Assembly (NCBI GenBank): GCA_039589195.1 | Contig: JBDHHV010000002.1 | Coordinates: 1,126 to 65,125, forward strand | Length of the DNA stretch: 64,000 bases | Direction: 5' to 3' | Source: Gemmatimonadota bacterium | GTDB taxonomy: Bacteria > Gemmatimonadota > Gemmatimonadetes > Palauibacterales > Palauibacteraceae | Part shown: positions 1 to 64,000 of the stretch, one piece after another | Position numbering within the stretch: the stretch's first letter is position 1 | How the letters are laid out: the number at the start of each line of letters is the position of its first letter | Program-made: the position numbers and the translations under genes | The notes under the pieces: model-generated | Seen by the model: only the letters and a program-made list of their open reading frames with translations | Databases searched by the model: none | What the model was told of the DNA's origin: nothing

Positions 1-33
1 CTAGCAGGCCGCTGCAGTTCTCGAGCGCCCGCC

Positions 34-618
34 TCAGCGGGAGCCGTCGAGCGAGGAGTCCAGCTGCGCGTCCTCGGCCGGCGGCGTGACCGGGGTGACC
101 GGCACCATTGGGCCGAACGGCATGAAGAAGTCCGAGGGTCCATCCAGCGTCGGTTCCAATGGAACGAGGTAGTCGGAGACGGGGAAGTCGAACGGCTTCT
201 CGCGGAACAATGCGGGCATCGGATCCAGCGCCATATCGCCCGCAGTCACCGGGATCTCGACAGCCACTGCGGGGAGCTCGACTTCGACCGACATCCGGGT
301 CGCGAACGGCAGCCACGTCAGAGCGAGGAAACCCACGGAAGCAACGGCAACCAGTGCTGCGCTGCCGAGGTGATGGCCCGATAGCCGTCCGGCGTCGTCG
401 ACATGGAACAGGCGGTGCTGGAGGCGCGGCAGAAAGTCCGGCGAAGGATGCAATTCCGGGAGCGACCGGTATTCAGCGACACCCTCACGCAAGACGCGGT
501 GGTAGCGCTGGCACGCCGGACACGCCTCCAGGTGTTCACCGAACGCTGCGCATGTGGCCGGCGATTGCCGGTCATCCGCAAACTCCGAGTAGCCCTGTAG
601 GAACTCCGAACACCGCAT
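34..618 (-). CDS. Anti-sigma factor, zf-HC2 type, single-pass membrane protein. The longest ORF starts at a TTG at 645; the ATG at 618 fits the family N-terminus better.
   Basis: N-terminus MRCSEFLQGYSEFADD resembles zf-HC2 anti-sigma factors. H-x3-C-x2-C motif (HLEACPAC). One hydrophobic TM segment (LVAVASVGFLALTWLPF). Lies immediately downstream of an ECF sigma gene on the same strand. Confidence 0.62.
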   Translation of the reverse strand: MRCSEFLQGYSEFADDRQSPATCAAFGEHLEACPACQRYHRVLREGVAEYRSLPELHPSPDFLPRLQHRLFHVDDAGRLSGHHLGSAALVAVASVGFLALTWLPFATRMSVEVELPAVAVEIPVTAGDMALDPMPALFREKPFDFPVSDYLVPLEPTLDGPSDFFMPFGPMVPVTPVTPPAEDAQLDSSLDGSR

Positions 619-778
619 GAGACGCCTATCCGTCTTCTCCTCCAAGTCAATCCGGCCCGCGTACTTCCCCCCAACCGACCACGCTCGGAGAGGTCACTCG
701 GACCGGCTCACTATACTCGTTCCTGAGGGCAGGGTTCCGCAAAAGAAGGACCGCCCTCCAGCGGACGGGAAGGTGGAT

Positions 779-809
779 AAAAAAAGGCCGCTCGCGAAGT
801 GGAGCGGCC
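779..809 (-). terminator. Rho-independent terminator between the ECF sigma gene and the anti-sigma gene
   Basis: On the minus strand: perfect 8-bp stem GGCCGCTC / GAGCGGCC with an 8-nt loop, followed by TTTTTTT (plus-strand aaaaaaa at 779-785). It lies ~60 nt after the sigma stop codon. Confidence 0.6.
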
Positions 810-866
810 ATGCAGGGATCTGCCTCATCCTCGCCCGAGCCGGCGGCTCACGCGGACCCCGGCTCA

Positions 867-1499
867 CTACTCGAGCATGGGGGCGATGATCTGAGCAAAC
901 TTGTTCCGCGCGCGATTCAAGCGGGACTTCACGGTGCCCAAGGTCACTCCTGTGATGTCGGAGATCTCCTCGTAGGTCTTGCCCTCCATCTCGCGCAACA
1001 CGAAGACGACCTTGTGGTGCTCGGGGAGCTCCGCGACGGCCCGCTCCACCTTCTCCCGGAGGTGTCGCTTCCGGAACAGGTCATCGGGCGAATACGAGTT
1101 GTCTTCCCACTGGAGCGGCCGATGGTCCGCATCCCAATTCTTCTTGATCGCCTGGAAGAGGACGAGAGGATTCCGCGATCGGTTCCTCAGCTCGTTCTTC
1201 GCCAGGTTGCTCGCGATCGTGTAGATCCAGGTCGAGAACTTCTTGGTCGGGTCGAACCTGTGCAGGTGGCGATACACGCGCACGAACGTCTCCTGCACCA
1301 GATCTTCACCGCGGTCCCGGTCCCCGATGGTCCGGTAGATGAAGTTGAGCAAGCGCTCCTGGTAGCGATTCACGAGCTCCTGGAAGGCGAACCGCTCGCC
1401 GTCGAGGTAGAGGCTGACCAGCTCGGCATCGTCGAGCCCGGCGAGCTGCGAGCGCTCGGGCGCGGGTGGCGACGATCCAGGGTTGGGCCGAGTCTCCAT
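867..1499 (-). CDS. ECF-type RNA polymerase sigma-70 family factor. Alternative GTG start at 1505.
   Basis: Sigma-70 region 2 (LVQETFVRVYRHLHRFDPTKKFSTWIYTIASN) and region 4 HTH (KTYEEISDITGVTLGTVKSRLNRARNKF). GAGGAG Shine-Dalgarno 5 nt before the ATG at 1499. Confidence 0.85.
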   Translation of the reverse strand: METRPNPGSSPPAPERSQLAGLDDAELVSLYLDGERFAFQELVNRYQERLLNFIYRTIGDRDRGEDLVQETFVRVYRHLHRFDPTKKFSTWIYTIASNLAKNELRNRSRNPLVLFQAIKKNWDADHRPLQWEDNSYSPDDLFRKRHLREKVERAVAELPEHHKVVFVLREMEGKTYEEISDITGVTLGTVKSRLNRARNKFAQIIAPMLE

Positions 1500-1592
1500 G
1501 TGCACTCCTCGTGTAACGGTGGACGGATCCGAGGCCGGCTCGGTATCCGTCGCATTTCCCTACAATCTATGACGCGCGAGCGTCCAGAATCG

Positions 1593-2204
1593 TCACACCG
1601 CGTCCGAAGTCGCCGCGAGGGCGACGTTCGGATCCAGTCTCACGGCACAGAGCAGCGTGCATATCGTCTTCGCGTCGTTGATCTGGCCCGACGCGACCAT
1701 TTCCAGCGCCTGCTCGAGCTTGAAATCGTGCCGCTCGATAAACTCGCTCTCCTCGTGTCGCATCTCGCCGGGCTCCAGCCCGAGCGCTACGAAGAGGTGA
1801 ATCACCTCATCGGTAAAGCCGGGAGTCGTATAGACCGTCGTGAGCCGCCTGAGCTCGCGAGCCCTTAGCCCCGCCTCCTCCTCGAGCTCCCGCCTCGCAC
1901 AGGATTCGGGTGACTCACCCGGATCGAGCTTGCCTGCGGGTACTTCCCAAAGCTCGCCACCTGCGGCGTAGCGAAACTGTCTGAGCAGCACGACGGCCGC
2001 GTCATCGCCTCCGGACCACTCCCCGGGGCGATACAGAGGCAGCACGGCTGCAGCCCCGGGGTGGCGGATCATCTCCAGCTCGCCGACGGAGCCATCCGGG
2101 AAGCGGACTCGATCGAGCTCGACATCGAAGACCCGGCCGCGGTACACCACCCCACCATCGACGCGGCGCCCGCTGGAACCTTCCAGGTCTACCTCCCGCA
2201 ACAA
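1593..2204 (-). CDS. NUDIX hydrolase (ADP-ribose pyrophosphatase-like). TTG start.
   Basis: Nudix box GKLDPGESPESCARRELEEEAGL matches GX5EX7REUXEEXGU. Confidence 0.78.
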   Translation of the reverse strand: MLREVDLEGSSGRRVDGGVVYRGRVFDVELDRVRFPDGSVGELEMIRHPGAAAVLPLYRPGEWSGGDDAAVVLLRQFRYAAGGELWEVPAGKLDPGESPESCARRELEEEAGLRARELRRLTTVYTTPGFTDEVIHLFVALGLEPGEMRHEESEFIERHDFKLEQALEMVASGQINDAKTICTLLCAVRLDPNVALAATSDAV

Positions 2205-2292
2205 CTTGACACGCGAACGGTTCCCGGAGCCGCCCGACCATCCCGGCCAGCGTGTCCGCGCTCGCCCCTTCCTTCCGAAGCGGCGAAGGCTG

Positions 2293-2330
2293 GTTTAAAT
2301 AACCGAAAATGAACCGAAAGTCAAGACTGG
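2293..2330 (-). promoter_or_regulatory. Candidate sigma-70-like promoter upstream of the NUDIX gene
   Basis: Rare AT-rich island. On the minus strand: TTGACT, then a 17-nt spacer, then TATTTA. Also a direct repeat AACCGAAA x2 on the plus strand. Confidence 0.4.
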
Positions 2331-2415
2331 CGCGGGTTTTCGGACGTTTTGGGAGACTGCTGAAGAACCCTGGCGGGTCGCGTTACGGAACGCGACAGCC
2401 CCGGATCCACGGCGC

Positions 2416-3792
2416 CTAGGGTCCGCTCGGAGAGTCCCGCCGCTCGACTTCGCCGAACCGCTCGACCTCGGCCTCCACGGCATCCGCATCGGTGACGGCC
2501 AGCAATACGAGCCGATCCTCGCTCAGGTATCTGCGGCAGACGTCCCGGACCTCTTCGGGGGTGATCGCGTCGATCCGCCCTCGGTACGCCTCCCAGTAAT
2601 CCGCCGGGAGATCGAAGATGAGCTGGCGACTGACCCGACTGGTGACCTGCGCCGGAGTTTCGAACTGAAGCGGGAGCGAGAGGGTGAGGGCGTGCTTGGC
2701 GAGCAGTAGCTCCTCCTCGCCCGGCGGCTCCTCCCGCATCCGGGCGATCTCGGCCAGCGTCTCCTCGAGCGCCGGTCCTGTGGCGGCGGTCTCCACCGCC
2801 GTCTTGGTGACGAAGGGTCCCGCGCCACGCCGGAAGCGAAAGAAGCTGCGCGCGCCGTACGTCCAGCCCTTGTCCTCGCGCAGGTTCATGTTGATGCGCG
2901 AGTTGAACAGGCCTCCCAGGATCGCGTTCGCGACGATGATCGCGTAATGGTCTTCCGTGCCGTGCGGGACCCCGACGGTGCCCACCCGCAGCTCGGACTG
3001 CGGACTGCCGGGGCGATCGATCAGGATCATCGCGGCCCGAGTCGCCGGGGACGCTGGAACCGAGGGCGCCGGTTCGCGCTCGCACGACCCCGTCCAACCG
3101 CCGAAGTGCCGCCCGAGGCTCTCCGTGAGGGTATGCACGCTCACGTCGCCGCAGGCCAGCAACAGGGCTCCGTCCGGCGCGTACCGGCGCGAGTGAAAGT
3201 CGCGCACCATTTCATCGTCGACCCGCCGAATCGAAGCATCGGTCCCGCGAATCGGCCGCCCGTACAGCCCGTCCGCGTAGATCGCCGAAATGAGAGCGTG
3301 GTCGGCCACGATGGCGGGCTCATCGAGCTCCCGCGAGATCTCGTCCAATCGCTCGCTCCGCAGTCGCTCGAACTCTTCCCCGTCGAAGCGCGCGTCCCGG
3401 GTCACGGCCGCGAGGAACTCGACCGCCTCGTCGAGCACGTCGCTCAACAGGTGCGTCGAGAGAACCGCGACGTCGTAGCTGACCGACACCTCGAATCCGG
3501 CGCCCAGGCGGTCCAGCCAGCGCGCCATCGCGACTGCGTCGCGAGACCCCGCCCCCTCCGTCAGCAAGCGTCCGGTCAGCTCGGCGAGTCCCGCCGCGCC
3601 GGACGGCTCGGCCGCGGCACCCGCCTCGAGCACGAGCCGCAGCGACACTTCGGGCAACTCGTCCCTGGCCGCCAGGCGGGCGTTCAGGCCACCCGGCGCC
3701 TGGACCGGCCGAAACGCCGGGAGCCGCAGGGGCCGCGGCTCGCCCGACTCCGGTCGCCGCGCTCGATCGGGTCCGACGTCCGCGGGACTCAC
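2416..3792 (-). CDS. M16 family peptidase, non-catalytic subunit (lacks HxxEH). GTG start overlapping the upstream stop codon.
   Basis: Pitrilysin-family fold-like sequence without the zinc motif. Translationally coupled (GTGA overlap) to the HxxEH-containing partner. Confidence 0.75.
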   Translation of the reverse strand: MSPADVGPDRARRPESGEPRPLRLPAFRPVQAPGGLNARLAARDELPEVSLRLVLEAGAAAEPSGAAGLAELTGRLLTEGAGSRDAVAMARWLDRLGAGFEVSVSYDVAVLSTHLLSDVLDEAVEFLAAVTRDARFDGEEFERLRSERLDEISRELDEPAIVADHALISAIYADGLYGRPIRGTDASIRRVDDEMVRDFHSRRYAPDGALLLACGDVSVHTLTESLGRHFGGWTGSCEREPAPSVPASPATRAAMILIDRPGSPQSELRVGTVGVPHGTEDHYAIIVANAILGGLFNSRINMNLREDKGWTYGARSFFRFRRGAGPFVTKTAVETAATGPALEETLAEIARMREEPPGEEELLLAKHALTLSLPLQFETPAQVTSRVSRQLIFDLPADYWEAYRGRIDAITPEEVRDVCRRYLSEDRLVLLAVTDADAVEAEVERFGEVERRDSPSGP

Positions 3793-5102
3793 GAGCCGTC
3801 TGCTACCTGATCCGTACCGGCCCGCGGCACGACGTGAACCGCCGTCAGGCGGTCGGACCGGAGGATCTCGTCGGCAAGCCCGGTCACGGCCTCTCCGGTC
3901 AGGCTCGCGTATCGGCCGAACACGCTGTTCACGTACCCGGGGTCGTCGCGTAGCGTGACGGCGTGCGCGAACGCGTCGGCGCGGCCACCCACCGCGTTCA
4001 ACTGCCCCACCAATGACCGGCGGGCCCGGTTGAGGGCGCCTTCCATCTCCTCCGCGCGGATGCTACCGGACCGGAGGTCCCGGATCACGTCGCGAGCCGC
4101 CGTCTCGAGGGCCTCGGCCGTCACCCCGGGGCGAGCCGTCGCGACGACGAAGAACATCCCGACCTTCTCCGTGGGCCACGTAAACGCGTGCACCTCCGCC
4201 GCAACCTGTTGCTCGTACACGAGGGCGTTGTGGAGTCGGGAGGACTTTCCGTCTCCGAGCAGGAACGTGAGGACGTCGGCCGCTTCGAAGCCCGGGTCGT
4301 CGAAAGGTGGCGAGTGGAACATCAAGTACACCCGCGGGACCTGGACCTGGTCGTCGATCGTGGCGCGCCGCTCTCCTCTGTCCAGGGCCGAGGGGACACT
4401 CACGCGGTCGGGGACCGGACGCGGCGGGATGTCGGCGAACCAATGCTCGACCCGACCCAACGCCGCCGCAGGCTCGATGTCGCCCGCCAGTACCAGCACG
4501 GCGTTGTTGGGCCCGTAGTGCCGATCGAAGAACCCGTGCACATCCTCGAGAGAGGCTTCTTCCAGATCGGGCATGTATCCGATCGTCGGGTGCCGATACG
4601 GGTGCCGCTCGGGATAGGCGCTCTCGAGGACCGTCTCGAACGCGAGTCCGTACGGCCGGTTCTCGTAGGATTGCCGGCGCTCGTTCTTCACCACCTCTCG
4701 TTGGTTGTCCAGCTTCTCCTGTGTGATGCCGGCGCGGAAGAACCCCATCCGGTCCGACTCCAGCCACAGAGCCAGGTCCAGCTCGTTCGAGGGCAAGGTC
4801 TCGTAGTAGTTGGTCCGGTCGAACCAGGTGGAGCCGTTGAGGGTTCCGCCGGCGTCCTGGATGTGCTTGAAGTGGCCTTCCCGTGGCACGTGCTCGGAAC
4901 CCTGGAAGAGCAGGTGCTCGAACAGATGGGCAAACCCCGTGAGCCCGGCACGCTCGTCTTTGGAGCCCACGTGATACATGACGTGCACCGCCACGATCGG
5001 GGTCGATCGATCCTGGTGCAGGATGACGCGCATCCCGTTGTCGAGCCTATGGTCCTCGAACGGAAACCCGACCGGGGCTCCGTTTGGGTCGATATTCGCC
5101 AT
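3789..5102 (-). CDS. M16 family zinc peptidase, catalytic subunit
   Basis: Inverted zincin motif HLFEHLLFQGSEH (HxxEH) plus a downstream E. The N-terminal region is typical of pitrilysin/PqqL-like proteins. Confidence 0.82.
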   Translation of the reverse strand: MANIDPNGAPVGFPFEDHRLDNGMRVILHQDRSTPIVAVHVMYHVGSKDERAGLTGFAHLFEHLLFQGSEHVPREGHFKHIQDAGGTLNGSTWFDRTNYYETLPSNELDLALWLESDRMGFFRAGITQEKLDNQREVVKNERRQSYENRPYGLAFETVLESAYPERHPYRHPTIGYMPDLEEASLEDVHGFFDRHYGPNNAVLVLAGDIEPAAALGRVEHWFADIPPRPVPDRVSVPSALDRGERRATIDDQVQVPRVYLMFHSPPFDDPGFEAADVLTFLLGDGKSSRLHNALVYEQQVAAEVHAFTWPTEKVGMFFVVATARPGVTAEALETAARDVIRDLRSGSIRAEEMEGALNRARRSLVGQLNAVGGRADAFAHAVTLRDDPGYVNSVFGRYASLTGEAVTGLADEILRSDRLTAVHVVPRAGTDQVADGS

Positions 5103-5190
5103 GCCACGTATCGCTCAAGGGTCGACTGCGGCCGCGCCAGGCCCGGCGAGCCGGGGGTCGGGGCGCGAATGTACACGGGCGGTGGTCGAG

Positions 5191-5225
5191 GCAAAAGGAG
5201 GGACGGCGGTCCGGTCGGACCGCCG
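5191..5225 (-). terminator. Putative intrinsic terminator downstream of rnpB
   Basis: On the minus strand: 9-bp stem CGGCGGTCC / GGACCGCCG with loop GACC, followed by TCCCTCCTTTTGCC. Confidence 0.45.
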
Positions 5226-5249
5226 GGTCGCCCGGCGGCCGCAGGCCGC

Positions 5250-5662
5250 GAAAGAGCGGAGGGGAGTAAGCCGGGTTCTGTTACGAAGGATCGACACGAG
5301 GACGCCCTTCGTGAGGTCATCTGTCTGCGACGCTCGGTTACCCGAGGTCTCTAGCGGCCTACCCGGAGCTCGAGCGTGACGGGCCGCCACATCGCTCCTG
5401 CTTGGCCTTGCTCCCGACGGGGTTTACCGTGCCGCCCCCTGTTACCAGTGGACGCGGTGGGCTCTTACCCCACCCTTTCACCCTTGCCTGTGCGGACCTC
5501 GGTCGCCCGAGATCCGCCATCGGCGGTCTGCTCTCTGTGGCACTTTCCGTCGCCTCGCGACGCCCGGGCGTTACCCGGCGCCGTGCCCTGTGGAGCCCGG
5601 ACTTTCCTCGAGCGGCGTGCCCGGGGGCACCCACCCGCGACCTCATCTCCCTCCGCTCTGAC
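5250..5662 (-). ncRNA. rnpB: RNase P RNA (type A, bacterial)
   Basis: The minus strand contains GAGGAAAGTCCGGGCTCCACAGGGCA (P4/CR-I). It also contains GGTAAGAGCCCACCGCG...TGGTAACAGGGGGCGGCACGGTAAACCCCGTCGGGAGCAAGGCCAAGCAGG, the P10-P12/CR-II-III region, collinear with E. coli M1 RNA. It has ACAGAACCCGGCTTA near the 3' end. P1 pairing: 5' GAGCGGAGGGAG with 3' CTCCCCTCCGCTC. Confidence 0.88.
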
Positions 5663-5750
5663 GCGGTCGAGTTATTCGTGCGGCTACCCTGACCTACCCG
5701 GGCCCCGTCGAGGAGGTTTCAGCACCGAGCGTGACGCCCCTGCAGGTGGC

Positions 5751-8700
5751 ATGTCCCGCCGCTCGCCGGAATATTGGGACATGCTGCGCGCCATGCTGAT
5801 GATCGCCTTCCTCCTGTCAGGCGCCGCCGGGCTCATCTACGAGCTCGCGTGGAGCCGGTACCTCGCCCTGTTCGTTGGCCACAGCGCCGAGGCACAGGTT
5901 CTCGTCATCGCCATGTTCCTGGGGGGCATGTCGATCGGCGCCCTCGCGGTGGGAGAGAGGTCGCGCCGCCTCGAGCGCCCGCTGTTTTGGTACGCGATCG
6001 CGGAGGGCTTGCTCGGCGCGTTCGGGCTCGCCTTCCACTTCCTGTTCGATCTCGTCACACGGGCAGCCTACACGTCCGTGTTTCCCGCCCTGGGCGGGCC
6101 GGTGGCGATCTCGATCGTCAAATGGCTGCTGGCGGGCCTGCTGATCTTCGTGCCGTCGATCGTCCTCGGCACGACCTTCCCGTTGATCGCCGCCGCCATC
6201 CTCCGCCGCTTCCGGGAGCGCCCGGGCGGAACGATCGCAACGCTGTATTTCGTGAACAGCCTCGGGGGAGCGATCGCGATCCTGGTCGCCGGATTCGTGC
6301 TGATCGGGCTGGCCGGGCTGCGCGGGACGCTCGCCACGGCGGCCGCTCTGAACTTCGCCGCGGCGGCGCTGGCGGCGTGGATCGCGGCCAGACACGCCGA
6401 GGGCGGGGCCACGGCGGCGCTCGAGCCCGCGCGAGCGACGGCGACGGTGGCTGCTGCCGAGGGCGCCGCGGGGGCGGTTCGCGCCGCGTCGACCGAGGTG
6501 CGGAGACGCCTGTGGACCGTGCTCCTGGGCGTAAGCGCCCTCACGGCGGTGGCGTCGTTCGTGTACGAGATCGGTTGGATCCGCATGCTCTCCCTCGTCA
6601 TGGGGAGCGCCACGCACTCCTTCGAGCTCATGCTCTCTGCGTTCATCCTGGGGCTGGCGCTCGGTGCGCTCGCCATCCGGACGGCCGCGGATCGCGCGAC
6701 CCGGCCGGTGGCGCTCCTGGGAGGCATCCAGTGGCTGATGGGGCTGTTCGCGCTCGCCACGCTTCCGGTGTACGCCGCCTCGTTCGGTTGGCTCGCAGAT
6801 CTGATGTCGGGGGTGAGCGCCGACGACGCGGGGTACAGGCTCTTCAACCTGGGGCGGTACGGCGTGGCGCTCGCCGTCATGCTCCCTTCGACCGTCCTGG
6901 CCGGCATGACGCTGCCGTTGATCACCAACACGTTGCTCCGCGTCGGATCGGGCGAGCGGGCCATCGGCTGGGTGTACGCGTGCAACACCGCCGGGGCGAT
7001 CGTGGGTGTCATGCTGGCCGGGCTGGTCCTGCTGCCGTGGCTCGGGCTCAAGGGCATGCTGGTGTGGGGCGCGGGGCTCGACATGGCGCTCGGGGTGGGC
7101 CTGCTGGCCCTGAGCCGGAGGGGATCTGATCTCGATGCGGTCGCGGGCGAGCGGGTCGGGGCGCTCCGCCGGGTGCCCGCCTGGGCAGCCCCGGCAACCG
7201 GGATCGCGGCGCTCGGCATCTCGCTCGCGGTCGTCTTCGGGATCCGTTTCGATCGCGCGCTCCTGACCAGCGGCGTGTTCCGGTACGGGCGGGTGGACCC
7301 GGCCAGCCACTCGGTCATGTACTACGCCGACGGGCGAACAGCCACGGTCGGTGTGCACATCACCGGCAGCGATACCCTGATCGTGCTCACGTCGAACGGG
7401 AAGCCGGACGCGTCGCTCACCGCGAGGTGGGTGCGCGCTGCGAGCGAGCCCGTGGACCCGCTGCCCATCCGGCAGCAGGACGAGTCGACCCAAATGCTGA
7501 GCGCGCTCGTGACGCTCGCCCACGCGCCGGACGCGAGAACCGGCGCCGTGATCGGGCACGGGTCGGGGATGTCGGGGCATTTCCTCCTCTCCGACCCCGG
7601 CCTCGAGGCGCTCACCACGATCGAGATCGAGCCTCGAGTGATCGACGCCTCCTACGTCTACTATCCCGCGAACCGCCGTGTCTTCGATGACGCCCGCTCG
7701 CGAATGGTGATCGCCGACGCGAAGTCCTTCTTCGCCCACCGGGGAGAGCGATACGACCTGATCCTGTCGGAGCCTTCCAACCCGTGGGTCTCGGGGACGG
7801 CGAGCCTGTTCAGCCTCGAGTTCTACGACCAGATCCGATCCTACCTGGCCCCCGACGGCGTGTTCGGGCAGTGGTTTCACCTGTACGAGAGCGATGATGA
7901 CCTCGTTCTCAGTGTCCTCTCCGCGTTGCACCGCGGCTTCGCGGACTACAGGGCGTACCTGGTCGGTGACACCGACCTGATGATCGTGGCCACGCCGGAG
8001 GGCACGCTGCGCGAGCCCGATTGGGACCTTCTGCTGCGATCCGACCTGCGCCAGGAGCTCTCCCACGTGCTCCCGATTCTCCCCGACCACCTCGACGGCC
8101 TCCGCGTGTTCGGGAGGCGGGAGCTCGCGCCGCTGACCGAGACCTGGGAATCGCCGAACTCGGACTACCGCCCGATCCTCGACCTGAGCGCGGAGCGCGC
8201 ACGGTTTCTCGATTCGATCGCGGACGGGGCCTACGGCATGGCGAAAGACCGGTTTCGCATCGCCGCGGCACTCGGCGGCTGGCGTATGGCGCCCGCCCGA
8301 TCGCCGGGGCTGCCGATCCCCGGGCTCGCGCCGCTCAGGGGGCGCGCGATTGCGGTCGAGATCCGCCGGGGGTTGAGCGATCCCGACGCCGAGGCGGCGG
8401 GTTTCGCCAGGGTCCAGGTGCGAACGACGCGACTCGGGTTCGGGCGGCTGCTCGACGCGCCGTCGGATCCGGCGGACACCGGGGCATGGGCGGGATGGGT
8501 CGCCGACTTCCTCCGAATCGAGGGAGCACTGCACGCCGGAACCGCCGGGTTCGTGGATGAGGTGTTCTACGGGGCTGTCGGCGCGATCCTGGCGCGCTCC
8601 CACCCACCGCCGGAGGTGCAGGCGACGGTCGACTTCATGCACGGGCTGGCCGGTTGGCAATTCGATGAGGCCGCTCGCGCAGCCCGGGTCCTGATGCGAG

Positions 8701-8939
8701 TCCTCGGTTCCGGGCCCGAGGTCGAGGACGGTGAGATTCCGACCAGCGCCACGATGTTGGCGCCCCTCGACCGAGGCCTGCTACTGGACGGGGCCGTCGT
8801 CGCCTTTCTGGTCACGGGAGAGCCCGGGCTGGCCGCAGAGACGCTCGATCGGCTGGCGGACGGGACGGGTCGGCCACCGAACGATCTCAGGCTACGGCTC
8901 CTGCGCGCCCACATCGCGGAGACCCTGGCGGCTCGCTGA
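5751..8939 (+). CDS. Fused multi-TM / spermidine synthase-like (polyamine aminopropyltransferase family) protein with C-terminal extension. Start reassigned from 5376.
   Basis: Begins MSRRSPEYWDMLRAMLMIAFLLSGAAGLIYELAWSRYL (conserved N-terminus of fused SpeE-like membrane proteins). About 11 TM segments. Aminopropyltransferase core GHGSGMSG...DLILSEPSNPWVSGTASLFSLEFYDQIRSYLAPDGVFGQWFHLYE. The track ORF start at 5376 would overlap rnpB. Confidence 0.75.
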   Translation: MSRRSPEYWDMLRAMLMIAFLLSGAAGLIYELAWSRYLALFVGHSAEAQVLVIAMFLGGMSIGALAVGERSRRLERPLFWYAIAEGLLGAFGLAFHFLFDLVTRAAYTSVFPALGGPVAISIVKWLLAGLLIFVPSIVLGTTFPLIAAAILRRFRERPGGTIATLYFVNSLGGAIAILVAGFVLIGLAGLRGTLATAAALNFAAAALAAWIAARHAEGGATAALEPARATATVAAAEGAAGAVRAASTEVRRRLWTVLLGVSALTAVASFVYEIGWIRMLSLVMGSATHSFELMLSAFILGLALGALAIRTAADRATRPVALLGGIQWLMGLFALATLPVYAASFGWLADLMSGVSADDAGYRLFNLGRYGVALAVMLPSTVLAGMTLPLITNTLLRVGSGERAIGWVYACNTAGAIVGVMLAGLVLLPWLGLKGMLVWGAGLDMALGVGLLALSRRGSDLDAVAGERVGALRRVPAWAAPATGIAALGISLAVVFGIRFDRALLTSGVFRYGRVDPASHSVMYYADGRTATVGVHITGSDTLIVLTSNGKPDASLTARWVRAASEPVDPLPIRQQDESTQMLSALVTLAHAPDARTGAVIGHGSGMSGHFLLSDPGLEALTTIEIEPRVIDASYVYYPANRRVFDDARSRMVIADAKSFFAHRGERYDLILSEPSNPWVSGTASLFSLEFYDQIRSYLAPDGVFGQWFHLYESDDDLVLSVLSALHRGFADYRAYLVGDTDLMIVATPEGTLREPDWDLLLRSDLRQELSHVLPILPDHLDGLRVFGRRELAPLTETWESPNSDYRPILDLSAERARFLDSIADGAYGMAKDRFRIAAALGGWRMAPARSPGLPIPGLAPLRGRAIAVEIRRGLSDPDAEAAGFARVQVRTTRLGFGRLLDAPSDPADTGAWAGWVADFLRIEGALHAGTAGFVDEVFYGAVGAILARSHPPPEVQATVDFMHGLAGWQFDEAARAARVLMRVLGSGPEVEDGEIPTSATMLAPLDRGLLLDGAVVAFLVTGEPGLAAETLDRLADGTGRPPNDLRLRLLRAHIAETLAAR

Positions 8940-9223
8940 GCCATCGAGTAGCACCGTTTGGGGCACTTCGACCCGGTGCGGGGTAGCAGTCACCTCGGCG
9001 TCGGTTCCCGCCCGCAGGCAACGTCGACGGTGGGCCGGCTGTCGGAAGGTCAAGTGCGGTACTATCTTTCGAGCCTGAGCACCCGGTTGTGGGAGGCGCG
9101 TGGGGCTATCGCCGCGCGATATCGGTCCGACTCCTGCATGATCGGCTCATGGCGGCCCCGGTGCGGGGGGGTAAGGGGGCCAAGTTTCGAAGCGGAGGTG
9201 AGTACCACGTAGCTACACCTGGT

Positions 9224-10372
9224 ATGCGATTCTACACTAACACTGACAACCGTTCATTCAGACGGTTCCTGCCGCTCCTGCTCCTGGGGATCCCCGTCCA
9301 AGGGGTTTCCCAGTCACCGGGTTTTCACGCTCCGGATAGGGATTACTACGTCTACGTAGCGGCCGAGTCCGAGGATCGCGTCGACCTGGTGCGGTACGGG
9401 CCCGCGGGTGCCACACTTGTCGATTCCATCCCGGTCGGTCGATATCCCACGGAGATCGATGGTCCACACGGTCTGGCGATGGGGCCGGACGGCGATCGTT
9501 GGTACGTGACGTTCGCGCACGGGAACCCATTCGGGGTCGTGGTCGCGTACTCCACCTCGAACAATCGACCCGCCGGCAAGGCCGATCTGGGCCTGTTCCC
9601 GGCCACCATGCAGGTGACGCCGGCCGGCCTGCTCTTCGCCGTGAACTTCAATCTCCACGGCGACCCGTTGCCCAGCAGCGTGTCGGTCGTCGACGTGGCT
9701 TCGATGACGGAGATCGCCCGCATCCCCACGTGCGCCCGGCCGCACGGCTCTCGCCTCACCGCGGATGCGGCGCGGCACTACTCCGTGTGCGTGTTCGACG
9801 AACAGCTCGTGGAGCTGGACGCGCATCGCCTCCAGGTCTCGCGACGAATGCACCTGCTGCCGGGACGCGAGCGGGTGCTGCCGCCCGAAGGCACATCCGA
9901 GGCCCCGGGTATGAACGGCGCCGATGGCCCGCGGTGCTCTCCCACGTGGGCACACCCGAGCCCGGACGGTGGGCGCGTCTACGTGGCGTGCAACAAGAAC
10001 GCGGAGGTGCTCGAGGTCGACACCGAGAGCTGGAGCGTGCTGCGTCGCTTCAGCACCGGACCCGGGCCCTACAACCTGGACATCACTCCCGATGGCCAGC
10101 ACCTCGTGGTCACGTACAAGGGTGGGCAGGCGACCGGGATCTGGCGGTTGGCGGATGGAACCGAGGTGGCACGCGTGGGGAACACGCGCCGTCTGCCACA
10201 CGGGATCGCGATCTCGCCCGACTCGCGCTACGCCTTCGTCTCCGTGGAGGGTGTGGGTGGCGAGCCCGGCACGGTCGACATCATCGATATCGCCGCGGGT
10301 AACCTGGCCGCGAGCGTGGATGTCGGTAAGCAGGCGGGCGGGATCATCTTTTGGAAGGCGGACCCATCATGA
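9224..10372 (+). CDS. Secreted YVTN-family beta-propeller repeat protein. Start reassigned to the ATG preceding the signal peptide.
   Basis: Signal peptide MRFYTNTDNRSFRRFLPLLLLGIPVQGVSQ. Repeated WYVTFAHG / RVYVACNKN / HLVVTYKG / YAFVSVEG beta-propeller blades. The stop overlaps the next start (ATGA). Confidence 0.6.
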   Translation: MRFYTNTDNRSFRRFLPLLLLGIPVQGVSQSPGFHAPDRDYYVYVAAESEDRVDLVRYGPAGATLVDSIPVGRYPTEIDGPHGLAMGPDGDRWYVTFAHGNPFGVVVAYSTSNNRPAGKADLGLFPATMQVTPAGLLFAVNFNLHGDPLPSSVSVVDVASMTEIARIPTCARPHGSRLTADAARHYSVCVFDEQLVELDAHRLQVSRRMHLLPGRERVLPPEGTSEAPGMNGADGPRCSPTWAHPSPDGGRVYVACNKNAEVLEVDTESWSVLRRFSTGPGPYNLDITPDGQHLVVTYKGGQATGIWRLADGTEVARVGNTRRLPHGIAISPDSRYAFVSVEGVGGEPGTVDIIDIAAGNLAASVDVGKQAGGIIFWKADPS

Positions 10373-13035
10373 GGGCGCGCGCCATCTTGATCGGGTGCGC
10401 TGCGATCGCTCTCGCCGCGTGCGGGGAGACGGGAAGCACCCAGCCCGCTTCCCCACCGACCCTGCTCGTCGCGCTCTCCCCGGCGGTGGACACCGTCGTT
10501 ACGGGCGACCTGACCGATCCTCCCATCTCGGTCCGTGTGGAGGACGCGCTCGGGGCGCCGGTGGAGGGGATCCCGGTCCGTTTCGTTCTCTCCGAGGGGG
10601 AGGGCGAGCTCTTCCCGAACCTGGCCGTCTCCGGTCAGGACGGGGTCGCCGAGGCCGCGTTCCAGGCGGCCGGGACACCGGGGTCGATTCAGATCCAGGT
10701 CGATATCCCGAGCGCCGCCAACGTGGCAGCGCTCGATTTCGAGGTCCTGGCGATGGCCGCGGATTCGGTGGAGCTGCGGCTCGTCGAGGGAAACGACCAG
10801 CGAGCCGAGGTCGGCAGTCAGCTCCCGATCCCGTTTGTCGTGCAAGCGTTGTCGGGCGGCGGGGCCCCGGCGGGCGGCATCGCGCTCGCGTGGCGTATTA
10901 GCGGTGGCCCGGGCCAATCCGCGATCCTGACGGCGGACACGACGCTCACCGATTCGAGCGGGCGCGGACAGGTGCTGCTCACCCTCGGTCGCGAGGCGAG
11001 AGAATACCGGGTCGAGGCATTCGCGACTCGTGGCGTACTCTCGGACACGATCCGCTTTACGGCCGTCGCGTCGACGGACTTCGTGGGCACGGTGCGGCTC
11101 GACTCGGTGGCGAGCGTGCCGCTCGTCGCTGGTGATGAGGCGCTCCTCTTCGGGCGCGGGTTCAGCCCGATCCCCTCCGAAAACGACATCCGGATCGAGG
11201 GTGAATCGGCGGAGGTCCTCGAGGCATCGGGTACCTCGCTGCGCATCGTCGTACCCGGGTTCCAGGACCAATGCTGGCCCGCCCGCGATGTCGGGGTGCG
11301 AGTGCTGGTCGCGGGAGACCCGAGCAACGGAGAGATGATCACTCTCCAGCCGATCCAACCCCCCCTCGACCTGGCCGTTGGCGAGGTGCGCACGGTGCGC
11401 GGGCCGGCCGACGTCGCGTGCCTCCAGTTCCCGTCCTCGTCGGCGCCGCGGGAATACCGGGTCGCCATCGGGAGCGCGGGACGGACACCGGCGAGCACGA
11501 GCATGAAGCTGGTCGGTCGATCCTCGACCGAGCTCTCGGCTCGTGGCGTCGCGACGTCCCTGGCGCGACGCGACATCGACGCTACGCTCGCCGACGGCGT
11601 GCGCGGCCGATTGCGGCCGGACGCACGGCTTCGGTCCAGCGCGTTGGAGGACCTGGTCCGGCGGCGCGTCGTCCCCGCCTCGCTGACGACGGCCACCTTC
11701 GGAGGCGTCGCCCCGGCAAGCGGGGATACGCTGCGATTCTTCTTCGCCGCGCAACCCGACCTGACCGCGTCCTGCGAGGACACTACCCGCGTGACGCAGG
11801 CCATCGTGCGCGAGGTCAGACGGCATGTCGTGCTCGCCGAGGATGCTCGTGCGCCGGCGGACGGATTCACCCGGGAGGACTTGACCTTCCTCGCCGATGA
11901 GCTCGACGGGGTCGGTATCCCGACCGACACGGCCTACTTCGGCGGTTTCGCCGACCTCGATGCGAACGACCGCATCATCGTGTTGCTGACACCGGAGGTG
12001 AACCGGCTCTCTTCACCGGGTGATGGGGGAATCGGTGGGTTCTTCCTGCCGCTCGACCTGGCGGCTTCGGGGCGCGGAGGCGGCGACGCCCGACCGCAGG
12101 GGGAGGTGTGCGCAGCCAGCAATGAGGGCGAGATCGTCTACGTAGCGGTACCCGACCCGGAGGCCGAATTCGGGATCACGCTGAATCGCGAGCAGGCGCT
12201 GGCGAACGTCCGCGGTACGGTCGCGCACGAGCTCCAACATCTCATCAACGCGGAGCGACGCGTCTTCGCCGCCGGGGGCGGGTTCGGAGCGACCGAGGAT
12301 GTGTGGCTCGACGAGGCCCTGTCCGCGATCGCCGAGGAGGTCGTGGGCCTCCGGGCGCTGGAGCTGGGGGAGCGTGGCGATTACACGTTCGATCAGGTGA
12401 CACCGACCCGAGAGGCCTCAGACATCTTCGACGCGTACCAGCTGAACAACTTCTTCAATCTGAGCCTGTTCTTGTCCGATCCGGCCGTTGCCCCGACGCT
12501 GGCGAGCGTGGATCCGGGCGGCGTCGAGGGACGCCAGATGCGCGGGTTCGGTTGGCTCATGCTCCGGTGGCTCGGGGATCAGGCCGGTGGCGATCCGGGC
12601 GCGCTTTTCCGATCTCTGGCGGCGGGCGGCCGGAATCGCGACCGCGGCATCCAGAACGTCGAGCGGGCCACGGGTCGTGACTGGGAGGACCTGCTCGCGG
12701 ACTTCTCAGCGTCGATCGCGGCGGATGACGCGGGCGTGGATGAGCTCGGAGATCGGTATCGGATCCTCACGTGGCAGTTCCGCGACGTGTTCTCGGCTCT
12801 CAGCCAGAATCCCGCCGCGCGCTCGAGCTTCCCCGTGCCCTTCCCGCTGTCCGCCACGGCCCTCGGGTTTGAAACCACAGCCCTCGAGTTTCACGTAGGG
12901 GCTTCGACGGTGCGATACTTCGCGCTCGTGTCGGGGCTCGACTCGCCGGCCCTGGCGCTGAGCCTCACGAGACCGAACGGGAACACCCTGAACCAGGCGG
13001 TACGGCCACAGGTCACGGTGGTGAGGACCCGCTAA
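10369..13035 (+). CDS. Surface lipoprotein with N-terminal Ig-like (Big_2/IPT-like) domains and a C-terminal putative gluzincin metalloprotease-like domain
   Basis: Lipobox MRARAILIGCAAIALAACG. Two Ig-like repeats and an IPT/TIG-like segment. HELQHL (HExxH) followed by DEALSAIAEE, a possible third ligand. Confidence 0.55.
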   Translation: MRARAILIGCAAIALAACGETGSTQPASPPTLLVALSPAVDTVVTGDLTDPPISVRVEDALGAPVEGIPVRFVLSEGEGELFPNLAVSGQDGVAEAAFQAAGTPGSIQIQVDIPSAANVAALDFEVLAMAADSVELRLVEGNDQRAEVGSQLPIPFVVQALSGGGAPAGGIALAWRISGGPGQSAILTADTTLTDSSGRGQVLLTLGREAREYRVEAFATRGVLSDTIRFTAVASTDFVGTVRLDSVASVPLVAGDEALLFGRGFSPIPSENDIRIEGESAEVLEASGTSLRIVVPGFQDQCWPARDVGVRVLVAGDPSNGEMITLQPIQPPLDLAVGEVRTVRGPADVACLQFPSSSAPREYRVAIGSAGRTPASTSMKLVGRSSTELSARGVATSLARRDIDATLADGVRGRLRPDARLRSSALEDLVRRRVVPASLTTATFGGVAPASGDTLRFFFAAQPDLTASCEDTTRVTQAIVREVRRHVVLAEDARAPADGFTREDLTFLADELDGVGIPTDTAYFGGFADLDANDRIIVLLTPEVNRLSSPGDGGIGGFFLPLDLAASGRGGGDARPQGEVCAASNEGEIVYVAVPDPEAEFGITLNREQALANVRGTVAHELQHLINAERRVFAAGGGFGATEDVWLDEALSAIAEEVVGLRALELGERGDYTFDQVTPTREASDIFDAYQLNNFFNLSLFLSDPAVAPTLASVDPGGVEGRQMRGFGWLMLRWLGDQAGGDPGALFRSLAAGGRNRDRGIQNVERATGRDWEDLLADFSASIAADDAGVDELGDRYRILTWQFRDVFSALSQNPAARSSFPVPFPLSATALGFETTALEFHVGASTVRYFALVSGLDSPALALSLTRPNGNTLNQAVRPQVTVVRTR

Positions 13036-13075
13036 CCCGTCGTGCGGACCCGACAATCCAGAGGAATACAAGAGG

Positions 13076-13756
13076 ATGATCCAACGCTACAGCCGTACAC
13101 GCTGGGCGAGGGGAGCGACCTTCGGGCTCGCCCTGACCCTATGGCTCGCCGGGCCGGGGGCGGCCCAGATGGCGGACGAAGCGGACGAGAGAATTGCCGA
13201 GCCGACCGGCTTCGAGATCGGGGCCTTCGTGGGCTGGGTCTCCCCGCTGTCGAACCTGACCGAGGACCCCGACGCGCCGTTCGCTACCGTGGTGAACCCG
13301 TATGTGTCGTTCGGGGCCGAGGCGGTGTACTGGCTGAGCCCGAGGTTCGGGATCGGGGCTTTCGGCCTGTTCGCGCCTTCCGAGCTTCGGGCCACCCAGC
13401 TCGTGGATCCGATGACGCCCGCCGACCTGGGAGACGCGAACTACATCACAGCGGTCGCGAACGTCGTGTATCAGGTCCCCGTCTCGGGCACGGCGACCCT
13501 GGTTCGGCCCTACTTCGCGCTCGGCGCCGGCATCCGCCACCTGGATCTGGACGAGACACAGGCCACGGAGGCCACATCCTCGACCGACCCGGTGGGGACG
13601 CTGGCCGCCGGCGTCCGGATCCCGTTCTCGGCGGGCATCTCGCTGTGGACCGAGTTGCGCGACATCGCCTCCTACTACGAATCGCCCATTACCGGCGACT
13701 CGAGGCTCCAGAACGATATCGCCATCACCATCGGGGTGGGAACTCGCATTCGTTAG
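13076..13756 (+). CDS. Outer-membrane beta-barrel protein (OmpA-like/porin-family barrel)
   Basis: Signal peptide ending AAQ. Alternating amphipathic beta-strands. Aromatic C-terminus GVGTRIR. Good SD AGAGGA before the ATG. Confidence 0.6.
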   Translation: MIQRYSRTRWARGATFGLALTLWLAGPGAAQMADEADERIAEPTGFEIGAFVGWVSPLSNLTEDPDAPFATVVNPYVSFGAEAVYWLSPRFGIGAFGLFAPSELRATQLVDPMTPADLGDANYITAVANVVYQVPVSGTATLVRPYFALGAGIRHLDLDETQATEATSSTDPVGTLAAGVRIPFSAGISLWTELRDIASYYESPITGDSRLQNDIAITIGVGTRIR

Positions 13757-13801
13757 CGCTCGGCCGGCCCTAGCGGCGAAAAGACCCGACCCGCGAAAAG
13801 A

Positions 13802-13832
13802 AGAGGGCGGCCACTCCGGCCGCCCTCTTTGT
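13802..13832. terminator. Bidirectional intrinsic terminator for the plus OMP gene and the minus PilX-like gene
   Basis: Perfect 11-bp stem AGAGGGCGGCC / GGCCGCCCTCT with a ~5-nt loop. TTTGTG follows on plus; TCTTCTTTTCGC follows on minus. Confidence 0.65.
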
Positions 13833-13874
13833 GCGTTGTGGCTAGAAGGCCCTCAAGCGCGTTGTGGCTAGAAG
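13833..13874. repeat. Perfect 17-nt direct repeat GCGTTGTGGCTAGAAGG x2 (13833-13849 and 13858-13874)
   Basis: The second copy contains the stop codon and last codons of the minus PilX-like gene. The first copy lies in the 3' UTR next to the terminator. Confidence 0.8.
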
Positions 13875-14968
13875 GTCTCGCGCCAGGTGCTGGGCTCCTC
13901 GACCGGCCACCCGATCCCCTTGAGGGCATTGAGCACGTTGCAGGAGTGGTAATTGATCGACCACGTCCCGTTCCCGAGATCCACCGGCTGCGGGATCACC
14001 CCGAGGTCCAGGTTGAGACCGGCCACGACCGCTCCGTCGATGTCCTGGCTCCCGTTCGAGACGAACTCGTTCCCGACCAGGATCACCCCTTCCCAGCGGA
14101 AGTCACCGTTGAAGATCGCGGTGCCCTCGAAGATCAACGTCCCACGCCCGCTGAACGCGTCATCGACGGCAAAGCTGGGGCTGTCGATGAAGATCATCGG
14201 CCACTCGTCCGTGTCGACATCGGTCACGAAGGACGGATACCCGTCCTGGGAGACGGTATAGTCGGCCTCCGCGAAGCTCCCGTCCAGGATCGACTGCCAG
14301 TTGATCCCGAGGCTGGTCAGTAACTGCGTGTCGGTTGACGTGCTGTCGATGCCGGGGTTTCCGTCGAAGCCGGCCCCCCAGACGTTGGCGCCCTTGCCGG
14401 CGCTGGGCTGGGTGAAGCCGGCCGGTGGCACCTCGAGACCGGCCACGTTCTCGGACTGGGCGACGGGACAGCTGTTGGCGGGCGCGGCGTCGTCGCCGTC
14501 CACGGTCCCAGCGGTCCCGTTCTTGATGAGCCCCCCGATCGCCGTGACCGCCGCGTTCACCGAGATGGCCGCCGCCTTGTGGAGCACGATCGAGCTCGCC
14601 CGGCGATTCGCCTGCCCACCCTCCGGAGAGGTGTGCAACGCGACGGTGTTCAGCCGGTACAGCGTCGAGGAATCATCCACCGCCAGCAGCGTGTCCACCC
14701 ACACCCGGGCGGTCCCGTCCATGTAGCTGTACGTGACCGTATCGTCGCGGAGCTTGCCGCGCCCCATGTAATGGGAGCGGGCGGCGTCCGCCACGTAGAA
14801 CGCTTTCATGCTCGCGCGGTGGTTCTGATTGATCCGGTAGTCCGTATTGGATCTCAGGTAGCCTGCCGTCGCGAGCGCCGACAGACCCAACAGGGCCAAG
14901 AGTACGAGCGCGAGCGCGAAGCCTCCCTGCGCGCGATCGGGCATGCCATGAACCGTAGAGCTCCTCAT
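13868..14968 (-). CDS. PilX_N-like domain protein (putative type IV pilus/pseudopilus-associated), paralog 1. Start reassigned to the ATG at 14968.
   Basis: N-terminus has a hydrophobic helix GFALALVLLALLGLSALATAG, then YLRSNTDYRINQNHRASMKAFYVADAA. This matches the PilX N-terminal pattern (TM helix, then N..A..AAEAG-like). GGGAGG Shine-Dalgarno 6 nt upstream. Confidence 0.5.
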   Translation of the reverse strand: MRSSTVHGMPDRAQGGFALALVLLALLGLSALATAGYLRSNTDYRINQNHRASMKAFYVADAARSHYMGRGKLRDDTVTYSYMDGTARVWVDTLLAVDDSSTLYRLNTVALHTSPEGGQANRRASSIVLHKAAAISVNAAVTAIGGLIKNGTAGTVDGDDAAPANSCPVAQSENVAGLEVPPAGFTQPSAGKGANVWGAGFDGNPGIDSTSTDTQLLTSLGINWQSILDGSFAEADYTVSQDGYPSFVTDVDTDEWPMIFIDSPSFAVDDAFSGRGTLIFEGTAIFNGDFRWEGVILVGNEFVSNGSQDIDGAVVAGLNLDLGVIPQPVDLGNGTWSINYHSCNVLNALKGIGWPVEEPSTWRETF

Positions 14969-15295
14969 TGTCCGCCTCCCACAGTGTGCGTCGACGACGA
15001 GTAAGGGCAAGGCCGGTTCCTGATTGGTGAACCCATCGTAACCGGTTGTCTTGTAGAGCGTTAGGTGGTTTCGCGACTGCATGGTGTTGCACAATTTCGT
15101 CAGCCCCGGGGTTGCAACTTGCAAGCAACCCGCGCAGCGCCATCTCCCGGGCCCGGCGCCGGTCGGGTCAGGTCAGTGGGTCGGGGGGATTCGGGTGCGC
15201 TTGAAGGCGTCGGGAGGGGCGGTCGGCTAGTGCCGGTCGATCGCAAACCGGTCTTTCGCTCCTCGCGGCACTGCCCCGGGCTCGAGGTCGGCACC

Positions 15296-16462
15296 CTATA
15301 TCACTTCGAGCCAGGTTCCCGGCTCCTCGACCGGCCAACCGATCGCACCGAGCGCGTTCAACACGTTGCACGAGTGGTACGCGTAGAGCCAGGTGCCGTT
15401 GCCCAGATCCGTCTGTCCGGCGCTACCGCCCAGCAGGAGGTTCAGACCCGTGATCACGGCGCCTTCGACCGTTTCCACGCCGTTGCTGGTCAGCGTGCCC
15501 CCCACGAGGATCAAGCCATCCCAGTCGAAGTTCCCGTTGATGTCCAGATCACCCATCACGGCCAGGGTCCCGCGCCCGCTGTGACCTGGGCCGGCTGCGA
15601 AGTCCGAGTAGTCGGCGACGATCAGCGGCCACTCGTCCGTGTCCACATCGGTCGCGAAGTCGGGGTACCCATCCTGCGAGACCAGGTAGTCGGCCTGCGC
15701 GAAGCTTCCGTCCAGGATGCCCTGCCAGTCGATCCCCGTGTCGAGCAGGAGCTGCAGGGCGGTTTGCGTACTGTCGATCGCGGGATTGCCATCGACACCC
15801 GGAGGCCACGGACCGCCACCCCCTCCCACACCTCCACCGGCCATCGTGAACGTGCTCTGGGGTAGCGCGATACCGGCCACGTCCTCGCTTCCCGCGACCG
15901 AGCACGAGCCGGGTGTCGCCGCGTCGTGACCATCCACGTTCCCCGCCACCCCGTTCTTCAGCAGCCCGGGCGGAGAGGTGATGGCCGCGTTGACGGAGAA
16001 CCCGGCCACCTTGTGCAACAGAATCGAATTCACGCGCCGCGCCGCCTGGCCACCCTCCGGTGAGTCGTGCGACCCGACCGTGTGGAGCCGGTAGAGCGTC
16101 GACGAATCATCCACGGCCAGCAGCGTGTCCAACCACACCTGGCCCGTTCCATCCACGTAGTTGTACGTAAGCGTGTCGGTGTGAACGCGCCCTCGTCCCA
16201 TAAACTGGGATCGGGCCGCATCGGCCACGTAGAACGCCTTCACGCTGGCGCGGTGATTCTGGTTGATGCGATAGTCCGTGTTCGAGCGCAGATACCCGGC
16301 CGTCGCGATCGCGGTCAGCGCGATCAGCGCGAGGAGTACCGCGCCGAGCGCGAAGCCCGCCTCACCCGGCCCGACCTCTCGGCGCCTGAAGGGGTCCCGG
16401 GTCGGCACGCCGAGCCGGGGCTGCTCCGACTGTCCATGGGGGAAACGTATCAATCCACGCAT
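15296..16462 (-). CDS. PilX_N-like domain protein, paralog 2. Start reassigned; the track ORF 15296..17488 N-terminal extension is spurious.
   Basis: Same architecture as paralog 1 (~65% identity), e.g. GFALGAVLLALIALTAIATAGYLRSNTDYRINQNHRASVKAFYVADAA. ATG preceded by GGAGAG. The longer ORF would overlap the real DUF819 gene on the plus strand. Confidence 0.5.
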   Translation of the reverse strand: MRGLIRFPHGQSEQPRLGVPTRDPFRRREVGPGEAGFALGAVLLALIALTAIATAGYLRSNTDYRINQNHRASVKAFYVADAARSQFMGRGRVHTDTLTYNYVDGTGQVWLDTLLAVDDSSTLYRLHTVGSHDSPEGGQAARRVNSILLHKVAGFSVNAAITSPPGLLKNGVAGNVDGHDAATPGSCSVAGSEDVAGIALPQSTFTMAGGGVGGGGGPWPPGVDGNPAIDSTQTALQLLLDTGIDWQGILDGSFAQADYLVSQDGYPDFATDVDTDEWPLIVADYSDFAAGPGHSGRGTLAVMGDLDINGNFDWDGLILVGGTLTSNGVETVEGAVITGLNLLLGGSAGQTDLGNGTWLYAYHSCNVLNALGAIGWPVEEPGTWLEVI

Positions 16463-16709
16463 ACCGGCAACTCTCCAAGAAGTCATGACTCCGGACGTCG
16501 CGCCTCTGGAGGGCAAGCCCGGTGCCCTATACATCGGCACTCGGTTCTTCACCGTAAGCCGTTGGCGCGATTGCACTTTCCGCAACGATTGACATTCGTG
16601 CACACCGCAGGGACTACCAGGTGCGTGTGCAAAGAATGACGAAACGGCAAGGACGATCAGGGATCCTGGCCGGCTCGGTCTGCCGTCGCGCGCTTCGGCG
16701 GAAGCCGGA

Positions 16710-17879
16710 ATGATCACCGATCCGTTGGGCCTGGCCACCGTCATTGCAGTCGTCACCGCGCTCGGGCTGTGGCTCGATCGACAGTTTTCCTGGGCCGCCA
16801 AGGTCAGCTCGGCGCTGCTCGTCCTCGCGTTCGGCGCGGTGCTCTCCAACCTCGGAGTCGTCCCGGCGGCCTCGCCCGTGTACGACGGGATATTCGGCCC
16901 GGTCACCTCGCTCGCGATCGCGTGGCTCCTGTTCGGGGTTCGCCTCGGAGACCTGCGCGCTGCGGGGCCGCGCATGTTGGGGGCGTTCGGTCTGGCCACC
17001 CTGGGGACGGCGGTGGGGGCGCTGATTGCCGCGCTCCTGTTCGCGGGCGCGTTCGACGGCGATGTATGGCGGCTCGCGGGCGTGCTCACCGGTACGTATT
17101 CGGGTGGAAGCATCAACTTCGTGTCGGTCGGGCGGGCGGTGGAGCTACCGACCTCGCTCTTCTCGGCGGCCGCCGCGGCCGACGCTCTTGTCACGGGGAT
17201 CTGGATGGGCGCAACGCTGCTGCTTCCGCTTTGGCTCGGGAAGCGCTTTCGGCCCATCCCGGGCCGTGAGCGGCCCGACGACCCCGGCGCGCGCGGCGGT
17301 CCGTCCGGGGAGCGAGCCGGGAATCCCGGAGCGCCAAGCTCACCGCTCGCGGGCGCCGACCTCAGGATCACGGACCTGGCGATCTTGATGGCGCTCGGTT
17401 TCCTGATCCTCGAGACCTCCGCAGGCTTGCATGCCCTGGTCCCTGCGATTCCCGTGATCCTCTGGCTCACCACACTCTCACTCGCCATCGCGCAGCTCCC
17501 GGCCGTCCGATCGCTACACGGTGCGCTCCCACTCGGCTATCTCGCACTCCACCTGTTCTTCGTCGTGATCGGGATCGGATCGCGGGTGGATGAGATCCTC
17601 CGGGTGGGACCCGAGGTGTTTTACATCACGGCGCTGGTGGTTCTCATTCACGGCCTCGTGGTCTACGGAGGCGCCTGGCTGGCGCGACTGGATATCGGCA
17701 CTACGTCGGTCGCCTCGCAGGCGGCGGTGGGTGGCCCGTTGAGCGCGGTAGCCCTGGCCATGGCGCGCGGATGGCCCCGCCTCGCACTCCCCGGAGTCGC
17801 GGTCGGTCTTCTCGGTTATGCGGTCGGGACCTACGTCGGTCTTGGGGTGGCGTGGCTCACGCGCGCCCTCATCGGATGA
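16710..17879 (+). CDS. DUF819 family integral membrane protein (YjcL-like)
   Basis: ~11 TM helices. Conserved N-terminus MITDPLGLATVIAVVTALGLWLDRQ...SALLVLAFGAVLSNLGVVP typical of DUF819. Confidence 0.7.
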   Translation: MITDPLGLATVIAVVTALGLWLDRQFSWAAKVSSALLVLAFGAVLSNLGVVPAASPVYDGIFGPVTSLAIAWLLFGVRLGDLRAAGPRMLGAFGLATLGTAVGALIAALLFAGAFDGDVWRLAGVLTGTYSGGSINFVSVGRAVELPTSLFSAAAAADALVTGIWMGATLLLPLWLGKRFRPIPGRERPDDPGARGGPSGERAGNPGAPSSPLAGADLRITDLAILMALGFLILETSAGLHALVPAIPVILWLTTLSLAIAQLPAVRSLHGALPLGYLALHLFFVVIGIGSRVDEILRVGPEVFYITALVVLIHGLVVYGGAWLARLDIGTTSVASQAAVGGPLSAVALAMARGWPRLALPGVAVGLLGYAVGTYVGLGVAWLTRALIG

Positions 17880-18248
17880 CGCGGAGTTTCCGCCCGACAG
17901 CTCCACTTTCCGTGGGCTTCCCGAATTTCTGCCAGTGAGAGTATATAGCAGTGGCACGACAGTTCCTTCGCGACCCCTCTCCGAGCACGGCCCCTCGAAA
18001 CAGTGGCGCACCGAGTCGCGATGCTCTTTCGTCTCTGGTCCACGTCCCCGACGGCCGACCAGAACCCGAACCCGCCGTCCCCGATGGCCAACACCGGTGC
18101 CAGGCGTGATCGCGCTCGTGCGAGGCGCGTATGCCGGCGGCAACTTCGAGAGCGCCAAGAACACGTTGGCCAGCTCCAACGAGCAGGGCTGTCCGCTCTG
18201 GCCGCCCGGAGCACATGCGGGAGGCATCGACCTCCCGCGCACATGGCG

Positions 18249-18285
18249 AAAGAGGCCCGGCAGGATGCCGGACCTCTTTCTTGTT
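18249..18285 (+). terminator. Intrinsic terminator, strongest on the plus strand. Also serves minus gene 18317..22126.
   Basis: AAAGAGGCCCGG-CAGGATG-CCGGACCTC, then TTTCTTGTTGG. 9-bp stem with 1 mismatch, 7-nt loop, U-tract on plus. The minus orientation gives TTTCGCC. Confidence 0.6.
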
Positions 18286-18316
18286 GGTCGAATCTCCAGG
18301 TCGCTTGCTGGTGGGT

Positions 18317-21300
18317 CTACCGGTTCGGCGCGCGGAGGCGGAGCTCGGAGCCTCGCTCCATTACATCTCGGGTGATGTTTTCTTCCGAAACCCGTCCATC
18401 GGGCCAGTGCACGCGGACCGCGGTGGGACGACCGCTGAACCCCAGCGTCTGAACGGCCTCATCGCGCGACCAGTACCCTCCACCGGAGCGCACCTCGCGA
18501 AGCGGGCCGAGCTCGTCCTCGTAGATGAGTTGCACGCTCGCACCGATGGCCTGCGGATTCGCCGGGCTTCCAGTCAAGCGAATCCTGATTCCCGGCGTCG
18601 CACCGACGTTTCGATACAACTTTGTCGGCGCGCCATTCTGAGCCACAACGAGATCCACTCGCCCGTCGCGATCGTAGTCGGCGAACGCCGCGCCTCTCGC
18701 GTCCCCGTACACCGCGATTCCGGAGACCTGACCCGGGACGGGGACCAGGCCTCCCCGACCATTACCGCGTAGCCACAGGCTCCGGCCCGCATCGTGGCGT
18801 GGGATCCCGCGTCGCATCGGGAAGAAGTTCTGCGTGATGAGCACGTCCTCGGCCCCGTCTCCATCCAGGTCCGCCACACCCACATGGGACGCGGGCGCGA
18901 GCTGGGCCTCGAGCGGGAGCGGGACGGCCTCGAAGTGCGTCCGGCGGTTCAGAAAGAGCATGTGCTGGAGGGTGACGACCTGGAGCCGGCCCGCCTGGGC
19001 GATGGTCTCGCCAAAGAGATCGTCCAGGTCGGCCGTCACGAAGGCTTCATGCCCTCCGGGACGCCGTTGCAGGAACGGAATCCCACGTCCGAGCTGGTCC
19101 AGTCGACCCAACGACCGCAGCTTCCCGCCCGGCTCCGGGAGCGCCTCGACGAGATCCAGCGTCCCGTTTCGATCCAGGTCGCCGTACACGAGCGTATAGC
19201 GGTCGTCGTGCTCCGCGTGCTCGGTGTTGCTCCCCCACCCCGTGACCACGAGATCGGGATTCCCGTCCCCGTTCAGATCGCCAGTCGTCACCCCGTTCCA
19301 GCGGCCGAGTGCTTCCCCGAGTCCGAGCGCGTCCGTCGCATCGGTGAACACGCCGCCCTCGTTGCTGAAGACCCGCACGGGGCCCCACTCGGTCGCGAGC
19401 ACGAGATCCGGATCACCATCCACATCGATATCCGAGAACACGGCCGCGGTCACGAGACCGACGTCGACGAACGGGGTGGAAAGTGCCGAGTCGGGGAGAA
19501 ACCGACCTCCCTCGTTCCGGAGGAGACGCGAGGACGCGGCGATGGGGTACGCGACGGGGATCACCCGGCCACCGACGAACAGATCGAGATCCCCATCGCC
19601 GTCCACGTCGGCCTGGGCGAGGGCGCCTGCCGTGCTCCGGTCGCCGGGGACGGCCGGCTCGACGGAACCAGCTCGGGCTCCATCCCCGCCCAGCGACAGG
19701 CGCACGACCGATGGGATCGCGATGGCCTCGGCGGGTGAGCTGGCCTCGTAGGACATTTCACCGACGAGAAGATCGTGTCCCGCTCCCGTCGCACTCGGTC
19801 CGGCCGTGCCGGAAGCGCCGGGCTCGGCCGGGAGTCCGAGTACCGTCGTCTGATCCCAGGCCACGTCACCCCAGCCGTTATCCACCGGCTCGAGCGACCC
19901 CGCGTCGTTCCGATAGTAGGCCAGCCGACCGCCGCGTCCACCCGCGATGACCAGGTCGGGGTCACCGTCACCGTCCGCATCCAACCACGTGACACCGGGA
20001 CCGAGCTGGCTCAAGCGATTGGGGAGCAAAGGCTGGCGGAGCGCATCGTCGAACGGCGTGTCGACGTGGACGTGTCCAAGGCTGGCGGACACGTCGATGA
20101 AATGTGTCTCCCGCGTCTCTCGCGCGGCTCCCGGTCCTCGCGCGGCTCCCGGTCCCGGCGTGGTGCCTGGCCCGCCCGCCTCGGGCTGCCCGGTACTGTC
20201 CTCCTCGATCTCGTACAGCCGGTTCGGCTGGACGTCGGCGATCCGGGTCTCGCCCCCACCCGGCCACTCAACGATCAACTCTAGGGGATCGCCGTCGCCC
20301 GCGGCGAAGGTCATGGCTCCGTCGGACGAGGACAGGTAGAAGCCGCCCGCCGTAACCTGCTTCTGCTGCTCCCCGGCCGGGTGACCGAGAAGCCGCACCC
20401 GTGCACCTACTCCGCCGGTGTTGGGTGGCTTTCCGGTCAGGCGCACGGCCACTCGCGCGGCGCCGGACTCGTTTCGGTACAGGGCCGGTGGATCCCCGTA
20501 GCGTGTCACCACCAAATCCCGATCCCCATCGCCGTCCAGGTCGGCCGATGCGATCCCGTGGGAGATGTCGGCCTCCGCTCCGAACCCCCAGCCCTCGCTC
20601 ACGTCCTCGAAGGTGGAGCTCCCCCGGTTCCGGAATGCGGCGTTCGGCTGCGGGAGGCTCGGGAAGGTGCTCAACTCACGCTGCCAGTCCACCGCGCCGG
20701 GCGCGGCTCGGAGGCGCGCGTGCGTGTCCGCATCCAGTTGATCCCACAGGTGCCCGGTGGTGACGAGAAGATCCTCGTACCCATCCAGATCCACATCCAG
20801 GAAGAGCGCGCCCCAGGTCCAATCCGATGCGGCGATGCCCGCCGCCCATGCGACCTCGGCAAACGTCCCGTCACCCCGATTCAGTTGCAGGGTGTTCCGG
20901 TTTACCTGCGGGCGCGGATCGATCTCGCCCGGCGCGACCGGGTCCGGCATCACGCTCGGCACCTGCATCAAGCGGCGCCCTCGATCACGCGCCAGCATGT
21001 CGGTGGTGAGCAGGTCCACGTCCCCATCGCGGTCCAAGTCGGAGAAGTCGACCGTCATGGAGGAGAGGCTCGTGGTGCGGATCGCGATCGCGGGCGCCGC
21101 GCGGAAAACGCCGTCCCCATCGTTCAGCCACACGTGATCCGGACTCGAGAAATCGTTCGCCACGTACAGATCGGCGTCGCCGTCCAGGTCCCAGTCGTGA
21201 AACCGCGCGCTGAGGCCCCAATCTCTCGGCGAGGCGCTCAGCGGCTCCCCTGCTTCGTCCAGAAAGCGCCCGCCGGTGAAGTCGATGCGCTCGAACCGGC

Positions 21301-22126
21301 CGCTCCCGTCGTTGAGATAGAACTCGTCGGGCTCGCCTAGCTCCCAGCGTCTGGTGACGGTGCCTTCCACTTCGAGCCGATAGTGCCCTTCCAGCTCGGG
21401 GGGGAGCCGAACGGCTCCCATCTCATCCGGCCGGATCCGGTCGAACGAGCGCTGCGCGGGAGAGAACACGTCGTCGGCCTGGCGGGTCTTGTAGTTGGCG
21501 ACGTAGAGGTCCAGGTCACCGTCCCCGTCGGCATCGGCGAGCGCCGGCGTGGTGCTCCCGGCCTCGGTCATGAACCCGGCATCGGGGCGCTCGACGAAGC
21601 GGCCGGCGCCATCGTTCAGGAAGAGCCGGTTGCGGGCCCCGTGGACGGTGACGACGAGGTCGAGGTCCTTGTCCGCATCGACGTCGGCGAAGGCGGCGCC
21701 CCGCGCCGCGAGACCGGACAGGGCCAGCCCGGCGCGCTCCGTCACATCCTCGAAATGCAACCTGCCCTGGTTTCGGTACAACACGCTCTGTCCAGCGACA
21801 CCGGCGAAGAAGAGGTCGGCGAGCCCGTCTCCGTCCACGTCGCCGATCGCGACCCCGCCACCCTCGGCCAGGATTCGGTTCTCGAGCCGGCTCTCCTCGG
21901 AGACCTCGTACAGGAAAGAGATCCCGGCCCGTCGCGCATCCACCCGCGTGAAGCCCGCCCGGCCGCCACGCACCGAGAGCGGACGCCAACGGTAGCCGTC
22001 CTCTTCCACCCACCCGGGTGGGGGCGAATCACCGCCGCACGCCGCGAGGCTTCCGCCGGCGCCGAGGAGAATGGCGAGCCATGGCGTTCGGGCAGGCGCC
22101 CCCGCTCTCACGAATCCTCCCGCCAC
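18317..22126 (-). CDS. CRTAC1-like lipoprotein: tandem double unit of FG-GAP/VCBS beta-propeller repeats plus ASPIC/UnbV domains. GTG start.
   Basis: Lipobox LAILLGAGGSLAACGG. Many DVDGDG/DADGDGD FG-GAP calcium-binding repeats. Two UnbV-like modules (mid-protein and the C-terminal ...GGGYWSRDEAVQTLGF...VRVHWPDGRV). Confidence 0.7.
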   Translation of the reverse strand: MAGGFVRAGAPARTPWLAILLGAGGSLAACGGDSPPPGWVEEDGYRWRPLSVRGGRAGFTRVDARRAGISFLYEVSEESRLENRILAEGGGVAIGDVDGDGLADLFFAGVAGQSVLYRNQGRLHFEDVTERAGLALSGLAARGAAFADVDADKDLDLVVTVHGARNRLFLNDGAGRFVERPDAGFMTEAGSTTPALADADGDGDLDLYVANYKTRQADDVFSPAQRSFDRIRPDEMGAVRLPPELEGHYRLEVEGTVTRRWELGEPDEFYLNDGSGRFERIDFTGGRFLDEAGEPLSASPRDWGLSARFHDWDLDGDADLYVANDFSSPDHVWLNDGDGVFRAAPAIAIRTTSLSSMTVDFSDLDRDGDVDLLTTDMLARDRGRRLMQVPSVMPDPVAPGEIDPRPQVNRNTLQLNRGDGTFAEVAWAAGIAASDWTWGALFLDVDLDGYEDLLVTTGHLWDQLDADTHARLRAAPGAVDWQRELSTFPSLPQPNAAFRNRGSSTFEDVSEGWGFGAEADISHGIASADLDGDGDRDLVVTRYGDPPALYRNESGAARVAVRLTGKPPNTGGVGARVRLLGHPAGEQQKQVTAGGFYLSSSDGAMTFAAGDGDPLELIVEWPGGGETRIADVQPNRLYEIEEDSTGQPEAGGPGTTPGPGAARGPGAARETRETHFIDVSASLGHVHVDTPFDDALRQPLLPNRLSQLGPGVTWLDADGDGDPDLVIAGGRGGRLAYYRNDAGSLEPVDNGWGDVAWDQTTVLGLPAEPGASGTAGPSATGAGHDLLVGEMSYEASSPAEAIAIPSVVRLSLGGDGARAGSVEPAVPGDRSTAGALAQADVDGDGDLDLFVGGRVIPVAYPIAASSRLLRNEGGRFLPDSALSTPFVDVGLVTAAVFSDIDVDGDPDLVLATEWGPVRVFSNEGGVFTDATDALGLGEALGRWNGVTTGDLNGDGNPDLVVTGWGSNTEHAEHDDRYTLVYGDLDRNGTLDLVEALPEPGGKLRSLGRLDQLGRGIPFLQRRPGGHEAFVTADLDDLFGETIAQAGRLQVVTLQHMLFLNRRTHFEAVPLPLEAQLAPASHVGVADLDGDGAEDVLITQNFFPMRRGIPRHDAGRSLWLRGNGRGGLVPVPGQVSGIAVYGDARGAAFADYDRDGRVDLVVAQNGAPTKLYRNVGATPGIRIRLTGSPANPQAIGASVQLIYEDELGPLREVRSGGGYWSRDEAVQTLGFSGRPTAVRVHWPDGRVSEENITRDVMERGSELRLRAPNR

Positions 22127-22153
22127 ATGCTCACGAGCCAGTCGCTGGCGCCC

Positions 22154-25100
22154 TCACCGATCCTCCGCCGGGACCGGCATGGGGATCTCGAGCTCCGTCA
22201 CTCCTTCCGGCACCGGAGTCTCGGTCACCACGCCCCCGGGCCAACGCACTTCGATGGCGCGCGGTGGCTCGCGCAGCCCCAGGACCTGGACCAGATCGTT
22301 CTGCGACCAGTAGCCGGAGCCTGACTGAATCTCACGCACGGGACCCGACCCGGCGGCGTACAACACCCGCAGGCCGGCACCGACGCCATGCGGGTTCCCC
22401 GGTGGCCCGAGCAGCCGCACGCGGAGACCCGGCTCGGCGCCGACGTTGCGAAACAGGAGCGTGGCGGTGCCGTTCTGGCTCACGACCAGATCGGTGCGCG
22501 CGTCACCGTCGTAGTCGGCGAGCGCCGCTCCGCGGGGGTCGCCGTAGACCGCGACGCCGCTCTCGGTGGCCGGGACCGGCTCCAGCGCCCCGCTCCCATC
22601 GCCGGCCAGCCACAGGCTCCGACCCGCATCGTATCGCGGGGTCTCGGGCTCCGTCGCGAAGAAGTTCTGCGTCAGGAACACATCCTCGTGGCCATCCCCC
22701 TGGAGATCCGCCACCCCCACGTAGAACGCCGGCGCGACCTGCGCCGCGCTCGGCAGGCGAACGGGCTCGAATCTGTCTCCACGATTCAGGAAGAGCGTGT
22801 GTGACAGGGTCCGGGCCTCCAGCCGAGTCGCCGCGCTCAGTTGCTCGCCAAAGACGGCGGTGAAGGTGGCCTCCGAGTAGGCCTCGAACGAGGGCACGAA
22901 GCGGCGCAGGGCCGGGATGGCTCTCTCGAGCCGGCGCAGGGGCTCGAGCGACGCGATGTCCCCGATCCGGGTGTCGTGTCTGGCGCGCACCACCTCGTAC
23001 GTGCCGTTCCCATCCACGTCACCGTGGTACAGGTAGAGTGGGTGCTCCGGCGTCGCCTCGAACCCCGTGTTATCCCCCCATGAGGTGGCGATCAGGTCCG
23101 GGCGGCCGTCCTCGTCCAGATCGCCGCTCGCGAGCCCGTTCCACGGCCCGCTCCACGCGTCGAGTCCGTACTGGCGCGTGGCGTCCCGGAATGCTCCCGC
23201 GTCGTTTCGGAACAGGCGGATCGCCCCCCACTCCAATGCGAGGACCAGATCGGGGTCGCCGTCCTGATCCACGTCGCTGAACAGTGCAGCCGAGACCATG
23301 CCGATCGCCCCCAGCAGGGGGTCCATCCCCGTGTCGGGCTCGAAGACGCCCTCGACGTTCCGGAACAGGCGCGAGGGGACGGCGGTCGGGTAAACCGTGG
23401 GGGCGACGCGCCCCCCGACGAACAGGTCCAGGTCTCCGTCGGCATCCACATCGGCCAGCGCGAGCGGGCCGACGGTGGGCAACGCACCGGGAACCGCGGG
23501 CCCCACGTGCGCGCTGGCACGCCCCGTCCCCAAACCCGCGAGCCGCGCGCGAAGCACCGACGGCACCTCACGGGCCTCCTGCGGGCTCGAGGCCTCGTAG
23601 TTCATCTGGCCGATCAGCAACTCGACCCCGCCATCCGCCGTCGGCAGGCCGAGGATCGTGCTCTGGTCGAGCGAGGACGCCGGCATCTCAACACTCACCG
23701 GGCTCAGGCGCCCGGCGTCGTTTCGATACAGGGCCAGCCGCCCGCCGCTACCACTCCCGACGACGAGGTCCGGGTCTTCGTCCCCATCCACGTCGATCCA
23801 CGACACGCCGGGGCCCAGCTGGCTGAGCCGATACGGGAGAAGGGGTTGGCGCAGGAACTCGTCGAACGAGGACTCGGCATGGGCGTGCCCCAACGGCACC
23901 TGCTCGAAGATCAATGCCCCCGCTGCCGTCGCTGGAGCGGACGTGGGGATTCCGGGCGCCGCCTCCGGTTCGCGCACCTCGTACAGCCGGTTCGGGACGA
24001 CGCCGTCGACCCGCGTCGTCTCCCCGCTCGGCCAGCGCACCTCGATCGAAAGCGGGCCATCGCCGCCGGCCGCGAACGTGTACGCAGGCTCCGAGCTCGA
24101 AAGATACGATGCGGTCGCCGTCACCTCCCTACGCTGCTCGGCCACGGACCCACCCAACACATGGATCGTCGCGCCGATCCCCCGGGTGTTCGGAGCGAGC
24201 CCGTCGAGCCGCACCCTCACACGCGGGGCCGATGACTCGTTCCGCAGGACCAGCGGCGGCGCGTTCAAGCGCGATACGACGAGATCCGAGTCGCCATCCC
24301 CGTCCAGATCGCCGCCCGCGATGCCCTGGGCGATGTCCGGCTCCACACCGAACCCCCAGCGCTCCGAGCGCTCGTCGAACGTGGAGTCGCCCCGGTTGTG
24401 GAACGCCAGGTTCGGGAGGAGGAGCGGTGGATACAGCCGGTTCTCCACCTGCCAGTCGATCTGGCCGCGCGCCTCGCCGGCCCGCATCTGGAGATCCGCG
24501 TCGAGCAGATCCCAGGCGTGGCCGGTGGTCAGAAGAAGATCTTCGTACCCATCCAGATCCACATCCAGGAAGAGCGCGCCCCAGGTCCAATCCGAGCCCG
24601 TGATCCCCGCCATCGGCGCCAGGTCGGCGTACGTACCGTCTCCCCGATTGAGCTGCAGGGTATTGCGGGTTCGCTGCGGGCGGCTCGTCAGGTCGCCGGG
24701 GCCGGTGGTGTCCGGCAACATCTGGGGGAGGATCCGCTTGCGGCGTACCTCATCCACCCCTTCCATGTCCGCCGTGAAGAGATCCTCGACCCCGTCGCGG
24801 TCCACGTCGGCGAAGTCCAGCGTCATGCAAGCGAGGCTCGTCGTCCGGATGAGCTCCGGGGGGGCTGCCCGGAACCGCCCTCCTCCGTCGTTGATCCAGA
24901 TGTGGTCGGGGCTCTCGAAGTCGTTGCACACGTACAGGTCGGGTATCGCGTCCCCGTTCAGGTCGTGGAAGCGGACGCTCAAGCCCCAGTCGCGCGGCGC
25001 CTCGGTCAGGGGCTCGCCGCGCTCGTCGAGGAAGCGTCCGCCGGTGAACGAAACCGGCTCGAACCGGCCCGCACCGTCGTTCAGGTAGAACTCGTCTTCC

Positions 25101-25927
25101 TCGGCGAGCTCGAAGCGACGGACGAAGTCTCCGATCCTCGTGACCCGGTAGTGGTCGGCGAACTCCGGAACGACCTCGTAACGCTCGCCCCGGCGCACCA
25201 TGACCCGCTCCGAGGTCCGGTCTTCGGGGGGGAACAGGTCGCGCGCGACACGAGTCTTGTTGTTGGTGACGTAGAGGTCCAGGTCGCCATCCCCGTCGAC
25301 GTCGGCGAGCGTCATGCTCCGGCTGGCGCGGGATACCCGGAAGCCGGCCTCCCCGGACACGTCGGTGAAGACACCTGTCCCGTCGTTGATCAGCAGACTG
25401 TTCGGGTGACCCGTCGCCGTGACGATGAGGTCGAGATCGCCGTCCCCATCCACATCCGCGAACGCCGCCCCCGTCGACGCACGGTCCGCCAGGGCGACCC
25501 CCGCGCCCTCCGTGATCTCCTCGAACTGCCACCCACCCAGGTTCCGGTACAGGGCGTTGGGGCCGGCGATACGACACAGGTATACATCGGTCCGCCCGTC
25601 CCCATCCACGTCGCCCAGCGCCACCCCCGACCCATCCGCCAGCGTACGATTCTCGAGCGCGAGCGCCGCGGGCAGCTCGTTCGCAGCTTCGATCCCGGTT
25701 CGCCCGGGCGACAGGATCTCGAACCCTGCCGTCTCCCGGCCTTCGACGTCGAGCGCCAGCCAGCGGTGGTCCGCGCCCTCCTGCCATTCGGCCGGCGCAT
25801 CCCCTCCACACCCGACCACGAGCGCGGTCAGACACATGAGCCCCGCGAACAGGGCATGCCCCGTGAGGAGGGCGGGCCCCGTGACGAGGGCGCGCCCCGC
25901 ATGGCGCGCGGGCCCGGAGACGAGCAC
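22154..25927 (-). CDS. CRTAC1-like lipoprotein, paralog B (double FG-GAP/UnbV unit). Start uncertain: GTG at 25927 or ATG at 25837.
   Basis: Same architecture as 18317..22126. Lipobox LTALVVGCGG. Two UnbV-like modules. C-terminus GSGYWSQNDLVQVLGL...IEVRWPGGVV. Confidence 0.65.
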   Translation of the reverse strand: MLVSGPARHAGRALVTGPALLTGHALFAGLMCLTALVVGCGGDAPAEWQEGADHRWLALDVEGRETAGFEILSPGRTGIEAANELPAALALENRTLADGSGVALGDVDGDGRTDVYLCRIAGPNALYRNLGGWQFEEITEGAGVALADRASTGAAFADVDGDGDLDLIVTATGHPNSLLINDGTGVFTDVSGEAGFRVSRASRSMTLADVDGDGDLDLYVTNNKTRVARDLFPPEDRTSERVMVRRGERYEVVPEFADHYRVTRIGDFVRRFELAEEDEFYLNDGAGRFEPVSFTGGRFLDERGEPLTEAPRDWGLSVRFHDLNGDAIPDLYVCNDFESPDHIWINDGGGRFRAAPPELIRTTSLACMTLDFADVDRDGVEDLFTADMEGVDEVRRKRILPQMLPDTTGPGDLTSRPQRTRNTLQLNRGDGTYADLAPMAGITGSDWTWGALFLDVDLDGYEDLLLTTGHAWDLLDADLQMRAGEARGQIDWQVENRLYPPLLLPNLAFHNRGDSTFDERSERWGFGVEPDIAQGIAGGDLDGDGDSDLVVSRLNAPPLVLRNESSAPRVRVRLDGLAPNTRGIGATIHVLGGSVAEQRREVTATASYLSSSEPAYTFAAGGDGPLSIEVRWPSGETTRVDGVVPNRLYEVREPEAAPGIPTSAPATAAGALIFEQVPLGHAHAESSFDEFLRQPLLPYRLSQLGPGVSWIDVDGDEDPDLVVGSGSGGRLALYRNDAGRLSPVSVEMPASSLDQSTILGLPTADGGVELLIGQMNYEASSPQEAREVPSVLRARLAGLGTGRASAHVGPAVPGALPTVGPLALADVDADGDLDLFVGGRVAPTVYPTAVPSRLFRNVEGVFEPDTGMDPLLGAIGMVSAALFSDVDQDGDPDLVLALEWGAIRLFRNDAGAFRDATRQYGLDAWSGPWNGLASGDLDEDGRPDLIATSWGDNTGFEATPEHPLYLYHGDVDGNGTYEVVRARHDTRIGDIASLEPLRRLERAIPALRRFVPSFEAYSEATFTAVFGEQLSAATRLEARTLSHTLFLNRGDRFEPVRLPSAAQVAPAFYVGVADLQGDGHEDVFLTQNFFATEPETPRYDAGRSLWLAGDGSGALEPVPATESGVAVYGDPRGAALADYDGDARTDLVVSQNGTATLLFRNVGAEPGLRVRLLGPPGNPHGVGAGLRVLYAAGSGPVREIQSGSGYWSQNDLVQVLGLREPPRAIEVRWPGGVVTETPVPEGVTELEIPMPVPAEDR

Positions 25928-25946
25928 CGGCTGTCCGCGCTCCGGG

Positions 25947-28520
25947 TCATTCACCGTCGGCAGATCCCGCGGCCTGGGTACCGATCGAGCGCTGAAAGAG
26001 CTCGAAGATGCGGCGGTACTCGTCGGTCCACGACGTCGGCTCCACGAAGCCGTGGTTCTCCACCGGGTAGACCGCCATCTCCCAATTCTCCTTGCCGAGC
26101 TCGATGAGGCGCTGCGCCAGACGCACCACATCCGAGAAGTGCACGTTCGTGTCGTACATCCCGTGCGCGATCAGGAGATGCCCCTTCAGGCCGTCGGCGA
26201 AATAGATGGGTGAGGAGCGGCGGTACGCCTCCTCATCTCCGTCGGGGAGGTTGAGGATACGGCTCGTGTACCAGTGGTTGTAGTGGGCCCAGTCGGTCAC
26301 CGAGCGGAGCGCGGCGCCTGCCGCGAACACGTCCGGTTCCGTGAACAGCGCCATCAGCGTGATGAACCCGCCGTACGAGCCGCCGTAGATGCCGATGCGA
26401 CCCGGATCCACGCCCTCGGCGCTCGCCAGGTAGCCAGCCCCATCGACCTGATCGCTCAGATCCCAGCCGCCCATGTGCCGGTAGATCGCGGTGCGCCAAT
26501 CACGCCCGTACCCCGCCGAGCCCCGGTAATCGATGTCGAGAACGGTATATCCGTTGGCGGCGAGGAAGTGGTGGAACATGTACTCGCGGTAGTAGCTCGA
26601 CCACCAGTTGTGCACGTTGTGCAGGTAGCCCGCCCCGTGAACGAAGACCACCCCCGCTCCGTTCGCACGGGCGCCCACGTCGGAGGGCCGGTAGATGCGA
26701 GCCGGCACGCCGGTCCCATCACGGGCTTCGACCCGCACGATCTCGGGCTGGATCCAGGGGAAGGTCAGCCACTCGGCCGTCGGCGATACGGTCACCTGGT
26801 CGAGCGCGGAATCGATGTCATTATCGCTCACGAACAACTCGGGCGGCCGGTTGGAACGCGAGACGAGCACAGCCAGCCGGTCCCCACCGGGTGAGGGGGT
26901 CGTCCGGTACGATCCTTCGCCGGCCAGCACCTGCGTCCGCCGCGCGCCGTCGAACTCCATCCGCCACGGGTGAAGGTCGAACGGCGACACCTCGCTCGTG
27001 TGGAGCAGGAACCTGTCGCGTCCCTCTGGGATCGTGACCGACTGCACCTCCCACTCGCCGCTCGTGAGCTGGCGCCGGTCCGAGCCGTCCACGTCGATCG
27101 CGTACAGGTGGGCGTAGCCGGTTTCCTCGCTCACGTACCACGCCCGCGGTCCGTCCGCGGACACGGGGGCGTCGTCCGGGAACCAGCCGAGGCACCCACC
27201 ACCGAAGCGCGGGAAGCACGGACCACCGACCCAGGCCTCATCCTCGTGAGAATCCAGCAACGTGAGCTCGCCGGTCGCGGCCTCGAGCGCGTACAGGCGC
27301 CAGGCCTTGTAGTCGAAGTCGACCGCGAACAGGAGACCGTGCGTGCCCTCATCGTTCCACCCGGCGAACCGGGCGACGGCCAGGGCCGGGGTCTTCGCTC
27401 CGGATTGCCGCGTGGCCTCGGCCCCTCCGGCACCCTCGCCCGCCCCGGCGCCCTCGGCTGCCCCGGCACCCTCGACGGCCCCCGGCTCGTCGGCCTCGGC
27501 CTCCGCTGCGGGCTCATCGCCCTCTTCCGCATCGGACGCGGTCAGATCCAGCCAGGTCGCCCCACCCGTCTCCACGTCTATGAGAGCGATACGGGCCTCG
27601 GACTGTTCGTCCCCGACCTTCGCCCGCACCTGGCTGTCCTCCGTATATCCGGAAGTGGTCACCCAACGCGGAACGAGCGTCTGCGTGGCGTCCTGAGCCG
27701 GCTTTGTCACGGTCGCCACCACGAACGCGCCCGTCGGGTCGGGCGCGAGGGCCTGTACGCGCTCTATCGAATCCAGGTACAGCGGCTCCGGGCGCTCGGC
27801 CTCTCGCCGGTCTTGATCGGCTTCCCGGCGCTCGTCCCGCTCTTCCGCGACGCGCACATGCTCGAACAGCTCGCGCTGCTGCTCTTCCAGGAACCCTTTG
27901 TGGCCTTCGGCGGGCTCGTCGTCCTTTGGCGCGGGGCCGCTGCGGACGTCCGTCAGCTGGCGCACGGCTCCATCGGCACGCGTCAGCGAGTACAGGTTGC
28001 CGTTGCGGCGGAATAACACCTGCTGGTCATCACCCGAGAAGGCGGGCGAGCTCTCCGCCTCGGTCGTCCGGGTGAGTCGGCGTACCGATCCGGTGGCGCG
28101 CTCGACCAGGTACAGATCGCCTTCGACCGAGGTCACACGCCACGCGTGGTCGGCCGACACGTCGCCACCGGAAAAGTGCACGGCAAGCGAGTCCGCCGCC
28201 TCGTCGTCGAGCCGTTCCGGTTCTCCACCGGTGGCCGGGACCCGGTACAGATCGCGCTCCTCGTGCCACGCCTGACCTCCCGGAAGCCACCGGAAGTAGA
28301 TCCACTGCCCATCATCGGTCCATCGAACGCCCGTGGGGGCCTGACCCACCAGCTCCGCGCCCCGCATGATGCTCTGGATTGTGAGCGGGAACTCGAATCC
28401 CACCGTCACCTCGGGTTCCTGCAGAGCGGTCGTTTGCCCCAGCAATGGCCTGGCCGGCAGGAGGGTGAGGACGGAAAGCGCCAGTACACGGTGGTTTGCT
28501 ACCGGTAGTCGCATCGTCAT
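25947..28520 (-). CDS. S9 family serine peptidase (prolyl oligopeptidase / dipeptidyl-peptidase type) with N-terminal beta-propeller and an internal low-complexity insert
   Basis: Signal peptide. C-terminal alpha/beta hydrolase with GGSYGG (GxSxG), plus D and H (ENHGF). Confidence 0.85.
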   Translation of the reverse strand: MTMRLPVANHRVLALSVLTLLPARPLLGQTTALQEPEVTVGFEFPLTIQSIMRGAELVGQAPTGVRWTDDGQWIYFRWLPGGQAWHEERDLYRVPATGGEPERLDDEAADSLAVHFSGGDVSADHAWRVTSVEGDLYLVERATGSVRRLTRTTEAESSPAFSGDDQQVLFRRNGNLYSLTRADGAVRQLTDVRSGPAPKDDEPAEGHKGFLEEQQRELFEHVRVAEERDERREADQDRREAERPEPLYLDSIERVQALAPDPTGAFVVATVTKPAQDATQTLVPRWVTTSGYTEDSQVRAKVGDEQSEARIALIDVETGGATWLDLTASDAEEGDEPAAEAEADEPGAVEGAGAAEGAGAGEGAGGAEATRQSGAKTPALAVARFAGWNDEGTHGLLFAVDFDYKAWRLYALEAATGELTLLDSHEDEAWVGGPCFPRFGGGCLGWFPDDAPVSADGPRAWYVSEETGYAHLYAIDVDGSDRRQLTSGEWEVQSVTIPEGRDRFLLHTSEVSPFDLHPWRMEFDGARRTQVLAGEGSYRTTPSPGGDRLAVLVSRSNRPPELFVSDNDIDSALDQVTVSPTAEWLTFPWIQPEIVRVEARDGTGVPARIYRPSDVGARANGAGVVFVHGAGYLHNVHNWWSSYYREYMFHHFLAANGYTVLDIDYRGSAGYGRDWRTAIYRHMGGWDLSDQVDGAGYLASAEGVDPGRIGIYGGSYGGFITLMALFTEPDVFAAGAALRSVTDWAHYNHWYTSRILNLPDGDEEAYRRSSPIYFADGLKGHLLIAHGMYDTNVHFSDVVRLAQRLIELGKENWEMAVYPVENHGFVEPTSWTDEYRRIFELFQRSIGTQAAGSADGE
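27405..27539 (-). repeat. Low-complexity Glu/Ala/Gly tandem repeat inside the S9 peptidase
   Basis: Protein: EPAAEAEADEPGAVEGAGAAEGAGAGEGAGGAEAT. DNA: degenerate GAGGG(C/T)GCCGGGG-like units. Confidence 0.7.
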
Positions 28521-28657
28521 GCTCGCGGCTCGGGTAACTCGACGTCGGCACGCGGACCCGGGCTGTCGCCGGGCGCGCCTATGTGTCGGGAGAAACTACG
28601 GTGAGGTGGTATTGCCGCCAGCGCGGAGGGTTCGCGGGGGGGGTCAGCGGCGGGGTA

Positions 28658-29581
28658 TCAGCCGACCATCACCTCGCGTCGCATGGAGAGGGCCTCCACG
28701 CACCCGGCGACCTGCTCCTCCCAGCGTGGGAGCCCGAGGCCGAACCTCTCCTTCAGCTTGCGACCGCTCAACAGACTGTTCCGTGGCCGGTGGGCGGCGG
28801 TCTCGTACTCGGCCGAGGTAATGGGCCGGATGCTCTCCAGACGTAGCTGGGGGTCTCCCACGCGACGCAAGCAGGCCGCGATCTCCTCGGCGAAGCCGTG
28901 CCACGTCGTCCGACCCGGGCCGGCCAGGTGGTACAGGCCTCCGTGCTCGATCAGCGTCTCGGCCAGCGGCGGGCTCTTCCCGGACGCGTGCCGCAGCAGC
29001 TCCGCGGTGGCGGCAGCGATCTCCCAGCACCATGTCGGACTCCCGGTCTGGTCGTTCACCACCGACACCTCCACGCGGCGCCTGAACAGATCGAGCATGG
29101 TCGTGAGGAAGTTGCGCGTCCGACCGCCGTACACCCAGGCCACACGCAGGATCAGGTGCGGAGCGCCGACGGATCGCACGCCCTCATCCCCCAGTAGCTT
29201 GGTGCGGCCGTACACGCTCAGCGGTCCGGGGGCGTCATCTTCCTCGTATGGCTCGTCCTTCTCTCCGTCGAACACGTAGTCGGTGGAATAGTGGACGAGC
29301 GGCACAACCAGCCGGGCGGCTTCCTCGGCGAGAATCCGGGGGGCGTGCGCGTTGACGGCGAGCGCTTCATCGGGCTCGGACTCGGCGCGGTCCACGTCGG
29401 TGAACGCGGCCGCGTTGACGATCAGGTCCGGACGGAGCGCGCGCACAGTGCCCACGATCTCATCCGGGTCTGCCAGGTCCAACTCCGCCCGGTCCGTGGC
29501 GTGGACCTGTCCGAGCGGTGCGAGGGCGCGAACCAGCTTTGACCCGACCTGCCCGTTCCGGCCCGTCAGAAGGATCTTCAT
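28658..29581 (-). CDS. rfbD: dTDP-4-dehydrorhamnose reductase
   Basis: MKILLTGRNGQVG Rossmann N-terminus. YxxxK (YGRTK). Family-typical length. Start overlaps the rfbC stop. Confidence 0.88.
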   Translation of the reverse strand: MKILLTGRNGQVGSKLVRALAPLGQVHATDRAELDLADPDEIVGTVRALRPDLIVNAAAFTDVDRAESEPDEALAVNAHAPRILAEEAARLVVPLVHYSTDYVFDGEKDEPYEEDDAPGPLSVYGRTKLLGDEGVRSVGAPHLILRVAWVYGGRTRNFLTTMLDLFRRRVEVSVVNDQTGSPTWCWEIAAATAELLRHASGKSPPLAETLIEHGGLYHLAGPGRTTWHGFAEEIAACLRRVGDPQLRLESIRPITSAEYETAAHRPRNSLLSGRKLKERFGLGLPRWEEQVAGCVEALSMRREVMVG

Positions 29582-30186
29582 CAGGTAGCGAAGGCCGGAT
29601 GGGTCTCCAGAGCCGACTCCACGACGCCTGTGAACTCAGGCAGCCGGCCGGCGGCCCGAAGCTGCTCGAGCGTCAGGCCGGCTTCGTCTTTGGGCGACAG
29701 CACGGGAGTGCGTAGCGGCCAGTCGATCGAGGCCGCGGGGTCGTTCCATAGCAGCGTGTGCTCGTGACTCGGCTCGTACAGTGCGGTGCATTGATACACG
29801 AGGTCCACTTCGTCGCTGAGCGCTATGAACCCGTGCGCGAAATCGGGCGGCACGTACAGCTGCCTTCCGTTCTCGGCGGACAGCCGAACGCCGATCCAGC
29901 GCGCGAACGTGGGCGAGCCGACCCGGATGTCGACCGCCACATCAAACACCTCTCCGCGCGTCAGCGACACCAGCTTCCCCTGCGGGCGAGGGTATTGAAA
30001 GTGGAGCCCTCGCAGTACGCCGAAGAGCGAGCGGGAGCAGTTCACCTGGACGAAGTCTTCGTCGATCCCGGCCGCGCGGTAGCGCGGCGCCTGGTAGCAC
30101 TCCACGAACGCGCCGCGGGTGTCGCGGTGGATTTCGCGGTCCACGAGTATCGGCCCGCTCGGCTCGTGAATGGGATAGAACTTCAT
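29581..30186 (-). CDS. rfbC: dTDP-4-dehydrorhamnose 3,5-epimerase
   Basis: RmlC cupin motifs: RGLHFQ, DVAVDIRVGSPTF, ...YVPPDFAHGF. Confidence 0.9.
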   Translation of the reverse strand: MKFYPIHEPSGPILVDREIHRDTRGAFVECYQAPRYRAAGIDEDFVQVNCSRSLFGVLRGLHFQYPRPQGKLVSLTRGEVFDVAVDIRVGSPTFARWIGVRLSAENGRQLYVPPDFAHGFIALSDEVDLVYQCTALYEPSHEHTLLWNDPAASIDWPLRTPVLSPKDEAGLTLEQLRAAGRLPEFTGVVESALETHPAFAT

Positions 30187-31142
30187 CAGTCGAGACCTTC
30201 CTCCAGGATCAGCCTCAGGTAGTGCCCGTAATCGGTGTGCTCGATCGGCTCGATCGTCTTCGCCAGCCCGACGGTGTCGATGAAGCCCATCCGGTACGCG
30301 ACCTCCTCCGGACAGGCGATCTTGAGCCCCTGGCGGTCTTCTACGGTGCGGATGAAGTTCGCGGCCTCCAGCATGGAACCCGGGGTCCCGGTATCGAGCC
30401 AGGCGTCGCCCCGCCCCAACTTCTCCAGCCGGATCGCACCGCGCTCGAGATAAGCGCGGTTCAAGTCCGTAATCTCGAGCTCGCCGCGCGCGGAAGGTCT
30501 CAGGCCGGAGGCTAGCTCCGAAGCCTGGCCGTCGTAGAAGTAGAGCCCCGTGACCGCGTAGTGTGAGCGCGGCTGTCGTGGCTTCTCCTCGAGACCTATG
30601 ACACGGTTCTCGGCGTCGAACTCCGCCACCCCGTACCGTTCCGGATCGTGGACCCGGTAGCCGAACAGGGTTGCCCCGTTCAGCTCGGCGGCGGCCCGGC
30701 GCAGACGCGAGGCGAGGCCGTGCCCGTAGAAGATGTTGTCCCCGAGGATCAGAGTGGATGGCTCGGCCCGCAGGAACTCATCTCCGATCACCAGGGCCTG
30801 GGCGATCCCCTCGGGCGCCGGCTGCACGGCGTAACGCAGGTCGAGCCCCCATTGCGCCCCGTCCCCGAGCAGGCGCTCGAACGCGGCCTCGTCCTCTCGC
30901 GTCGTGATGACGAGGATCTCCCGAATCCCGCACAGCATCAGCGTGCACAGCGGATAATAGACGAGCGGCTTGTCGTAGACGGGGAGCAGTTGCTTGCTGG
31001 CGGCCCGCGTCATCGGGTGGAGCCGGGTTCCGGAGCCGCCGGCGAGCAGGATCCCACGCCGGGTCGAGACGGGGATCGCCGCCGGACGCGCGCTTGCTCG
31101 CTCGCCTGCTCGCGCGGGAGACGAGTCCCGCTCGACCGCCAC
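30186..31142 (-). CDS. rfbA: Glucose-1-phosphate thymidylyltransferase. GTG start chosen after the rfbB stop; the track ORF start at 31295 would overlap rfbB.
   Basis: [36 protein letters not shown] matches the RmlA N-terminus. EEKP...GLYFYD motif. Confidence 0.8.
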
Positions 31143-31165
31143 CGCGGCGGTCCCGGCTTCCCCGC

Positions 31166-32227
31166 TCACGCGCTCACCCCCAACCGCTCGCCGCCATACG
31201 TCGTCTCGCGGGTGCGGGCCCACCAGGTCTCGTGGTCCAGGTACCACTGGATCGTGCGTCCGAGACCCGTCTCGAAGCTCTCGAGGGGCTCCCAACCCAA
31301 CTCGCGGCGCGTCTTGCTCGCGTCGATCGCGTATCGTCGATCGTGCGCGCGTCGGTCGGCCACGAAGCTGATCTGACTCCGGAAGCTGCGGCCGTCACCG
31401 CGCGGGCGAATCGCGTCAAGGGTGTCACAGAGCTGGTTTACGACCTGGATGTTCTGCCGTTCGGCGCTCCCGCCTATCCCGTACGTCTCGCCGACCCGGC
31501 CCCGCAGCAGGACCGCCATGAGCGCCCGCACGTGATCCTCCACATAGAGCCAATCCCGCACATTGCGCCCATCCCCGTACACGGGGAGCGTCCTCCGCTC
31601 GAGAGCGCGCAGGATCATGTTCGGGATGAGCTTCTCGGGGAATTGGAACGGGCCGTAGTTGTTGGAGCAGTTCGTGACGATGACGGGCAGGTCGTACACA
31701 CGTTGCCACACGCGCGCGAAGTGGTCCGCGGCGGCCTTGCTGGCCGCATACGGCGAGTTGGGGTCGTACGGCGACGACTCCGTGAAGAAGCCTCGCGGCC
31801 CGAGCGTACCGAACACCTCGTCCGTGGATACGTGGATGAAGCGGAACTCGGTCTGATCGATCTCATCCGGGTCTACGTAGTGGCGGCGCGCTTCCGTCAG
31901 GAGGGTGCATGTCCCCACCACGTTCGTGTGCAGGAAGAGCATCGGCCCGTCGATCGACCGATCCACGTGCGACTCCGCGGCGAGGTGGAAGACGGCGCGC
32001 GGTCGATACTGCTCGAACAGCCGTCGAACCTCCGCGCCCTCGCAGATGTCCACCTGCTCGAAGCGATAGCGGTCGGACTGTTCCACCGAAGTGAGCGATT
32101 CAAGGTCACCGGCGTACGTCAGACAATCCACGTTCACGACCGCGTGCTCGGTCTCTCGGATCAGATGTCGGATGAGCGCGGAGCCGATGAATCCAGCCCC
32201 TCCCGTGACCATTATCGGTCGATTCAA
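31166..32227 (-). CDS. rfbB: dTDP-glucose 4,6-dehydratase. TTG start with a GGAGG Shine-Dalgarno; alternative ATG at 32212.
   Basis: [10 protein letters not shown] Rossmann. YAASKAAAD (YxxxK). RmlB-typical C-terminus. Confidence 0.88.
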
Positions 32228-32308
32228 CGACGCCTCCGTTGTCGTCCCGTCATTCGTGTGCCTCCCGGCGGCCTGCGCGTGCTCCCGCCGCCCGTGCCTG
32301 TTCCGCGC

Positions 32309-35300
32309 CTAGTCCAGCGAGAGCCAGTAGCTCAGCTTCGCCACCAGGATGTTCTCTCCCACGTCCCCGACGGCCCGGAACAGAGACCCGGGGCTCACGA
32401 GGTCTCCCTGCTCATCCCAGTACCAGCGGTTCTGCTGCCAGATCAGGAAGAGCGTGCTCCCCCGCCGCCACTCCCAGCGAACCACGGCGTTGGTTCTGAA
32501 GGAGCGCACGTTGAAATCCGAGTTCCACAGCGTGAACGTCTCGTCCCCGTCGGTGACGATCAGCGATCCGTCCTCGGTGGGTCCCACCGTCGTCCCGTCC
32601 GTGCCGTATAGGCGGAGCTCGCGGCCGCCTGCCTCGGCCAGCTCTCCGAAGTCCAGGAAGCTGCCCGACGAGGCGAACGGCTCCGCATGGAGCTCCACGG
32701 TGAGGTCCGGAGCCAGCCCCAGGCTGGCGCTCAGCTGAGCGTAGATCTCACTGCGATCGAGTCGGGAGAAGACGTAGCGGCGCCCGAACGTGGCGTCGCT
32801 ACTCCCGAGCATCTCGCCGAAGAACTGACGAGAGTCGCTCGCCCGCAGGTACCCGGGGCTGAGCGCGAGCTCGAGATTCGAGCTCGGACGAACCGCCACC
32901 CATCCATCCACGGAGAAGCTCCATCCTCCGAACTCATCGAAGAAGCTCCGGGCCGATAGCGACCACTGGTTCACCGCCGCCGCGCTACTCGACAGTCCGA
33001 CCGTTGCGTCTACGGCCGAAGCGGTGCCCATGAGGGGGCCGCCGCGCGTGAGGTCGTCGCTCAGAGCCCGGGTCTGGAACCCGACCCGCAGCCACGTGCG
33101 CCAGAAGTTGTCCCACGTGCCGCTCGCGAAGAGCGAGGGGGACGTGAACTGGCGCACCCCTTCGAAGTTCCACCCGGCGCCCAGGGCGAGCCCGAGGGTG
33201 TAGTGCCGGAAGGGTCCGCTGCGTCCGGCCTCCCGATATCGGAGACCGCCGGTGAGCTCCAGATCGTCGGCGGAGTCGAGGATCCCGGAGTCCTTGATCT
33301 CGAAGCCCGGTGACTCCGCGTTGAACCCGACGTCCCATAGCCAGTGCTCGCCGCCGAGCTTGGCCAGACGGAGCCCGCCCGTGTAGCCCGAAAGCGAGGT
33401 CCGAGTCGGGTCGACCTGCACGTGCGTCGCATCGGGGCGCTGGAAGTAGCGAGCGCTCGAGCGCTGTATGAGCCGGATGGCGGACGTGTCACCCTGCACG
33501 GTGGAGAAACCGGCATGCCCACTCAGCTCGTACGTTCCTTCGCTGAAGCGCAGGTTCCAATCCCCACCACCGGAGTACGCCCGGCGACTCATGCGCCGCT
33601 CGAGGCCGGTGTCCGACCCCAGATCTCGCTCCACACCTGTCAGAACGAAGCCGGCGGACGATCCGTGCGCGCCGAACTCCTTTTGGATCCGTGTGACCCC
33701 GAAGGCGGTCGTGGGAGCGAGCGCCACCGGAACGACCTCGCCCGTCAGGTCGTCGACCGTGAGCACATCCTCCGGCGTCGTCACGGCGACCAGCCCCCCG
33801 ACCGACAGCCCCGAGGGAAGTCTCCCGGTCAGCTTGGCCGCCCCGGCGATGGTACCGTTCTTCGGGGCGTCCACCACGTTCCCCAGGCCGTTCGGCTGCG
33901 GCACCGCCCCGATGCGCCGGGAATAGAAGTAGTCGGGACCGCTTCCCCTCAGCAGTTGACTGCCCTCGGTGAAGAACGGCCGCCGCTCCTCGAACCTTGT
34001 CTCGAACGCGGTCAGGTTTACTTCGGCGGGGTCGGCTTCGACCTGTCCGAAGTCGGGGTTGATGGTCGCGTCCAGCGTCAGGTTCGAGCTCAATCCTGCC
34101 TTGAGGTCGACTCCGAAGCGGGTGTCGGTGTCTCGCCCTTCGCCCGGGGCGGCGATCTCGTCGTCCAGGAAAGTGGCCGTCGCGACGCCGTATGGTGTCA
34201 CCTCGAACCGGCGTGAGGCCTGTACGGTCGGAATCCCTACCAGCGTGCCGAACCGGGAAGCCCACCCCGTCTCGTGGATCGGCACCACCACCCAGTAGGC
34301 GTTCAGATACCCGCCCGGATCCCACCTGCGAACGTTGACCCCCCAGGTGGACGCATCGCCCTCGTTGAAGCGGAGCTGCGAGAACGGGATACGCATCTCG
34401 GCGGTCCACCCGCTCGAGTCGGGGGCCGTGTAGGCCTCCCAGACGGGGTCGTACGACCCTTCCGTGCGCCCCTCACGGTCTTCCGGATGGTGGTGGTCGA
34501 CGCGGACTCCACCAGCGGTGACGCCGAACGTGTATGCCGTGCGGCGATCCAGGTAGGTGTCCAGGGACACGAGGATCCGGTCGGCGATTCCGGGCTCATC
34601 CCGGCGGCCCACAGGCGCATAAAGGGTCTCAGGGGACTTCTTTTCCATCCGGGCCGCCACGTACAGCGCGTCCTCCCCGAAGGCGAATGCCACCCCGGTC
34701 CGCTCGCGTGGCGGGTAGCCACGATCGGGTCCCTTCTGCTCGAAATCCTGCACGAAGACGGCGCGGCGCCAGACCATATCGTCCAGGCGCCCGTCCACCT
34801 CGATGTCGCCGGCGCGTACCCGCGCGGCGCGCACCTGCTTGCGACCCTCCCCGTCGAGCGGGGAAGCCGCTGGTGGCCCGTCTCCGGGCAGTGGGCAATC
34901 GAGCCACTGAGGCGTCTGCTGAAGTGGAACGTCCGTGCCGGCGACACGGACCTCGACGAGACGGCGTTCCCCGGGCTCGCCGCCATCGGGGAAGCTGTAC
35001 ATGAAGCTGTGGGCGCCATTGCCCTTGCCGGCATCCTCCAGCCCTTCCCGGTAGTTCCCCGCGGTGACCGTCGCCACGAGCCGTCCCGAGTCGTAGATGT
35101 CCACGTCGATCGCGTCGTTCGGACGCGAGGAATCCCAGACCCACCCGTAGGTCATCTTGCAGTTGCCCCCATCGTGGAAGCCTTGAAGGACGGGGGCCGT
35201 CGCCGGGGTGACGATGGGGGCCGTCGCTGGGGTCACGGCGGTAGCCGCCGCCGGCGCTCGCTCGGAGTCGGCCTCCGGCGCCTGGGCGACCTCGGTCTCC

Positions 35301-35809
35301 GCTACCCGCGCGCGGACCGGCTCCCGGGACGGCTGTTGGACCGGCTCGTGGGCCGGCTCCTGGGACGGCTCCTGGGCTCGTCGAGCCTGTTCCGCGGCCT
35401 GTTCTCGTGCAACCACCAGATCGGCGAGCGGCACTTCGTCCCCCGGCGTCCGGCCCTGGCCGTGCAGGGCGATCCAGGCGTCGGTGTAGCCCGCGGCCCG
35501 CATCTGGGTCGCCGCGCGACGGGCGGGACCGATCGATACGAAGTCGCCCACCTGTACCCGGTAGTAGCCAGCACCGTGCATCACGTGGATTGACCAGCGG
35601 TCGCCGACGGCATCGCTGACGGCCTCGAGCTCGAGCGCGGCGGCCGATGCGTCCGCGTGCGCGGCGACCTGGACCCGGTACCTGCGGTCGCCGTTCGCCT
35701 GCCCCGCGGCCGCGCTCGACAGAACCACGAGACCACCGAGCGAGCCAAGCAGAGCCCACACGATTCGCCTCCAGGGCTGGAGCCGGTGTCCTTCACGTGA
35801 TCGACACAT
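32309..35809 (-). CDS. Large secreted protein: N-terminal SPOR domain plus CBM9-like/DUF5916 family domain. Start reassigned to the ATG with GAGGAAAAGG Shine-Dalgarno.
   Basis: Signal peptide WRRIVWALLGSLGGLVVLSSAAAG. SPOR-like RYRVQVAAHADASAAALELEAV...YYRVQVGDFVSIGPARRAATQMRAAGYTDAWI. Pro/Ala/Glu linker. ~850-aa C-terminal region with beta-rich DUF5916-like features and aromatic C-terminus ...LSYWLSLD. Confidence 0.5.
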   Translation of the reverse strand: MCRSREGHRLQPWRRIVWALLGSLGGLVVLSSAAAGQANGDRRYRVQVAAHADASAAALELEAVSDAVGDRWSIHVMHGAGYYRVQVGDFVSIGPARRAATQMRAAGYTDAWIALHGQGRTPGDEVPLADLVVAREQAAEQARRAQEPSQEPAHEPVQQPSREPVRARVAETEVAQAPEADSERAPAAATAVTPATAPIVTPATAPVLQGFHDGGNCKMTYGWVWDSSRPNDAIDVDIYDSGRLVATVTAGNYREGLEDAGKGNGAHSFMYSFPDGGEPGERRLVEVRVAGTDVPLQQTPQWLDCPLPGDGPPAASPLDGEGRKQVRAARVRAGDIEVDGRLDDMVWRRAVFVQDFEQKGPDRGYPPRERTGVAFAFGEDALYVAARMEKKSPETLYAPVGRRDEPGIADRILVSLDTYLDRRTAYTFGVTAGGVRVDHHHPEDREGRTEGSYDPVWEAYTAPDSSGWTAEMRIPFSQLRFNEGDASTWGVNVRRWDPGGYLNAYWVVVPIHETGWASRFGTLVGIPTVQASRRFEVTPYGVATATFLDDEIAAPGEGRDTDTRFGVDLKAGLSSNLTLDATINPDFGQVEADPAEVNLTAFETRFEERRPFFTEGSQLLRGSGPDYFYSRRIGAVPQPNGLGNVVDAPKNGTIAGAAKLTGRLPSGLSVGGLVAVTTPEDVLTVDDLTGEVVPVALAPTTAFGVTRIQKEFGAHGSSAGFVLTGVERDLGSDTGLERRMSRRAYSGGGDWNLRFSEGTYELSGHAGFSTVQGDTSAIRLIQRSSARYFQRPDATHVQVDPTRTSLSGYTGGLRLAKLGGEHWLWDVGFNAESPGFEIKDSGILDSADDLELTGGLRYREAGRSGPFRHYTLGLALGAGWNFEGVRQFTSPSLFASGTWDNFWRTWLRVGFQTRALSDDLTRGGPLMGTASAVDATVGLSSSAAAVNQWSLSARSFFDEFGGWSFSVDGWVAVRPSSNLELALSPGYLRASDSRQFFGEMLGSSDATFGRRYVFSRLDRSEIYAQLSASLGLAPDLTVELHAEPFASSGSFLDFGELAEAGGRELRLYGTDGTTVGPTEDGSLIVTDGDETFTLWNSDFNVRSFRTNAVVRWEWRRGSTLFLIWQQNRWYWDEQGDLVSPGSLFRAVGDVGENILVAKLSYWLSLD

Positions 35810-36515
35810 GTGCCTTTTCCTCGAGTTGGTGGAACGACACGAGCTCGATTCCGGAATCCGACAGCGTCTGTCGCACACCCGGGTCGCAGAGCACCGCGAG
35901 CTCGATCGCACGCTCGGTGGCGTAGGGCGCGCCGGCGTCCGCATCAGCACCGGGATGACACCCCACCTCCGTCACGCCGGGCTCGAGCCCGGTCAGAATC
36001 CGGAGCAGGCGATCGAGGGAGATTCCGTCCGGGAAGGGCTCGCCCTTCCCGGTCTGGCCGTAGAAGTCACCGCAGTATCGAACGGAGCCGAGCCCACGCA
36101 CCGGGACGCCGAGCTCTGCGGCAATCGCGAGCACGGCGGATCTCGCAGGCTCGCCGGAGTGCACGTGCTGGTGGGAGTCGATGTGTGTGGGTTCCAGGCC
36201 CGTCATGCTTCGAAAGGCTCTCAGCTGTCTCTCCAGCTCTTCACCGACTGCCGCCGGGTCCGCGGTCGGCACGACCTCGTAGAGTGCCGACCACCGGCCG
36301 TCGCGATGCACCCACTCTCCCAGATCCAGGTGCAGCCCGAGGCTCAAGTCCGGGAAGCTCCTGGCCGCGTGCACCGCCGCCTCGGCATGCGGGCGGCGGA
36401 CGAGCACGCTCGCGCTCGTCACGACTCCGCGCTCGTGCGCTTTGAGCACGCCCCGGTTGACACCCGGACTGAGCCCGAAATCGTCGGCGTTCACGATCAG
36501 TCGGCGTTCGGTCAC
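35793..36515 (-). CDS. YdjC/ChbG/HpnK family carbohydrate deacetylase. GTG start.
   Basis: IVNADDFGLSPGVNRGVLKAHERGVVTSASVL and HIDSHQHVH motifs of the YdjC family. Confidence 0.75.
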   Translation of the reverse strand: MTERRLIVNADDFGLSPGVNRGVLKAHERGVVTSASVLVRRPHAEAAVHAARSFPDLSLGLHLDLGEWVHRDGRWSALYEVVPTADPAAVGEELERQLRAFRSMTGLEPTHIDSHQHVHSGEPARSAVLAIAAELGVPVRGLGSVRYCGDFYGQTGKGEPFPDGISLDRLLRILTGLEPGVTEVGCHPGADADAGAPYATERAIELAVLCDPGVRQTLSDSGIELVSFHQLEEKAHVSIT

Positions 36516-36711
36516 GCGCGTTCTGGTGGCAGGGAGCGTTCCGGGGCTCGGCGCTCGGCGGAGGAACCGGTTTTCCGCTTAACCATGCGGGTCGAGCCGG
36601 TGCAGGCGACGGCTCGGAATCGAGGTCGCGAGCGAGGAAGGTGCAATCTTTTCAGCGGGGCGGAGTTTTCTTTCCAGCGGGGGGAGCTCCGTTTCTCGCG
36701 GTGTCGACCGT

Positions 36712-37260
36712 TCAACGCAGGGCTTCGACGAAGAGGCTCTCCGCCTCGCGGTTGTCCAACTCGGTGATCCCGGCATGCCCGCATCGCGTCTCGCGGAAAC
36801 CGCACCGCTGCACAAGAGAGAAACCCGCTTGCAGAAGCAACTCCTCGATGAAGTCGTATGTGAACAGCGTCCTCGAGTGGCCGTACCAGATGAGCTGGAG
36901 TACCATCTTGGCACCGATCGCCTTCGCGTCCTCGTCGGGGATGAGGAAATAGTCGGTGTCACCCGCCTCGTAGGCCTGCATGGCACGCTCGAGATCGGGA
37001 AGCGCGAGACGCAGGATCCCGCCGGGCTTCAGCACCCGGCGGAGCTCGGTGAGCACGGGCACGAGATCCGGGTAGGGGATCTCCTGCAGTGCGTGGATGG
37101 AGACCGCGTAATCGATGTTCGCGTCCGGTAGCGGCAATCCGTCCTTGACGTCGCACGCGTGCTGGATCCCGGGACCCTGCTTCGCGTCCGAGTTGATCCA
37201 GCCCGGCTCACCATGGGCACCGCACCCCCAGTTGAGTCGACGGACCGGCGAGCTCGTCAT
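36712..37260 (-). CDS. Class I SAM-dependent methyltransferase. Start reassigned to the ATG overlapping the upstream stop (ATGA).
   Basis: LNWGCG(A) motif I and LKPGGILRL post-I/II motifs. ~180 aa. Confidence 0.7.
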   Translation of the reverse strand: MTSSPVRRLNWGCGAHGEPGWINSDAKQGPGIQHACDVKDGLPLPDANIDYAVSIHALQEIPYPDLVPVLTELRRVLKPGGILRLALPDLERAMQAYEAGDTDYFLIPDEDAKAIGAKMVLQLIWYGHSRTLFTYDFIEELLLQAGFSLVQRCGFRETRCGHAGITELDNREAESLFVEALR

Positions 37261-38309
37261 CGAGGCCCCATGTCCAGCAGGACAGCGGCGTTCAGGGCGG
37301 TGGTCAACCAGTCCGTGCGGTGCTCGTGCGGAGGGGTCCAATCCGCGCCCCAACCCAGCCACTGGACCGCGACGATCAGCCGACAGGCCTGAAGACTCGA
37401 CTCGAAGGTGGCCCGGTCCGTTCGATACTCGGTCGGCAACGCCTCACGGTACGCAGCCGCGATTCGATCGCGCGCGGGCTCACTCCAATCTCCGGCGGTC
37501 AGGGCCGCCAGGTCGAAGAGCCCGGGGCCGAAGCCGGCGAGCTCCCAATCGACTGGCCGGACGACAGCCGACCCCCGCTTCTCTTCGAGCAAGACGTTCG
37601 AGGGATAGAAGTCACCATGTATGAGGGTCCGGGGGAGCTGGAGGACGAAGTCGACCGCCCGGAGGTAGGGTCCCGCGAGTCGCTCGAGGGCGCGCCGCGT
37701 CCCCTTTTCCGCGCGCGCGCTGGCGAATTGGCAAGCACGAGAGTACCAACCTCGCAGCAACCGCGGCGTATATTCCAGAAGCCGTGCGGCGCGGCAGGCC
37801 ACCTGAAAGCGCGTGATGGCCTGGCCTCTCGCGTGAAAGCCCGCGAGCCAGGCCGCGACTTCCTCCCAGCGCTCGATCGCCTCGAACTGGTATAGCTCAC
37901 GACCACGTATCCGCTCCAGGAGGAGCCATGAGCCGGGGGTCGCCCCGCGCGCACGCACGACCCCATAAAGGAATGGGACGTCCGGCTCCCGGTCCGCGAG
38001 CAGCGCGCGGTAGACCAGCACCTCTCTCATGCCATCGTACACATGAGTGGGCTTGCCATCGGATCGATCGGCGAGCGATCCGCCGACATCGATTCGTTTG
38101 AGCATCAGAGGCAGCGTGGATCCATCGGCTAGCTCGCCTTCCGCCTCGAGCAGGGTGTGGGTCGTGGCGTAGCGCGACCGTCGCCACCGAAGGCCGGCCA
38201 TTCGCGGGCGTCGTCGGTCCCGCCCCAGCGTCTCCGCGATCGCGAGGGCGAAATCCGTGTCGTCCGTGCCCGGGAGTCCGGGGCCGGGTGACGACGTGGC
38301 GGACGTCAA
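37257..38309 (-). CDS. Phosphotransferase (APH/choline-kinase-like protein kinase fold) family protein
   Basis: HGDFYPSNVLL (HGDxxxxN catalytic loop) and VDWELAGFG (D-W-E). ~350 aa. Confidence 0.65.
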   Translation of the reverse strand: MTSATSSPGPGLPGTDDTDFALAIAETLGRDRRRPRMAGLRWRRSRYATTHTLLEAEGELADGSTLPLMLKRIDVGGSLADRSDGKPTHVYDGMREVLVYRALLADREPDVPFLYGVVRARGATPGSWLLLERIRGRELYQFEAIERWEEVAAWLAGFHARGQAITRFQVACRAARLLEYTPRLLRGWYSRACQFASARAEKGTRRALERLAGPYLRAVDFVLQLPRTLIHGDFYPSNVLLEEKRGSAVVRPVDWELAGFGPGLFDLAALTAGDWSEPARDRIAAAYREALPTEYRTDRATFESSLQACRLIVAVQWLGWGADWTPPHEHRTDWLTTALNAAVLLDMGPR

Positions 38310-39460
38310 GCGATCCCCACCCGGCCCAACAGAGCCGTGAGAACGCTGTCCGAATCGAAGTGGCTCCGCGCGAGCGCACGGGCTGCGCGGGAGTGTGGCC
38401 TGTAATCGCGGCGGATGGCTCGAAGTCCCTCCGCCGCTTCATCCAGGGTCGTGAAAGCGCACAACCCGGCACCCGTCGGCAGGTAGCGCGAGAAGCCGGT
38501 CTCCTGCGCGAGGACCGGCCGGCCCGATGCCAGATAGCAGACGCTCCGATCGGAGAACCAGCCGCACGCGGCTTCGACGTATCCGGACTTGGCGACGCCG
38601 AGCTCGGCGAAGGAGTCGACGACGAAGCGGCGGTAGCGGTCGGGAGTACCAGCCGACTGCGTGGGATCCACGAGGACCCAGCCGCCGGCACGCAGCGAGG
38701 CCAGGTCGTCTCGTTCGTCGGGGTGTACGGTGAGCGCCAGCCGAACGCGCTCGTCCGCCAGTCTGGGCAGCTCCATCAGGGGACGGAGCGCGTGCGCCTT
38801 CTGCCCATAAAAAACGCCTTCGTGTCGAATCGAACCGTATGCGCGCCAGTTGGCCACCGTCGTGAACGACGCCTCGGCGGGCTCGCGGTTCGACTCGACG
38901 AGCGGCCAATACGGGAGCACCACGGGGGGTAGCGTCGGGATCCAGCTCCGCCCGCACGTCGGTATCGTGCAATCCGCCTCGGCCAGACCCGGCCCCACCG
39001 TGGCGAAATGCGTGTGACCCTCCAGCCCCAGATCCAGCCCCTCCACGGCGCTCCACAGCTGCGTGAAGCCGGGGTCGAGATCCACGTACAGGCGGGTGGG
39101 GATCGGTCCGGTGATCTCCCGGTCGCGGAGGACGCCGGACAGGTTGACGAGCAGGTCGGCGCGTCCGGCCGCGTCGATCACGCTCTCGTACGGCATGCCC
39201 ATGGCCCTGCGAGCGCCGGGGACGAGCAGCGCGGCCCTTCCGGCGAGACCGAAGCGTCGGCAGACACGGCCGAAATACTCCTCGACCGCCGGCCCGGACA
39301 CGGAGTCATCGAGCGGCTCGACGAGGGTGACCTCCCAGCCAAGCCGCCGGAGCCCCAGGGCGTATTGAAGCACCGCCCAGGTAGCGCCACCCTGCCCCGG
39401 GGTCCCGGCGAAGCGGCCGCTCACGATCGCCGTCCGTCGGCGAGACGAGGCGGGGATCAA
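38306..39460 (-). CDS. Divergent GT-B fold (GT4-like) glycosyltransferase, paralog 1 of 3 tandem copies. TTG start with GGAGAGGG Shine-Dalgarno.
   Basis: N-terminal Rossmann half with G-rich loop (GTPGQGGATWAVLQYALGLRRLGWEV). C-terminal half GWFSDRSVCYLASGRPVLAQETGF resembling the GT4 EAMA-G-PV donor-binding region. Paralogous to 39457..40635 and 40643..41884. Confidence 0.5.
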   Translation of the reverse strand: MIPASSRRRTAIVSGRFAGTPGQGGATWAVLQYALGLRRLGWEVTLVEPLDDSVSGPAVEEYFGRVCRRFGLAGRAALLVPGARRAMGMPYESVIDAAGRADLLVNLSGVLRDREITGPIPTRLYVDLDPGFTQLWSAVEGLDLGLEGHTHFATVGPGLAEADCTIPTCGRSWIPTLPPVVLPYWPLVESNREPAEASFTTVANWRAYGSIRHEGVFYGQKAHALRPLMELPRLADERVRLALTVHPDERDDLASLRAGGWVLVDPTQSAGTPDRYRRFVVDSFAELGVAKSGYVEAACGWFSDRSVCYLASGRPVLAQETGFSRYLPTGAGLCAFTTLDEAAEGLRAIRRDYRPHSRAARALARSHFDSDSVLTALLGRVGIA

Positions 39461-40635
39461 GCCGCCCTCTCCACGGGTCCGACGCGATCGAGAAACTCGC
39501 CCAGCACTCGGCTCGAGTCCAGATAGTGCTCGGCGAGCGCCCGGGCGGCGCTCGAATGCTCATCGTAGTCCCGCCGGATCCGGGCAGCGCCCGCGACGGC
39601 GTCCTCGAGGGTCCGGAACGTGAGCAGGCCGGCGTCGGTGGGCAGGTCCGAGAACCCGGTGTCCTCCACCAGCGCGGGTCTACCGGAGGCCAGATAATGG
39701 GCCGTCCGGTCGCTGAACCACCCGCTTAGCGTCTCGACGTAGATCTCCTGGGCGGCGGAGAACTCCGCATCGGATGCTTGGATGTAGCTCCGGTACGTGG
39801 CCGGATCCGGCACCACATCCCGCGGATCCACCAGCGACCATCCGTGCGTCCGCAGGGCATGCAGATCGACCGAGTCGCCGGGGTCGATCTGGAGGGCGAT
39901 CTCGAACCGCCCCTCGGCTCGTCTGGGGACGTCCAGGTACTCGCGAAACCGGTGCGCTTTCAGGCCCAGTCGACGGCCATCCCGGTGGAGAGAACCGAAC
40001 GCGCCACGCCAGCTCGCGACGGTTGTGAATCGGGGCTCCCGGCCAGCGTATCCGGCGCCCTCGGACGAGGGCCATTCCTCCATGAGCACCGGCGGCCGGA
40101 ATGGCTGCCACGCGAGACCACCGTCGGGTATCGCGCACCCCGCGAGCCCCACGTTGGCGCCCACGGTGAAGAAGGCCGTGTGGTCCCCGAGGCGTCCTCC
40201 GAGACCCTCGTCGTGCCAGAACTGGGTGAAGCCGGGGTCCAAATCGATGTACGCGCGGCGCGGCACGCGAGTCATGAACGGTTCGAGCGTCAGGTGGCCG
40301 CTCATGTTGACGAGCAGGTCGGCGTCGCCCGCCAGGTCGGCCAACTCCCCCGGTCCGAGCCCCGAGACCGGCTGCCCGTCTCGGGTCACGAGCGCTGACC
40401 GCTCCCCCAGTCCGAACTCACGCATCACGGCGTCGAAGTGGGCGCGGTGACCGCTGTCGCTCGGCGCGCACCGCTCGCCCAAACCGTCGGTGCATAGGCC
40501 CGGATCGATCTGCTCGAGGAAGTACACTTCCAAGCCGAGGCGCGCGAGACCGACCGCCCAGGTCATGCGAACCCACGCTTCGCCCGCGTTTCCGAGCTTG
40601 TTCGCCACCGCGCCCGCCACGATCGCGATCGTCAT
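39457..40635 (-). CDS. Divergent GT-B fold glycosyltransferase, paralog 2. Start reassigned to ATG at 40635; the track ORF extension overlaps the upstream gene.
   Basis: MTIAIVAGAVANKLGNAGEAWVRMTWAVGLARLGLEV...GWFSDRTAHYLASGRPALVEDTGF. Same architecture as its neighbours. Confidence 0.5.
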   Translation of the reverse strand: MTIAIVAGAVANKLGNAGEAWVRMTWAVGLARLGLEVYFLEQIDPGLCTDGLGERCAPSDSGHRAHFDAVMREFGLGERSALVTRDGQPVSGLGPGELADLAGDADLLVNMSGHLTLEPFMTRVPRRAYIDLDPGFTQFWHDEGLGGRLGDHTAFFTVGANVGLAGCAIPDGGLAWQPFRPPVLMEEWPSSEGAGYAGREPRFTTVASWRGAFGSLHRDGRRLGLKAHRFREYLDVPRRAEGRFEIALQIDPGDSVDLHALRTHGWSLVDPRDVVPDPATYRSYIQASDAEFSAAQEIYVETLSGWFSDRTAHYLASGRPALVEDTGFSDLPTDAGLLTFRTLEDAVAGAARIRRDYDEHSSAARALAEHYLDSSRVLGEFLDRVGPVERAA

Positions 40636-40642
40636 ACGCGAC

Positions 40643-41884
40643 TCACCCTGGTCCGACCGTGATGGGGGGTTGGGACGTCGGTCCTTGAGGATCGATCGGG
40701 CCCTGCGGAAGCGAAGCCGCCATTTCGTCCAGCAATCGTGCGAGCACGCGGTCGCTGTCGAGGTAGGCCTCGGCCAGCTCGCGGGCGGCACGCGCGTGGC
40801 GCTCCCAGTCGGCGTCGATCTGCGCGACGCCCACCACCGCACCTTCGAGGTCCGCGAACGAGAGCAGTCCCTCACCGCTCGGAAGAGCCGCTTCGAAGCC
40901 CGTGTCCGATGCGAGCACGGGTCGCCCACTGGCCAGATAGCAGGCCGACCGGTCGCTGATCCAGCCGCTTCGGGTCTCCGTGTAGAGCGCCTTCGCGACC
41001 ATCAACTCGGCACGCGAGCCGGCGATGAAGCCCCGATAGGCGTCGGGCCCGCCCGCGACGGTCAGCGGGTCCTGGATGGTCCACGCCGATTCGCTCAGGC
41101 GAGCGAGATCCGCTCGTTCGTTCGGGTGGATGTCCAGCGCGACGCGGAACTGCTGGCCTGTCCTCGAGGGGAGAGAGAGGAGCTCGCGGAATGCGTGCGC
41201 GCGCAGACCGTACGTATGGCCTTCGAACTCCAGCGAGCCGCTGTCGCCGCGCCATGTCGCGACCGTGGTGAAGCCGTCGCCCGGGTCCACGACCCGGGGC
41301 CACTCCTCGAGCACCACCGGGGGTAGCGTCGGAATCCACTCAACTCCGCACGCTGGGATCGTGCAGCCGGCGGACCCGATGCCCGTGCCGACGGTGACGA
41401 AGGCATCGTGCCCGGTGAACAGGTCCACGAGCCCCAGTTGGTGCCACATCTGGCCGAACCCGGGATCCAGGTCGACGAACACTCTGCGCTCGGGAGCGGA
41501 AAGGACCTCCTCGTCCGTCCAGTAGCCCATGAAGTTCAGGAGGAAGACCGAGCTCAGCGCATGGTCGATGACCGAGTCGCGCGACCGACCCAGATAACCC
41601 TCACCCTCGCACAGAAGGGCCCATGCGTCCGTCAAGCCGAAACGGTCCATGCAACGAGCGAAGTAGGCCAACTGGACCGAGTAGCGCGGCGCGCACGGGT
41701 GACCGGCGGCGTCCGTGCACATGTCCCGCTCCAGCCGGTCCAGAAACAGTACGTCCCAGCCAAGCCTCCGCAGCCCCAGCAGGTACTGGAGAAAGACCCA
41801 CACATGGCCGGCGCGGCGGTACCGCTGCGCGACGCCGCCTGCGACGATGATGCGTCCCCTGCTCCGAGCGACGCGGCTGCTCAT
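40643..41884 (-). CDS. Divergent GT-B fold glycosyltransferase, paralog 3
   Basis: RIIVAGGVAQRYRRAGHVWVFLQYLLGLRRLGWDV...GWISDRSACYLASGRPVLASDTGF. Confidence 0.5.
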   Translation of the reverse strand: MSSRVARSRGRIIVAGGVAQRYRRAGHVWVFLQYLLGLRRLGWDVLFLDRLERDMCTDAAGHPCAPRYSVQLAYFARCMDRFGLTDAWALLCEGEGYLGRSRDSVIDHALSSVFLLNFMGYWTDEEVLSAPERRVFVDLDPGFGQMWHQLGLVDLFTGHDAFVTVGTGIGSAGCTIPACGVEWIPTLPPVVLEEWPRVVDPGDGFTTVATWRGDSGSLEFEGHTYGLRAHAFRELLSLPSRTGQQFRVALDIHPNERADLARLSESAWTIQDPLTVAGGPDAYRGFIAGSRAELMVAKALYTETRSGWISDRSACYLASGRPVLASDTGFEAALPSGEGLLSFADLEGAVVGVAQIDADWERHARAARELAEAYLDSDRVLARLLDEMAASLPQGPIDPQGPTSQPPITVGPG

Positions 41885-41893
41885 GCGCGGGCC

Positions 41894-43234
41894 TCAGGCG
41901 CCCACGCCCGCGACGGGCGGTGGGATCAGCGCCGGCTTGTCCAGGTATCCGAACGCCCCCAGCGCCGGTCCCAGAGACTCATCGCAAGCCCGTAGCAGGT
42001 CGGGTGGCAGGTCCCGGCGCCAGCGTCCCACCGACGACGCGGGGTCTCTCGCGGTGCGGTGCTGCTCCACGCCCGGCATCCCGCGGGCCGCGTCCTCGAG
42101 CAGGGTACCCGCGGTGGACTCATCCGCCGGGAGATCCAGGTATTCGAGAAGCCGTATCACGGTCGGGATGGGGCGCAGGATGAGGTCCTCGTACCGCACC
42201 AGGTGTGCCTTGTCCGAGCGCGCCTCCCACTGGCCGCGGATGGCTTCCGCCTGGGAGGTGAATTGACGGATCCAGTCCGAGTCGCTCTCGGCCCGGTCGC
42301 GGCCCCAACCGGTGTGCCCGCGTTTCTCGATAAAGGCGAGGATGGAGCAGACCACGTCCCGGAAATCACGCACCAGCACGATCTCCTTGGGCGCGGAGTA
42401 GAGCTCCCAGACCAGGTCCGGGATGTGCCCGCGCATCATGAGCTTCTCGGCATAGTAAACCGGTGTCTCGAGCTCCGAGAGACCGGCGATCTCGCCGTAC
42501 AGGGTGTCGATCTGCCGCTGACAGAAGCTCGCCAGATCCCGCGCCCGGGTCCCACTCAGGCGGGCATCCAATGCCGGGTCCATGGGAGGCGGCCTGAAGC
42601 CGGGGCCGCCCGCCCACCAGTTGTCGCCGAGATCGGTCGGGATCGTGAGCTGTCGCAGGTAGCTGTCGGGGTCGACGAGCGTGCGGAACAGCTCGAACCA
42701 GTACATGGTCACCCGCGCTTCGTACGGGAAGCGGCCATGCACGACGATCTTCGGACTCGCGTCCAGCAGCCGCATCATCCAGGTGGAGCCGCTCCGGCCC
42801 AGGGTCGTCAGCATGAGCGGCTGTAGCCGCGGCGCGTAGTCGCTCATCAGCTCGGGGCGGCGGCCCTCGATCGTCGCCACGGTCGCCCTGCGACCGTTCT
42901 CGAACACCACCCGCACGAGCAACGTGAAGTCCCGAGACAGACCCGCCAGACCGATCAGACACCTGAAGCCCGAGCGCTCGACTCCCGGGGCGCCGGCATG
43001 CAGTTGGGCGATGTCCGGACGCTCGATGTCCACGGGTCCACGGGCCACGGTCACGCCGCGGTCCAGGACCTCGACTTCAGCGACAGCTGCGTCCGCGCCT
43101 ACGGCCCACCCGCGGATGGCGAGGTGCGAGGCCGTCCTGGTACCCGTGTGCCGGGGCTCATCCAGCCCGTGCGCCTTGAGTCCCTCGGTTCCCGCGGGTG
43201 ATTTGACGATGCTGTGGATGTCGAACCCGTTCAC
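41894..43234 (-). CDS. Sulfotransferase family protein with a ~130-aa N-terminal accessory domain
   Basis: 5'-PSB-like TTLGRSGSTWMMRLL and 3'-PB-like RDFRDVVCS PAPS-binding motifs. N-terminal domain related to the N-terminus of the neighbouring GT2 (43231..45192). Confidence 0.72.
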   Translation of the reverse strand: MNGFDIHSIVKSPAGTEGLKAHGLDEPRHTGTRTASHLAIRGWAVGADAAVAEVEVLDRGVTVARGPVDIERPDIAQLHAGAPGVERSGFRCLIGLAGLSRDFTLLVRVVFENGRRATVATIEGRRPELMSDYAPRLQPLMLTTLGRSGSTWMMRLLDASPKIVVHGRFPYEARVTMYWFELFRTLVDPDSYLRQLTIPTDLGDNWWAGGPGFRPPPMDPALDARLSGTRARDLASFCQRQIDTLYGEIAGLSELETPVYYAEKLMMRGHIPDLVWELYSAPKEIVLVRDFRDVVCSILAFIEKRGHTGWGRDRAESDSDWIRQFTSQAEAIRGQWEARSDKAHLVRYEDLILRPIPTVIRLLEYLDLPADESTAGTLLEDAARGMPGVEQHRTARDPASSVGRWRRDLPPDLLRACDESLGPALGAFGYLDKPALIPPPVAGVGA

Positions 43235-45192
43235 TCGTCCGCCCCCCCGTCTTCCGTTTCTTCCCCGTCACCCGGCGGGCACGCGCCGCCGGCCATCGCC
43301 TCGTACGGAAACGCCGCCCGAGCTTCCTGGATGGTCTCGTCCCACAGATGAGTGTGCAGCCAGGCGTTGAAGCGGGTGTTCAGCGAGCGTGCCGCCGATG
43401 GATACGACTGGCCCTCGAGGTGGTACAGCTCCGCATCGGGCAGATACCAGGATGCGAGCCCTCGCTCGAACAGCCGCAGGCAGAGGTCCGAGTCTTCGAA
43501 ATCCCCCTGTACGTAGACACCTCGCAGTCCGCCCAACTCCTCGTAGAGAGCCCGCTCCAACAGCACGCAGGCACCGGTCACCGCCGGTACGCGTCGAGTC
43601 AGGTTGGCGGCAGGGAGCGACCGCGGCATGCCCTTGAAGTAGTGCATGTTCAGCCACACGTCGTTGCCCGGCTGGCGGTCGAAGTACATGCCCGCGTGCT
43701 GGAGCGTATCGTCCTCGTACAGGAGCTTCGCCCCGAGGGCTCCGATACGCGGCGTCTCGTCGTAGAACGAACGCATCTTCCCGAGCCACCCCGGGTGGTG
43801 CGGCAGCACATCCGAGTTGAGCAGCAGAGCCAGCCGCCCACGCGCGGCTCCAACCCCCAGGTTGTTCGCCGCTGAAAAGCCCCCGTTCCGATCCAGCGTT
43901 ACCACTCGAAACGGCACGCGATACAGGTCGTGGAGCTGCGGTGCCGAGATGGCCAGGGCGTCGGCCTGATCGGGCGAATCCAGCACGTAGATGAGGTCCA
44001 CCTCTCGCATCGCCGGATCGTGCACGAACTGAGCGAGCTGCGCCTCCAGGAACTCGAGGCGTCGGTACAGCGGGACGATGATCGAGATCTCGGCGGCGGC
44101 GGGCGTCGCCCCGTACTCCGTGATCTCCGCCACGGCCACTTGATCCATGAGGCGCGTCTGCAGTCGGTTCAGCGCGGGCGCGAGGTGGTCGGTCAGGAGC
44201 GTCTCGGCAGGCCGGGTCTCGCCACCGAGCTGTTTCAGAAGCGCTCGCCGAACACGCTCCGGATCCTTGATCACCGGAGGGGCGGCCGTGACGGCCCGAT
44301 CACCCTCCGCGTTCGTCATCTCGACCCGCCAGCCGTGCGGGAGCCGGCTCGGCCCTCGTGTTCCGAAACGCGCGCAGAAGCCCGTCGAGGTGGAATGTTC
44401 GGCGCCCGCGGGTGCATAGAACTTCTCTACATCGGGGCGCCGGAACCTGTGCAGCGTGTCGAACACCGAAACCCGGTGTCCCTCGGGCGATACGAGCCGG
44501 AGGTCCACGACGCGGGCCTCGCGGTCGTGCAGCCAGCCTCGCACGAAGAAGGTCTCCTCGTCGATCGAGAAGATCTCGTCGACGTGCAGGCCGCGCGGCT
44601 CCTCGGATGCGATCACCACAGGATCCGGAGACTCGCATAGCAGATCGCGTGCGATGGCGAGGGCGCGGCTGGTCTCGAACGGGACCGGCAGCCCGAGCTT
44701 GCGTGGAACCCCCGCCAGGAAGTCCGCCAGACGCCCCCGATCCCTGGCCGGCAGTGGCACGAGCCCGCCCAGGAGCAGGGTGTCCAGGTCGGTCAGCGAC
44801 TTGGAGAGGTCCGAGGGACCGAGCGTCAGGACTCGGTCGCCGGACCGGACCGCAAGACGTCCCATACGGGAAGCGGCTCGTGGGGGCCGGAGCAGGCGCA
44901 CGGCGACCACCTTCGCGGGGCTTGGATCCTCCGGAGGGGGATCGGAGCGCGCGTACGACTCGAAGCATGCGTCGAGGGACTCGAGCTGGCCGTCTCGCTC
45001 GAGCGCGAACTCGATCTCACCGTCCGGTGCCGGGAACCAGCCCACGAGGATCAGAATTTCCTCGCCCAACCAGGCGGCGTAGTCCACCCAACCACCCAGG
45101 CTGTCGGGGATCCACGCGGACTCCGCGACCGCGCTCCCTGGGGCTGCCACCCCGACCGATCCTCTCGTCTCATCCGGCCGATCGGGTCTCAT
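43231..45192 (-). CDS. GT2 family glycosyltransferase with a long N-terminal accessory region. Start reassigned to the ATG overlapping the upstream stop.
   Basis: SIIVPLYRR...DSP... DxD-containing GT2-A fold. LLNSDVLP. QxxRW-like region. Confidence 0.78.
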   Translation of the reverse strand: MRPDRPDETRGSVGVAAPGSAVAESAWIPDSLGGWVDYAAWLGEEILILVGWFPAPDGEIEFALERDGQLESLDACFESYARSDPPPEDPSPAKVVAVRLLRPPRAASRMGRLAVRSGDRVLTLGPSDLSKSLTDLDTLLLGGLVPLPARDRGRLADFLAGVPRKLGLPVPFETSRALAIARDLLCESPDPVVIASEEPRGLHVDEIFSIDEETFFVRGWLHDREARVVDLRLVSPEGHRVSVFDTLHRFRRPDVEKFYAPAGAEHSTSTGFCARFGTRGPSRLPHGWRVEMTNAEGDRAVTAAPPVIKDPERVRRALLKQLGGETRPAETLLTDHLAPALNRLQTRLMDQVAVAEITEYGATPAAAEISIIVPLYRRLEFLEAQLAQFVHDPAMREVDLIYVLDSPDQADALAISAPQLHDLYRVPFRVVTLDRNGGFSAANNLGVGAARGRLALLLNSDVLPHHPGWLGKMRSFYDETPRIGALGAKLLYEDDTLQHAGMYFDRQPGNDVWLNMHYFKGMPRSLPAANLTRRVPAVTGACVLLERALYEELGGLRGVYVQGDFEDSDLCLRLFERGLASWYLPDAELYHLEGQSYPSAARSLNTRFNAWLHTHLWDETIQEARAAFPYEAMAGGACPPGDGEETEDGGADE

Positions 45193-46517
45193 GCAGCCGC
45201 CTCCGAGCGCTTCCGCTCCATCAGCTGGCGGTAGATGGCCGAGATCGACTTGACCGCATCTTCCATCCAATACACCTCGGGAATTCCGGTCTGGAGGCGA
45301 GCCCACAGCTCGGGGTCACGAGCCGCCCGCGCGATCGTGCGCGCGAGGGAGCGCGGATCCCCGGCCCGGAAGTGCAATCCGCTGACGCGGTCCTCCACTT
45401 TCTCCGCCATGCCGCCGATATCGCTGCAGATCACCGGTCGCCCGTGCATGAACGCTTCCTGAATCACGAGCGGGGAGTTCTCGAACCAGATCGAGGGGAT
45501 GACCACCCAGTCGATCGCGCGCATCAGATCGGGCAGCTCGGATGGCTCGTAACGGCCCACCATGGTGACGCGCTCGCGAGTCGCGTCGAGCTGCTCCTCG
45601 AACTCGCGCCGAAACTCGGGGGACCGGAACTCCAGATTCGCGCCATGTAGCCAGACGCGGGGCCGGGGGTCCGTCACGACCTCGTCGGCCAGGATTTTCA
45701 TGGCCTCGAGGAGGACCGTCACTCCCTTGAACGGGCTCAGCTGCCCGAAGAACGCGAATCGATTGCGGGGGCGCTCGGGATCGTCGAGTTCGATCGACCC
45801 CGGCTCGGGCTCGGGCGGACGAATCCGTCCGTTCGGCTCGAAGCGCAGCTTCTCCCGCGGGATGCCCCAATCCACGTAGCGGTCCACCAGGAAGCGGCTC
45901 GGCGCCAGGAAGAGGTCCACCAGCTCGAAGTGGGATTGGATGAAGCGCTTTCTGGCAAGGAACGCCTGCGGCGATATCTCGGGGAAGCACTCGTGGCAGC
46001 GCCGCGGCGAGGACTCCATACAAGGGCGGTCGTTCATGGTCCGCAGCATCTGACCATCCCGATGGCAGATCGGCAGGTACTCGTGCAGCGTGTACACGAT
46101 CGCCGAGTCCGGGAGCGTGTTTCGGATCTCGCGCAGGATGTCGACTCCCAGAAACAGCGTGTGCTGGAAGTGGACCACGTCGGGACGATACGAGAGCAGG
46201 ACATCCCTGAAGCTCTGCGTATACAGGCGCTTGTCCGGGACCGTCATGCGAAACAGATCGAAGGCGGAGCCCTCGGTATGGAAGAAGAGCTGGCCCTCGT
46301 CCTGGTTCACCCGAGACAGACGCGTCCCCGGGTGAGGAGCTGCCGCACGTGATACCGGCGGGCCGTTACGCGCCAACAAGACGGGGTCGAACTCGCCGGC
46401 CTTTTTGACGCCTTGGTACAGCTCCAGAGCGTAATTTTCTACGCCGCCGGGAACGATGGACGGGTGATTGTGGGTCACGTAGAGGACCCTCGGTCGTTCG
46501 CTGGATGCCGAGCTCAC
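45189..46517 (-). CDS. GT4 family (glycosyl transferases group 1) glycosyltransferase. GTG start.
   Basis: WFENSPLVIQEAFMHGRPVICSDIGGMAEKVEDRVSGLHF (E-X7-E region). Confidence 0.85.
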   Translation of the reverse strand: MSSASSERPRVLYVTHNHPSIVPGGVENYALELYQGVKKAGEFDPVLLARNGPPVSRAAAPHPGTRLSRVNQDEGQLFFHTEGSAFDLFRMTVPDKRLYTQSFRDVLLSYRPDVVHFQHTLFLGVDILREIRNTLPDSAIVYTLHEYLPICHRDGQMLRTMNDRPCMESSPRRCHECFPEISPQAFLARKRFIQSHFELVDLFLAPSRFLVDRYVDWGIPREKLRFEPNGRIRPPEPEPGSIELDDPERPRNRFAFFGQLSPFKGVTVLLEAMKILADEVVTDPRPRVWLHGANLEFRSPEFRREFEEQLDATRERVTMVGRYEPSELPDLMRAIDWVVIPSIWFENSPLVIQEAFMHGRPVICSDIGGMAEKVEDRVSGLHFRAGDPRSLARTIARAARDPELWARLQTGIPEVYWMEDAVKSISAIYRQLMERKRSEAAA

Positions 46518-47269
46518 GCCAGCCCTCGCGTCCCGGTCCCCGCTTCATCCAAGGCGTAGACGCGCGCGGTGTCTTCCCGGTGTGCTACCAGCCGGTAACG
46601 AGCCTCCAGATAACGGCCGAATGCCTCGTAATGCTCCAGCCACCAGTAGCTCGCGTGGGGGAGAACGAAGTAGCCGACACCGAGCGCCTTGAGCCGCTCC
46701 AGATGCTCGATGGCCGCCTCGCTGTCCTTTGGGTGATAACCCGCCCAGGTACCGTCGTCATCGGCGGGGAAATGACGGCCGATGCGGCCGTCGAGCTTGA
46801 GCAACATCGAGTCACCCCGACTGACCACCGACACCTGAGATCCCGGCGGGATGGTCGCCTCGATCAGCGAGCGGACGCGCTGGACCAGCGCATCGTAGTC
46901 GACGGGGCCGTTCGCCCGGTCTGCCCAGGGCGTGCCCGTGCCGAGCCCGGAAGTGTCGCCGCACACCCTCGGCTCCGGTCCGCCGGCAGCGGCGCCCGAG
47001 CGACTCCCCCTCGTCCCGAGCGCAGCAGTCTCACGGTGTAGCGCCGCGAGAATGGCACCCAGCTCGTTGATCCGGCGGGCGAGGTGTTCCTGCGATTCGA
47101 GCAGGCGCCGCTGTGAAGCGAGCAGAGCCGCCTCCATCCCCTGGATGCGACGCTCGAGCTCCTCGTAGCGGTCCGAGTCGGGCTCGCGCCGAGCCACCGC
47201 CAGGGCGGCGACCGCTTGTGCGGCAGCCTCTGCGCTCGCCAATCCGTTCGTCTTCATCGGCTTCCCCAT
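46514..47269 (-). CDS. Hypothetical protein: N-terminal coiled coil plus a conserved ~100-aa C-terminal domain of unknown function (shared with the next two proteins)
   Basis: Coiled-coil heptads (EELERRIQGMEAALLASQRRLLESQEHLARRINEL). C-terminus SRGD...HFPADDDGTWAGYHPKDSEAAIEHLERLKALGVGYFVLPHASYWWLEHYEAFGRYLEARYRL. Confidence 0.5.
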   Translation of the reverse strand: MGKPMKTNGLASAEAAAQAVAALAVARREPDSDRYEELERRIQGMEAALLASQRRLLESQEHLARRINELGAILAALHRETAALGTRGSRSGAAAGGPEPRVCGDTSGLGTGTPWADRANGPVDYDALVQRVRSLIEATIPPGSQVSVVSRGDSMLLKLDGRIGRHFPADDDGTWAGYHPKDSEAAIEHLERLKALGVGYFVLPHASYWWLEHYEAFGRYLEARYRLVAHREDTARVYALDEAGTGTRGLA

Positions 47270-47273
47270 TCGG

Positions 47274-48887
47274 TCAATAACTCCCTGCGGAGGTCACCCG
47301 ACCCTCGTCCTGCACGGTGCGCTCGTGGGCGGTGCTCGCCCGCGCCGCGCTCGAGGTCCGGTCTCCGGTCGTGAGCCTGTAGATCACACCCGCCGCATCG
47401 TCCGCGATCGTGCGGTAGTATCGTTCCAGGTGTTCGTGGAAGTCCGGGTACTTTTCGAACCACCACCTCGCGTTATCCGGGATCAGCAGGTAGTCGCCTT
47501 CCCCCCGCCCGCGCAGCGCTTCGAGCTGCGAGATCGCCTCCTCGCTCGAGGCGGGGTGGTGGCCGGCGTACACGCCGTCTCCGGTCTGTGGGAAGTGCGT
47601 GGCCCGAGCGCCCTCGACCGCGACCAGCTCGGGGTCTCCGTGGCTCACGACGAGTAGGGCCGCTCCGCGGGGGACGCTCGAGTCGGCGAGACTGCGCGCA
47701 CGGCGGACCTCCGCGCGGTGCCGGAGATCGCTTCCGGCCACGAACGCCGGGACCTCGCCGAGCGGGCCGGCTCTCGAGCAGGCCACAGCCTCCTCGAGAG
47801 CCAGGAGCCGGGACTCCAGCGCTTCATCCCGCCGGAGCTCGGTGCGAGGGTCGGGATCTCCCGTTCCCGAGGGCGTCACATCGGCACCAGCCCCCGTCAG
47901 GCGTGTGTCCCCGTCGGTGGTGGAGGCTTCGGGGGGAATGCCCAACTCCAGATGCGCCACGCGGGCCATCAGGCGAGTGGCCTCGCCCAGGAGCGCGCGC
48001 ACCTGTCGGGAGCGTGCCGCGAGGATCGCCTCCACGTCACCGGTGCGGGACCCGGGGTCGAAGAAGGCGAGCTCCGGGGCGACGTCCAGGGCGTGTGGGT
48101 ACGCGGACTCGTATGCAAAACGGATCAGGCCGTCGGCCAGATACTGGTCCACGTCATCGGGACGCACATGCTCCGACCACTGTTCCCGGTATCTGCGCAC
48201 ATTGTCGCGGTCGTGCCCGAAACGGCCCTCGGAGACGGATTCCAGGTGCTCAACCACGCACTCGGGGCAGTAATGGATCTCGCTGCCGGCTTCCCCCAGA
48301 CGCAGGCAGAGATCGACGTCCTCGAACCCGTTCCGGTAGCCCTCGTCGAACCCTCCCACACGATCGAAGGCATCGCGGCGGACCAGGATGCACGCCGCGG
48401 TCACCGCCTGGAGGCGTCGGGCCCGGTTCACCGCGGGGTGATCGCTCGGGAAGCCCGCGTACAGGTGGCGGGGATACCCATCCTGGCAGAAGACCACCCC
48501 GGCGTGCTGAACCGCCCCGTCAGGGTACAGGAGCTTCGCCCCCAGGGCGGCAGCTTCGGGGTGCGTGGCGGCGTAGCTCGTGAGTGCGTCGAGCCAGCCG
48601 GGATGCGGCCGGGTGTCGTTGTTCAGGAAAACCAGCCAACCGGCTTCGGATGCGGCCGCCCCCGCGTTGCAGGCGACGGCGAACCCGGCATTCTCCGGGT
48701 TGTCAACGACCCGAACCGCGTCCCCTCGCTCTGCGAGCACGCGGAAGGTGTCGTCCGTCGAGCCGTCATCCACGACGATCACTTCGTGCGACACCGCGGG
48801 GGGGTGCGCGAAGATGACTTCCAGACACCGGTCCAGCAGGGCGGCGGCGTTGAAGGTCGGGATGATGATCGAGCACTCGGGCATCAT
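47274..48887 (-). CDS. GT2 family glycosyltransferase fused to a coiled coil and the conserved C-terminal DUF domain. Start reassigned to ATG at 48887.
   Basis: MMPECSIIIPTFNAA...VIVVDDGSTDDT...GFEDVDLC GT2 motifs. C-terminus SHGD...HFPQTGDGVYAGHHPASSEEAISQLEALRGRGEGDYLLIPDNARWWFEKYPDFHEHLERYYR. Confidence 0.78.
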   Translation of the reverse strand: MMPECSIIIPTFNAAALLDRCLEVIFAHPPAVSHEVIVVDDGSTDDTFRVLAERGDAVRVVDNPENAGFAVACNAGAAASEAGWLVFLNNDTRPHPGWLDALTSYAATHPEAAALGAKLLYPDGAVQHAGVVFCQDGYPRHLYAGFPSDHPAVNRARRLQAVTAACILVRRDAFDRVGGFDEGYRNGFEDVDLCLRLGEAGSEIHYCPECVVEHLESVSEGRFGHDRDNVRRYREQWSEHVRPDDVDQYLADGLIRFAYESAYPHALDVAPELAFFDPGSRTGDVEAILAARSRQVRALLGEATRLMARVAHLELGIPPEASTTDGDTRLTGAGADVTPSGTGDPDPRTELRRDEALESRLLALEEAVACSRAGPLGEVPAFVAGSDLRHRAEVRRARSLADSSVPRGAALLVVSHGDPELVAVEGARATHFPQTGDGVYAGHHPASSEEAISQLEALRGRGEGDYLLIPDNARWWFEKYPDFHEHLERYYRTIADDAAGVIYRLTTGDRTSSAARASTAHERTVQDEGRVTSAGSY

Positions 48888-51427
48888 CGACGCCCCTCGC
48901 GGTTGGCATGACTCTCCGGCCGGGGACCGGCCTCCATCAGTGGACCGGTCAGACGGTACAGCACACCGGTCCCGGGCTCCTCGGCCACGACGCACGCGTG
49001 GCGACGGAGCCGCTCGGCCAGCTCTTCGTAGTGCGACAGCCACCAGAGGGACGTGGCCGGGAGCAGCAGATAGCCCGCGCCCCCGCGCCGAAGCTCTTCG
49101 AGGTGCGTAATCGCGTCCCACGCCGTAGCCGGGTGGTGGCCGGCGTACCCGCCGCCGGGGGCCTGCGGGAAGTGGGCGGCACGGTGGCTCTGGAGCTCCA
49201 CGAGCGCCTCATCGCCGCGGCTCGCCACCAGCACCATCTCCCGCTCTGGCACGTGCCGGCTCACGAGATCCAGCGCATGCGCCCGCTGCCGCTCGTAGTC
49301 GGGGTTCGATCGTCGGCCGTAAGGCGGCGGCGGCTCACCCCATTTCCGCTCGAAGCGGGCCCGGTTCTCGCGCAGCAACGCGTCGTACTCGCCTTCTCCG
49401 ACAAGCGCCCCGAACGATCCCTTGTCGAAGTGGTGCATGAACACGTCTTCGGCGGACACGAGTCGGAGACCTGCTCCCCGGATCCGGTGGCAATAGTCGT
49501 CGTCCTCGAGGGTGCCGAGTCCAAAGCGCTCATCCAGGGCCCCGATCCGCTCCCAGGTCGAGCGGCGCAGCGCGAAGCAGAACATCGTGAGAGACGGGAT
49601 GTCCCGCGGTTCCCCCGCGTGCCGCTCCCGGCGTTCCCGGGCGAACCGCATCAAGTCGCCGTATGTGTCGTACGAGGCGTCGATCTGCGCCTCGTTGCAG
49701 ATCCGGTTCGTGACCGGCCCCACCGCTCCGACCGACGGATCGGACAGGTGCCGCAGCAGGTCGCCCAGCCACCAGCGTGGAGGGATCGTGTCGTTGTTGA
49801 GCAGGACCAGGGCGGGGGCGCGAGACATCTCCATCCCGAGGTTACACGCGGCCGCGAACCCGAGGTTGCTGTCGGACAGCCGGACCCGGACCCTCGGGTG
49901 CGAGCGGGCGAGATCGCGCAGGTATGCCGGCGTGTCATCCGTGGACGCGTTGTCGAGGACGATGAGCTCGTAGTCCCCGATTTCCGTGTTCGCGAGCAGG
50001 CTCTCCAGACAGAGTCGGGTCAGGAGGAGCCCGTTGTGCGTGACGACGATCACGCTCGCCCGTGGCTTGACCGATGGCTCGTCCCCGGGTGGAAGCAGCG
50101 CACCCGACGACCCTGGCCACGGGCGGTCGAGCACGAGCCGGGCGCTCTCCTCCGAGAGCCGAACGGGATTCCGTGACACCGGCTCGAGCACCAGCTCGCG
50201 GGGGAATGCGTCGACGTTCTTCAGCACGGGGCGCACGCGCGGGTGGGCGGTAGCGGCTCCAATCTGGTCCAGCATGTGTCCGAGCACTCGACCCGCGTCG
50301 AAGTACTCGTTCGCGATGTCCTCGGCGGCTCGCGCGTGCCCGTCGTAGTCAGAGCGTATCGCCTCGAGCGCCGCCCTCGCTTCGTCGAGCGTGTCGAACG
50401 CGAACAGACCGAGGCCCGTGGGGAGAGTCTGACCGAGACCCGTATTTTGGGTGATGACGGGGCAGGCGGCAGCCAGGTACGTGGCGCTGCGGTCGCTGAA
50501 CCAGCCGCTTCTGAGCCTTACGTTCTGGTCCTTCGCGACCGTGAACTCCGCCCGTGAACCCTGAATGTAGGCGCGGTACGCGTCGAGATCCGCGGAGAGC
50601 GGCCCTGCATCGCGAACCGCCCAGCCCACCGCTTCGAGGAGGTCTCGGTCCTCTCGCTCGACACCCGAGAGCGCAAGCTCGAACGAATCCGGGGCAGCCG
50701 ACGGCAACTCGCGTACCTTCTCGAATTGCTCGTGCTTGCTCCAGCGATACAGCTCGCCGCGGAACCGGATGTCGCGCCATTGCCGCCAGCTGGCGATCGT
50801 CGTGATGAGCTCGCGCTCACTCCTCGCTTCCGGCTCTGTGCGCCACAGGTCGAGCACCACCGGTTGCCGGGTGGGCCGGAAGCGGAATGCGGACGAGTCG
50901 GGCACCCCACAGTCCCCGTTCCCGAGGTTCTCCCCGAAGCTGAAGTGGGCGAAGTGGCTCGCGAGGAATCGCGCCGTGCTCTCGAAGCGGTGGAAGAGCT
51001 CGAGCTGCGGGAGCACCGGGTCCGTCTCCACATAGACGAGGCGATCCCGGTCGTGTCCGGGCCGCGGTGTCGTGCCACCGTGCAGGTTCAGGATCAGCGA
51101 GGCCCGGTCGTAAAGCCGGGCCAGCTCTTCCGGCGTCATCCCGAGGCAGTCACCGTCCGCGTGTAGCGCCTCGTACGCCCACCGATCCCCAAAGCCGAAG
51201 CGGCTCAAGTGACGGTCCAGGTATGCGGCGGCCCCACGCACGCCGAAAGGATCGCCCGGCTTCACGAATGCGGAGGGTGTGCGGGCGTGCGCCTCGACGT
51301 AGTACACGTCGTACCCCAACCGGCGCAGACCGATGAGGTAGTGCAGCGTCTGCCACACCACCCCGGCGACCGGCATCGGTGTCATCATCCCCAGGACGAC
51401 GGCGCGTGGGCGCCCGAGCAGTCTCAT
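48884..51427 (-). CDS. Three-part fusion: divergent GT-B domain (4th paralog) + GT2 domain + conserved C-terminal DUF domain
   Basis: N-terminus AGVVWQTLHYLIGLRRLGYDV...GWFSDRSATYLAAACPVI. Middle SVIVVTHNGLL...DNASTDDT...GTLEDDDYC. C-terminus SRGD...HFPQAPGGGYAGHHPATAWDAITHLEELRRGGAGYLLLPATSLWWLSHYEEL. Confidence 0.7.
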   Translation of the reverse strand: MRLLGRPRAVVLGMMTPMPVAGVVWQTLHYLIGLRRLGYDVYYVEAHARTPSAFVKPGDPFGVRGAAAYLDRHLSRFGFGDRWAYEALHADGDCLGMTPEELARLYDRASLILNLHGGTTPRPGHDRDRLVYVETDPVLPQLELFHRFESTARFLASHFAHFSFGENLGNGDCGVPDSSAFRFRPTRQPVVLDLWRTEPEARSERELITTIASWRQWRDIRFRGELYRWSKHEQFEKVRELPSAAPDSFELALSGVEREDRDLLEAVGWAVRDAGPLSADLDAYRAYIQGSRAEFTVAKDQNVRLRSGWFSDRSATYLAAACPVITQNTGLGQTLPTGLGLFAFDTLDEARAALEAIRSDYDGHARAAEDIANEYFDAGRVLGHMLDQIGAATAHPRVRPVLKNVDAFPRELVLEPVSRNPVRLSEESARLVLDRPWPGSSGALLPPGDEPSVKPRASVIVVTHNGLLLTRLCLESLLANTEIGDYELIVLDNASTDDTPAYLRDLARSHPRVRVRLSDSNLGFAAACNLGMEMSRAPALVLLNNDTIPPRWWLGDLLRHLSDPSVGAVGPVTNRICNEAQIDASYDTYGDLMRFARERRERHAGEPRDIPSLTMFCFALRRSTWERIGALDERFGLGTLEDDDYCHRIRGAGLRLVSAEDVFMHHFDKGSFGALVGEGEYDALLRENRARFERKWGEPPPPYGRRSNPDYERQRAHALDLVSRHVPEREMVLVASRGDEALVELQSHRAAHFPQAPGGGYAGHHPATAWDAITHLEELRRGGAGYLLLPATSLWWLSHYEELAERLRRHACVVAEEPGTGVLYRLTGPLMEAGPRPESHANREGRR

Positions 51428-53295
51428 CGGGCACTTCCGACGCTGCGGACGAGCTCCGGCCCCGCCTCGGACTCGGGCTCCTGGCCCGCCGACGCCTCCG
51501 GCCCCGGATCATGCTGCGGTGCCGATCGGGCATGACCGGCCTGTACGTCGTGCAGCTCCCGGAAGAGACCGTCACGCGCGAGCAATTCCTCGTGGCTCCC
51601 CTGCTCGACGATTCGGCCGCCGTCCATCACCAGGATCCTGTCCGCGTTCCGGATCGTGGACAGGCGGTGCGCTATCATGAACGTCGTGCGCCCGAGCATG
51701 AGCCGTTCGAGCGCGTCCAGGATCACGCCCTCGGTACGCGAGTCGATCGAGGAGGTCGGCTCGTCGAGGATCAGGATCGGGGCGTCGCGCAGGAACGCTC
51801 GCGCGACCGAGATGCGCTGGCGCTCGCCGCCCGACATCTGGACTCCTCGCTCACCGAGCGCGGTATCGTACCCCTTCGGAAGCCGCTCGATGAACCCGTG
51901 CGCGTTGGCGGCCCTGGCGGCCTCGACCACTTCGTCCATGGATGCGGACAGGCGCCCGTAGAGGATGTTGGAGGCGATCGTCCCGGAGAAGAGGAGGGGC
52001 TCCTGGAGCACGATGCTGACCTGGTCTCGCAGCGAGGCCAGCGTGATCTGACGGATGTCAGTCCCGTCCAGGAGGATGTGCCCCTCACCGGGCTCGTAGA
52101 ACCGTGGGATGAGGCTCACGAGCGTGGTCTTGCCCGCGCCCGTGGGCCCGACGACGCCGAGCTTCTGGCCGGGCTCGGCGGTGAACGAGATCCCCTCGAG
52201 CGTCCGGTCGCGGCCGTCGTAGCTGAAGCCGACATCTTCGAACACGACCTCGCCACGAGCGCGCGGGATCACCAGGGCCCCGGGCAGATCACGGATCTTC
52301 GGCTCCTGATCCAACACCTTGTACGCGATCTCGAGGCTGATGAACCGATCCTGGAACGACCCGATCGTGTTCGCGATCGCTTCGAGCGGGCCGTAGATGG
52401 AGGCGATGTAGGCGAGCACGACCAGAAGCTCGCCACCCGTGAGCCGTCCCTCGGTGATCTGCCACACGCCGAACCCCAGCACGACGGCCGCCCCCGCCGC
52501 CGTGGTCGTGTTCACGATCAGCGAGAACAGCGTCTGGCGGACGGTGACCTTCACGCGCTCATCGATGGCACGCTTGCCCTGCTGGCGAAAACGGCGGAAC
52601 TCGTGGCTCTCGCGCCCGAAAGCCACGATGACCCGCATCATCGAGATCGCCTCGTGTACGATCGAGAGCGACTCGCCCTCGAGTCCCTTCACCTTCCGGA
52701 GTCGCTCCTGGATGTGGGTCATGTAATAGCCCACGGACCAGTACAGGAACGGCACCACGACCAGCGAAAGGAGGGCGAGCTGGTGGTGGATCATCCAGGT
52801 CAACCAGAACATCCCGATCAGCGTGAGGGCGCTCTGCGCGAGGGGCAGCACGGCCATCACCAGACCGGCGGCCGCATCCGCCTGGAAGTTGATCGCGTAG
52901 ATCAATCCTCCCGCGCGACGCTTGTCGTGGTAGGCCATCTCGAGCCGCTGCGCGTGCTGGAACAGGTCGCTACGGAAGTTCAGCACCATCCCCTGCTCGA
53001 GGCGCGTCTGCACGTAGCTGTTCAGGACCGAGAAGCCGTTCTGGGCCAGGGTGAGCCCGAACCCGCCCAGGACCACGGCGCCGATGAGGAGGAGCTTCTG
53101 CTCCATCAGGGGCTGGAGCACCGGTGCCACGATGCCGGGTGGCGGGTGCGAGCCCAGCACGCTGTCGAACAGGATCTTGAGCGGCCACGGCTCCAGCAGC
53201 GCGAGCAGTGACACGCCGATCGTGAGGACGCCTGTCACGACCGCCGAGCGCCAGAACGGCTTCAGATATCGCAGCACGCGGAGGAAGTACTTCAC
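51424..53295 (-). CDS. ABC transporter permease/ATP-binding protein (MsbA-like type I exporter). GTG start.
   Basis: 6-TM domain. Walker A GPTGAGKTT. Signature LSGGERQRISVARA. Walker B ILILDEPTSSID. Confidence 0.9.
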   Translation of the reverse strand: MKYFLRVLRYLKPFWRSAVVTGVLTIGVSLLALLEPWPLKILFDSVLGSHPPPGIVAPVLQPLMEQKLLLIGAVVLGGFGLTLAQNGFSVLNSYVQTRLEQGMVLNFRSDLFQHAQRLEMAYHDKRRAGGLIYAINFQADAAAGLVMAVLPLAQSALTLIGMFWLTWMIHHQLALLSLVVVPFLYWSVGYYMTHIQERLRKVKGLEGESLSIVHEAISMMRVIVAFGRESHEFRRFRQQGKRAIDERVKVTVRQTLFSLIVNTTTAAGAAVVLGFGVWQITEGRLTGGELLVVLAYIASIYGPLEAIANTIGSFQDRFISLEIAYKVLDQEPKIRDLPGALVIPRARGEVVFEDVGFSYDGRDRTLEGISFTAEPGQKLGVVGPTGAGKTTLVSLIPRFYEPGEGHILLDGTDIRQITLASLRDQVSIVLQEPLLFSGTIASNILYGRLSASMDEVVEAARAANAHGFIERLPKGYDTALGERGVQMSGGERQRISVARAFLRDAPILILDEPTSSIDSRTEGVILDALERLMLGRTTFMIAHRLSTIRNADRILVMDGGRIVEQGSHEELLARDGLFRELHDVQAGHARSAPQHDPGPEASAGQEPESEAGPELVRSVGSAR

Positions 53296-56009
53296 CCGAC
53301 TGCCTCTCGGGGGTCGGTCTTGGGCGAGGGGTCCGAGTCCGCATGCCCCGGTCGGTCGGTCTCCGGGCCATCGTGCCTCGGTCCCGAGTCACGTGCGACC
53401 GCGGGTGTCGTGGCCATCCGCCCGTTGGACTCGTACCGCGGCCGGCCTGAGACCGTGGCGCCGCCGGTGGTCCGGACGTCGGCATCGTGCATCGCGTCGA
53501 GCGCTTCGAGGACGGCGGTCATCGCGCCGCCACACTCGAGAACGATCCGTACGGCGAACAGTACGAACGCGAGAGCGAGCAGGACCCCGGCAAACACCGC
53601 ACCCGCCGCGAGCGCCCACCCGGTGAGAGCCGCGAGGAGACCGAGCGACCCCGAGCCGGGACGCGACAACGTCGGTAGCAGTCGCACACGCACGAACTGC
53701 TGACCGGCCCCATGCTCCTCGGTGCACGTGCGAATCCTGACGCGTCCGGATGGACCACCCTTGACCAGGAGATCCCAGTTATCGAAGGGGCCACCCCGCA
53801 GTACCGCGGCGCGCATCCGTCGGAGTACGAACTCGAGACGCGCGAGTCGCTCGGGAGGGGGTGACCACCCGTCGCTCCACAGGAAGACGGTCTGCGGTTC
53901 GGGCAGTACGAAGCGCCTCCGGGTTCGCAGTCGCCACGGCGTCAGACCATGGCGCAATCGCCCCCGCAGGCGGGCGGCGGGCTGCAGGAGATGTAACGCG
54001 ACCGTCAGGAGCGGCCTGACGAACCGGTCGCGGGGACTCGATCCTCTCGAGTCGTCGCGCGCGTGCGCCGCGCCCGCGATCGCCTGCGGAAGCACCGCGC
54101 CCGCCGCCAGGACGAGAAGTGGCAGCGTCCATAGCAGGGGTCGCCACGCGAGCCCGAGCGCGCTGAGCCCGGCGAGCGCCAGGATCACGAGGTACCATTC
54201 CGGCGTCGAGACGAGGGAGCTCAGGAAGCCGGGCGACGGAGGGTGGTACGCCTGGAAGGGGGCTTCGCCCCAGATTCCGTGATAGATCCGCCCACGACGA
54301 CCCAGACCGAACAGCCGTGGCGCCCCGTACACACGCCCGCCCCACGTCACGTGCCCGGCCGAGTTGTACTTCTCCGGCCACTTCTCCTCGAGCAAGGCCT
54401 CCGCGCGCCCGTACCCGGACTGCTGCCGCCAGTATGTCCGGACGGAGTCACGCGCGTGGTGCCATACCATCGCGGCCGGACTGAAGCCGAGCGTGTGTCC
54501 GCTCTCCTGTAGCCGCCAGCAGATGTCCACGTCATCGCCCGCTACGCGGAAGCGTGGGTCAAAGCCATCCACCTCGTCGAGCGCGCTCTTCCGGAAGGCC
54601 ATATTGCAGCCGGGGATGTGCTCCGCCACCTGATCGGACAGCAACACGTGGATCGGGCCGCCGGGGGCATTCGCCACGCAGCCGGCCACGAAACCGTCCC
54701 CGGGAGGCGCCACGTTGGGCCCGCCGGCGCCCGCGAATGTTTCGTCGGCGAGCGTCATGGACAGATACGTGAGCCAATCGGAGTCCGGTCGCGCATCGGC
54801 GTCGGTGAACGCGACGATCTCGCCCGTCGCCGCTTCGATGCCCGCATTGCGGGCTTTGCTCAGCCCCTGGTTGGCCGTCCGGATCAGCTGGACGGGGAAT
54901 TCGGCGGCGATGTCGGGCGTCGAGTCCGTCGAGCCATCGTCGACCACGATCACCTCGTAGTCCGGATACTGGATCGCGGTCGCTCCCTCGAGGCAATCGC
55001 GCAGCGTGCCCGCGGCGTTGAACGCGCAGATGACGATGGAGATGCGAGGGCGTTTCTCCCCCTCGATCTCGGGTGTCGCGGCAAAGGCCCGTCGCACGCT
55101 GCGGAGAGCGGGCTTGGGCTTCCGGCACTCGTCGGTCACCCCGAATCCCCACGCCTCGACATCGTGCCCGCCCGTGTGCCACTCGTCGGTCCATGAGAAC
55201 ACGAACGTCCCCGCGCACCCTCCCCGGCGCGCGGCCCGGATCTGGGCATCCAGCCCGCAGGCCTGCCCGAACTCGCCGTGCGAGCGGCTGTCGAGCCCGA
55301 GCTCTCCCATGAGGAGTGGACGGTCGCCCGCGAGGTTGTGAAGGCGCGCGAGGTAAGCCGAGAGACGCTCCGCCGATTCCAGATAGACGTTGAAGCACAG
55401 GAGATCGAGGAAGTCGAGGTGGAGATACTCCGTGGATGGGTAGTTCACGTACGTGACGAGCCCGTCGGGGTCCTCGGCCTTGGCCAGGTCGTATAGCGAT
55501 CGGATGTGCCGCTCGATGCGCTCGCGACCGCTCCAGCGGACGATCTGCGCGGGTGTCTCGTTTCCCACTGCGTAGCACAGGACGGCGGGGTGCCCTGCGC
55601 ACGCCCGCACGGCCCGGCGCACTCGCCCCTCGATCCGGGCGACGCGGCCCGGCTCGTCGAGGAAGGCCACGTGTTGCTCCCAGGGGATCCCGACCATGAT
55701 GCGGAGTCCCTGCCGTGCGGCTGCGTCGAGCGTCCAGCGTGGGGGCGGCGTGTACGTGCGGACGGCGTTCGCCCCCGCCTCGGCCATGTGGGCGAAGTCA
55801 CGCTCGACCATCTCTCGCGGTGGAAACGGCTCCCCGTCACGGTTGCGGCGGAACGTCCCATAGGTGAAGCCGCGGACGAAGAGCTTCTCGTCCCCCGCGT
55901 ACAGGAACTTGCCGGCCGCGCGCGGTCGCGGAGCCGCCTCGGCCGGTGCCTCCCTGCCGGTCGGGACGGGTCCGCCCGCGCGGCCGTTGATGGTTGGTCC
56001 GGGGTGCAT
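53292..56009 (-). CDS. Fusion protein: clan GH-A glycoside hydrolase-like TIM-barrel domain + GT2 glycosyltransferase + C-terminal multi-TM region. First gene of the operon.
   Basis: N-terminal FVRGFTYGT...AVGNETP (NEP acid/base-like). Middle ISIVICAFNAAGTL...VIVVDDGSTDST...DADA...GFDPRF...CWRL GT2 motifs. Hydrophobic helices after residue ~600. Confidence 0.68.
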   Translation of the reverse strand: MHPGPTINGRAGGPVPTGREAPAEAAPRPRAAGKFLYAGDEKLFVRGFTYGTFRRNRDGEPFPPREMVERDFAHMAEAGANAVRTYTPPPRWTLDAAARQGLRIMVGIPWEQHVAFLDEPGRVARIEGRVRRAVRACAGHPAVLCYAVGNETPAQIVRWSGRERIERHIRSLYDLAKAEDPDGLVTYVNYPSTEYLHLDFLDLLCFNVYLESAERLSAYLARLHNLAGDRPLLMGELGLDSRSHGEFGQACGLDAQIRAARRGGCAGTFVFSWTDEWHTGGHDVEAWGFGVTDECRKPKPALRSVRRAFAATPEIEGEKRPRISIVICAFNAAGTLRDCLEGATAIQYPDYEVIVVDDGSTDSTPDIAAEFPVQLIRTANQGLSKARNAGIEAATGEIVAFTDADARPDSDWLTYLSMTLADETFAGAGGPNVAPPGDGFVAGCVANAPGGPIHVLLSDQVAEHIPGCNMAFRKSALDEVDGFDPRFRVAGDDVDICWRLQESGHTLGFSPAAMVWHHARDSVRTYWRQQSGYGRAEALLEEKWPEKYNSAGHVTWGGRVYGAPRLFGLGRRGRIYHGIWGEAPFQAYHPPSPGFLSSLVSTPEWYLVILALAGLSALGLAWRPLLWTLPLLVLAAGAVLPQAIAGAAHARDDSRGSSPRDRFVRPLLTVALHLLQPAARLRGRLRHGLTPWRLRTRRRFVLPEPQTVFLWSDGWSPPPERLARLEFVLRRMRAAVLRGGPFDNWDLLVKGGPSGRVRIRTCTEEHGAGQQFVRVRLLPTLSRPGSGSLGLLAALTGWALAAGAVFAGVLLALAFVLFAVRIVLECGGAMTAVLEALDAMHDADVRTTGGATVSGRPRYESNGRMATTPAVARDSGPRHDGPETDRPGHADSDPSPKTDPREAVG

Positions 56010-56370
56010 GCGCGCCGAACAGCCTCCCGTAAACGGCGGACGAAACTGCGGTTACATCGCGAGCTGTGGGGGGTGTTGAGCAGCACGTATGCCAGCCGCG
56101 GTATCGAGCCCCGACCAGGCGCGGAGCTGCGGTCCCGGATCCGCTCGGCCACTGGATTCGGGGCGGGCGGGGCGTGAATCAGGAGCGCCGGAAGTCAGAT
56201 CCGGTTAGGGTCTTAGGGACGATTCGGGCTCCGGCGGCGTCCCCTTCGGCACGTGGCCACGGGAAGGTGTTCGGCCACCGTGGCGCAGTCGGACGCGTCG
56301 CGGCGTGCGACGCGTCCGTGGAGGGTGGGTGCGTCACGGTTTGGCTCGGGTGTGAAAAAAGTGGCGCCTG

Positions 56371-57135
56371 CTAGTTCCCTTCCAGCTGTGAGAGCAATCG
56401 CGTGGCCTGTGGGTTCTCGGGATCGATCTCGAGCGCCTTCCGGACGGCGGCGAGCGCCGCGTCCTTGTCGCCCTCCTGTGTGTTCAACTGCGCGAGTAGC
56501 AACAAGCTGTTCACGGACTCCGGGTAGTGCTCGAGGTTGAGCTCCACGAGCGCTTTGGCCTCGCCGGTCTTCTGCGCCTGGGCCAGACCTCCCGCCACCA
56601 GCATGAGCGCGAACTCGCTGAAGTCGTAGGACGCGCTGCCGTAGAACTCCTCCCGCAACTCGCGATACTTGGCCACTGCGGCGTCGATCCCCTCCGCATC
56701 GATCGTTTGGACGATGACGTCGCCGATCGACCGGGGAAGCGCCTTGCCGTTGTGGCAGGTCGCGCACGTGACCTTGACGGCGGGCTCGGCGCGCTCGGCG
56801 ACTTCGGTCAGCCCGGGCAGCCGCTCCTCGTTCAGGTAGTCGACCATCTGGAGCATGAAGCGCGCTTTGCGCTTGGTCTCCTTGTCATCGGATTCGAAGT
56901 CGTACTCGGAGAACGGCCGGCCTTCCTCTCCGACGTGGCAGTGCGTGCACCGGACCCCGAGCCCGATCGCGAAGCCTCGCATCACCCCGATCAACTCGCG
57001 CTGCGGGATGTCCTCCGGGAGCACCTGGAGATTGTTGAACTCGTCGGGTATCTGGGCCGCCGCGGGGCTCGGGAGGGCCAGACCCGCCCCCAGCACCACC
57101 CCCAGGGCCACAATTCGTCGCAACATTGGCATCAT
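56371..57135 (-). CDS. Diheme c-type cytochrome with C-terminal TPR-like domain, periplasmic
   Basis: Signal peptide. Two CxxCH motifs (CTHCH, CATCH). TPR-like helical C-terminus. GGAGAG Shine-Dalgarno. Confidence 0.7.
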   Translation of the reverse strand: MMPMLRRIVALGVVLGAGLALPSPAAAQIPDEFNNLQVLPEDIPQRELIGVMRGFAIGLGVRCTHCHVGEEGRPFSEYDFESDDKETKRKARFMLQMVDYLNEERLPGLTEVAERAEPAVKVTCATCHNGKALPRSIGDVIVQTIDAEGIDAAVAKYRELREEFYGSASYDFSEFALMLVAGGLAQAQKTGEAKALVELNLEHYPESVNSLLLLAQLNTQEGDKDAALAAVRKALEIDPENPQATRLLSQLEGN

Positions 57136-57372
57136 CGCTCTCCGTGTCTCATGACGGTCAGCCGAAGTGGCCGACCTCCATCAAATCCATACCAGGGCAT
57201 ACCGGTTTCATCGGGTACTCCAAACCGGCACTCTCGATGGGTGGCGATGTCGTCGCTACCCCGTTGCGCCGAAGCGGACGGCGGGAACGACGAGGCGGGA
57301 GTCCGCGGGGCCAGAACGGGGGTCCGACCGACGGCGATCCCACGCCGTGTCGGCAGCTTTCGGGGGAGCGGC

Positions 57373-58152
57373 CTAGAGCTCGTGCCCGAGCGCGACTCGC
57401 GCTCGCTCACGGTAGGTGCGGCTCAAGCGCAACTCCGTTCCGTCGCGCAGGACCACTCCGTAATCACCGCGCGCACGGGGGATCAGCCGCCCGATGCGAT
57501 CCAATCGCACGATCGTCGAGCGGTGGATGCGTAGAAAGCTCTGGCGGTCGAGCCGCTCCTCCATATCGCGGAGCGTCGCGCGCATCAGGTGGGCGCGGCC
57601 ACCCGCGTGCAAGCGCACATAGTCCCCGGCGGCCTCGACCCAGTCGATGTCCGCCGCCGGCACGAGCTCGATGCTGTCCCGCTTGCGCACGGCGAAGCTC
57701 GCTCGGGCAGGAGTCGACGGAGGACCATCACCGACCGCGTGGTTCAAGAGTGCGTGCAGGTGGCCGCCCAGCCTCTCCGCGTTTCGCTCGCGCAACCGCC
57801 GTCCGGCGTAGTGCAGGGCCGCCTCGAAGCGCTCGTCATCGAAGGGCTTGAGCAAGTAGTCGATCGCGTGCGCCTCGAACGCGCGAATCGCGTGATCGTC
57901 GTAGGCCGTGACGAAGATCGTGATCGGGACCTCGGCGGGATCGAGGCTGCTCAGCACTTCGAACCCGGTGAGTCCCGGCATCTGGATATCCAGGAAAAGG
58001 AGGTCCGGCCGGTGGGTCCGTACTGCGCTCACGGTGTCCGGCCCCGTCTTCGCTTCCGCGACGACGTCGTACTCATCGCGGTGGCGGAGCAGATTGCGGA
58101 TGCGGCGACGCGCGGGGGCTTCGTCATCTGCGATCAGCGCCCGGATGGGCAT
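57373..58152 (-). CDS. LytTR-family two-component response regulator
   Basis: REC domain (ALIADDE...LLFLDIQMPGLTGFEVL...AYDDHAIRAFE). C-terminal LytTR DNA-binding domain. Confidence 0.85.
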   Translation of the reverse strand: MPIRALIADDEAPARRRIRNLLRHRDEYDVVAEAKTGPDTVSAVRTHRPDLLFLDIQMPGLTGFEVLSSLDPAEVPITIFVTAYDDHAIRAFEAHAIDYLLKPFDDERFEAALHYAGRRLRERNAERLGGHLHALLNHAVGDGPPSTPARASFAVRKRDSIELVPAADIDWVEAAGDYVRLHAGGRAHLMRATLRDMEERLDRQSFLRIHRSTIVRLDRIGRLIPRARGDYGVVLRDGTELRLSRTYRERARVALGHEL

Positions 58153-59354
58153 CAGCCGGCGTCCGGAGAGTGGTCGGAGTCGGCCAACGCGGAATCGACG
58201 TCCCCGACGGGCTCGCGCCGATAGGGGATCTCGATCTCGACCCGCAACCCTCCGCGCGCTGATTCAGCGAGCTGGAACCGGTGATCATCGGGGTACAACT
58301 GGGTCAACCTCGCGCGCGTGTTGCTCAGCCCGATCCCGGTTCCGCCATTCACGGAGCCCTCGCGCGACAGCCCCGGCCCGTCGTCCTCCACGGCCAGGGT
58401 CAGACGGCCATCCCCCCTCCGGGCGCGTACCCGCACGCTCCCTCGCTCGGCCGATGGCTCCACTCCGTGTCGGATGGCGTTCTCGACAAGCGGCTGCATG
58501 AGGAACGGCGGGACGAGCGCGTCGGCGGTTCCCTCCTCCACCTCCCACTCGACCGCCAGCCGGTCACCGAAGCGGATCTCCTCGATCTCCACATAACGGC
58601 GCAGGATGTCGAGCTCCGCTTCGAGCGGCTGCTCCTGAACGCCCTCGCTCTCCAGGGTTGCGCGGAGTAGCTCGCTCAACCGGGCGAGCACCCTGCGGGC
58701 AGCCTTCACGTCGTCGTCCATGAGCGAGGCGACGACGTGCAGCGTGTTGAACAGGAAGTGTGGCCGGAGCTGCATCTTCAGGGCTCGGAGCTGCGTCCGC
58801 GCCAGCTCGGCGCGGGCGCGGGAGGCCTCCACCTCGCCCTCCCGATAGCGTCGGTAGTTGGCGATCGCGTGGTCGACGCCCACGATCGCCCAGTAGATGA
58901 GGAACGCGATGTTGAAGCGGGCCCGGAAGAAGGCCCAGAAGACGTCCGATGTCGAGACGTCGACGCTGTATCCACCGACCCGCCAGCTCCACTGCATCCA
59001 TGCGAACACGTACAGGAGCCCGCAGGCACCTGCGGCGAAGACGTGCACGGGGACGTGGCGTCCGAGGTCCCCTCTCTCGAGCGGAAACCGCCGCGCGACG
59101 ACGAGCACGAGCGGGGTGAGGAGGATCCACACCAGATACGCAGGGAGCTGCTGCGCCAGGAGTGCGCCCCACTGCGGCTCGTCCCCCAGCGAGCGATTGG
59201 CCAGGTATGAGCTGGCCAGATACGACTGGCTGGCGGCGAGGAGGCTGACGAGGGCCCACACCCCCACGATCACCGCAGCGGTCTTGAGACGCCGGGAGGC
59301 GCGCCCCGGGCTACCGCCGGTGCTGGGCTGGAAGCCTGGTGTCCGGTTAGCCAC
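58152..59354 (-). CDS. Sensor histidine kinase (LytS/YehU-type His_kinase + HATPase_c) with N-terminal multi-TM sensor. GTG start.
   Basis: LKMQLRPHFLFNTLH H-box. QPLVENAIRHG N-box. G-box DDGPGL...GTGIGLSN. 1-nt overlap with the downstream regulator. Confidence 0.8.
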   Translation of the reverse strand: MANRTPGFQPSTGGSPGRASRRLKTAAVIVGVWALVSLLAASQSYLASSYLANRSLGDEPQWGALLAQQLPAYLVWILLTPLVLVVARRFPLERGDLGRHVPVHVFAAGACGLLYVFAWMQWSWRVGGYSVDVSTSDVFWAFFRARFNIAFLIYWAIVGVDHAIANYRRYREGEVEASRARAELARTQLRALKMQLRPHFLFNTLHVVASLMDDDVKAARRVLARLSELLRATLESEGVQEQPLEAELDILRRYVEIEEIRFGDRLAVEWEVEEGTADALVPPFLMQPLVENAIRHGVEPSAERGSVRVRARRGDGRLTLAVEDDGPGLSREGSVNGGTGIGLSNTRARLTQLYPDDHRFQLAESARGGLRVEIEIPYRREPVGDVDSALADSDHSPDAG

Positions 59355-59398
59355 GGCCTCGGCCTTCGTACCGTGCTCGGCGGGTCTCGGGCGCGGAC

Positions 59399-59986
59399 TC
59401 AGCCGCCCGCGCCCAAGTACCGGTCCGGGATCGCCTCGTCACCCGGGACGCCGCGCCAGAAGATGTTCACGATCCACCATCGGTCGCCGTCATGGAACAG
59501 CTGGATGCTGTTGATCCCGCGCTGGAACGGCTCGGGGTCCTCGGGAGTCCAGCGAGATTGGTACGTGCTGAAGGCGTGGGTGATGCTCTTGAACTCCTCC
59601 GTCACGCGCCCGATCTCGCTCTCGAAGAACCCACGCCGTTCCAGGAAACCTCCGGCCTGCGCGATGTACTCGTCGACGGTCCACACCTGGTAGCCGATTT
59701 CGCCGGTCTGGTTCGCACTGGTGGGAATCAGCCTCGCCTCAGGGACGTGCAGCGACCGGAAACGATCCCAGTCGCGCGCCTCCCCGGCGGGCCCGGAGAT
59801 CACGTCGTACAGGGCGGCGATGATCGCGTCGACCGAAGCCACGTCCTCGGGATCGGCCGTCGGCCACTCGGCGTCCTGCGCGCCGGCACCGGCGGGAATC
59901 AGAAGAGCTGCGAGAGTCAGGGCCGAGAGACCCCGAGCCCGGACTTGCGCAGAGAACCACCTGATGTGCTGTTCTGTTGGGCTCAT
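59399..59986 (-). CDS. Secreted hypothetical protein, possibly NTF2-like (SnoaL/DUF4440-like) fold
   Basis: Signal peptide LTLAALLIPAGAGAQD. C-terminal DGDRWWIVNIFW reminiscent of NTF2-like proteins. Confidence 0.4.
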   Translation of the reverse strand: MSPTEQHIRWFSAQVRARGLSALTLAALLIPAGAGAQDAEWPTADPEDVASVDAIIAALYDVISGPAGEARDWDRFRSLHVPEARLIPTSANQTGEIGYQVWTVDEYIAQAGGFLERRGFFESEIGRVTEEFKSITHAFSTYQSRWTPEDPEPFQRGINSIQLFHDGDRWWIVNIFWRGVPGDEAIPDRYLGAGG

Positions 59987-60059
59987 GAAGCCTCCGTTGA
60001 TCGAGAGTCCGACGGCTGAGATTAGGGCTGTGCGAGCGGCAAGGCCAACCGTGGAGCTT

Positions 60060-60620
60060 TCAGCTCGACCAGCTCTCGTACTCCGCTCTCACCTCCTTCC
60101 TCGCGAGCCAGATGATCAGGAAGACGGGGAAGGCGAGCAGGATTACAAGCGCCACAGCCAGCCCGAACGCGGCGGCCGCCTGCCAGGTTCCTGGCGGGAG
60201 CCCGGCGATCTCGCCGCCGTACCGGGAGAGCCACCAGGTCGCCCATCCCATCTCGACCGCGATCCAGACGATCGCGAGAACGGCCCACTGCCTGCACCGG
60301 GATATCCCCCAGCGACGGCGGCGCCGGAGCCCGAGGCACCCCACGAGGAGGAGCACGCCCAGCGCAACGTGCGCGAGGCTGGAGACCAGCCGCCAGGCAA
60401 ACGGCGGGAGCGCGCCGATGATCACTTCGGCGAGGTCGGGTCCGAAGATCTCCCGCCAGTTCTCTTCGGTCCATGTCAGGGTCACGAGGTCGTCGAGCTT
60501 GTCCACGAAGATGAGGATGGAGAGGATGATGCCGATCATCCCGATTACCTCCGGCCACCGCGACCGGGGCGGGCCGGCGGGAGTTACATAACCGGATTCG
60601 GGCTCATGCGTGGAGATCAT
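60060..60620 (-). CDS. Hypothetical integral membrane protein (4 predicted TM helices)
   Basis: Long ORF on the dominant coding strand with hydrophobic segments. No recognisable motif. Confidence 0.4.
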   Translation of the reverse strand: MISTHEPESGYVTPAGPPRSRWPEVIGMIGIILSILIFVDKLDDLVTLTWTEENWREIFGPDLAEVIIGALPPFAWRLVSSLAHVALGVLLLVGCLGLRRRRRWGISRCRQWAVLAIVWIAVEMGWATWWLSRYGGEIAGLPPGTWQAAAAFGLAVALVILLAFPVFLIIWLARKEVRAEYESWSS

Positions 60621-60700
60621 GGAGGGACCTCCTGTCTGGGTTCCAAGATGTATCGTTCGGAGGCGTAGTGTCGATTCGCGTCATTCACCTCCACCCTCAC

Positions 60701-62125
60701 CTATGCCTCCTCTGACCCTTTTGGTCCACCCTCCCGAGCGCCCAACCCGAATCGAAACAGCGCGTGCAGACCTACCGCGAGCAGTACCCCCAATACCACG
60801 GAGTTCGTGATCAGTAGCCGGAGGAGCAACGGCACATCGCTCAGCCATGCCTCGCCAAGACCGACTTGCGCGTAGATGGGCAGTCCCGCGGCGACGATCA
60901 GGGTCGCGCCCACGATCGTGTTGTTGGATGGGCTGTCCGGCACGCTGCCCAGGATCCGGAGACCCGAGATCGCGATCATCCCGCAGACGAGCACGAACAC
61001 GCCCCCGAGCACGGAGCGCGGGAGCGCGACGAGTAAGGCCCCGAACTTGGGGCTCAACCCGTAGAGCAGCAGGATCACCGCGGCGATCCGCACGACGGTC
61101 CGGCTGGCGACTCGGGTGGCCGCGATGATCCCCACGTTCTGCGTATAGCTCGTGCAGGGGAGGCCCCCGAGGGTGGCGGCGATCGCGCTCCCCAACCCCT
61201 CGGCGAAGATCCCGCGGTTCATGTGCCGTACTTCGTATTGCTCACCGGCGACCGCGCAGGTGGCCGCGTAGTCCCCCAGGGACTCGACCATCGACCCCAG
61301 GTAACCCGCGAGCACGGCCGCTACCGCCGCGAGCGGGAAGGTCCACCCGAAACCCGGTCCTCCGTAGGGAAACAGCGCGGGCGCGGCGAGCCACGGCCGG
61401 TCGCGCACCAGCGTCCAATCGACCTGGTCGAGCACGCTCCCGAGCCCGAGACCAACGACCCAGATCGAGATGAAGATCGCGCCCCGGGCCAGGAGGCCGC
61501 CGGCCACATTCCGGAAGCGGATCTGCAGCACGGCGATCAAACCGAGGACAGCCGCGGCGAGGGCGAAGTTGATCCCGCGCCCGTCACCGACCATCAACCG
61601 CACCGCCAGCTGTCCGAGCGCGAGCGCGATCGTAACGACGACCACACCGGCCACCACGGGTGGGAAAAGACGTCGCATGAGACCGACCAGCCGCGCCCCG
61701 CCGACCGTCATCTCTATCAGACCGCCGAGGAACGCGCCGCCCCACATGGCGGCCGGCCCGATTTGGCCGGCGATCGGGGCCATGGTGCCGGTCAGCGTGG
61801 CCGAGGGACCCTGGATTATCGGGAGTCGATTCCCGATCGTGGTCTGGATCAGGGTCGCCACGCCCATCGAGAACAAACAGAAGTTGATGAACCGGGCGGA
61901 GTCTCCGGCCGACATCCCGATGGCGGCCGCCACGGCGAGGGGCAGCACGAAGGGCGAAATGTCGACCAGGGTGTGCTGCCAGCCGTACAGGACGGTCTCC
62001 CACCACGAGTCGGGGCGCTCGTTCACCCGATAGACCGGCTCGACGATCGCGGGCATTTCGTCCCACACGGAGTTCCCGGTGTCTGCGGCAGAACTTTTCA
62101 GGTGGTCTGACGGCTTTGGACGCAT
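60701..62125 (-). CDS. Nucleobase:cation symporter-2 (NCS2/xanthine-uracil permease) family transporter
   Basis: ~13 TM. Conserved NCS2 motifs (TIGNRLPIIQGPS, GLPCTSYTQNVGIIAATRVASR). Confidence 0.8.
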   Translation of the reverse strand: MRPKPSDHLKSSAADTGNSVWDEMPAIVEPVYRVNERPDSWWETVLYGWQHTLVDISPFVLPLAVAAAIGMSAGDSARFINFCLFSMGVATLIQTTIGNRLPIIQGPSATLTGTMAPIAGQIGPAAMWGGAFLGGLIEMTVGGARLVGLMRRLFPPVVAGVVVVTIALALGQLAVRLMVGDGRGINFALAAAVLGLIAVLQIRFRNVAGGLLARGAIFISIWVVGLGLGSVLDQVDWTLVRDRPWLAAPALFPYGGPGFGWTFPLAAVAAVLAGYLGSMVESLGDYAATCAVAGEQYEVRHMNRGIFAEGLGSAIAATLGGLPCTSYTQNVGIIAATRVASRTVVRIAAVILLLYGLSPKFGALLVALPRSVLGGVFVLVCGMIAISGLRILGSVPDSPSNNTIVGATLIVAAGLPIYAQVGLGEAWLSDVPLLLRLLITNSVVLGVLLAVGLHALFRFGLGAREGGPKGSEEA

Positions 62126-62292
62126 GGGCTCCCGGCCAGGTCGGCCTGCGCAGTTCTCGTTCGGTGCGGCTCCGGCCCGGATCGAACCCCGGCCGGACCT
62201 GACCGGGCTTAAGAGGAGGTCGCGGCCGATCGCGCGTCAACGCCCGCGCGCATCAGCGCACCCGTGCGCACCAACGTGAAAGGAGATCAGCG

Positions 62293-62706
62293 ATGGTTCA
62301 GGCGGTGTCGGAATTCAGTCGTGGGTTGCGTTCTCTGGGGTGGCCCTGGCAGCTCTGGGTCGCCCTGGTCGCCGCCGTGAACATGATCCCGGGACTCGTC
62401 TACTTCGCGAGACCCGAGGGCAAGATCCTCTTGATCGCGATGGCCTTCGCGTTTGTCCTGATGCTCCTGATCGTGCGCGCAAAGGGATTCGTTCGACTGC
62501 TCGGGCTCGGGCACCTTCTCGTGTGGGGACCGATGCCCCCCTGGCTGTGGGGCCGCCTGCAGGAAGTCGGTACCGCGAGTGGCCTGGGGCGATGGCTCCT
62601 CGCGGTGATCGTCATGGATGGGATCTCGCTCGTGATCGACCTGATCGACGTCGGGCGGTACGCATCGGGCGATCGGGCGCCGGCCGTGCCCCCGTCGGCG
62701 GCCTGA
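62293..62706 (+). CDS. Small hypothetical membrane protein (3-4 TM)
   Basis: AAAGGAGAT Shine-Dalgarno 7 nt before the ATG. Hydrophobic segments. Divergent from the NCS2 gene. Confidence 0.4.
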   Translation: MVQAVSEFSRGLRSLGWPWQLWVALVAAVNMIPGLVYFARPEGKILLIAMAFAFVLMLLIVRAKGFVRLLGLGHLLVWGPMPPWLWGRLQEVGTASGLGRWLLAVIVMDGISLVIDLIDVGRYASGDRAPAVPPSAA

Positions 62707-62739
62707 TCGACCGGGCCCGGCGCGCCCGAAAGGGATGAG

Positions 62740-64000
62740 TCACGAGATGGCTCGGCCGCTTTCGATCAGCCGCAAAACCGCCTCCAGGACCGGATCTCGG
62801 TTGGAAAAGTAGTCCTCCGAAGAGAGTCCTGCCGGGACATCGGGCGCAATCCACAGTCGGTCGTCGTTCGCGTGCGAATCCTGCCAGTAGCGCGACGAGA
62901 TACTCCCCTGAAGACCGCTGTACGGGAGTGTCACGGGCGTCGTCTCGCCCGTGAAGTTGGGGCGTGAGCCGGTCGGCTCTCCCACGAACACCGCGTCGGT
63001 CAGTCGCTCGACCCCGTTCACGAAGTTCTGCGCCGCCGAGAACGTGTGGCGTCCGGCGAGCACGAAGATCCTGCGATCGGGAGCGCCGTGCTCGAACTGG
63101 ATCAGCGCACGAACCAGCGGCCAGTTGAGGAAATTGTTCCCGCCTCCGTTCCGGCGGACGTCCACGATCACCGAAGAAGACCGGGTACGTCCCAGGGTAG
63201 CGAGCAGGGTGTCGGCGAAGTCCGCGACCGTGTTCCCACGCTCGTTCGCGACCGAGTTGTACTGCACGTACACCGCCCGGTGATCGGGGAGCTCCTCCAA
63301 CCAGATGTTCCTGGCCGGGTTGCTCAGGTATAGCGGTGCGGGCGCCGAGGCCTCGGCGGGTGGCCTGGTCAGACGCCAGGTTCGTCGGGGTGGACCGGCC
63401 GTGAGGGTCACGGTGCGCGTGGTGCCGCCGGGATCGGCCACGGTCACCGACATGGCGTCGCCGTCGCGCGTCGCTCCCAGCCCCTCCAGGAGGTCGATCC
63501 GCGTGATGAGGGCGGGTGTCCCGGAGCGCACACCCATCGGGTTGTCGACCGGGACGTACGGCTCGATCCCGGGCACGAGCTCGTCCACCGGGACGCCTCC
63601 AATCTCGAGCAACCGGCTCCCGATCAGGTCCCGGGCGCCGGCGCCCGCGGCTCCCACCACGAACAACCCATCGCTGAACATGTAGAGGTCGATCGGGAGT
63701 CCGGAGAACATCACCTCGCCCTGCGGAACCGACCAGATGCCGCTGTGGCCGTCCCCGAGCATTACCACCAACCGCTTGAGCTCGTTCGCGATTTGCTCGT
63801 CCGTCAGTCGAGGGATCCGGGTCCGGATGTCCGCCACGGTCGCCTCGAAGGCCGGAGAGAACGCGGGGCGCTCGAAGGCGGCGTGCAATCGCCGGATCTC
63901 TTCGACGAGGTAGTCGAGGTCGTACAGCCAACCGTCATCCCGCGTGAGCTCACGCCTAGGCAGGAGGCCGGCGATGCGACGGTACCGGTCGTCGTCCTCA
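62740..64000 (-). CDS. S41 family peptidase (tail-specific / tricorn-core-like), 5'-partial. The ORF runs off the window end; the M at 63888 in the track is an internal TTG.
   Basis: VIVDVRRNGGGNNFLNWPLV (S41 DxRxNxGG). Catalytic Ser region FVLAGRHTFSAAQNF. The in-frame upstream sequence ...LYDLDYLVEEIRRLHAAFERP continues to position 64000 without a stop. Confidence 0.72.
   Translation of the reverse strand, partial: EDDDRYRRIAGLLPRRELTRDDGWLYDLDYLVEEIRRLHAAFERPAFSPAFEATVADIRTRIPRLTDEQIANELKRLVVMLGDGHSGIWSVPQGEVMFSGLPIDLYMFSDGLFVVGAAGAGARDLIGSRLLEIGGVPVDELVPGIEPYVPVDNPMGVRSGTPALITRIDLLEGLGATRDGDAMSVTVADPGGTTRTVTLTAGPPRRTWRLTRPPAEASAPAPLYLSNPARNIWLEELPDHRAVYVQYNSVANERGNTVADFADTLLATLGRTRSSSVIVDVRRNGGGNNFLNWPLVRALIQFEHGAPDRRIFVLAGRHTFSAAQNFVNGVERLTDAVFVGEPTGSRPNFTGETTPVTLPYSGLQGSISSRYWQDSHANDDRLWIAPDVPAGLSSEDYFSNRDPVLEAVLRLIESGRAIS

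Follow-up and report, generated by a model that had tools for sequence, protein, structure and literature searches.

The three co-directional genes described here lie on the minus strand of a 64-kb window of DNA from a Gemmatimonadota bacterium (the window is the whole stretch that was analyzed, 64,000 nucleotides), and they encode an S9 peptidase, followed by two double-unit CRTAC1-like predicted lipoproteins, g2 and g3 (Table 1). The locus is ordinary and architecturally it holds nothing new, because the proteins are members of a large family that has already been catalogued. The explanation that we favor, with a confidence that falls slightly short of an even chance, is that this is an ordinary lineage-specific cluster of a marine-type Gemmatimonadota genome, in which a DPP4-type exopeptidase is combined with two double-unit CRTAC1-like lipoproteins that would capture ligands at the envelope for nutrient uptake.

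Table 1. Predicted features of the peptidase/CRTAC1-like cluster (positions are those of the window)
Feature	Position	Strand	Basis
Predicted S9B (DPP4-type) serine peptidase, Sec signal peptide, 857 aa	25947..28520	(-)	Pfam, PDB, AlphaFold
Acidic/Gly-Ala low-complexity insert of the peptidase, about aa 327-377	27390..27542	(-)	Sequence, AlphaFold
g2, double-unit CRTAC1-like predicted lipoprotein	22154..25954	(-)	Pfam, AlphaFold, P0011 entry
g2 N-terminal unit: propeller, 7 Ca-type motifs, UnbV_ASPIC	23972..25789	(-)	Half-protein Pfam, motifs, model residues 1-606
g2 linker joining the two units	23924..23956	(-)	Model residues 612-622
g2 C-terminal unit: propeller, 7 Ca-type motifs, UnbV_ASPIC	22190..23908	(-)	Half-protein Pfam, model, motifs
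g3, double-unit CRTAC1-like predicted lipoprotein, 1,269 aa	18317..22126	(-)	Pfam, identity to g2, orthologue P0001
g3 N-terminal unit, 7 Ca-type motifs	20207..22021	(-)	5 FG-GAP_3 stretches, UnbV_ASPIC aa 572-638
g3 C-terminal unit	18320..20086	(-)	4 FG-GAP_3 stretches and UnbV_ASPIC (half-protein scan)

The g2 and g3 proteins are paralogues of about 1,230-1,270 aa that are 53% identical over 1,249 aa. Pfam assigns both of them to FG-GAP_3 (8 stretches in g2, 7e-75; 9 stretches in g3, 9e-76) and to UnbV_ASPIC (2 stretches in each). When the halves are scanned singly, each one has 4-6 FG-GAP_3 stretches and one UnbV_ASPIC, which is located at the end of the half, directly after the propeller. 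DxDxDG-type calcium motifs number 14 per protein, 7 in each unit. Pfam matches to PliI and BBS2_Mid were disregarded; they have no individually significant stretch and they overlap the FG-GAP repeat regions. No specific NCBIfam family was assigned to either protein above the cut-off, the single match being a sub-threshold one to FusH. The signal peptides of both proteins, as read from the sequence, close with a lipobox of the pattern [LVI][ASTVI][GAS]C. This is LVVG↓C in g2 (...ALVVG↓C, Cys codon 25808-25810) and LAA↓C in g3 (...SLAA↓C, Cys codon 22037-22039), and at least 90% of the 68 homologues compared retain the N-terminal lipobox Cys.

An AlphaFold model of the g2 region 22190-25789 (pLDDT 91.1, pTM 0.90) is mainly beta-strand, and the linker is its sole segment with a pLDDT below 50; the linker region is the least conserved part of the family alignment. 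The top PDB match of the model (Foldseek) is mouse CRTAC1 (9etn_A, E 3.2e-22, TM 0.72 normalised to CRTAC1), and CRTAC1 is also the best PDB match by sequence profile (3e-32), with about 17% sequence identity between g2 and the mouse protein. Vertebrate CRTAC1 has the same FG-GAP-type calcium propeller followed by a UnbV_ASPIC sandwich. However, it has one unit, whereas g2 and g3 have two, together with a predicted lipoprotein anchor and no match to the EGF family; in CRTAC1 the unit is followed by a calcium-binding EGF-like domain at the C-terminus and by a tail that is O-glycosylated (PMC10477339).

A BLASTP self-comparison of each protein did not find an internal repeat. We do not take this as a refutation of the duplication, because the profile alignment, the half-protein Pfam scans and the model all show two collinear units; when the profiles of the N-unit and the C-unit are aligned, 472 columns match in collinear order (probability 99.9, E 3.5e-34). 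The intragenic duplication is thus a real one, and an old one. The first-pass annotation had described each protein as a lipoprotein with two full units, each consisting of an FG-GAP calcium propeller and a UnbV_ASPIC domain, and this description holds; Pfam, the profile-profile alignment, the model and its match to the mouse CRTAC1 structure agree with it.

The annotation had also implied that the double-unit build is rare, and this is not supported. A tandem-unit build from an old whole-unit duplication is standard in the family: the best 120 database homologues are all 1,165-1,296 aa, and a search with the inter-unit junction retrieves 166 clusters (50% identity level) at E<=1e-30, where the matched part is mostly residues ~520-800 of a protein of ~1,200-1,290 aa. 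The annotation gave canonical CRTAC1-family proteins one unit and about half the size; this fits the solved mouse protein (chain of 551-586 aa) but not the closest bacterial relatives, which are all double. At least 581 candidate stretches in species-representative genomes, from at least five phyla, encode relatives, and the full-length ones include proteins from Gemmatimonadota, KSB1, Verrucomicrobiota, Cytophagia and Thermodesulfobacteriota. Bacterial proteins of ~1,200-1,290 aa that are named 'CRTAC1 family', 'FG-GAP-like repeat-containing', 'VCBS repeat-containing' or 'enediyne biosynthesis protein E4 (UnbV)' are architecturally identical to g2 and g3; they share the length, the two units and the N-terminal Cys, with 45-82% full-length identity. 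One public entry under a generic name (P0011, 1,266 aa) shows 100% identity to g2 across the part that aligns, and an orthologue of g3 (P0001) is 82% identical and has the same gene order at its locus; an exact-sequence look-up of g3 with two candidate starts gave no match. Bacterial CRTAC1-like proteins are very abundant in Gemmatimonadota, Verrucomicrobiota, Bacteroidota, KSB1 and other phyla, and in the literature searched we found no experimentally established function for any member.

The product of the first gene has Pfam matches to Peptidase_S9 (6e-50) and DPPIV_N (1.5e-19), and its translation begins with a Sec-type signal peptide that has no lipobox Cys. A protein identical to the entire peptidase is already present in public collections under a generic name. 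By sequence, its best hits in the PDB are bacterial DPP4 enzymes (about 5e-44), with the similarity to solved enzymes limited to residues ~450-850, and the AlphaFold model (pLDDT 79) matches bacterial DPP IV (5yp1, 2ecf) at TM 0.70-0.75. Three residues, S715 (in GGSYGG), D790 and H823, are invariant among 55 peptidase homologues and are read as the putative catalytic triad. The Ser-Asp-His order, the GxSxGG nucleophile motif and a DPPIV-type N-terminal beta-propeller, all of which are S9B features, are present, and the sequence and predicted fold class the peptidase as a DPP4-type (S9B) enzyme. The double-Glu motif of DPP4 enzymes binds the substrate N-terminus, hence their dipeptidyl specificity. 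In the conserved helix FLEEQQxELFEH of the peptidase, E212 is invariant and the following Glu is replaced by A, R, K or D in orthologues; only E212 can be confidently matched to the double-Glu motif by sequence.

Bacterial DPP IV and prolyl tripeptidyl peptidase (5yp1, 2ecf, 5olj, 2d5l) share the propeller and the alpha/beta-hydrolase fold with this peptidase over the full length. The peptidase described here is, however, ~100 aa longer than these enzymes, and its AlphaFold model shows a long helical arm at residues 207-241, with an acidic loop (330-375) that is disordered, at a pLDDT below 50, inserted in the propeller. The first-pass annotation had noted a secreted S9 peptidase with a low-complexity insert, and the Pfam matches, the signal peptide and the insert are all in place. 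The position of the insert is the same in all of the peptidase orthologues, and its length and sequence are highly variable; it is a hypervariable disordered loop across the orthologue family. That it might be a trait specific to the peptidase/CRTAC1-like pairing was rejected, because it varies freely and long versions are also present in orthologues without a CRTAC1-like neighbor.

The lipoprotein genes do lie in tandem behind the peptidase, as had been claimed, with the same direction and tight spacing. The distance from the g2 stop to the g3 start is 27 nt (42 nt if the alternative GTG at 22111 is used). The candidate starts of g2 are GTG 25954 (1,266 aa), GTG 25927 and ATG 25837; GTG 25927 lies 19 nt after the peptidase stop, and GTG 25954, which agrees with the 1,266-aa database entry P0011, gives an 8-nt overlap with the peptidase gene. 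The peptidase and the next gene are tightly spaced or overlapping in the orthologous loci as well. A promoter scan of the cluster (0 promoter-like sites) and a terminator scan (4 terminator-like sites against 2.8 expected) were uninformative, and the latter found no terminator-like site inside the cluster on the coding strand. In the Palauibacter-like lineage, the CRTAC1-like genes are probably co-transcribed with the peptidase.

The bacterial relatives differ from g2 and g3 in their neighbors: a DPP4-like peptidase is present here and a SusC-like receptor is near many of them. SusC-like receptors and SusD-like proteins are the commonest neighbors of the homologues, and these therefore point to substrate capture for uptake. 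For example, 28 of the ~80 related loci analyzed have a SusC-like TonB-dependent receptor (CarbopepD_reg_2 plus Plug) no more than 6 kb away, and a ~600-aa neighbor family at 25 loci has profile matches only to SusD homologues in the PDB (E 8e-6), its members having diverged too far to reach the Pfam thresholds. At loci L006, L012, L014, L020, L026, L033 and L043 the three genes follow one another on one strand as SusC-like, SusD-like, CRTAC1-like, so that in several related genomes the CRTAC1-like lipoprotein is third in order in what resembles a SusC/SusD uptake locus (polysaccharide utilisation locus). In contrast, there is no SusC-like or SusD-like gene among the ORFs scanned in the 64-kb window, and the uptake context is therefore borrowed from homologues that are ~50% identical.

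In the explanation that we favor, the first gene would encode a periplasmic or secreted DPP4-type (S9B) exopeptidase, and g2 and g3 would most likely act at the envelope or surface, binding extracellular polymers as ligands and capturing them for uptake. We predict this role because many of the homologues are encoded right after a SusC-like receptor and a SusD-like lipoprotein of divergent sequence. A gene of this kind has come to stand behind the DPP4-like peptidase in the Palauibacter-like lineage, and this position suggests a peptide or glycoprotein substrate stream, not lipoprotein maturation. The analysis shows the gene structure, the domain architecture, the fold, the family size and the neighborhood statistics; the co-transcription, any functional link between the lipoproteins and the peptidase, the cellular location and the ligand binding are what we infer. 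The propellers of g2 and g3 could equally be enzymes. That such genes recur after SusC/SusD-like pairs, and after a DPP4-like peptidase in one lineage, is a lead that these proteins may serve nutrient capture, not adhesion. A more specific version, which we consider improbable, is that in Palauibacter-like marine Gemmatimonadota the peptidase and the lipoproteins make up a module dedicated to harvesting proteins or glycoproteins. Polypeptides that are proline-rich or glycosylated would be captured at the envelope by the propeller lipoproteins, and fragments would pass to the exopeptidase. In its broader, equally improbable form, this reading would add the double-unit CRTAC1-like lipoproteins, so far unrecognised in this role, as a third component to a widespread SusC/SusD-like transporter class in several phyla.

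The peptidase/CRTAC1-like linkage occurs only in the Palauibacter-like lineage (11 species loci and 2 of the 7 sampled peptidase orthologues), and this distribution bears on two other explanations. The adjacency could be functionally meaningless, with the peptidase a stand-alone housekeeping periplasmic S9 enzyme and the CRTAC1-like genes having landed downstream of it in one lineage and been inherited vertically. We regard this as rather unlikely. Peptidase orthologues that are 58-63% identical are found in unrelated contexts, such as an arginine biosynthesis operon or beside SSF transporters, and the number of CRTAC1-like genes that follow the peptidase varies from 1 to 3 by locus. Within the linked lineage the gene order is kept over a much wider region, which takes in YncE-like/Big_1 genes and an M16 pair, and common descent instead of selection for a joint function may therefore account for the adjacency. 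However, the spacing is consistently very tight or overlapping, and the pairing survives to 61-66% peptidase identity despite flanking genes that differ among the loci. The distribution also speaks against the proposal in the first-pass annotation, which has g2 and g3 as a calcium-dependent module for adhesion or aggregation, exposed at the surface and matured or processed by the upstream S9 peptidase, since ~65 of the 79 species-genome loci with a CRTAC1-like homologue have no such peptidase within 10 kb, and 5 of the 7 sampled peptidase orthologues have no CRTAC1-like neighbor.

This adhesion proposal, which we consider very unlikely, would be in keeping with the DxDxDG-type motifs, the lipoprotein signals in both proteins, the tight position of their genes behind the peptidase, the adjoining surface-polysaccharide genes and the integrin alpha-IIb propellers, which are weak sequence relatives (about 2e-5). 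Pfam, however, finds no adhesin-type domains (Ig, cadherin, fibronectin) in g2 or g3, and the polysaccharide context is not kept in the Palauibacter loci. S9 enzymes admit to their active site only short peptides whose N-terminus is free, whereas in a mature lipoprotein the first residue is an acylated Cys. Proteolytic maturation is not supported: a DPP4-type enzyme trims such peptides from the N-terminal end, and the supposed partners widely occur without each other. Another explanation, to which we give little credence, is that the CRTAC1-like lipoproteins are themselves enzymes, for example glycan-cleaving ones, with a calcium-dependent active site in each propeller, and that the polymer cut there is then processed by the products of the neighboring transport or peptidase genes. 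In polysaccharide utilisation loci, enzymes often fill the slot behind SusC/SusD-like pairs, where the homologues sit, and many polar residues outside the calcium motifs (among them H635, Q648, R794, Q1017 and R1086 in g2 model numbering) are invariant among the 68 homologues. But at ~50% identity many invariant residues would be expected with or without catalysis, NCBIfam assigns no enzyme family above its cut-off, and neither sequence nor fold matches a characterised enzyme, the PDB fold search returning only CRTAC1 and generic multi-propeller scaffolds.

The surroundings of the cluster display a few other features. It adjoins a surface-polysaccharide gene cluster, with dTDP-rhamnose and polysaccharide genes upstream. 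A general link to these genes was rejected; it is kept only in the closest relative (L001) and not in the Palauibacter loci. The ORF at 17514-18242 and the N-terminal two thirds of the ORF at 15296-17488, which are Arg/Pro/Ser-rich and match no family, look like high-GC artefacts.

The S9 peptidase gene and the two genes encoding the large CRTAC1-like lipoproteins, g2 and g3, are three long consecutive ORFs in DNA of ~68% G+C and probably form one co-transcribed cluster. The gap between g2 and g3 is 27 nt, or 42 nt if the alternative GTG at 22111 is used. The distance between the peptidase gene and g2 depends on the g2 start: GTG 25927 leaves 19 nt, and GTG 25954 gives an 8-nt overlap. The latter start agrees with the public 1,266-aa entry P0011, which is 100% identical to g2 over the aligned part, and gene callers have likewise picked overlapping starts in orthologous loci. 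A protein identical to the whole peptidase is also already in public collections. On the upstream side, rmlD lies 137 nt from the peptidase start. On the downstream side, the 437-nt interval between the DUF819 gene and g3 is ~1.4 kb in the related locus L001, with an extra 303-aa gene of no family, and so these close relatives differ here by an insertion or deletion.

Features of the window and of related loci (L numbers) discussed in the text
Feature	Sequence	Position	Strand	Remark
Three consecutive ORFs	window	18317-28520	-	S9 peptidase, g2, g3
S9 peptidase	window	25947-28520	-	857 aa
g2	window	22154 to 25954, 25927 or 25837	-	CRTAC1-like lipoprotein; end depends on start codon
g3	window	18317-22126	-	CRTAC1-like lipoprotein
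DUF819 gene	window	16710-17879	+	convergent; downstream boundary of cluster
DUF819-g3 interval	window	17880-18316		intergenic
Tandem paralogue	window	15296-16399	-	
Tandem paralogue	window	13868-15124	-	
Three-gene group	window	9089-13773	+	
Three-gene group	L002	13805-18428		
Three-gene group	L082	15225-19785		
1,187-aa protein	window	5376-8939	+	
M16 peptidase pair	window	2416-5102	-	insulinase-type
Surface-polysaccharide genes	window	28658-31295, 32309-35950, 37257-56009	-	directly upstream of peptidase
Cytochrome c-TPR fusion and regulators	window	56371-59354	-	
Genes behind peptidase orthologue	L088	8697-14523		
Peptidase orthologue in arginine context	L083	8516-18262		Longimicrobiales
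SusD-like gene	L006	7950-9914		between SusC-like and CRTAC1-like genes
SusD-like gene	L012	6575-8581		same
SusD-like gene	L014	5924-7930		same
SusD-like gene	L020	6866-8749		same
SusD-like gene	L043	4144-5805		same
SusD-like gene	L044	17521-19383		same

The g2 and g3 proteins are 53% identical over 1,249 residues (BLASTP). Pfam detects 8-9 FG-GAP_3 stretches in each, along with two UnbV_ASPIC domains, and scans of the separate halves give 4-6 FG-GAP_3 stretches and one terminal UnbV_ASPIC domain per half. Both proteins contain 14 DxDxDG-type motifs, seven per unit. Their signal peptides end in a lipobox (LVVG↓C in g2 and LAA↓C in g3), the Cys of which is at least 90% conserved among 68 homologues.

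The first-pass annotation had attributed this two-unit build to intragenic duplication. BLASTP self-comparison detected no internal repeat in g2 or g3, and so the dot-plot proposed as a check would also have seemed negative. Despite this result, a profile-profile alignment of the N-terminal and C-terminal units, using profiles built from 22 family members, is collinear (probability 99.9, E 3.5e-34) and spans 472 columns that start at the first blade and take in the UnbV_ASPIC domain. The AlphaFold model of g2 (1,200 residues, 68-sequence alignment) has a pLDDT of 91.1 and a pTM of 0.90, and its sole disordered segment is the linker (model residues 612-622). In the PDB, the model is matched best by the crystal structure of mouse CRTAC1, 9etn (E 3e-22, TM 0.72 normalised to CRTAC1); the remaining matches are generic multi-propeller scaffolds with low TM-scores. 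Therefore, the two units are homologous and collinear. The duplication is old, and conservation across the family is about equal for both units. Domain content, sequence profile and fold all place the units in the CRTAC1/ASPIC-UnbV family; g2 and g3 differ from vertebrate CRTAC1 in having two units and a predicted lipid anchor and in lacking the EGF domain.

The double-unit build is not unusual but is the standard architecture of a large family. Searching for homologues of g3 yielded more than 7,000 proteins at E<=1e-10, and the best 120 of these are all 1,165-1,296 aa long with an identical domain set; at source they are named 'CRTAC1 family protein', 'FG-GAP-like repeat-containing protein', 'VCBS repeat-containing protein' or 'enediyne biosynthesis protein E4'. 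A 261-residue junction probe, made up of the first UnbV_ASPIC, the linker and the first blades of propeller two, hits the representatives of 166 clusters at the 50% identity level (E<=1e-30), mostly at residues ~520-800 in proteins of ~1,200-1,290 aa. A scan of one genome per species gave 581 candidate stretches encoding relatives. The best 79 loci cover the query end to end and are mostly from Gemmatimonadota; others come from KSB1, Verrucomicrobiota, Cytophagia and Thermodesulfobacteriota. In the literature searched, CRTAC1-type genes are mentioned only as a paralogue expansion in Solibacter (PMC3174227), as multiple copies in Poribacteria (PMC3909097) and as a gene whose flanking genes encode homologues of hydrazine-synthase subunits (PMC12758564); our searches found no functional study of a bacterial member. 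The locus adds a member to a known, functionally uncharacterised family. In locus L088, a 695-aa single-unit FG-GAP + UnbV_ASPIC gene lies between two double-unit genes (1,197 and 1,253 aa); it may be a natural single-unit paralogue or else a copy that has been split or has decayed.

The peptidase matches Peptidase_S9 (6e-50) and the DPPIV N-terminal propeller (1.5e-19) in Pfam. Among solved structures, those closest to it in sequence (5e-44 to 3e-38, residues ~450-850) belong to bacterial DPP IV enzymes and to prolyl tripeptidyl peptidase, and its AlphaFold model (pLDDT 79, pTM 0.80) aligns along its full length with bacterial DPP IV structures at TM 0.70-0.75. S715 (in GGSYGG), D790 and H823 are invariant across 55 homologues and are read as the predicted catalytic triad. 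The Cys pair C435 and C443, invariant in the same set, is compatible with an exported enzyme; the N-terminus is a Sec-type signal peptide, with no lipobox in the signal region. The acidic/Gly-Ala low-complexity insert (aa ~327-377) is present, as first reported, and is disordered in the model. Its position is constant in all orthologues, its length and sequence vary widely, and it can be even longer in unpaired orthologues and almost absent in others. We therefore rejected it as a feature specific to the lipoprotein pairing; the insert is a surface loop that is hypervariable within this family of peptidases.

The neighbourhood set consisted of 81 loci: L001, L002 and the 79 species-genome loci L003-L081, with L002, a duplicate of L037, omitted from neighbour clustering. 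L001 and 10 distinct species-genome loci (L003, L016, L024, L025, L035, L037, L041, L050, L051 and L061), all from Palauibacter-like or unclassified Gemmatimonadota, have a peptidase orthologue (61-89% identical) directly upstream of a CRTAC1-like gene. Where a lone CRTAC1-like gene follows the peptidase it is of the g3 type, and in some genomes a g2-type gene is inserted between the two. From the peptidase side, two of seven sampled orthologues are paired (L082 and L088), and the other five have unrelated surroundings, an arginine biosynthesis operon among them. In that case (L083), the orthologue (63% identical) lies between an ArgR-type repressor gene and genes with semialdehyde dehydrogenase, amino-acid kinase, aminotransferase and argininosuccinate synthase and lyase domains, where a secreted DPP4-like enzyme would not be expected.

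A SusC-like TonB-dependent receptor that carries CarbopepD_reg_2 and Plug domains is the most frequent neighbour of the CRTAC1-like genes and lies within 6 kb of them in 28 of ~80 loci. The second-ranking family (25 loci) has ~600 aa and an invariant N-terminal Cys. Its members are sub-threshold in Pfam, with only two sub-threshold SusD-model matches; its profile matches only SusD homologues in PDB (E 8e-6), and the family resembles a highly divergent branch of SusD-like proteins from outside Bacteroidota. Seven loci (L006, L012, L014, L020, L026, L033 and L043) have the same-strand order SusC-like, SusD-like, double-unit CRTAC1-like. No such transporter genes were found among the scanned ORFs of the 64-kb window. 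The SusC/SusD association across phyla is the most useful by-product of the analysis, and it offers a concrete route to the function of an abundant family.

We suggest, with slightly less than even confidence, that the lipoproteins would be calcium-stabilised ligand-binding proteins of the cell envelope that help to capture extracellular polymers destined for uptake, and that in this lineage their genes would have been recruited beside a peptidase that trims short peptides. The propellers may instead be enzymes, which we consider less likely. An adhesion or aggregation role, as in the first-pass annotation, is possible, but the findings in its favour are limited to the calcium motifs and a weak resemblance to integrin propellers (about 2e-5).

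Proteolytic maturation of the lipoproteins by the peptidase is disfavored. S9B enzymes, to which the peptidase belongs, accept only short peptides whose N-terminus is free, whereas a mature lipoprotein starts with an acylated Cys; moreover, both partners are widespread without each other. The first-pass observation stands, and its interpretation survives in part. The adjacency itself may be functionally meaningless. Conservation of gene order in the paired lineage extends past the cluster, through a convergent YncE-like/Big_1 group and an M16 peptidase pair, and so part of the adjacency may be plain vertical inheritance.

The YncE-like/Big_1 group has three genes: a YncE-like propeller (427 aa), a Big_1/Invasin_D3-like protein of ~890-950 aa and a protein of ~215-245 aa that is called OMP_b-brl in L001. 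It directly adjoins the peptidase/CRTAC1-like cluster in Palauibacter-like genomes, and in the window the DUF819 gene and two tandem paralogues separate them. The M16 pair lies just past the group in L002 and L082, which indicates that gene order in the lineage is conserved well past the cluster. The tandem paralogues (64% identical over 355 aa) have no Pfam family; in each, the conserved motif 'YLRSNTDYRINQNHRAS' comes after a hydrophobic segment at the N-terminus, and the pair is also present in L001, the closest relative (347 and 366 aa). The long upstream extension of the listed ORF 15296-17488 is an apparent high-GC artefact.

The large surface-polysaccharide gene cluster contains rmlD, rmlC, rmlA, a 1,213-aa SPOR + DUF5916 protein, a sulfotransferase, an ABC exporter and several glycosyltransferases of families 2 and 4, one of which has a fused GH2-like TIM barrel. 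The rml genes are upstream in L001 too, and not in the Palauibacter loci. The sole recognisable domain of the 1,187-aa protein is a spermine/spermidine synthase (residues 707-832), and its orthologue, called as 1,047 aa, is at the end of L001. Finally, a small cytochrome c (CytoC_RC-like)-TPR fusion lies beside a LytTR-type response regulator and its His_kinase-family sensor.

Follow-up and report, generated by a model that had tools for sequence, protein, structure and literature searches.

Gene organization and predicted function of a 13-gene glycan-assembly operon with an MsbA-type exporter from a Gemmatimonadota bacterium

Organization of the gene cluster

The locus lies in a 64,000-nucleotide stretch of DNA from a soil bacterium of the Gemmatimonadota, referred to here as the window. 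The ORF listing and an analysis of start codons and junctions give thirteen consecutive coding sequences on the minus strand, running from 56009 to 36712, with a GC3 of 0.78–0.90 in the coding frame. They are listed below with the flanking features.

56010..56370, minus strand: non-coding leader of 360 nt 5′ of G1, presumed promoter region
53292..56009, minus strand: G1, 905 aa, clan GH-A glycosidase-like domain, GT2 and two TM hairpins
51424..53295, minus strand: G2, 623 aa, ABCB/MsbA-type (type IV) half-transporter, 6 TM and NBD
48884..51427, minus strand: G3, 847 aa, family-X GT-B (1 to ~400), GT2 (455–690, Pfam), C-domain (702–827)
47274..48887, minus strand: G4, 537 aa, GT2 (1–240), linker, C-domain (392–506)
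46514..47269, minus strand: G5, 251 aa, helical heptad-like N-terminal stretch (~30–90), C-domain (114–240)
45189..46517, minus strand: G6, 442 aa, GT4 (GT-B; Pfam Glyco_trans_1_4, Glycos_transf_1, Glyco_transf_4)
43231..45192, minus strand: G7, 653 aa, unannotated N-terminal ~360 aa, then GT2 (369–607)
41894..43234, minus strand: G8, 446 aa, unannotated N-terminal ~135 aa, then PAPS-type sulfotransferase (139–421)
40643..41884, minus strand: G9, 413 aa, family X, unannotated GT-B
39457..40635, minus strand: G10, 392 aa, family X
38306..39460, minus strand: G11, 384 aa from a TTG start (alternative GTG at 39424, 372 aa), family X
37257..38309, minus strand: G12, 350 aa from a TTG start (alternative ATG at 38201), APH/choline-kinase-type small-molecule or sugar kinase
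36712..37260, minus strand: G13, 182 aa, small class-I SAM methyltransferase, motif I LNWGCG
35793..36515, minus strand: YdjC-family carbohydrate deacetylase, 240 aa (Pfam YdjC, E=6e-49)
32309..35950, minus strand: large envelope protein with signal-anchor, SPOR domain and DUF5916 (Pfam, hydropathy, N-terminus)
28658..32227, minus strand: rmlB-rmlA-rmlC-rmlD, complete dTDP-L-rhamnose pathway directly downstream (Pfam, ORFs)

The 12 junctions of the operon comprise nine 4-nt stop/start overlaps (four ATGA, three GTGA and two TTGA) and three gaps of 4, 9 and 7 nt, which reproduces the layout of the initial annotation (gaps of at most 9 nt, nine overlaps). Both TTGA overlaps, G10 to G11 and G11 to G12, depend on TTG starts, which leaves seven of the nine overlaps secure and the other two plausible. 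For G11, a gene caller on the JGI contig placed the start at GTG 39424, which would remove the first β-strand although it is conserved among the paralogs; for G12, the homology to its best ortholog starts at residue ~35, beside ATG 38201. No promoter or terminator signals above shuffled expectation were found inside the operon, nor was a sigma-70 consensus found in the 360-nt leader. Since the minus strand carries most genes between 18 kb and 64 kb of the window, a shared strand alone is not special, and the meaningful evidence for an operon is the dense overlaps together with the conserved synteny described below. The junction analysis thus backs the earlier view of a real, tightly coupled glycan-assembly operon, whose thirteen genes are presumably read as a single transcript.

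The original boundary of 36712–56009 is too tight for the locus, which probably continues through the YdjC gene, the large envelope protein and rmlBACD to 28658. The YdjC gene begins 196 nt 3′ of G13; its product has no signal peptide and matches ChbG and HpnK in NCBIfam, both under the cut-off. YdjC genes are present in cassettes L082, L084, L085 and L088 of other genomes, and the gene belongs to the conserved system although it lies outside the coordinates first marked. The large envelope protein, with a probable start at ~35812 overlapping the YdjC stop, is a possible outer-envelope partner. The block X-X-APH-MT-YdjC-large outer-membrane-type protein recurs in L088, where a different 1000-aa OMP β-barrel protein occupies the same position.

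Pfam and NCBIfam searches confirmed nearly all of the earlier domain calls. Among the large high-GC3 ORFs of the window, none showed a Wzx, Wzy, Wzz, Wza, KpsMT or phosphoglycosyltransferase domain, in agreement with the first reading of a single MsbA-type exporter without these components or an initiating transferase. Signal peptides and TM segments are absent from all enzymes except G1 and G2, and every enzyme is predicted to be cytoplasmic.

The GH–GT2 fusion protein G1 and the exporter G2

G1 consists of a GH-A TIM-barrel glycosidase-like domain (residues ~29–310), a GT2 domain (~320–545) and two TM hairpins (605–648 and 783–849) with a small α/β domain (706–781) in between. Neither a signal peptide nor a TM segment separating GH from GT2 was seen by hydropathy or in the AF2 model (pLDDT 81). 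The protein matches GH2_C and GT2 in Pfam, and GH157 (9fz9) and PcManGT (6yv7) among PDB sequences. With Foldseek, the best matches of the modelled GH part are the retaining β-glycanases GH157, GH2, GH5_18 and GH158, which the domain resembles, and those of the GT2 part are PcManGT and BcsA. Both predicted active sites are conserved among 85 homologs: N150/E151, E236, D358, D403xD405, D492/D493/D495 and Q530xxY533 are invariant in all 85, and Q529 is conserved in 84. Its conserved Glu pair notwithstanding, the GH domain could alternatively be a binding or regulatory module. The G1 family is present in at least 10 phyla, with 51–64% identity across phyla.

G2 (Pfam ABC_membrane and ABC_tran) is joined to G1 by a 4-nt GTGA overlap. 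Its best NCBIfam matches are MsbA (top), a glucan ABC exporter and HepA, all under the cut-off, with PglK among the weakest ABC matches; its best half-transporter matches in the PDB are Sav1866 and MsbA. In these comparisons G2 did not specifically resemble Cgt/ChvA more than MsbA or multidrug exporters. Precedents for glycan export by fused MsbA-type exporters are Cgt/ChvA/NdvA, HepA and PglK. In 45 of 62 genome loci, G1 has a full-length MsbA-type ABC gene within 10 kb, mostly directly downstream, and a natural G1–ABC fusion protein (P0063) exists, whose topology is compatible with an even number of TM helices.

The MsbA match of G2 also fits a glycolipid pathway, in which the GT2 domain of G1 would attach sugar to a lipid of the membrane, be it diacylglycerol, ceramide, hopanoid or polyprenyl phosphate; the head group would be extended and decorated by the other enzymes, and G2 would flip the completed glycolipid to the outer leaflet. 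G1 does match Glyco_transf_21, the ceramide glucosyltransferase family (E=1.3e-7), and weakly DPM synthase, ArnC and PpgS; YdjC is related to HpnK, a hopanoid GlcNAc deacetylase, and a Binatia cassette contains GT-C (PMT_2) genes. However, these lipid-type matches are far weaker than those to MftF, PgaC and EpsD-type enzymes, conserved lipid-synthesis genes are absent nearby, the fused glycosidase gains no clear role, and nine GT domains would make an unusually large head group. We consider this explanation improbable.

Family X and the repeated C-terminal domain

BLAST paralogy shows that the N-terminal part of G3 and the proteins G9, G10 and G11 all belong to one unannotated GT-B family of ~387 aa, here called X, of which the operon has four copies. 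The paralogy of the three tandem GT-B proteins had been recognized before; the total of three had not included the copy in G3. Family X has thousands of members. The AF2 model of G10 (pLDDT 92) has a GT-B fold, and the top fold match of the family is ManT, an enzyme of methylmannose polysaccharide.

A second domain of ~125 aa is repeated at the C-termini of G3, G4 and G5, again by BLAST paralogy, and has no Pfam match. G5, in which no catalytic domain was detected, gave no Pfam or NCBIfam match at all; a profile search returned 3841 representative clusters.

Tailoring enzymes

G8 matches Sulfotransfer_3 and Sulfotransfer_1 in Pfam and carries a 5′-PSB-like GRSGST and a 3′-PB-like RDFRD motif; its PDB matches, TPST and CurM ST, are weak. 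G12 matches Pfam APH and has HGDxxxxN and a D-W-E loop, and G13 matches Methyltransf_11 and Methyltransf_25. Orthologs of G12 adjoin G1 in 8 of the 62 loci, and in several phyla the APH kinase is found again, but not the methyltransferase. The catalytic motifs are intact in all three enzymes. Their identities, as proposed initially, are therefore borne out by Pfam and motifs, while the sulfation, phosphorylation and methylation of the glycan are predicted from the intact motifs only.

A conserved core with variable additions

Comparison of gene neighbourhoods, a check that the initial annotation had proposed, showed that the G1–ABC–X synteny is kept across phyla (62 loci), with family X within 10 kb of G1 in 48 of them. 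The cluster is not a one-off. Its core is G1, G2 and a family-X GT-B, often with YdjC, and is conserved and horizontally spread; the first genes of the operon represent this core of a widespread enzyme–exporter system. The remaining genes, namely the GT2s, GT4, sulfotransferase, APH-type kinase, methyltransferase and repeated ~125-aa domain, are strain-variable tailoring, and the tailoring set differs already in the closest relative (84% G1 identity). Self-contained cassettes include X-CE4-ABC-G1-X-YdjC, G1-ABC-X-YdjC... and G1-ABC alone, and where minimal cassettes have an X gene beside the ABC or YdjC gene, it is most similar to the N-terminal part of G3. The system is present in monoderm lineages without LPS (Solirubrobacterales, Chloroflexota). 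No published study or curated family covering it was found, in keeping with the earlier remark that the pathway was not recognizable as a described one.

It is highly improbable that the genes form no single system, being either unrelated co-directional carbohydrate genes or an intracellular, non-exported polysaccharide pathway into which an unrelated multidrug ABC pump has been inserted. Genes in this part of the window do lie mostly on the minus strand, G2 is generically ABCB-like, and the top fold match of family X is ManT. Against this stand the nine 4-nt overlaps, the synteny across phyla, the natural G1–ABC fusion and the paralogous domains common to G3, G4, G5 and G9–G11.

A stronger rival is a classical ABC-dependent polysaccharide (O-antigen, capsule or wall glycan) built on undecaprenyl-PP, with a WecA- or WbaP-type initiator encoded elsewhere. 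G1 would then be a conserved membrane-associated adaptor or backbone GT, G2 would act like PglK and Wzk in flipping the lipid-linked glycan, and the kinase, methyltransferase and sulfotransferase would cap the non-reducing end, stopping elongation and licensing export, for which WbdD of E. coli O9a is the precedent (PMC3482155). A GT repertoire that changes from one close relative to another, GTs with several domains and helical linkers, and a kinase adjoining a methyltransferase, as here and in L088, are each typical features of O-polysaccharide loci of the undecaprenyl-linked, ABC-dependent kind, and rml genes adjoin. Initiating transferases are often unlinked to the locus, as in E. coli O8/O9. 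The mismatch with canonical layouts noted at first holds for the absences in the window, but is compatible with this pathway, since an initiating transferase may be encoded elsewhere in the genome. The window comes from a single contig of a metagenome-derived genome, the rest of which could encode a phosphoglycosyltransferase for initiation, a ligase or an outer-membrane exporter. However, no phosphoglycosyltransferase, Wzx, Wzy, Wza or ligase was found in eight Pfam-annotated neighbourhoods of G1 cassettes either, and there is no Wzm/Wzt. G12 and G13 have no detectable sequence similarity to WbdD, and the kinase does without the methyltransferase in several phyla. In addition, G1–ABC-only cassettes exist, the system occurs in LPS-less monoderms, PglK is among the weakest matches of G2, and a cytoplasmic glycosidase fused to a GT is left unexplained. 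On balance, we regard the classical pathway as possible but unlikely.

Proposed assembly and export of the glycan

We think it probable that the products of the operon assemble a heavily decorated glycan on the cytoplasmic face and send it out through a dedicated MsbA-type ABC exporter, as a strain-specific elaboration of the conserved core. In architecture, G1 and G2 are like Cgs, the synthase of cyclic glucans, and the ABC exporter Cgt that serves it. Cgs primes itself, has its GT and glycan-processing domains all in the cytoplasm, and controls the length of the glucan so that it fits Cgt (PMC10901819). Among the readings in which our general model holds, such a carrier-lipid-independent synthase-plus-exporter logic is slightly favoured over a polyprenyl-linked one.

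The framework of this model is given by the order of the genes, the domains and folds of their products, the conservation of catalytic residues, the predicted cytoplasmic location of every enzyme, and the linkage and fusion of G1 with the ABC gene. Within it, the substrate sugars and the sequence of the reactions are putative, as are the function of the GH domain, the formation of a complex and what becomes of the product once exported. G1, held in the inner membrane by its two helical hairpins, would be the founding synthase and trimmer: its cellulose-synthase-like GT2 domain would make a short β-linked backbone or primer from a nucleotide sugar, and its GH-A domain, acting in cis on the same cytoplasmic side, would cleave or transglycosylate the chain for length control or release. 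Further sugars would be added by the family-X enzymes (the N-terminal part of G3, and G9–G11), the GT2 domains of G3, G4 and G7, and the GT4 enzyme G6, probably including L-rhamnose supplied by the adjacent rmlBACD. YdjC would take off N-acetyl groups, G8 would sulfate the glycan with PAPS, G12 would phosphorylate it and G13 would methylate it, while G5 and the C-domains shared by G3, G4 and G5 may hold the enzymes together. The finished molecule would be handed directly from G1 to the G2 dimer and then exported.

Organization of the operon

Thirteen consecutive minus-strand genes (G1–G13) run from 56009 to 36712, as delineated by the ORF table, the GC3 frame analysis and the analysis of starts and junctions, with a coding-frame GC3 of 0.78–0.90. 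Nine of the 12 junctions are 4-nt stop/start overlaps (ATGA four times, GTGA three times and TTGA twice) and the other three are gaps of 4, 9 and 7 nt, which exactly reproduces the layout and the overlap count of the initial annotation. The two TTGA overlaps are less certain, as they depend on TTG starts. The start is ambiguous, TTG versus GTG or ATG, at 39424–39460 (G11) and 38201–38309 (G12). The alternative start of G11 is GTG at 39424, as in the gene call on a JGI metagenome contig with the same sequence; it would drop the first β-strand, which is kept in all paralogs. The homology of G12 to its best ortholog begins at residue ~35, beside the ATG at 38201. A 360-nt non-coding stretch lies directly upstream of G1, and consensus scans for internal promoters and terminators gave counts at or below the shuffled expectation, being uninformative at 68% GC in a non-model organism. 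The composition of the window is uniform (~68% GC), and a protein identical to one of its proteins is present on JGI metagenome contigs.

Nearly all domains named in the initial annotation were recovered by Pfam and NCBIfam.

Genes of the operon and their domains
G1, 905 aa: GH2_C-like TIM barrel, GT2 and hydrophobic C-terminal region
G2, 623 aa: ABC_membrane and ABC_tran
G3, 847 aa: unannotated N-terminal half, GT2 and unannotated tail
G4, 537 aa: GT2 and unannotated tail
G5, 251 aa: no Pfam or NCBIfam hit
G6, 442 aa: GT4
G7, 653 aa: unannotated N-terminal 360 aa and GT2
G8, 446 aa: unannotated N-terminal 135 aa and sulfotransferase
G9–G11, 384–413 aa: Glyco_trans_1_2, at most sub-threshold
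G12, 350 aa: APH-type kinase
G13, 182 aa: small class-I SAM methyltransferase

The operon contains nine glycosyltransferase domains, in G1, G3 (two), G4, G6, G7 and G9–G11. G8 scores 51 bits against Pfam Sulfotransfer_3 (cut-off 27), also matches Sulfotransfer_1, and carries the PAPS-binding motifs GRSGST (5′-PSB) and RDFRD...S (3′-PB), which assigns it to the PAPS-dependent sulfotransferase superfamily with a predicted activity. G12 has the motif HGDFYPSN and a DWE loop. In G13, Pfam covers only the C-terminal half of the profile; a truncated gene was nevertheless ruled out by motif I, LNWGCG, located near the N-terminus (residues ~11–16 of 182).

In a hydropathy scan of the operon, transmembrane (TM) segments were found only in G1 and G2, which leaves the remaining enzymes predicted as cytoplasmic. 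The glycosyltransferases and tailoring enzymes have neither signal peptides nor TM segments, and the soluble domains of G1 form one continuous stretch with its GT2 domain, which uses NDP-sugars. The glycan is thus predicted to be completed at the cytoplasmic face before export.

Predicted structure of G1

Topology, folds and catalytic competence are predictions throughout. The AF2 model of G1 (pLDDT 81) consists of a TIM barrel (residues 29–310), a GT-A domain (320–545), a TM hairpin (605–648), a long helix with a small α/β domain (659–781) and a second hairpin (783–849). Neither hydropathy nor the model reveals a signal peptide or a TM segment between the GH and GT2 domains, and both domains would therefore be on the cytoplasmic side, where the nucleotide sugars are.

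The best matches of the barrel, by Foldseek and PDB sequence search, are the GH157 endo-β-1,3-glucanase (9fz9, 9g4n), GH2 glucuronidases, the GH5_18 β-mannosidase and GH158, all of them retaining enzymes of clan GH-A. The GT2 and TM part matches BcsA and PcManGT (6yv7), a minimal cellulose-synthase-like mannosyltransferase. Across 85 aligned homologs, N150–E151 (the GH-A-type acid/base) and E236 (the nucleophile position) of the GH domain are invariant, as are D358, D403xD405, D492/D493/D495, Q530 and Y533 of the GT2 domain. Q529-Q530-x-x-Y533 is a variant of the QxxRW motif, with Q529 kept in 84 of the 85 homologs and replaced by histidine (Q529H) in one. These invariant residues show that both domains are under selection, of a kind that is consistent with catalysis.

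Distribution of G1 and its coupling to the ABC exporter

More than 8,000 homologs of G1 can be detected, and the 120 best have the same architecture and are 56–87% identical over 84–97% of the query. A genome scan gave 327 G1 loci. The best 80 of these belong to Gemmatimonadota, Acidobacteriota, Actinomycetota (Solirubrobacterales, Gaiellaceae), Chloroflexota, Myxococcota, Desulfobacterota, Nitrospirota/Nitrospinota, Gammaproteobacteria, Planctomycetota, Verrucomicrobiota, Chlorobium, Eremiobacterota and Binatia, with G1 identities of 51–64%, one close relative apart; the closest relatives are Gemmatimonadota MAGs, so that the window itself most likely derives from an uncultured member of this phylum. 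Such conservation between phyla and the patchy occurrence of G1 indicate that an enzyme under functional constraint has spread horizontally. A search of the plasmid collection with G1 gave only MftF-like GT2 fragments on archaeal plasmids.

Neighbourhoods were compared for the 62 loci in which G1 is followed by 8 kb of sequence or more, by matching their ORFs to the window proteins within 10 kb of G1. Family X denotes the GT-B family of G9, G10, G11 and the N-terminus of G3 (G3N), and the C-domain is the C-terminal unit shared by G3, G4 and G5.

Features within 10 kb of G1
Family X: 48/62 loci
Full-length MsbA-type ABC gene, usually directly downstream: 45/62 loci
ABC and family X both: 41/62 loci
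C-domain: 19/62 loci
G6-like GT4: 10/62 loci
G12-like APH kinase: 8/62 loci
YdjC: 8/62 loci

A BLAST count of lower sensitivity gave 4/60 loci with a G8-like sulfotransferase and 3/60 with a G13-like methyltransferase. The association of G1 with the exporter extends to the polypeptide itself: a 1,467-aa protein of a Chloroflexia MAG (P0063) is a natural fusion of a G1-type GH-GT2-TM enzyme (its residues 45–853) with the MsbA-type exporter (869–1455). As a Rosetta-stone protein it ties the first two genes of the operon together, and it fits a cytoplasmic C-terminus of G1.

ABC and family X are both missing in ten loci, all from Syntrophobacteraceae or Desulfarculales (L013, L018, L026, L048, L049, L061, L064, L065, L073 and L077), with G1 homologs 51–55% identical. 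In these loci, G1 is either an orphan or has its partners arranged differently. Several of them carry two NBD-only ABC proteins upstream on the opposite strand. A Wzt-like reading of these proteins in Syntrophobacteraceae was set aside; paired, NBD-only, on the opposite strand and ~30% identical to the NBD of G2, they were taken as unrelated.

Cassettes annotated by Pfam
Ktedonobacteraceae: X, CE4 deacetylase, ABC, G1, X, YdjC
Binatia: G1, ABC, X, YdjC, methyltransferase (MT), PMT_2, GDSL, PMT_2
One further contig: G1, ABC, X, X, X, X, YdjC, MT, NodS-like MT, GT2
Thermoleophilaceae: G1 and ABC alone
L088: GT4, GT4, X, X, APH, MT, YdjC, 1,000-aa OMP-type barrel, G1

The gene order of locus L088 matches the block of the window formed by G10, G11, G12, G13, the YdjC gene and the gene for a DUF5916 envelope protein. 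The closest relative, with a G1 84% identical, keeps G1, ABC and X and has a different downstream set, and the tailoring part thus evidently turns over quickly. In the Binatia MAG, two GT-C (PMT_2) membrane glycosyltransferases with the C-domain (L084, 17143–21837) follow the G1-ABC-X-YdjC-MT genes, which hints that the exported product is glycosylated further outside the cytoplasm in some lineages.

Boundaries of the locus

G13 is separated from the next gene by a 196-nt spacer in which no obvious terminator was seen. Three features follow on the same strand, identified by Pfam and, for the last, also from the ORFs.

35793–36515, minus strand: YdjC-family deacetylase, predicted cytoplasmic
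32309–35950, minus strand: 1,200-aa envelope protein with a signal-anchor, SPOR (peptidoglycan-binding) and DUF5916, overlapping the YdjC stop
28658–32227, minus strand: complete rmlB-A-C-D set

The first of these scores 167.7 bits against PF04794 (cut-off 29.7), which places it in the YdjC/ChbG-type carbohydrate deacetylase family, and lies below the ChbG and HpnK equivalog cut-offs. Since YdjC belongs to the conserved system, the functional locus would extend to at least 35793, and it probably reaches 28658, with rmlBACD included. The large envelope protein may be the outer-envelope component of the system; at the same position in L088, between YdjC and G1, there is a different 1,000-aa protein, a CarboxypepD_reg and OMP_b-brl_4 barrel.

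Upstream of the 360-nt leader lie a cytochrome-c/TPR gene and then a LytTR response regulator and His_kinase (PF06580) pair (57373–59354, minus strand). The closest relative (L001/L002) has the same flanking permease, two small ORFs and cytochrome-c/TPR gene, but lacks the LytTR/His_kinase pair, which may be a strain-specific regulator of the locus.

Family X and the C-domain

The initial annotation had recognized three GT-B paralogs, G9–G11. The fold assignment is correct, and the paralogy reaches further: by all-against-all BLAST and alignment, residues 1–400 of G3 are paralogous to G9, G10 and G11 with 35–47% identity, giving four family-X copies in the operon. With G10 as the query, 3,749 proteins were significant, nearly all ~385–390 aa long and ~54% identical to G10, and these are named "hypothetical protein" and almost all lack a Pfam domain. 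No NCBIfam model and no Pfam GT4 domain matches the family, PF13524 being hit only below threshold. The AF2 model of G10, based on a 36-sequence alignment, has a pLDDT of 92 and a pTM of 0.92. When it was compared with the PDB by Foldseek, GT4-type GT-B enzymes were matched with probability 1.0 and TM ~0.6 at an identity of only 10–12%, including ManT (mycobacterial methylmannose polysaccharide), Tll1591 (an α-1,2-glucosyltransferase), BshA, MshA, HepE and PimA. As judged from the model, family X is a GT-B-fold family, formally uncharacterized: the GT4-like fold is seen by AF2 and Foldseek, whereas the curated GT4 sequence family is not matched. In minimal cassettes, the X gene adjoining the ABC or YdjC gene is closest to G3N. 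Sequence comparison suggests that the "core" X of the window apparently became fused to GT2 and the C-domain, giving G3.

A second paralogy, which like the G3N copy had been seen only in part, concerns the C-terminal ~125 residues of G3, G4 and G5, which are 36–45% identical by all-against-all BLAST and alignment.

46517–46930, minus strand: C-domain of G5
47277–47714, minus strand: C-domain of G4
48887–49324, minus strand: C-domain of G3

Its consensus is ...VVSRGD..L..L.G..A.HFPQ..DG.YAGHHP....AI.HLE.LR..G..YLL.P....WW..HY... When a profile built from these copies was run against 1.84 billion cluster representatives, 3,841 proteins scored E ≤ 1e-3, of which 1,177 reached E ≤ 1e-30. Many of the hits contain 2–8 copies in tandem, with lengths of up to ~2,000 aa, and the domains often follow helical segments and are fused to glycosyltransferase domains (GT4, GT2, GT-C). 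No significant Pfam match was obtained, and a PDB profile search gave one marginal hit, UvrA (E = 0.006). We infer that the C-domain could be a scaffold or an oligomerization module.

Comparison with known export systems

Bacterial glycan export is usually taught as three routes, namely Wzx/Wzy, Wzm/Wzt-type ABC and synthase. By Pfam, no sizeable ORF of the window encodes Wzx, Wzy, Wzz, KpsMT or an initiating transferase, which upholds what the initial annotation had stated, and Wza is also absent. The same is true of Wzx and Wzy/Wzz-PCP domains in eight related neighbourhoods annotated by Pfam, where phosphoglycosyltransferase, Wza/OPX and O-antigen ligase domains were likewise absent; neither the 64-kb window nor the flanks (±10 kb) of the eight homologous loci encode an initiating transferase of the WecA/WbaP type. 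The sole ABC protein of the operon is a fused type IV half-transporter and not the two-component type V Wzm/Wzt or KpsM/KpsT. Synthases are defined by a multi-TM channel of their own and by a Q(Q/R)xRW motif, whereas G1 has only two TM hairpins and the variant QQxGY, with no PilZ, TPR/porin or periplasmic partner. By the defining tests of each, the locus falls outside Wzx/Wzy, Wzm/Wzt or KpsMT, synthase, Cgs/Cgt and NdvB, and it is clearly of the general kind in which cytoplasmic assembly is followed by ABC export. Fused ABCB-type exporters have glycan precedents in Cgt/ChvA/NdvA, with HepA and PglK as NCBIfam model names.

The closest mechanistic precedent is Cgs/Cgt, in which a membrane-anchored enzyme with glycosyltransferase and glycan-cleaving or transglycosylating domains, all cytoplasmic, passes its product to a dedicated MsbA-type half-transporter with no lipid carrier and no Wzx/Wzy (PMC10901819). 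Cgs is anchored by a small TM domain and primes itself by autoglycosylation, and its length-control domain is proposed to adapt the glucan to Cgt, the ABC exporter (PMC10901819). However, Cgs consists of GT84, a cyclase and a GH94 phosphorylase in ~2,800 aa, whereas G1 is a GT2 joined to a GH157/GH2-like clan GH-A domain in ~850–900 aa. G2 scores 303–397 bits against the chvA and glucan-exporter models (cut-offs 585–733), the 397 bits being for the 'glucan ABC transporter' model, and is thus below the ChvA family cut-off; many additional glycosyltransferases and sulfo-, phospho- and methyl-tailoring enzymes are also present here. The likeness is one of architecture, and self-priming or cyclization by G1 would be by analogy alone.

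In domain order (GH17-GT2), the closest system is NdvB/Orphan, the pseudomonad cyclic β-1,3-glucan synthase, which like G1 has an N-terminal clan GH-A domain, a BcsA-like GT2 domain and TM helices in one polypeptide (PMC10237404); the best fold matches of the GH domain of G1 are also β-1,3-glucanases, GH157 and GH158. However, GH17 of NdvB is modelled as periplasmic with a TM region before GT2 (PMC10237404), whereas both domains of G1 are predicted to be cytoplasmic with no TM segment between them, and no GH17 was found among the Pfam, NCBIfam, PDB and Foldseek matches. Unlike G1, NdvB is not coupled to an ABC exporter and possesses a multi-TM channel of its own.

In the WbdA/WbdD/Wzm-Wzt system of E. 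coli O9a and with WbbB of Klebsiella O12, the glycan is likewise finished in the cytoplasm before ABC export, and multidomain glycosyltransferases, helical spacers, a kinase and methyltransferase, and high strain variability are shared features (PMC3482155, PMC11231755). Here, in contrast, the exporter is a fused type IV ABCB protein with neither Wzm/Wzt nor the Wzt carbohydrate-binding module, no initiating enzyme is linked, and G1 has no counterpart there. Membership of G12 and G13 in WbdD was rejected, as they are separate proteins whose PDB sequence searches gave no WbdD at E ≤ 1; a functional analogy is possible.

In the Nod-factor pathway (NodC/NodB/NodH/NodS/NodIJ), a membrane GT2 enzyme makes a free oligosaccharide in the cytoplasm, which is deacetylated, sulfated from PAPS, methylated from SAM and then exported by an ABC transporter. 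A weak NodC match of G1, the NodS-like methyltransferase of one cassette and the deacetylation of chitobiose by YdjC relatives recall this pathway. However, the locus has no NodA acyltransferase, YdjC stands in place of the CE4 enzyme NodB, NodIJ is another ABC type, and there are far more glycosyltransferase domains and a fused glycosidase. Nod-factor synthesis may serve as a functional analogy.

Exopolysaccharide (EPS) loci with glycosyltransferases and sulfotransferases are known as wps-1 of Actinoplanes missouriensis (PMC13390465) and the cyanobacterial synechan locus xss (PMC8205485). The former also encodes a SAM methyltransferase, a kinase-like protein and a glycoside hydrolase, and is Wzx/Wzy-dependent with GH26 (PMC13390465); an EPS locus that unites sulfotransferase, methyltransferase and kinase therefore has a recent precedent. 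Neither locus is reported to have a G1-type fusion, family X or an MsbA-type exporter (PMC13390465, PMC8205485).

A search of open full text, provisional in that many subscription papers lay outside its scope, found no published description of the G1 family, GH-GT2-ABC cassettes, family X or the C-domain, in line with the initial annotation, in which the pathway had not been recognized from earlier descriptions. Literature on YdjC-linked clusters, GH157/158 fusions, 9FZ9/9G5G/9G4N, sulfated EPS and Gemmatimonadota EPS clusters, also in open full text, gave analogies only. The parts that appear to be new are the G1-ABC-X(-YdjC) core, the cytoplasmic glycosidase-GT2 fusion, family X and the C-domain.

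Proposed mechanism

G1 and G2 are genetically linked and sometimes physically fused, and the two conserved active sites of G1 are predicted to be on the same side of the membrane. The catalytic domains are all predicted to be cytoplasmic, G2 is the only export component, and G1-ABC can occur alone. We propose that G1 would be the founding enzyme, with its GT2 domain making a β-linked chain or primer and its GH-A domain cutting or transglycosylating this chain for size control or release. The family-X enzymes and the other glycosyltransferases would extend or branch the chain, YdjC would remove N-acetyl groups, G8, G12 and G13 would add sulfate, phosphate and methyl groups, and G2 would export the finished molecule.

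The main rival is a classical undecaprenyl-linked, ABC-dependent polysaccharide, with the initiator encoded elsewhere and the kinase and methyltransferase acting as WbdD-like terminators (PMC3482155). It would account for the strain variability, the multidomain glycosyltransferases with helical linkers and the adjacent rml genes; however, the initiating enzyme is consistently missing in nine neighbourhoods, the system is present in monoderm phyla and in cassettes of G1-ABC only, G12 and G13 have no detectable WbdD similarity, and PglK is among the weakest ABC matches. A membrane-glycolipid pathway is a minor alternative, suggested by the GT21 and DPM-synthase-like matches of G1, the MsbA-like G2 and the HpnK-like YdjC. 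The full form of our proposal, that G1-ABC-X(-YdjC) is an as yet undescribed, horizontally mobile, lipid-carrier-independent route in which a synthase-trimmer sizes or releases a nascent β-glycan and passes it straight to the MsbA-type exporter, with X and the C-domain as new, dedicated accessories and with a sulfated, phosphorylated, methylated and rhamnose-containing oligo- or polysaccharide as the product in this genome, is tentative and rather doubtful as a whole.

If true, it would be a rare case of glycan sulfation outside cyanobacteria, and it could add a second case, after Cgs/Cgt, in which a glycan goes from synthase to ABC exporter free of a carrier. The G1-ABC family has thousands of members across phyla, in soil and sediment lineages, both monoderm and diderm, none of which was found to be characterized, and finding the product of the G1 system would give a function to the large hypothetical families X, C-domain and G1. 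Sulfated glycans from bacteria are rare and interesting for biotechnology, and the variants bearing a sulfotransferase are candidates for producing them.

Other genes of the window

In a 1,194-aa protein (5355–8939, plus strand), a spermidine-synthase-like domain comes after roughly a dozen TM segments; by Pfam, this protein is no polymerase of the Wzy type. A long minus-strand ORF (15296–17536) overlaps another on the plus strand (16593–17879), both with high GC3; the plus-strand one is clearly a DUF819 membrane protein, and the 746-aa minus-strand ORF is therefore at least partly spurious. On the same strand as the glycan locus, two adjacent ~1,300-aa paralogs with FG-GAP/VCBS repeats and ASPIC/UnbV, followed by an S9 prolyl oligopeptidase, occupy 18317–26170 (minus strand) and are large secreted or surface proteins.

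Follow-up and report, generated by a model that had tools for sequence, protein, structure and literature searches.

Four paralogs of an unclassified protein family with a predicted GT-B fold probably build a conserved bacterial glycan

Three adjacent genes and the N-terminal module of a fourth, found in a 64,000-nucleotide stretch of Gemmatimonadota DNA (the window), encode four proteins, designated A, B, C, and D, that are probably non-redundant paralogs of ancient divergence within one unclassified GT-B family, each performing a separate transfer step on one conserved glycan or glycoconjugate. This reading draws on their homology, fold, clade structure, co-occurrence, synteny, natural fusions, and residue conservation.

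Four paralogs in one gene cluster

All four reading frames were confirmed on the minus strand at the coordinates listed in Table 1, with a coding-type GC3 of 0.81–0.84. On near-identical contigs, gene calls made independently by JGI give 413 aa for C, 392 aa for B, and 372 aa for A, the last starting at GTG 39424. The TTG at 39460, which yields 384 aa, is the preferred start because it regains the first β-strand of the paralogs, lies downstream of a Shine-Dalgarno-like GGAGAGG, and forms a TTGA overlap with the stop codon of B. The stop of C is separated from the start of B by 7 nt. Start and stop codons overlap by 4 nt at the ABC exporter/D (ATGA), D/GT2 (ATGA), B/A (TTGA), and APH kinase/methyltransferase (ATGA) junctions, and GTGA overlaps are found between the U251 and GT4 genes and between the 691-aa GT2 and sulfotransferase genes. 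A hydropathy scan predicted zero transmembrane segments in A through D.

Table 1. Features of the window, in order of transcription (positions counted from its first letter)
Feature	Position	Strand	Remarks
919-aa protein: GH2-like TIM barrel, GT2 domain, four hydrophobic segments	53292-56051	minus	cluster's first gene
Fused TMD-NBD ABC exporter, MsbA/glucan-exporter-like	51424-53295	minus	PF00664, PF00005
Paralog D module, clade D	50255-51427	minus	first ~390 aa of protein D (847 aa, 48884-51427); hmmsearch envelope
GT2 (GT-A type) domain of protein D	49403-50065	minus	~residues 455-675; PF00535, PF13641
U251 domain of protein D	48953-49315	minus	C-terminal ~110 aa; alignment
GT2 protein with C-terminal U251 domain	47274-48887	minus	537 aa by JGI call; start overlaps D stop as ATGA
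251-aa protein with U251 domain	46514-47269	minus	
Canonical GT4	45189-46517	minus	same operon
691-aa GT2 protein	43231-45306	minus	same operon
Sulfotransferase	41894-43234	minus	PF13469, PF00685; directly upstream of C
Paralog C, clade C	40643-41884	minus	413 aa; ORF and JGI gene call
Paralog B, clade B	39457-40635	minus	392 aa; ORF and JGI gene call
Paralog A, clade A	38306-39460	minus	384 aa from TTG 39460
APH-fold kinase	37257-38309	minus	PF01636, E 6e-17; directly downstream of A
Class I SAM methyltransferase	36712-37260	minus	PF08241; start overlaps kinase stop as ATGA
YdjC-family carbohydrate deacetylase-like protein	35793-36515	minus	PF04794, E 6e-49
rmlD, rmlC, rmlA, rmlB (dTDP-L-rhamnose synthesis)	28658-32308	minus	

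Judged by sequence alignment, the resemblance among the four paralogs lies far above chance. BLASTP identity is 44% for A/B, 47% for A/C, and 45% for B/C (E 1e-95 to 1e-101), and residues 1–405 of D align collinearly with A, B, and C over ~380–400 residues at 35–38% identity (E ~1e-57). A first-pass annotation of this DNA had described three adjacent paralogs of one architecture, about 35–45% identical, and had placed the same module at the N terminus of the protein at 48884-51427; the values obtained here bear this out, with the fourth copy spanning about residues 8–391 of 847 by hmmsearch envelope. A GT2 domain follows the D module (PF00535 at residues 458–623, E 7e-25; PF13641, E 1.5e-14). 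The motifs quoted in that annotation are present, and it had passed over small variants in B, C, and D. A and C carry LQYxLGLRRLGW unchanged, B has MTWAVGLARLGL, and D has LHYLIGLRRLGY; DLDPGFTQ is intact in A and B, its counterpart in C being DLDPGFGQ and that in D ETDPVLPQ; and GW(F/I)SDR(S/T)..YLA(S/A) is found in all four.

Fold and family

The family has a predicted GT-B fold and is structurally nearest to GT4-type enzymes. The AlphaFold2 model of C (pLDDT 93.3, pTM 0.92) consists of two Rossmann-like halves, with β-α repeats at residues 11–138 and 203–343, and terminal helices at 346–390 that include a C-terminal crossover helix. The best 50 Foldseek matches in the PDB are all GT-B glycosyltransferases at probability 1.00, led by tll1591, BGluT, ManT, PimA, BshA, and MshA (E 3e-11 to 1e-6, TM 0.5–0.6).

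Sequence models, in contrast, do not claim these proteins. No Pfam family exceeds its gathering score in A, B, C, or the D module; PF00534, PF13692, PF13439, and PF13579 are all absent at threshold, the one PF13439 signal being in A (12.6 bits against a cut-off of 28.5), while the window's genuine GT4 (45189-46517) scores 82 bits. NCBIfam glycosyltransferase models give zero matches to the four even at E<=1, and no PDB relative is significant by sequence profile (best E 0.44 with a 4-sequence profile and 0.68 with a 123-sequence profile). Relatives carry the public names "hypothetical protein" or, generically, "glycosyltransferase", in keeping with the earlier view that the family is unclassified. 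The sole Pfam family with a near-threshold sequence signal is PF13524, which scores 16.7 bits in A and 20.9 in C against a cut-off of 25 and does not match B or the D module. It is precomputed in about 28 of 120 relatives among the matches listed, and some homologs and fusion proteins pass it (P0142, 34.9 bits), which by sequence score places the family at the edge of this model. The match to PF13524 (Glyco_trans_1_2, a CgeB-like C-terminal GT-B domain) is confined to the final ~100 residues of the donor domain; the family's N-terminal domain and its DxDPG and GWFSDR motifs fall outside the model. No functional link between the family and spore-coat maturation was found.

The failure of every Pfam glycosyltransferase model to reach threshold might be taken to mean that these proteins belong to another Rossmann class, for example ATP-grasp ligases or epimerases; the earlier annotation had named evidence for an ATP-grasp or other Rossmann enzyme as what would refute its reading. 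The high-confidence model, its uniform structural matches, and the homologs that reach PF13524, with A and C of the window just under its cut-off, make this reading next to untenable and uphold the GT-B assignment.

The putative donor site

The two-domain GT-B fold is shared with the retaining GT4 enzymes of CAZy (PF00534-PF13692; tll1591 7FGA, BGluT 5ZER, ManT 7QSG, PimA 4N9W, BshA, and MshA), the best Foldseek matches having E ~1e-11. Both groups have a glycine-rich loop after the first strand and a donor helix followed by an xGxPV(I/L) strand, and both are soluble or peripheral and devoid of transmembrane segments. Alignment by hhalign with the window's own GT4 puts WRG opposite the KG phosphate-binding motif, so that the basic R212 of the family occupies the KG position, and GWFSDRS..ASGRPV opposite IWFENSP..MHGRPV. 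These correspondences agree with the first-pass proposal of a GT4-like donor region with atypical motifs.

The differences from GT4 are considerable. Identity is just 10–15%, and a conserved, poorly structured interdomain segment of ~50 residues (150–200, GHD..VTxG..C.IP..G..W) is extra to the family, whose four paralog classes moreover form a fixed set. In place of EX7E it has G-W-F-S-D-R-S, on a helix 3 residues shorter. In the hhalign alignment the EX7E motif is absent: WFE of GT4 lies opposite WFS(D), the region of the second Glu is deleted, and the equivalent position is Cys in A and C, Arg in B, and Thr in D. The second Glu of EX7E in GT4 enzymes binds the nucleotide ribose. Given the absence of EX7E, only the fold points here to the use of nucleotide sugars.

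Conservation in every clade is high (mostly 90–100%) at G16, G26, W29, N117, G120, D140-P141, H159, W211, R/K212, K/R228, E293, G307-W308-F-S310-D/E311-R312, Y316, P322, Q326, D/E327, T328, and G329, while positions 20, 27, 230, 298, and 315 are clade-specific. All four clades thus look catalytically equipped, and their activity is putative. They share the putative donor-site residues, and most of their divergence lies in the acceptor half: between clades, identity is 46–49% (41% to D) over the C-terminal (donor) half, against 37–40% (29% to D) over the N-terminal (acceptor) half. The addition of a different residue, or the formation of a different linkage, by each copy would be compatible with this pattern.

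Distribution across phyla

Related copies were collected from 77 loci (±10 kb), 75 of which have a full-length copy. The loci belong to Actinomycetota, Acidobacteriota, Planctomycetota, Verrucomicrobiota, Gemmatimonadota, Chloroflexota, and one Pseudomonadota MAG. The 211 full-length copies (58 A, 62 B, 73 C, and 18 D) form four clean clades, and each window paralog falls in a different one. Copies are 51–57% identical within their own clade and 42–44% identical across clades A, B, and C; for comparisons with D the value is 35%. A, B, and C are each present exactly once in 53 of the 75 loci, the shortfalls partly reflecting truncated contigs or extra copies under the full-length filter; D lies within 10 kb in only ~18 of 77. 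From these sequence comparisons, A, B, C, and D appear as four orthologous groups of ancient origin, found together one each in at least seven phyla.

Adjacency, a common architecture, and a shared strand would also be expected of tandem copies that arose recently in one lineage and have overlapping or redundant functions, and the family had been called "expanded" in the first-pass annotation. The window paralogs, however, are nearer to their orthologs in other phyla (51–57%) than to their own neighbors (42–47%), the four clades are clean, and the order C, B, A recurs across phyla. Clade analysis refuted the tandem expansion, which is left with hardly any probability, and replaces a local gain of paralogs with four ancient groups present one each.

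The carriers are soil bacteria and include both monoderm and diderm phyla.

Gene neighborhood and natural fusions

The order of genes around the paralogs is conserved as well. The APH-fold kinase gene follows A in 46 of 54 related loci and is followed by YdjC in 32 of 53, while C is followed by B in 40 of 70 and by a methyltransferase gene in 15 of 70. A five-gene core recurs without the large cluster. The kinase and the YdjC deacetylase are co-conserved with the paralogs, a link missing from the earlier annotation. Several loci showing only the core have no exporter within 10 kb; either their product may stay in the cytoplasm, or the rest of the genes may be encoded at another site.

YdjC, which matches the ChbG and HpnK models below cut-off, is found in 45 of the 77 loci, a homolog of the 919-aa protein in 29, the sulfotransferase in 26 (often immediately upstream of C), and the methyltransferase in 24. 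An exporter homolog is found in only 20; the window exporter matches the MsbA, ChvA, and HepA models below cut-off, and its stop overlaps the D start as ATGA, which couples the two translationally. Homologs of the rml genes occur in only 1–4 of 77 loci, and these genes are local to this genome and outside the conserved core.

Natural fusions join the same partners. B and A are fused in P0142 and also form single ORFs in L013 and L044; A is fused to the APH kinase in P0155, P0188, and P0251; and the ABC exporter is fused to D in six representatives (P0245, P0255, P0260, P0263, P0220, and P0228). D is elsewhere joined to GT2, U251, sulfotransferase-like, or methyltransferase domains. Clade-C proteins, by comparison, stand alone (38 of 38 among the best 150 representatives).

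Co-occurrence and the B-A fusions together suggest that the paralogs associate physically. An obligate hetero-oligomer of A, B, and C, with only one or two catalytic subunits and the others serving as acceptor-binding or chaperone-like pseudo-glycosyltransferases, in the manner of GtfB toward GtfA or Alg14 toward Alg13, would carry this further. GtfA/GtfB and Alg13/Alg14 are likewise paralogous or split GT-B proteins that function only together, and strict one-each co-occurrence, the fusions, B/A translational coupling, and the presence of GtfA/B-type proteins among weak PDB sequence matches and Foldseek matches all fit such an assembly. In those pairs, however, one partner has lost its catalytic residues, whereas all clades here retain them: R/K212, K/R228, E293, GWFSDR, and DTG are kept at the mapped donor site in all four, no clade has undergone pseudoenzyme-type decay, and conservation within clades is alike throughout. 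An assembly containing pseudoenzymes is accordingly unlikely, and four separate transfer steps remain the favored reading.

The constancy of the A-kinase pair bears on the donor. Among APH-fold enzymes are anomeric sugar kinases, NahK and AmgK for example, and GT-B includes phosphorylases (GT35) and the GT4 trehalose phosphorylase. The paralogs could be phosphorylase-like transferases that depend on sugar-1-phosphates supplied by the kinase, itself then an anomeric sugar kinase, as the loss of the second Glu of EX7E and the adjacency and fusion of A with the kinase would allow. The kinase (start at TTG 38309 or ATG 38201) has HGDFYPSN and DWE catalytic-type motifs, but its best family matches are generic (homoserine or thiamine kinase, E ~1e-6), with zero to a sugar-1-kinase. 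Many GT-B families bind nucleotides without EX7E, and dTDP-rhamnose genes lie in the same operon here. Sugar-1-phosphate donors are improbable.

A model for glycan assembly

In the preferred model, each paralog most likely catalyzes a glycosyl transfer of its own on the cytoplasmic side; the donors would be similar activated sugars, and the acceptors would differ. C and B, usually adjacent, and B and A, sometimes one polypeptide, would form an assembly line whose product would be modified by the APH-fold kinase and the YdjC-type de-N-acetylase coupled to A. D is joined to a GT2 domain and coupled, or in other loci fused, to the MsbA-like ABC exporter, which would carry the product across the membrane. 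In the window, the product may be decorated or extended by the sulfotransferase, the methyltransferase, the additional GT2 and GT4 enzymes, and the dTDP-rhamnose genes. Catalytic activity, donors and acceptors, order of steps, export, and the kinase and deacetylase roles are all proposed from the observations above. No initiating phosphoglycosyltransferase of the WecA/WbaP type was found among the scanned window genes and five Pfam-annotated related loci, nor was Wzx, Wzy, or Wzm/Wzt in the window or those loci, which makes both a lipid-linked pathway and the repeating unit proposed in the first-pass annotation only putative; a polyprenol-phosphate initiator may be encoded elsewhere in the genome.

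ABC-transporter-dependent O-antigen assembly employs multiprotein complexes of single- and multi-module glycosyltransferases and kinase-methyltransferase terminators (PMC3482155, PMC11231755). The likeness to E. coli O9a and K. pneumoniae O3 and O7 (WbdA/B/C GT4 mannosyltransferases, WbdD, ABC export) is one of organization only. In both, several paralogous GT-B modules are divided among proteins of one or more modules, and one protein has a helical segment resembling a coiled coil; an ABC exporter in the same operon and rhamnose genes are likewise common to both, and the window kinase gene is translationally coupled to the methyltransferase gene. The window exporter, in contrast, is a fused MsbA-like half-transporter (PF00664 and PF00005) rather than Wzm/Wzt, a WecA-type initiator is not seen, and the A/B/C/D system also occurs in monoderm Actinomycetota, which lack LPS. 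Sequence similarity of the window kinase and methyltransferase to WbdD is not detectable, and a role for them as chain terminator at the non-reducing end is functional speculation by analogy.

A bolder and distinctly tentative version envisages an obligate multi-enzyme machine of a new glycosyltransferase family, with B-A-kinase and ABC exporter-D-GT2 sub-complexes, possibly docked via U251, that makes an undescribed phosphorylated, de-N-acetylated, often sulfated or methylated glycan common to soil phyla. Its most unusual form would draw sugar-1-phosphate donors from the fused kinase. If true, this glycan would be common to Actinomycetota, Acidobacteriota, Planctomycetota, Verrucomicrobiota, Gemmatimonadota, and Chloroflexota, and the new family would have A, B, C, and D as its founding members.

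The U251 domain is marked by the motif VVSxGD..HFP..G.yaGhHP..WW..Y. It corresponds to no Pfam family, Foldseek returns no PDB match at E<=0.001, and the 251-aa protein as a whole has no Pfam or NCBIfam match. The N-terminal half of that protein is helical and heptad-like by eye only, and its U251 copy is modeled by AlphaFold2 with a pLDDT of 90.9.

Three Adjacent Paralogs and a Fourth Fused Copy

The paralogs lie in a single long minus-strand gene array that runs from ~56051 down to ~28658, in a window of uniformly high GC (64-71%). Start and stop codons in this array overlap by 4 nt at ABC exporter/D, D/GT2, B/A and kinase/methyltransferase. The first-pass annotation had described three related adjacent proteins and a further copy fused to a GT2, and BLASTP bears this out. 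The three neighbors A, B and C are 44-47% identical to one another (E 1e-95 to 1e-101), and the front of the longer protein D (residues 1-405) matches each of them at 35-38% identity (E ~1e-57), collinearly across the whole module. The motifs quoted in that annotation are found in all copies, with small differences in each. No transmembrane segments are predicted in A, B, C or D.

B and C have the same lengths in gene calls made independently by JGI on near-identical metagenome contigs, where A is twelve codons shorter. The TTG at 39460 is preferred as the start of A because it restores the first β-strand aligned in all paralogs; GGAGAGG precedes it, and it forms a TTGA overlap with the stop codon of B.

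Coordinates of the genes, domains and overlaps discussed in the text
Feature	Coordinates	Strand	Remarks
A	38306-39460	minus	384 aa
B	39457-40635	minus	392 aa
C	40643-41884	minus	413 aa
D	48884-51427	minus	847 aa; GT2 domain PF00535 at residues 458-623, then a further C-terminal domain
Kinase and methyltransferase	36712-38309		genes overlap as ATGA; class I methyltransferase
Overlap of MsbA-like ABC exporter gene and D start	51424-51427		ATGA
GT4	45189-46517		
U251 copy in the 251-aa ORF	46517-46897		
U251 copy at the C-terminus of GT2 47274-48887	47277-47714		
U251 copy at the C-terminus of D	48953-49315		
GH2-like/GT2 protein	53292-56051		919 aa
FG-GAP/VCBS paralogs	18317-22153, 22154-26170		tandem, ~1300 aa each
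S9 prolyl-oligopeptidase-family gene	25947-28595		
SPOR/DUF5916 protein	32309-35971		1220 aa
Cytochrome c/TPR protein	56371-57180		269 aa
LytTR two-component pair	57373-59438		
Sizeable ORFs	13868-15172, 15296-17536, 59399-60680		coding-type GC3

Fold and Donor Site

An AlphaFold2 model of C, built on a 123-sequence alignment (pLDDT 93.3, pTM 0.92), has two β/α halves and terminal crossover helices, as in a GT-B enzyme. Its top 50 Foldseek matches in the PDB are exclusively GT-B glycosyltransferases (best E 3e-11, TM 0.5-0.6, identity 10-15%), led by the GT4-type enzymes tll1591, tetrahydrobiopterin glucosyltransferase, methylmannose-polysaccharide mannosyltransferase, PimA, BshA and MshA. The GT-B fold proposed from sequence therefore stands, on a confident model and on structural matches with no other fold among those 50. 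A non-GT-B fold is the least probable of the alternatives considered here and is effectively refuted by the Foldseek result.

The nearest relative by sequence is PF13524 (Glyco_trans_1_2, CgeB-like). The family lies at the edge of this model, and the window proteins fall under its 25-bit cut-off, with matches confined to the last ~100 residues of A (16.7 bits) and C (20.9 bits). NCBIfam gave no relevant match for A, B, C or the D module; sequence searches of the PDB gave nothing significant with a 4-sequence profile and a best E of 0.68 with a 123-sequence profile.

Alignment of the family profile with the window GT4 by hhalign is collinear and was used for motif register only, its probability of 1.4% being meaningless because the template is one sequence. 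In this register, the phosphate-binding 'KG' of GT4 is matched by W211-R212-G213, and 'IWFENSPLVIQEAFMHGRPV' by 'GWFSDRS-CYLASGRPV'. Of the two EX7E Glu residues, the first is replaced by Ser with an adjoining Asp, and the second falls in a 3-residue deletion. Residues of the cleft were placed from alignment and secondary structure. The earlier suggestion of a GT4-like C-terminal half with atypical motifs is thus upheld. GT4 is the nearest relative by structure, and the family, which lacks EX7E, is below GT4 sequence thresholds; judged from the model, it is GT4-like by fold yet outside GT4 by sequence tests.

Family Size and Four Ancient Clades

The family is large and typical of abundant, poorly cultured soil phyla, yet Pfam, NCBIfam and the PDB offer no anchor for it. 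A word-indexed search gave >5300 matches, and a full HMMER scan of 1.84 billion representatives recovered 5020 clusters (50% identity) at E<=1e-3 and 1241 at E<=1e-30. Among one-genome-per-species contigs, >500 stretches, from >500 species representatives, encode a relative. The best 77 loci (+/-10 kb stretches, mostly from MAGs) come from Solirubrobacterales and other Actinomycetota, Acidimicrobiia, Gemmatimonadota, Planctomycetota, Verrucomicrobiota, Acidobacteriota, Chloroflexota and one Alcaligenaceae. Genus names given to related MAGs include Conexibacter, Chthoniobacter, Ca. Solibacter and Pedosphaera. Members are publicly named 'hypothetical protein' or 'glycosyltransferase', and literature searches on PF13524, on YdjC with sulfotransferase and Solirubrobacter, on heterotrimers of GT-B paralogs and on GT families of these phyla that are uncharacterised turned up nothing about the family.

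A family-HMM scan of the 77 loci found ~3 copies per locus, often with a fourth inside a large protein. Average-linkage clustering on identity, which is not a model-based tree, splits 211 full-length copies cleanly into clades A (58), B (62), C (73) and D (18), and each window paralog falls in a separate clade. Identity is 51-57% within clades, 42-44% among A, B and C, and 35% between D and the rest. A, B and C are each present exactly once in 53 of the 75 loci with a full-length copy, and D lies within 10 kb in 15 of those 53; among the exceptions are contigs that are short or truncated and loci whose extra copies fell under the full-length filter. Four clades present one-each across phyla imply that the duplications are older than the spread of the system among phyla, whether by descent or transfer. 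This contradicts the idea of a locally expanded subfamily. A recent redundant duplication is likewise very improbable, being effectively refuted by the clade analysis. Four separable orthologous groups are thereby available to annotators.

The Alcaligenaceae-assigned MAG, the only proteobacterial match among the best 77 loci, departs from the one-each pattern: it carries three tandem clade-C copies and one B with no A (L012, 1885-9890), and is the sole such locus.

Conserved Neighbors and Fusions

Neighbors were identified by BLAST of the window proteins against the 77 loci and by positional analysis. Single-linkage clustering of all neighboring ORFs had produced one merged component, owing to overlapping stop-to-stop ORFs in high-GC DNA and to multi-domain fusions, and was replaced by the targeted BLAST. 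The most widespread partners are the APH-fold kinase (55/77 loci), relatives of the GT2 at 47274 (51), the YdjC-family protein, a putative sugar deacetylase (45), and proteins with the domain of the 251-aa ORF (45). The GH2-like/GT2 protein (29), sulfotransferase (26), methyltransferase (24) and ABC exporter (20) follow. The rml genes occur in 1-4 of the 77 loci and were rejected, as non-core, as a sign of a rhamnose donor for A-C. In the window, the GH2-like/GT2 protein begins with a GH2-like TIM barrel; its GT2 domain carries a synthase-type extension (PF13632), and it has four hydrophobic segments.

Gene order is also conserved. A is followed by the kinase in 46 of 54 cases and the kinase by YdjC in 32 of 53; C is followed by B in 40 of 70 and by a methyltransferase in another 15, and B by A in 27 of 58. 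Several long contigs carry the five-gene core C, B, A, kinase, YdjC without the big cluster. Two long metagenome contigs, L081 and L084, have a divergent core (YdjC<-kinase<-A | C->B), like Actinomycetota loci. Beyond it lie several methyltransferases (Methyltransf_24, _21, _23), followed by a hexapeptide acyltransferase and a fusion of Acyl_transf_3 with GT2, and no exporter is visible on these stretches; speculatively, by analogy, this layout recalls polymethylated, acylated polysaccharide pathways.

Fusion proteins, classed by clade-specific HMMs and Pfam, link the same partners. B is fused to A in P0142 and in single ORFs of the Gemmatimonadota loci L013 and L044, and A to the kinase in P0155, P0188 and P0251. 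In P0245, P0255, P0260, P0263, P0220 and P0228, the ABC exporter carries D as a C-terminal cytoplasmic GT-B (+GT2) extension. D is often the N-terminal module of multi-domain proteins with GT2, U251, sulfotransferase-like or methyltransferase parts, and clade C is unfused in every classified representative. Sugar-1-phosphate-dependent chemistry, with a donor fed by the fused kinase, is an improbable alternative reading of the system; phosphorylation of the product by the kinase is preferred.

The U251 domain, named for the 251-aa ORF, occurs three times in the window and in up to six copies in related loci (L011), where GT2, GT4 and modules of clades A, B and D are its fusion partners. Its ~110-aa pattern is VVSxGD..LL.l..R..HFP..G.yaGyHP.dS.eAI.hLE.lr..G..yl.lP....WWl..Y, and it has no Pfam or NCBIfam model. 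An AF2 model (pLDDT 90.9) has an alpha/beta fold, for which Foldseek found nothing in the PDB at E<=0.001 and weak partial Rossmann-like matches only (E>=0.02, TM<0.5). U251 may serve the system in docking or regulation. Both this domain, without a neighbor among solved structures, and the GT-B donor site without EX7E are structural targets.

Conserved Residues and Catalytic Competence

A common set of residues occurs at high frequency (mostly 90-100%) in every clade. These are G16, G26, W29, N117, G120, D140-P141, H159, W211, R/K212, K/R228, E293, G307-W308-F-S310-D/E311-R312, Y316, P322, Q326, D/E327, T328 and G329. Other positions differ by clade. In the order A, B, C, D, position 20 is G/A, N, Q and K, position 27 is A, E, H and V, and position 315 is Cys, Arg, Cys and Thr; position 230 is His in clades A-C and variable in D, and position 298 is Gln in clade B only. 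Between clades, the C-terminal (donor) half is 46-49% identical (41% to D), and the N-terminal (acceptor) half is less so, at 37-40% (29% to D). As read from the alignments, the pattern is consistent with activity in all four enzymes, their donors being related and their acceptors different, and it argues against a pseudoenzyme partner. The main rival, a hetero-oligomer with non-catalytic subunits, draws on the co-occurrence of the paralogs and on the B-A fusions, and is rendered unlikely by residues uniformly conserved over the clades. A metal site built from the conserved cysteines C56, C174, C179 and C315 was dropped because C174 alone is common to all clades.

Proposed Pathway and Known Systems

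The four-paralog set is a solid, widely distributed finding with a clear experimental handle, and throughout we infer catalytic and partner roles from fold, homology, clades, synteny, fusions and conserved residues. Each of the four modules would catalyze a different glycosyl transfer on the cytoplasmic side, with B, A and the kinase as one functional unit. The kinase would phosphorylate the product and YdjC would strip N-acetyl from one of its HexNAc residues, while D, with its own GT2 domain, would work beside the MsbA-like exporter. Local chemistry in the window would come from its sulfotransferase and methyltransferase, from the GT4 and the additional GT2 proteins, and from the dTDP-rhamnose genes. 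The predicted product is a glycan for the cell surface or for storage, conserved among soil bacteria and not yet described; in core-only loci it may be a cytoplasmic methylated polysaccharide or glycoconjugate. With a kinase, a deacetylase and, by fusions, an exporter attached to the four paralogs, an anonymous family becomes a defined, testable pathway.

Uncharacterised glycosyltransferase families are many, and here the fold is a known one and the chemistry probably so. The family itself is unclassified; it has a donor-site motif of its own and a fixed organization of four paralogs linked to a kinase and a deacetylase.

By organization, the nearest known system is WbdABC/WbdD-type assembly, a likeness that is analogy only: the family departs from it in two of the three features tested for membership. 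In ABC-transporter-dependent O-antigen assembly, multi- and single-module transferases act in complexes and a kinase-methyltransferase pair ends the chain (PMC3482155, PMC11231755). The kinase and methyltransferase gene pairing of the window recalls the WbdD chain terminator; neither protein matches WbdD in sequence, and homology was rejected. The exporter, which is MsbA-like, is unlike that of the O-antigen ABC export system, and many carriers are monoderm Actinomycetota, unlike the setting of O-antigen assembly. No initiating transferase was found among the window genes scanned or in five annotated related loci.

Other Features of the Window

Three sizeable ORFs have no Pfam match at E<=0.001. 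The tandem FG-GAP/VCBS repeat-rich paralogs, with two ASPIC/UnbV domains each, lie directly downstream of the S9 prolyl-oligopeptidase-family gene, and BLAST found no homologs of them in the 77 related loci. Encoded between the glycan genes and the rml genes is a protein that has a SPOR domain at its N-terminus and also contains DUF5916; its homologs occur in 10 of the 77 loci. A further gene lies downstream of the LytTR two-component pair and immediately upstream of the glycan operon; its product has a multihaem cytochrome c region of the reaction-centre type, with TPR repeats after it.
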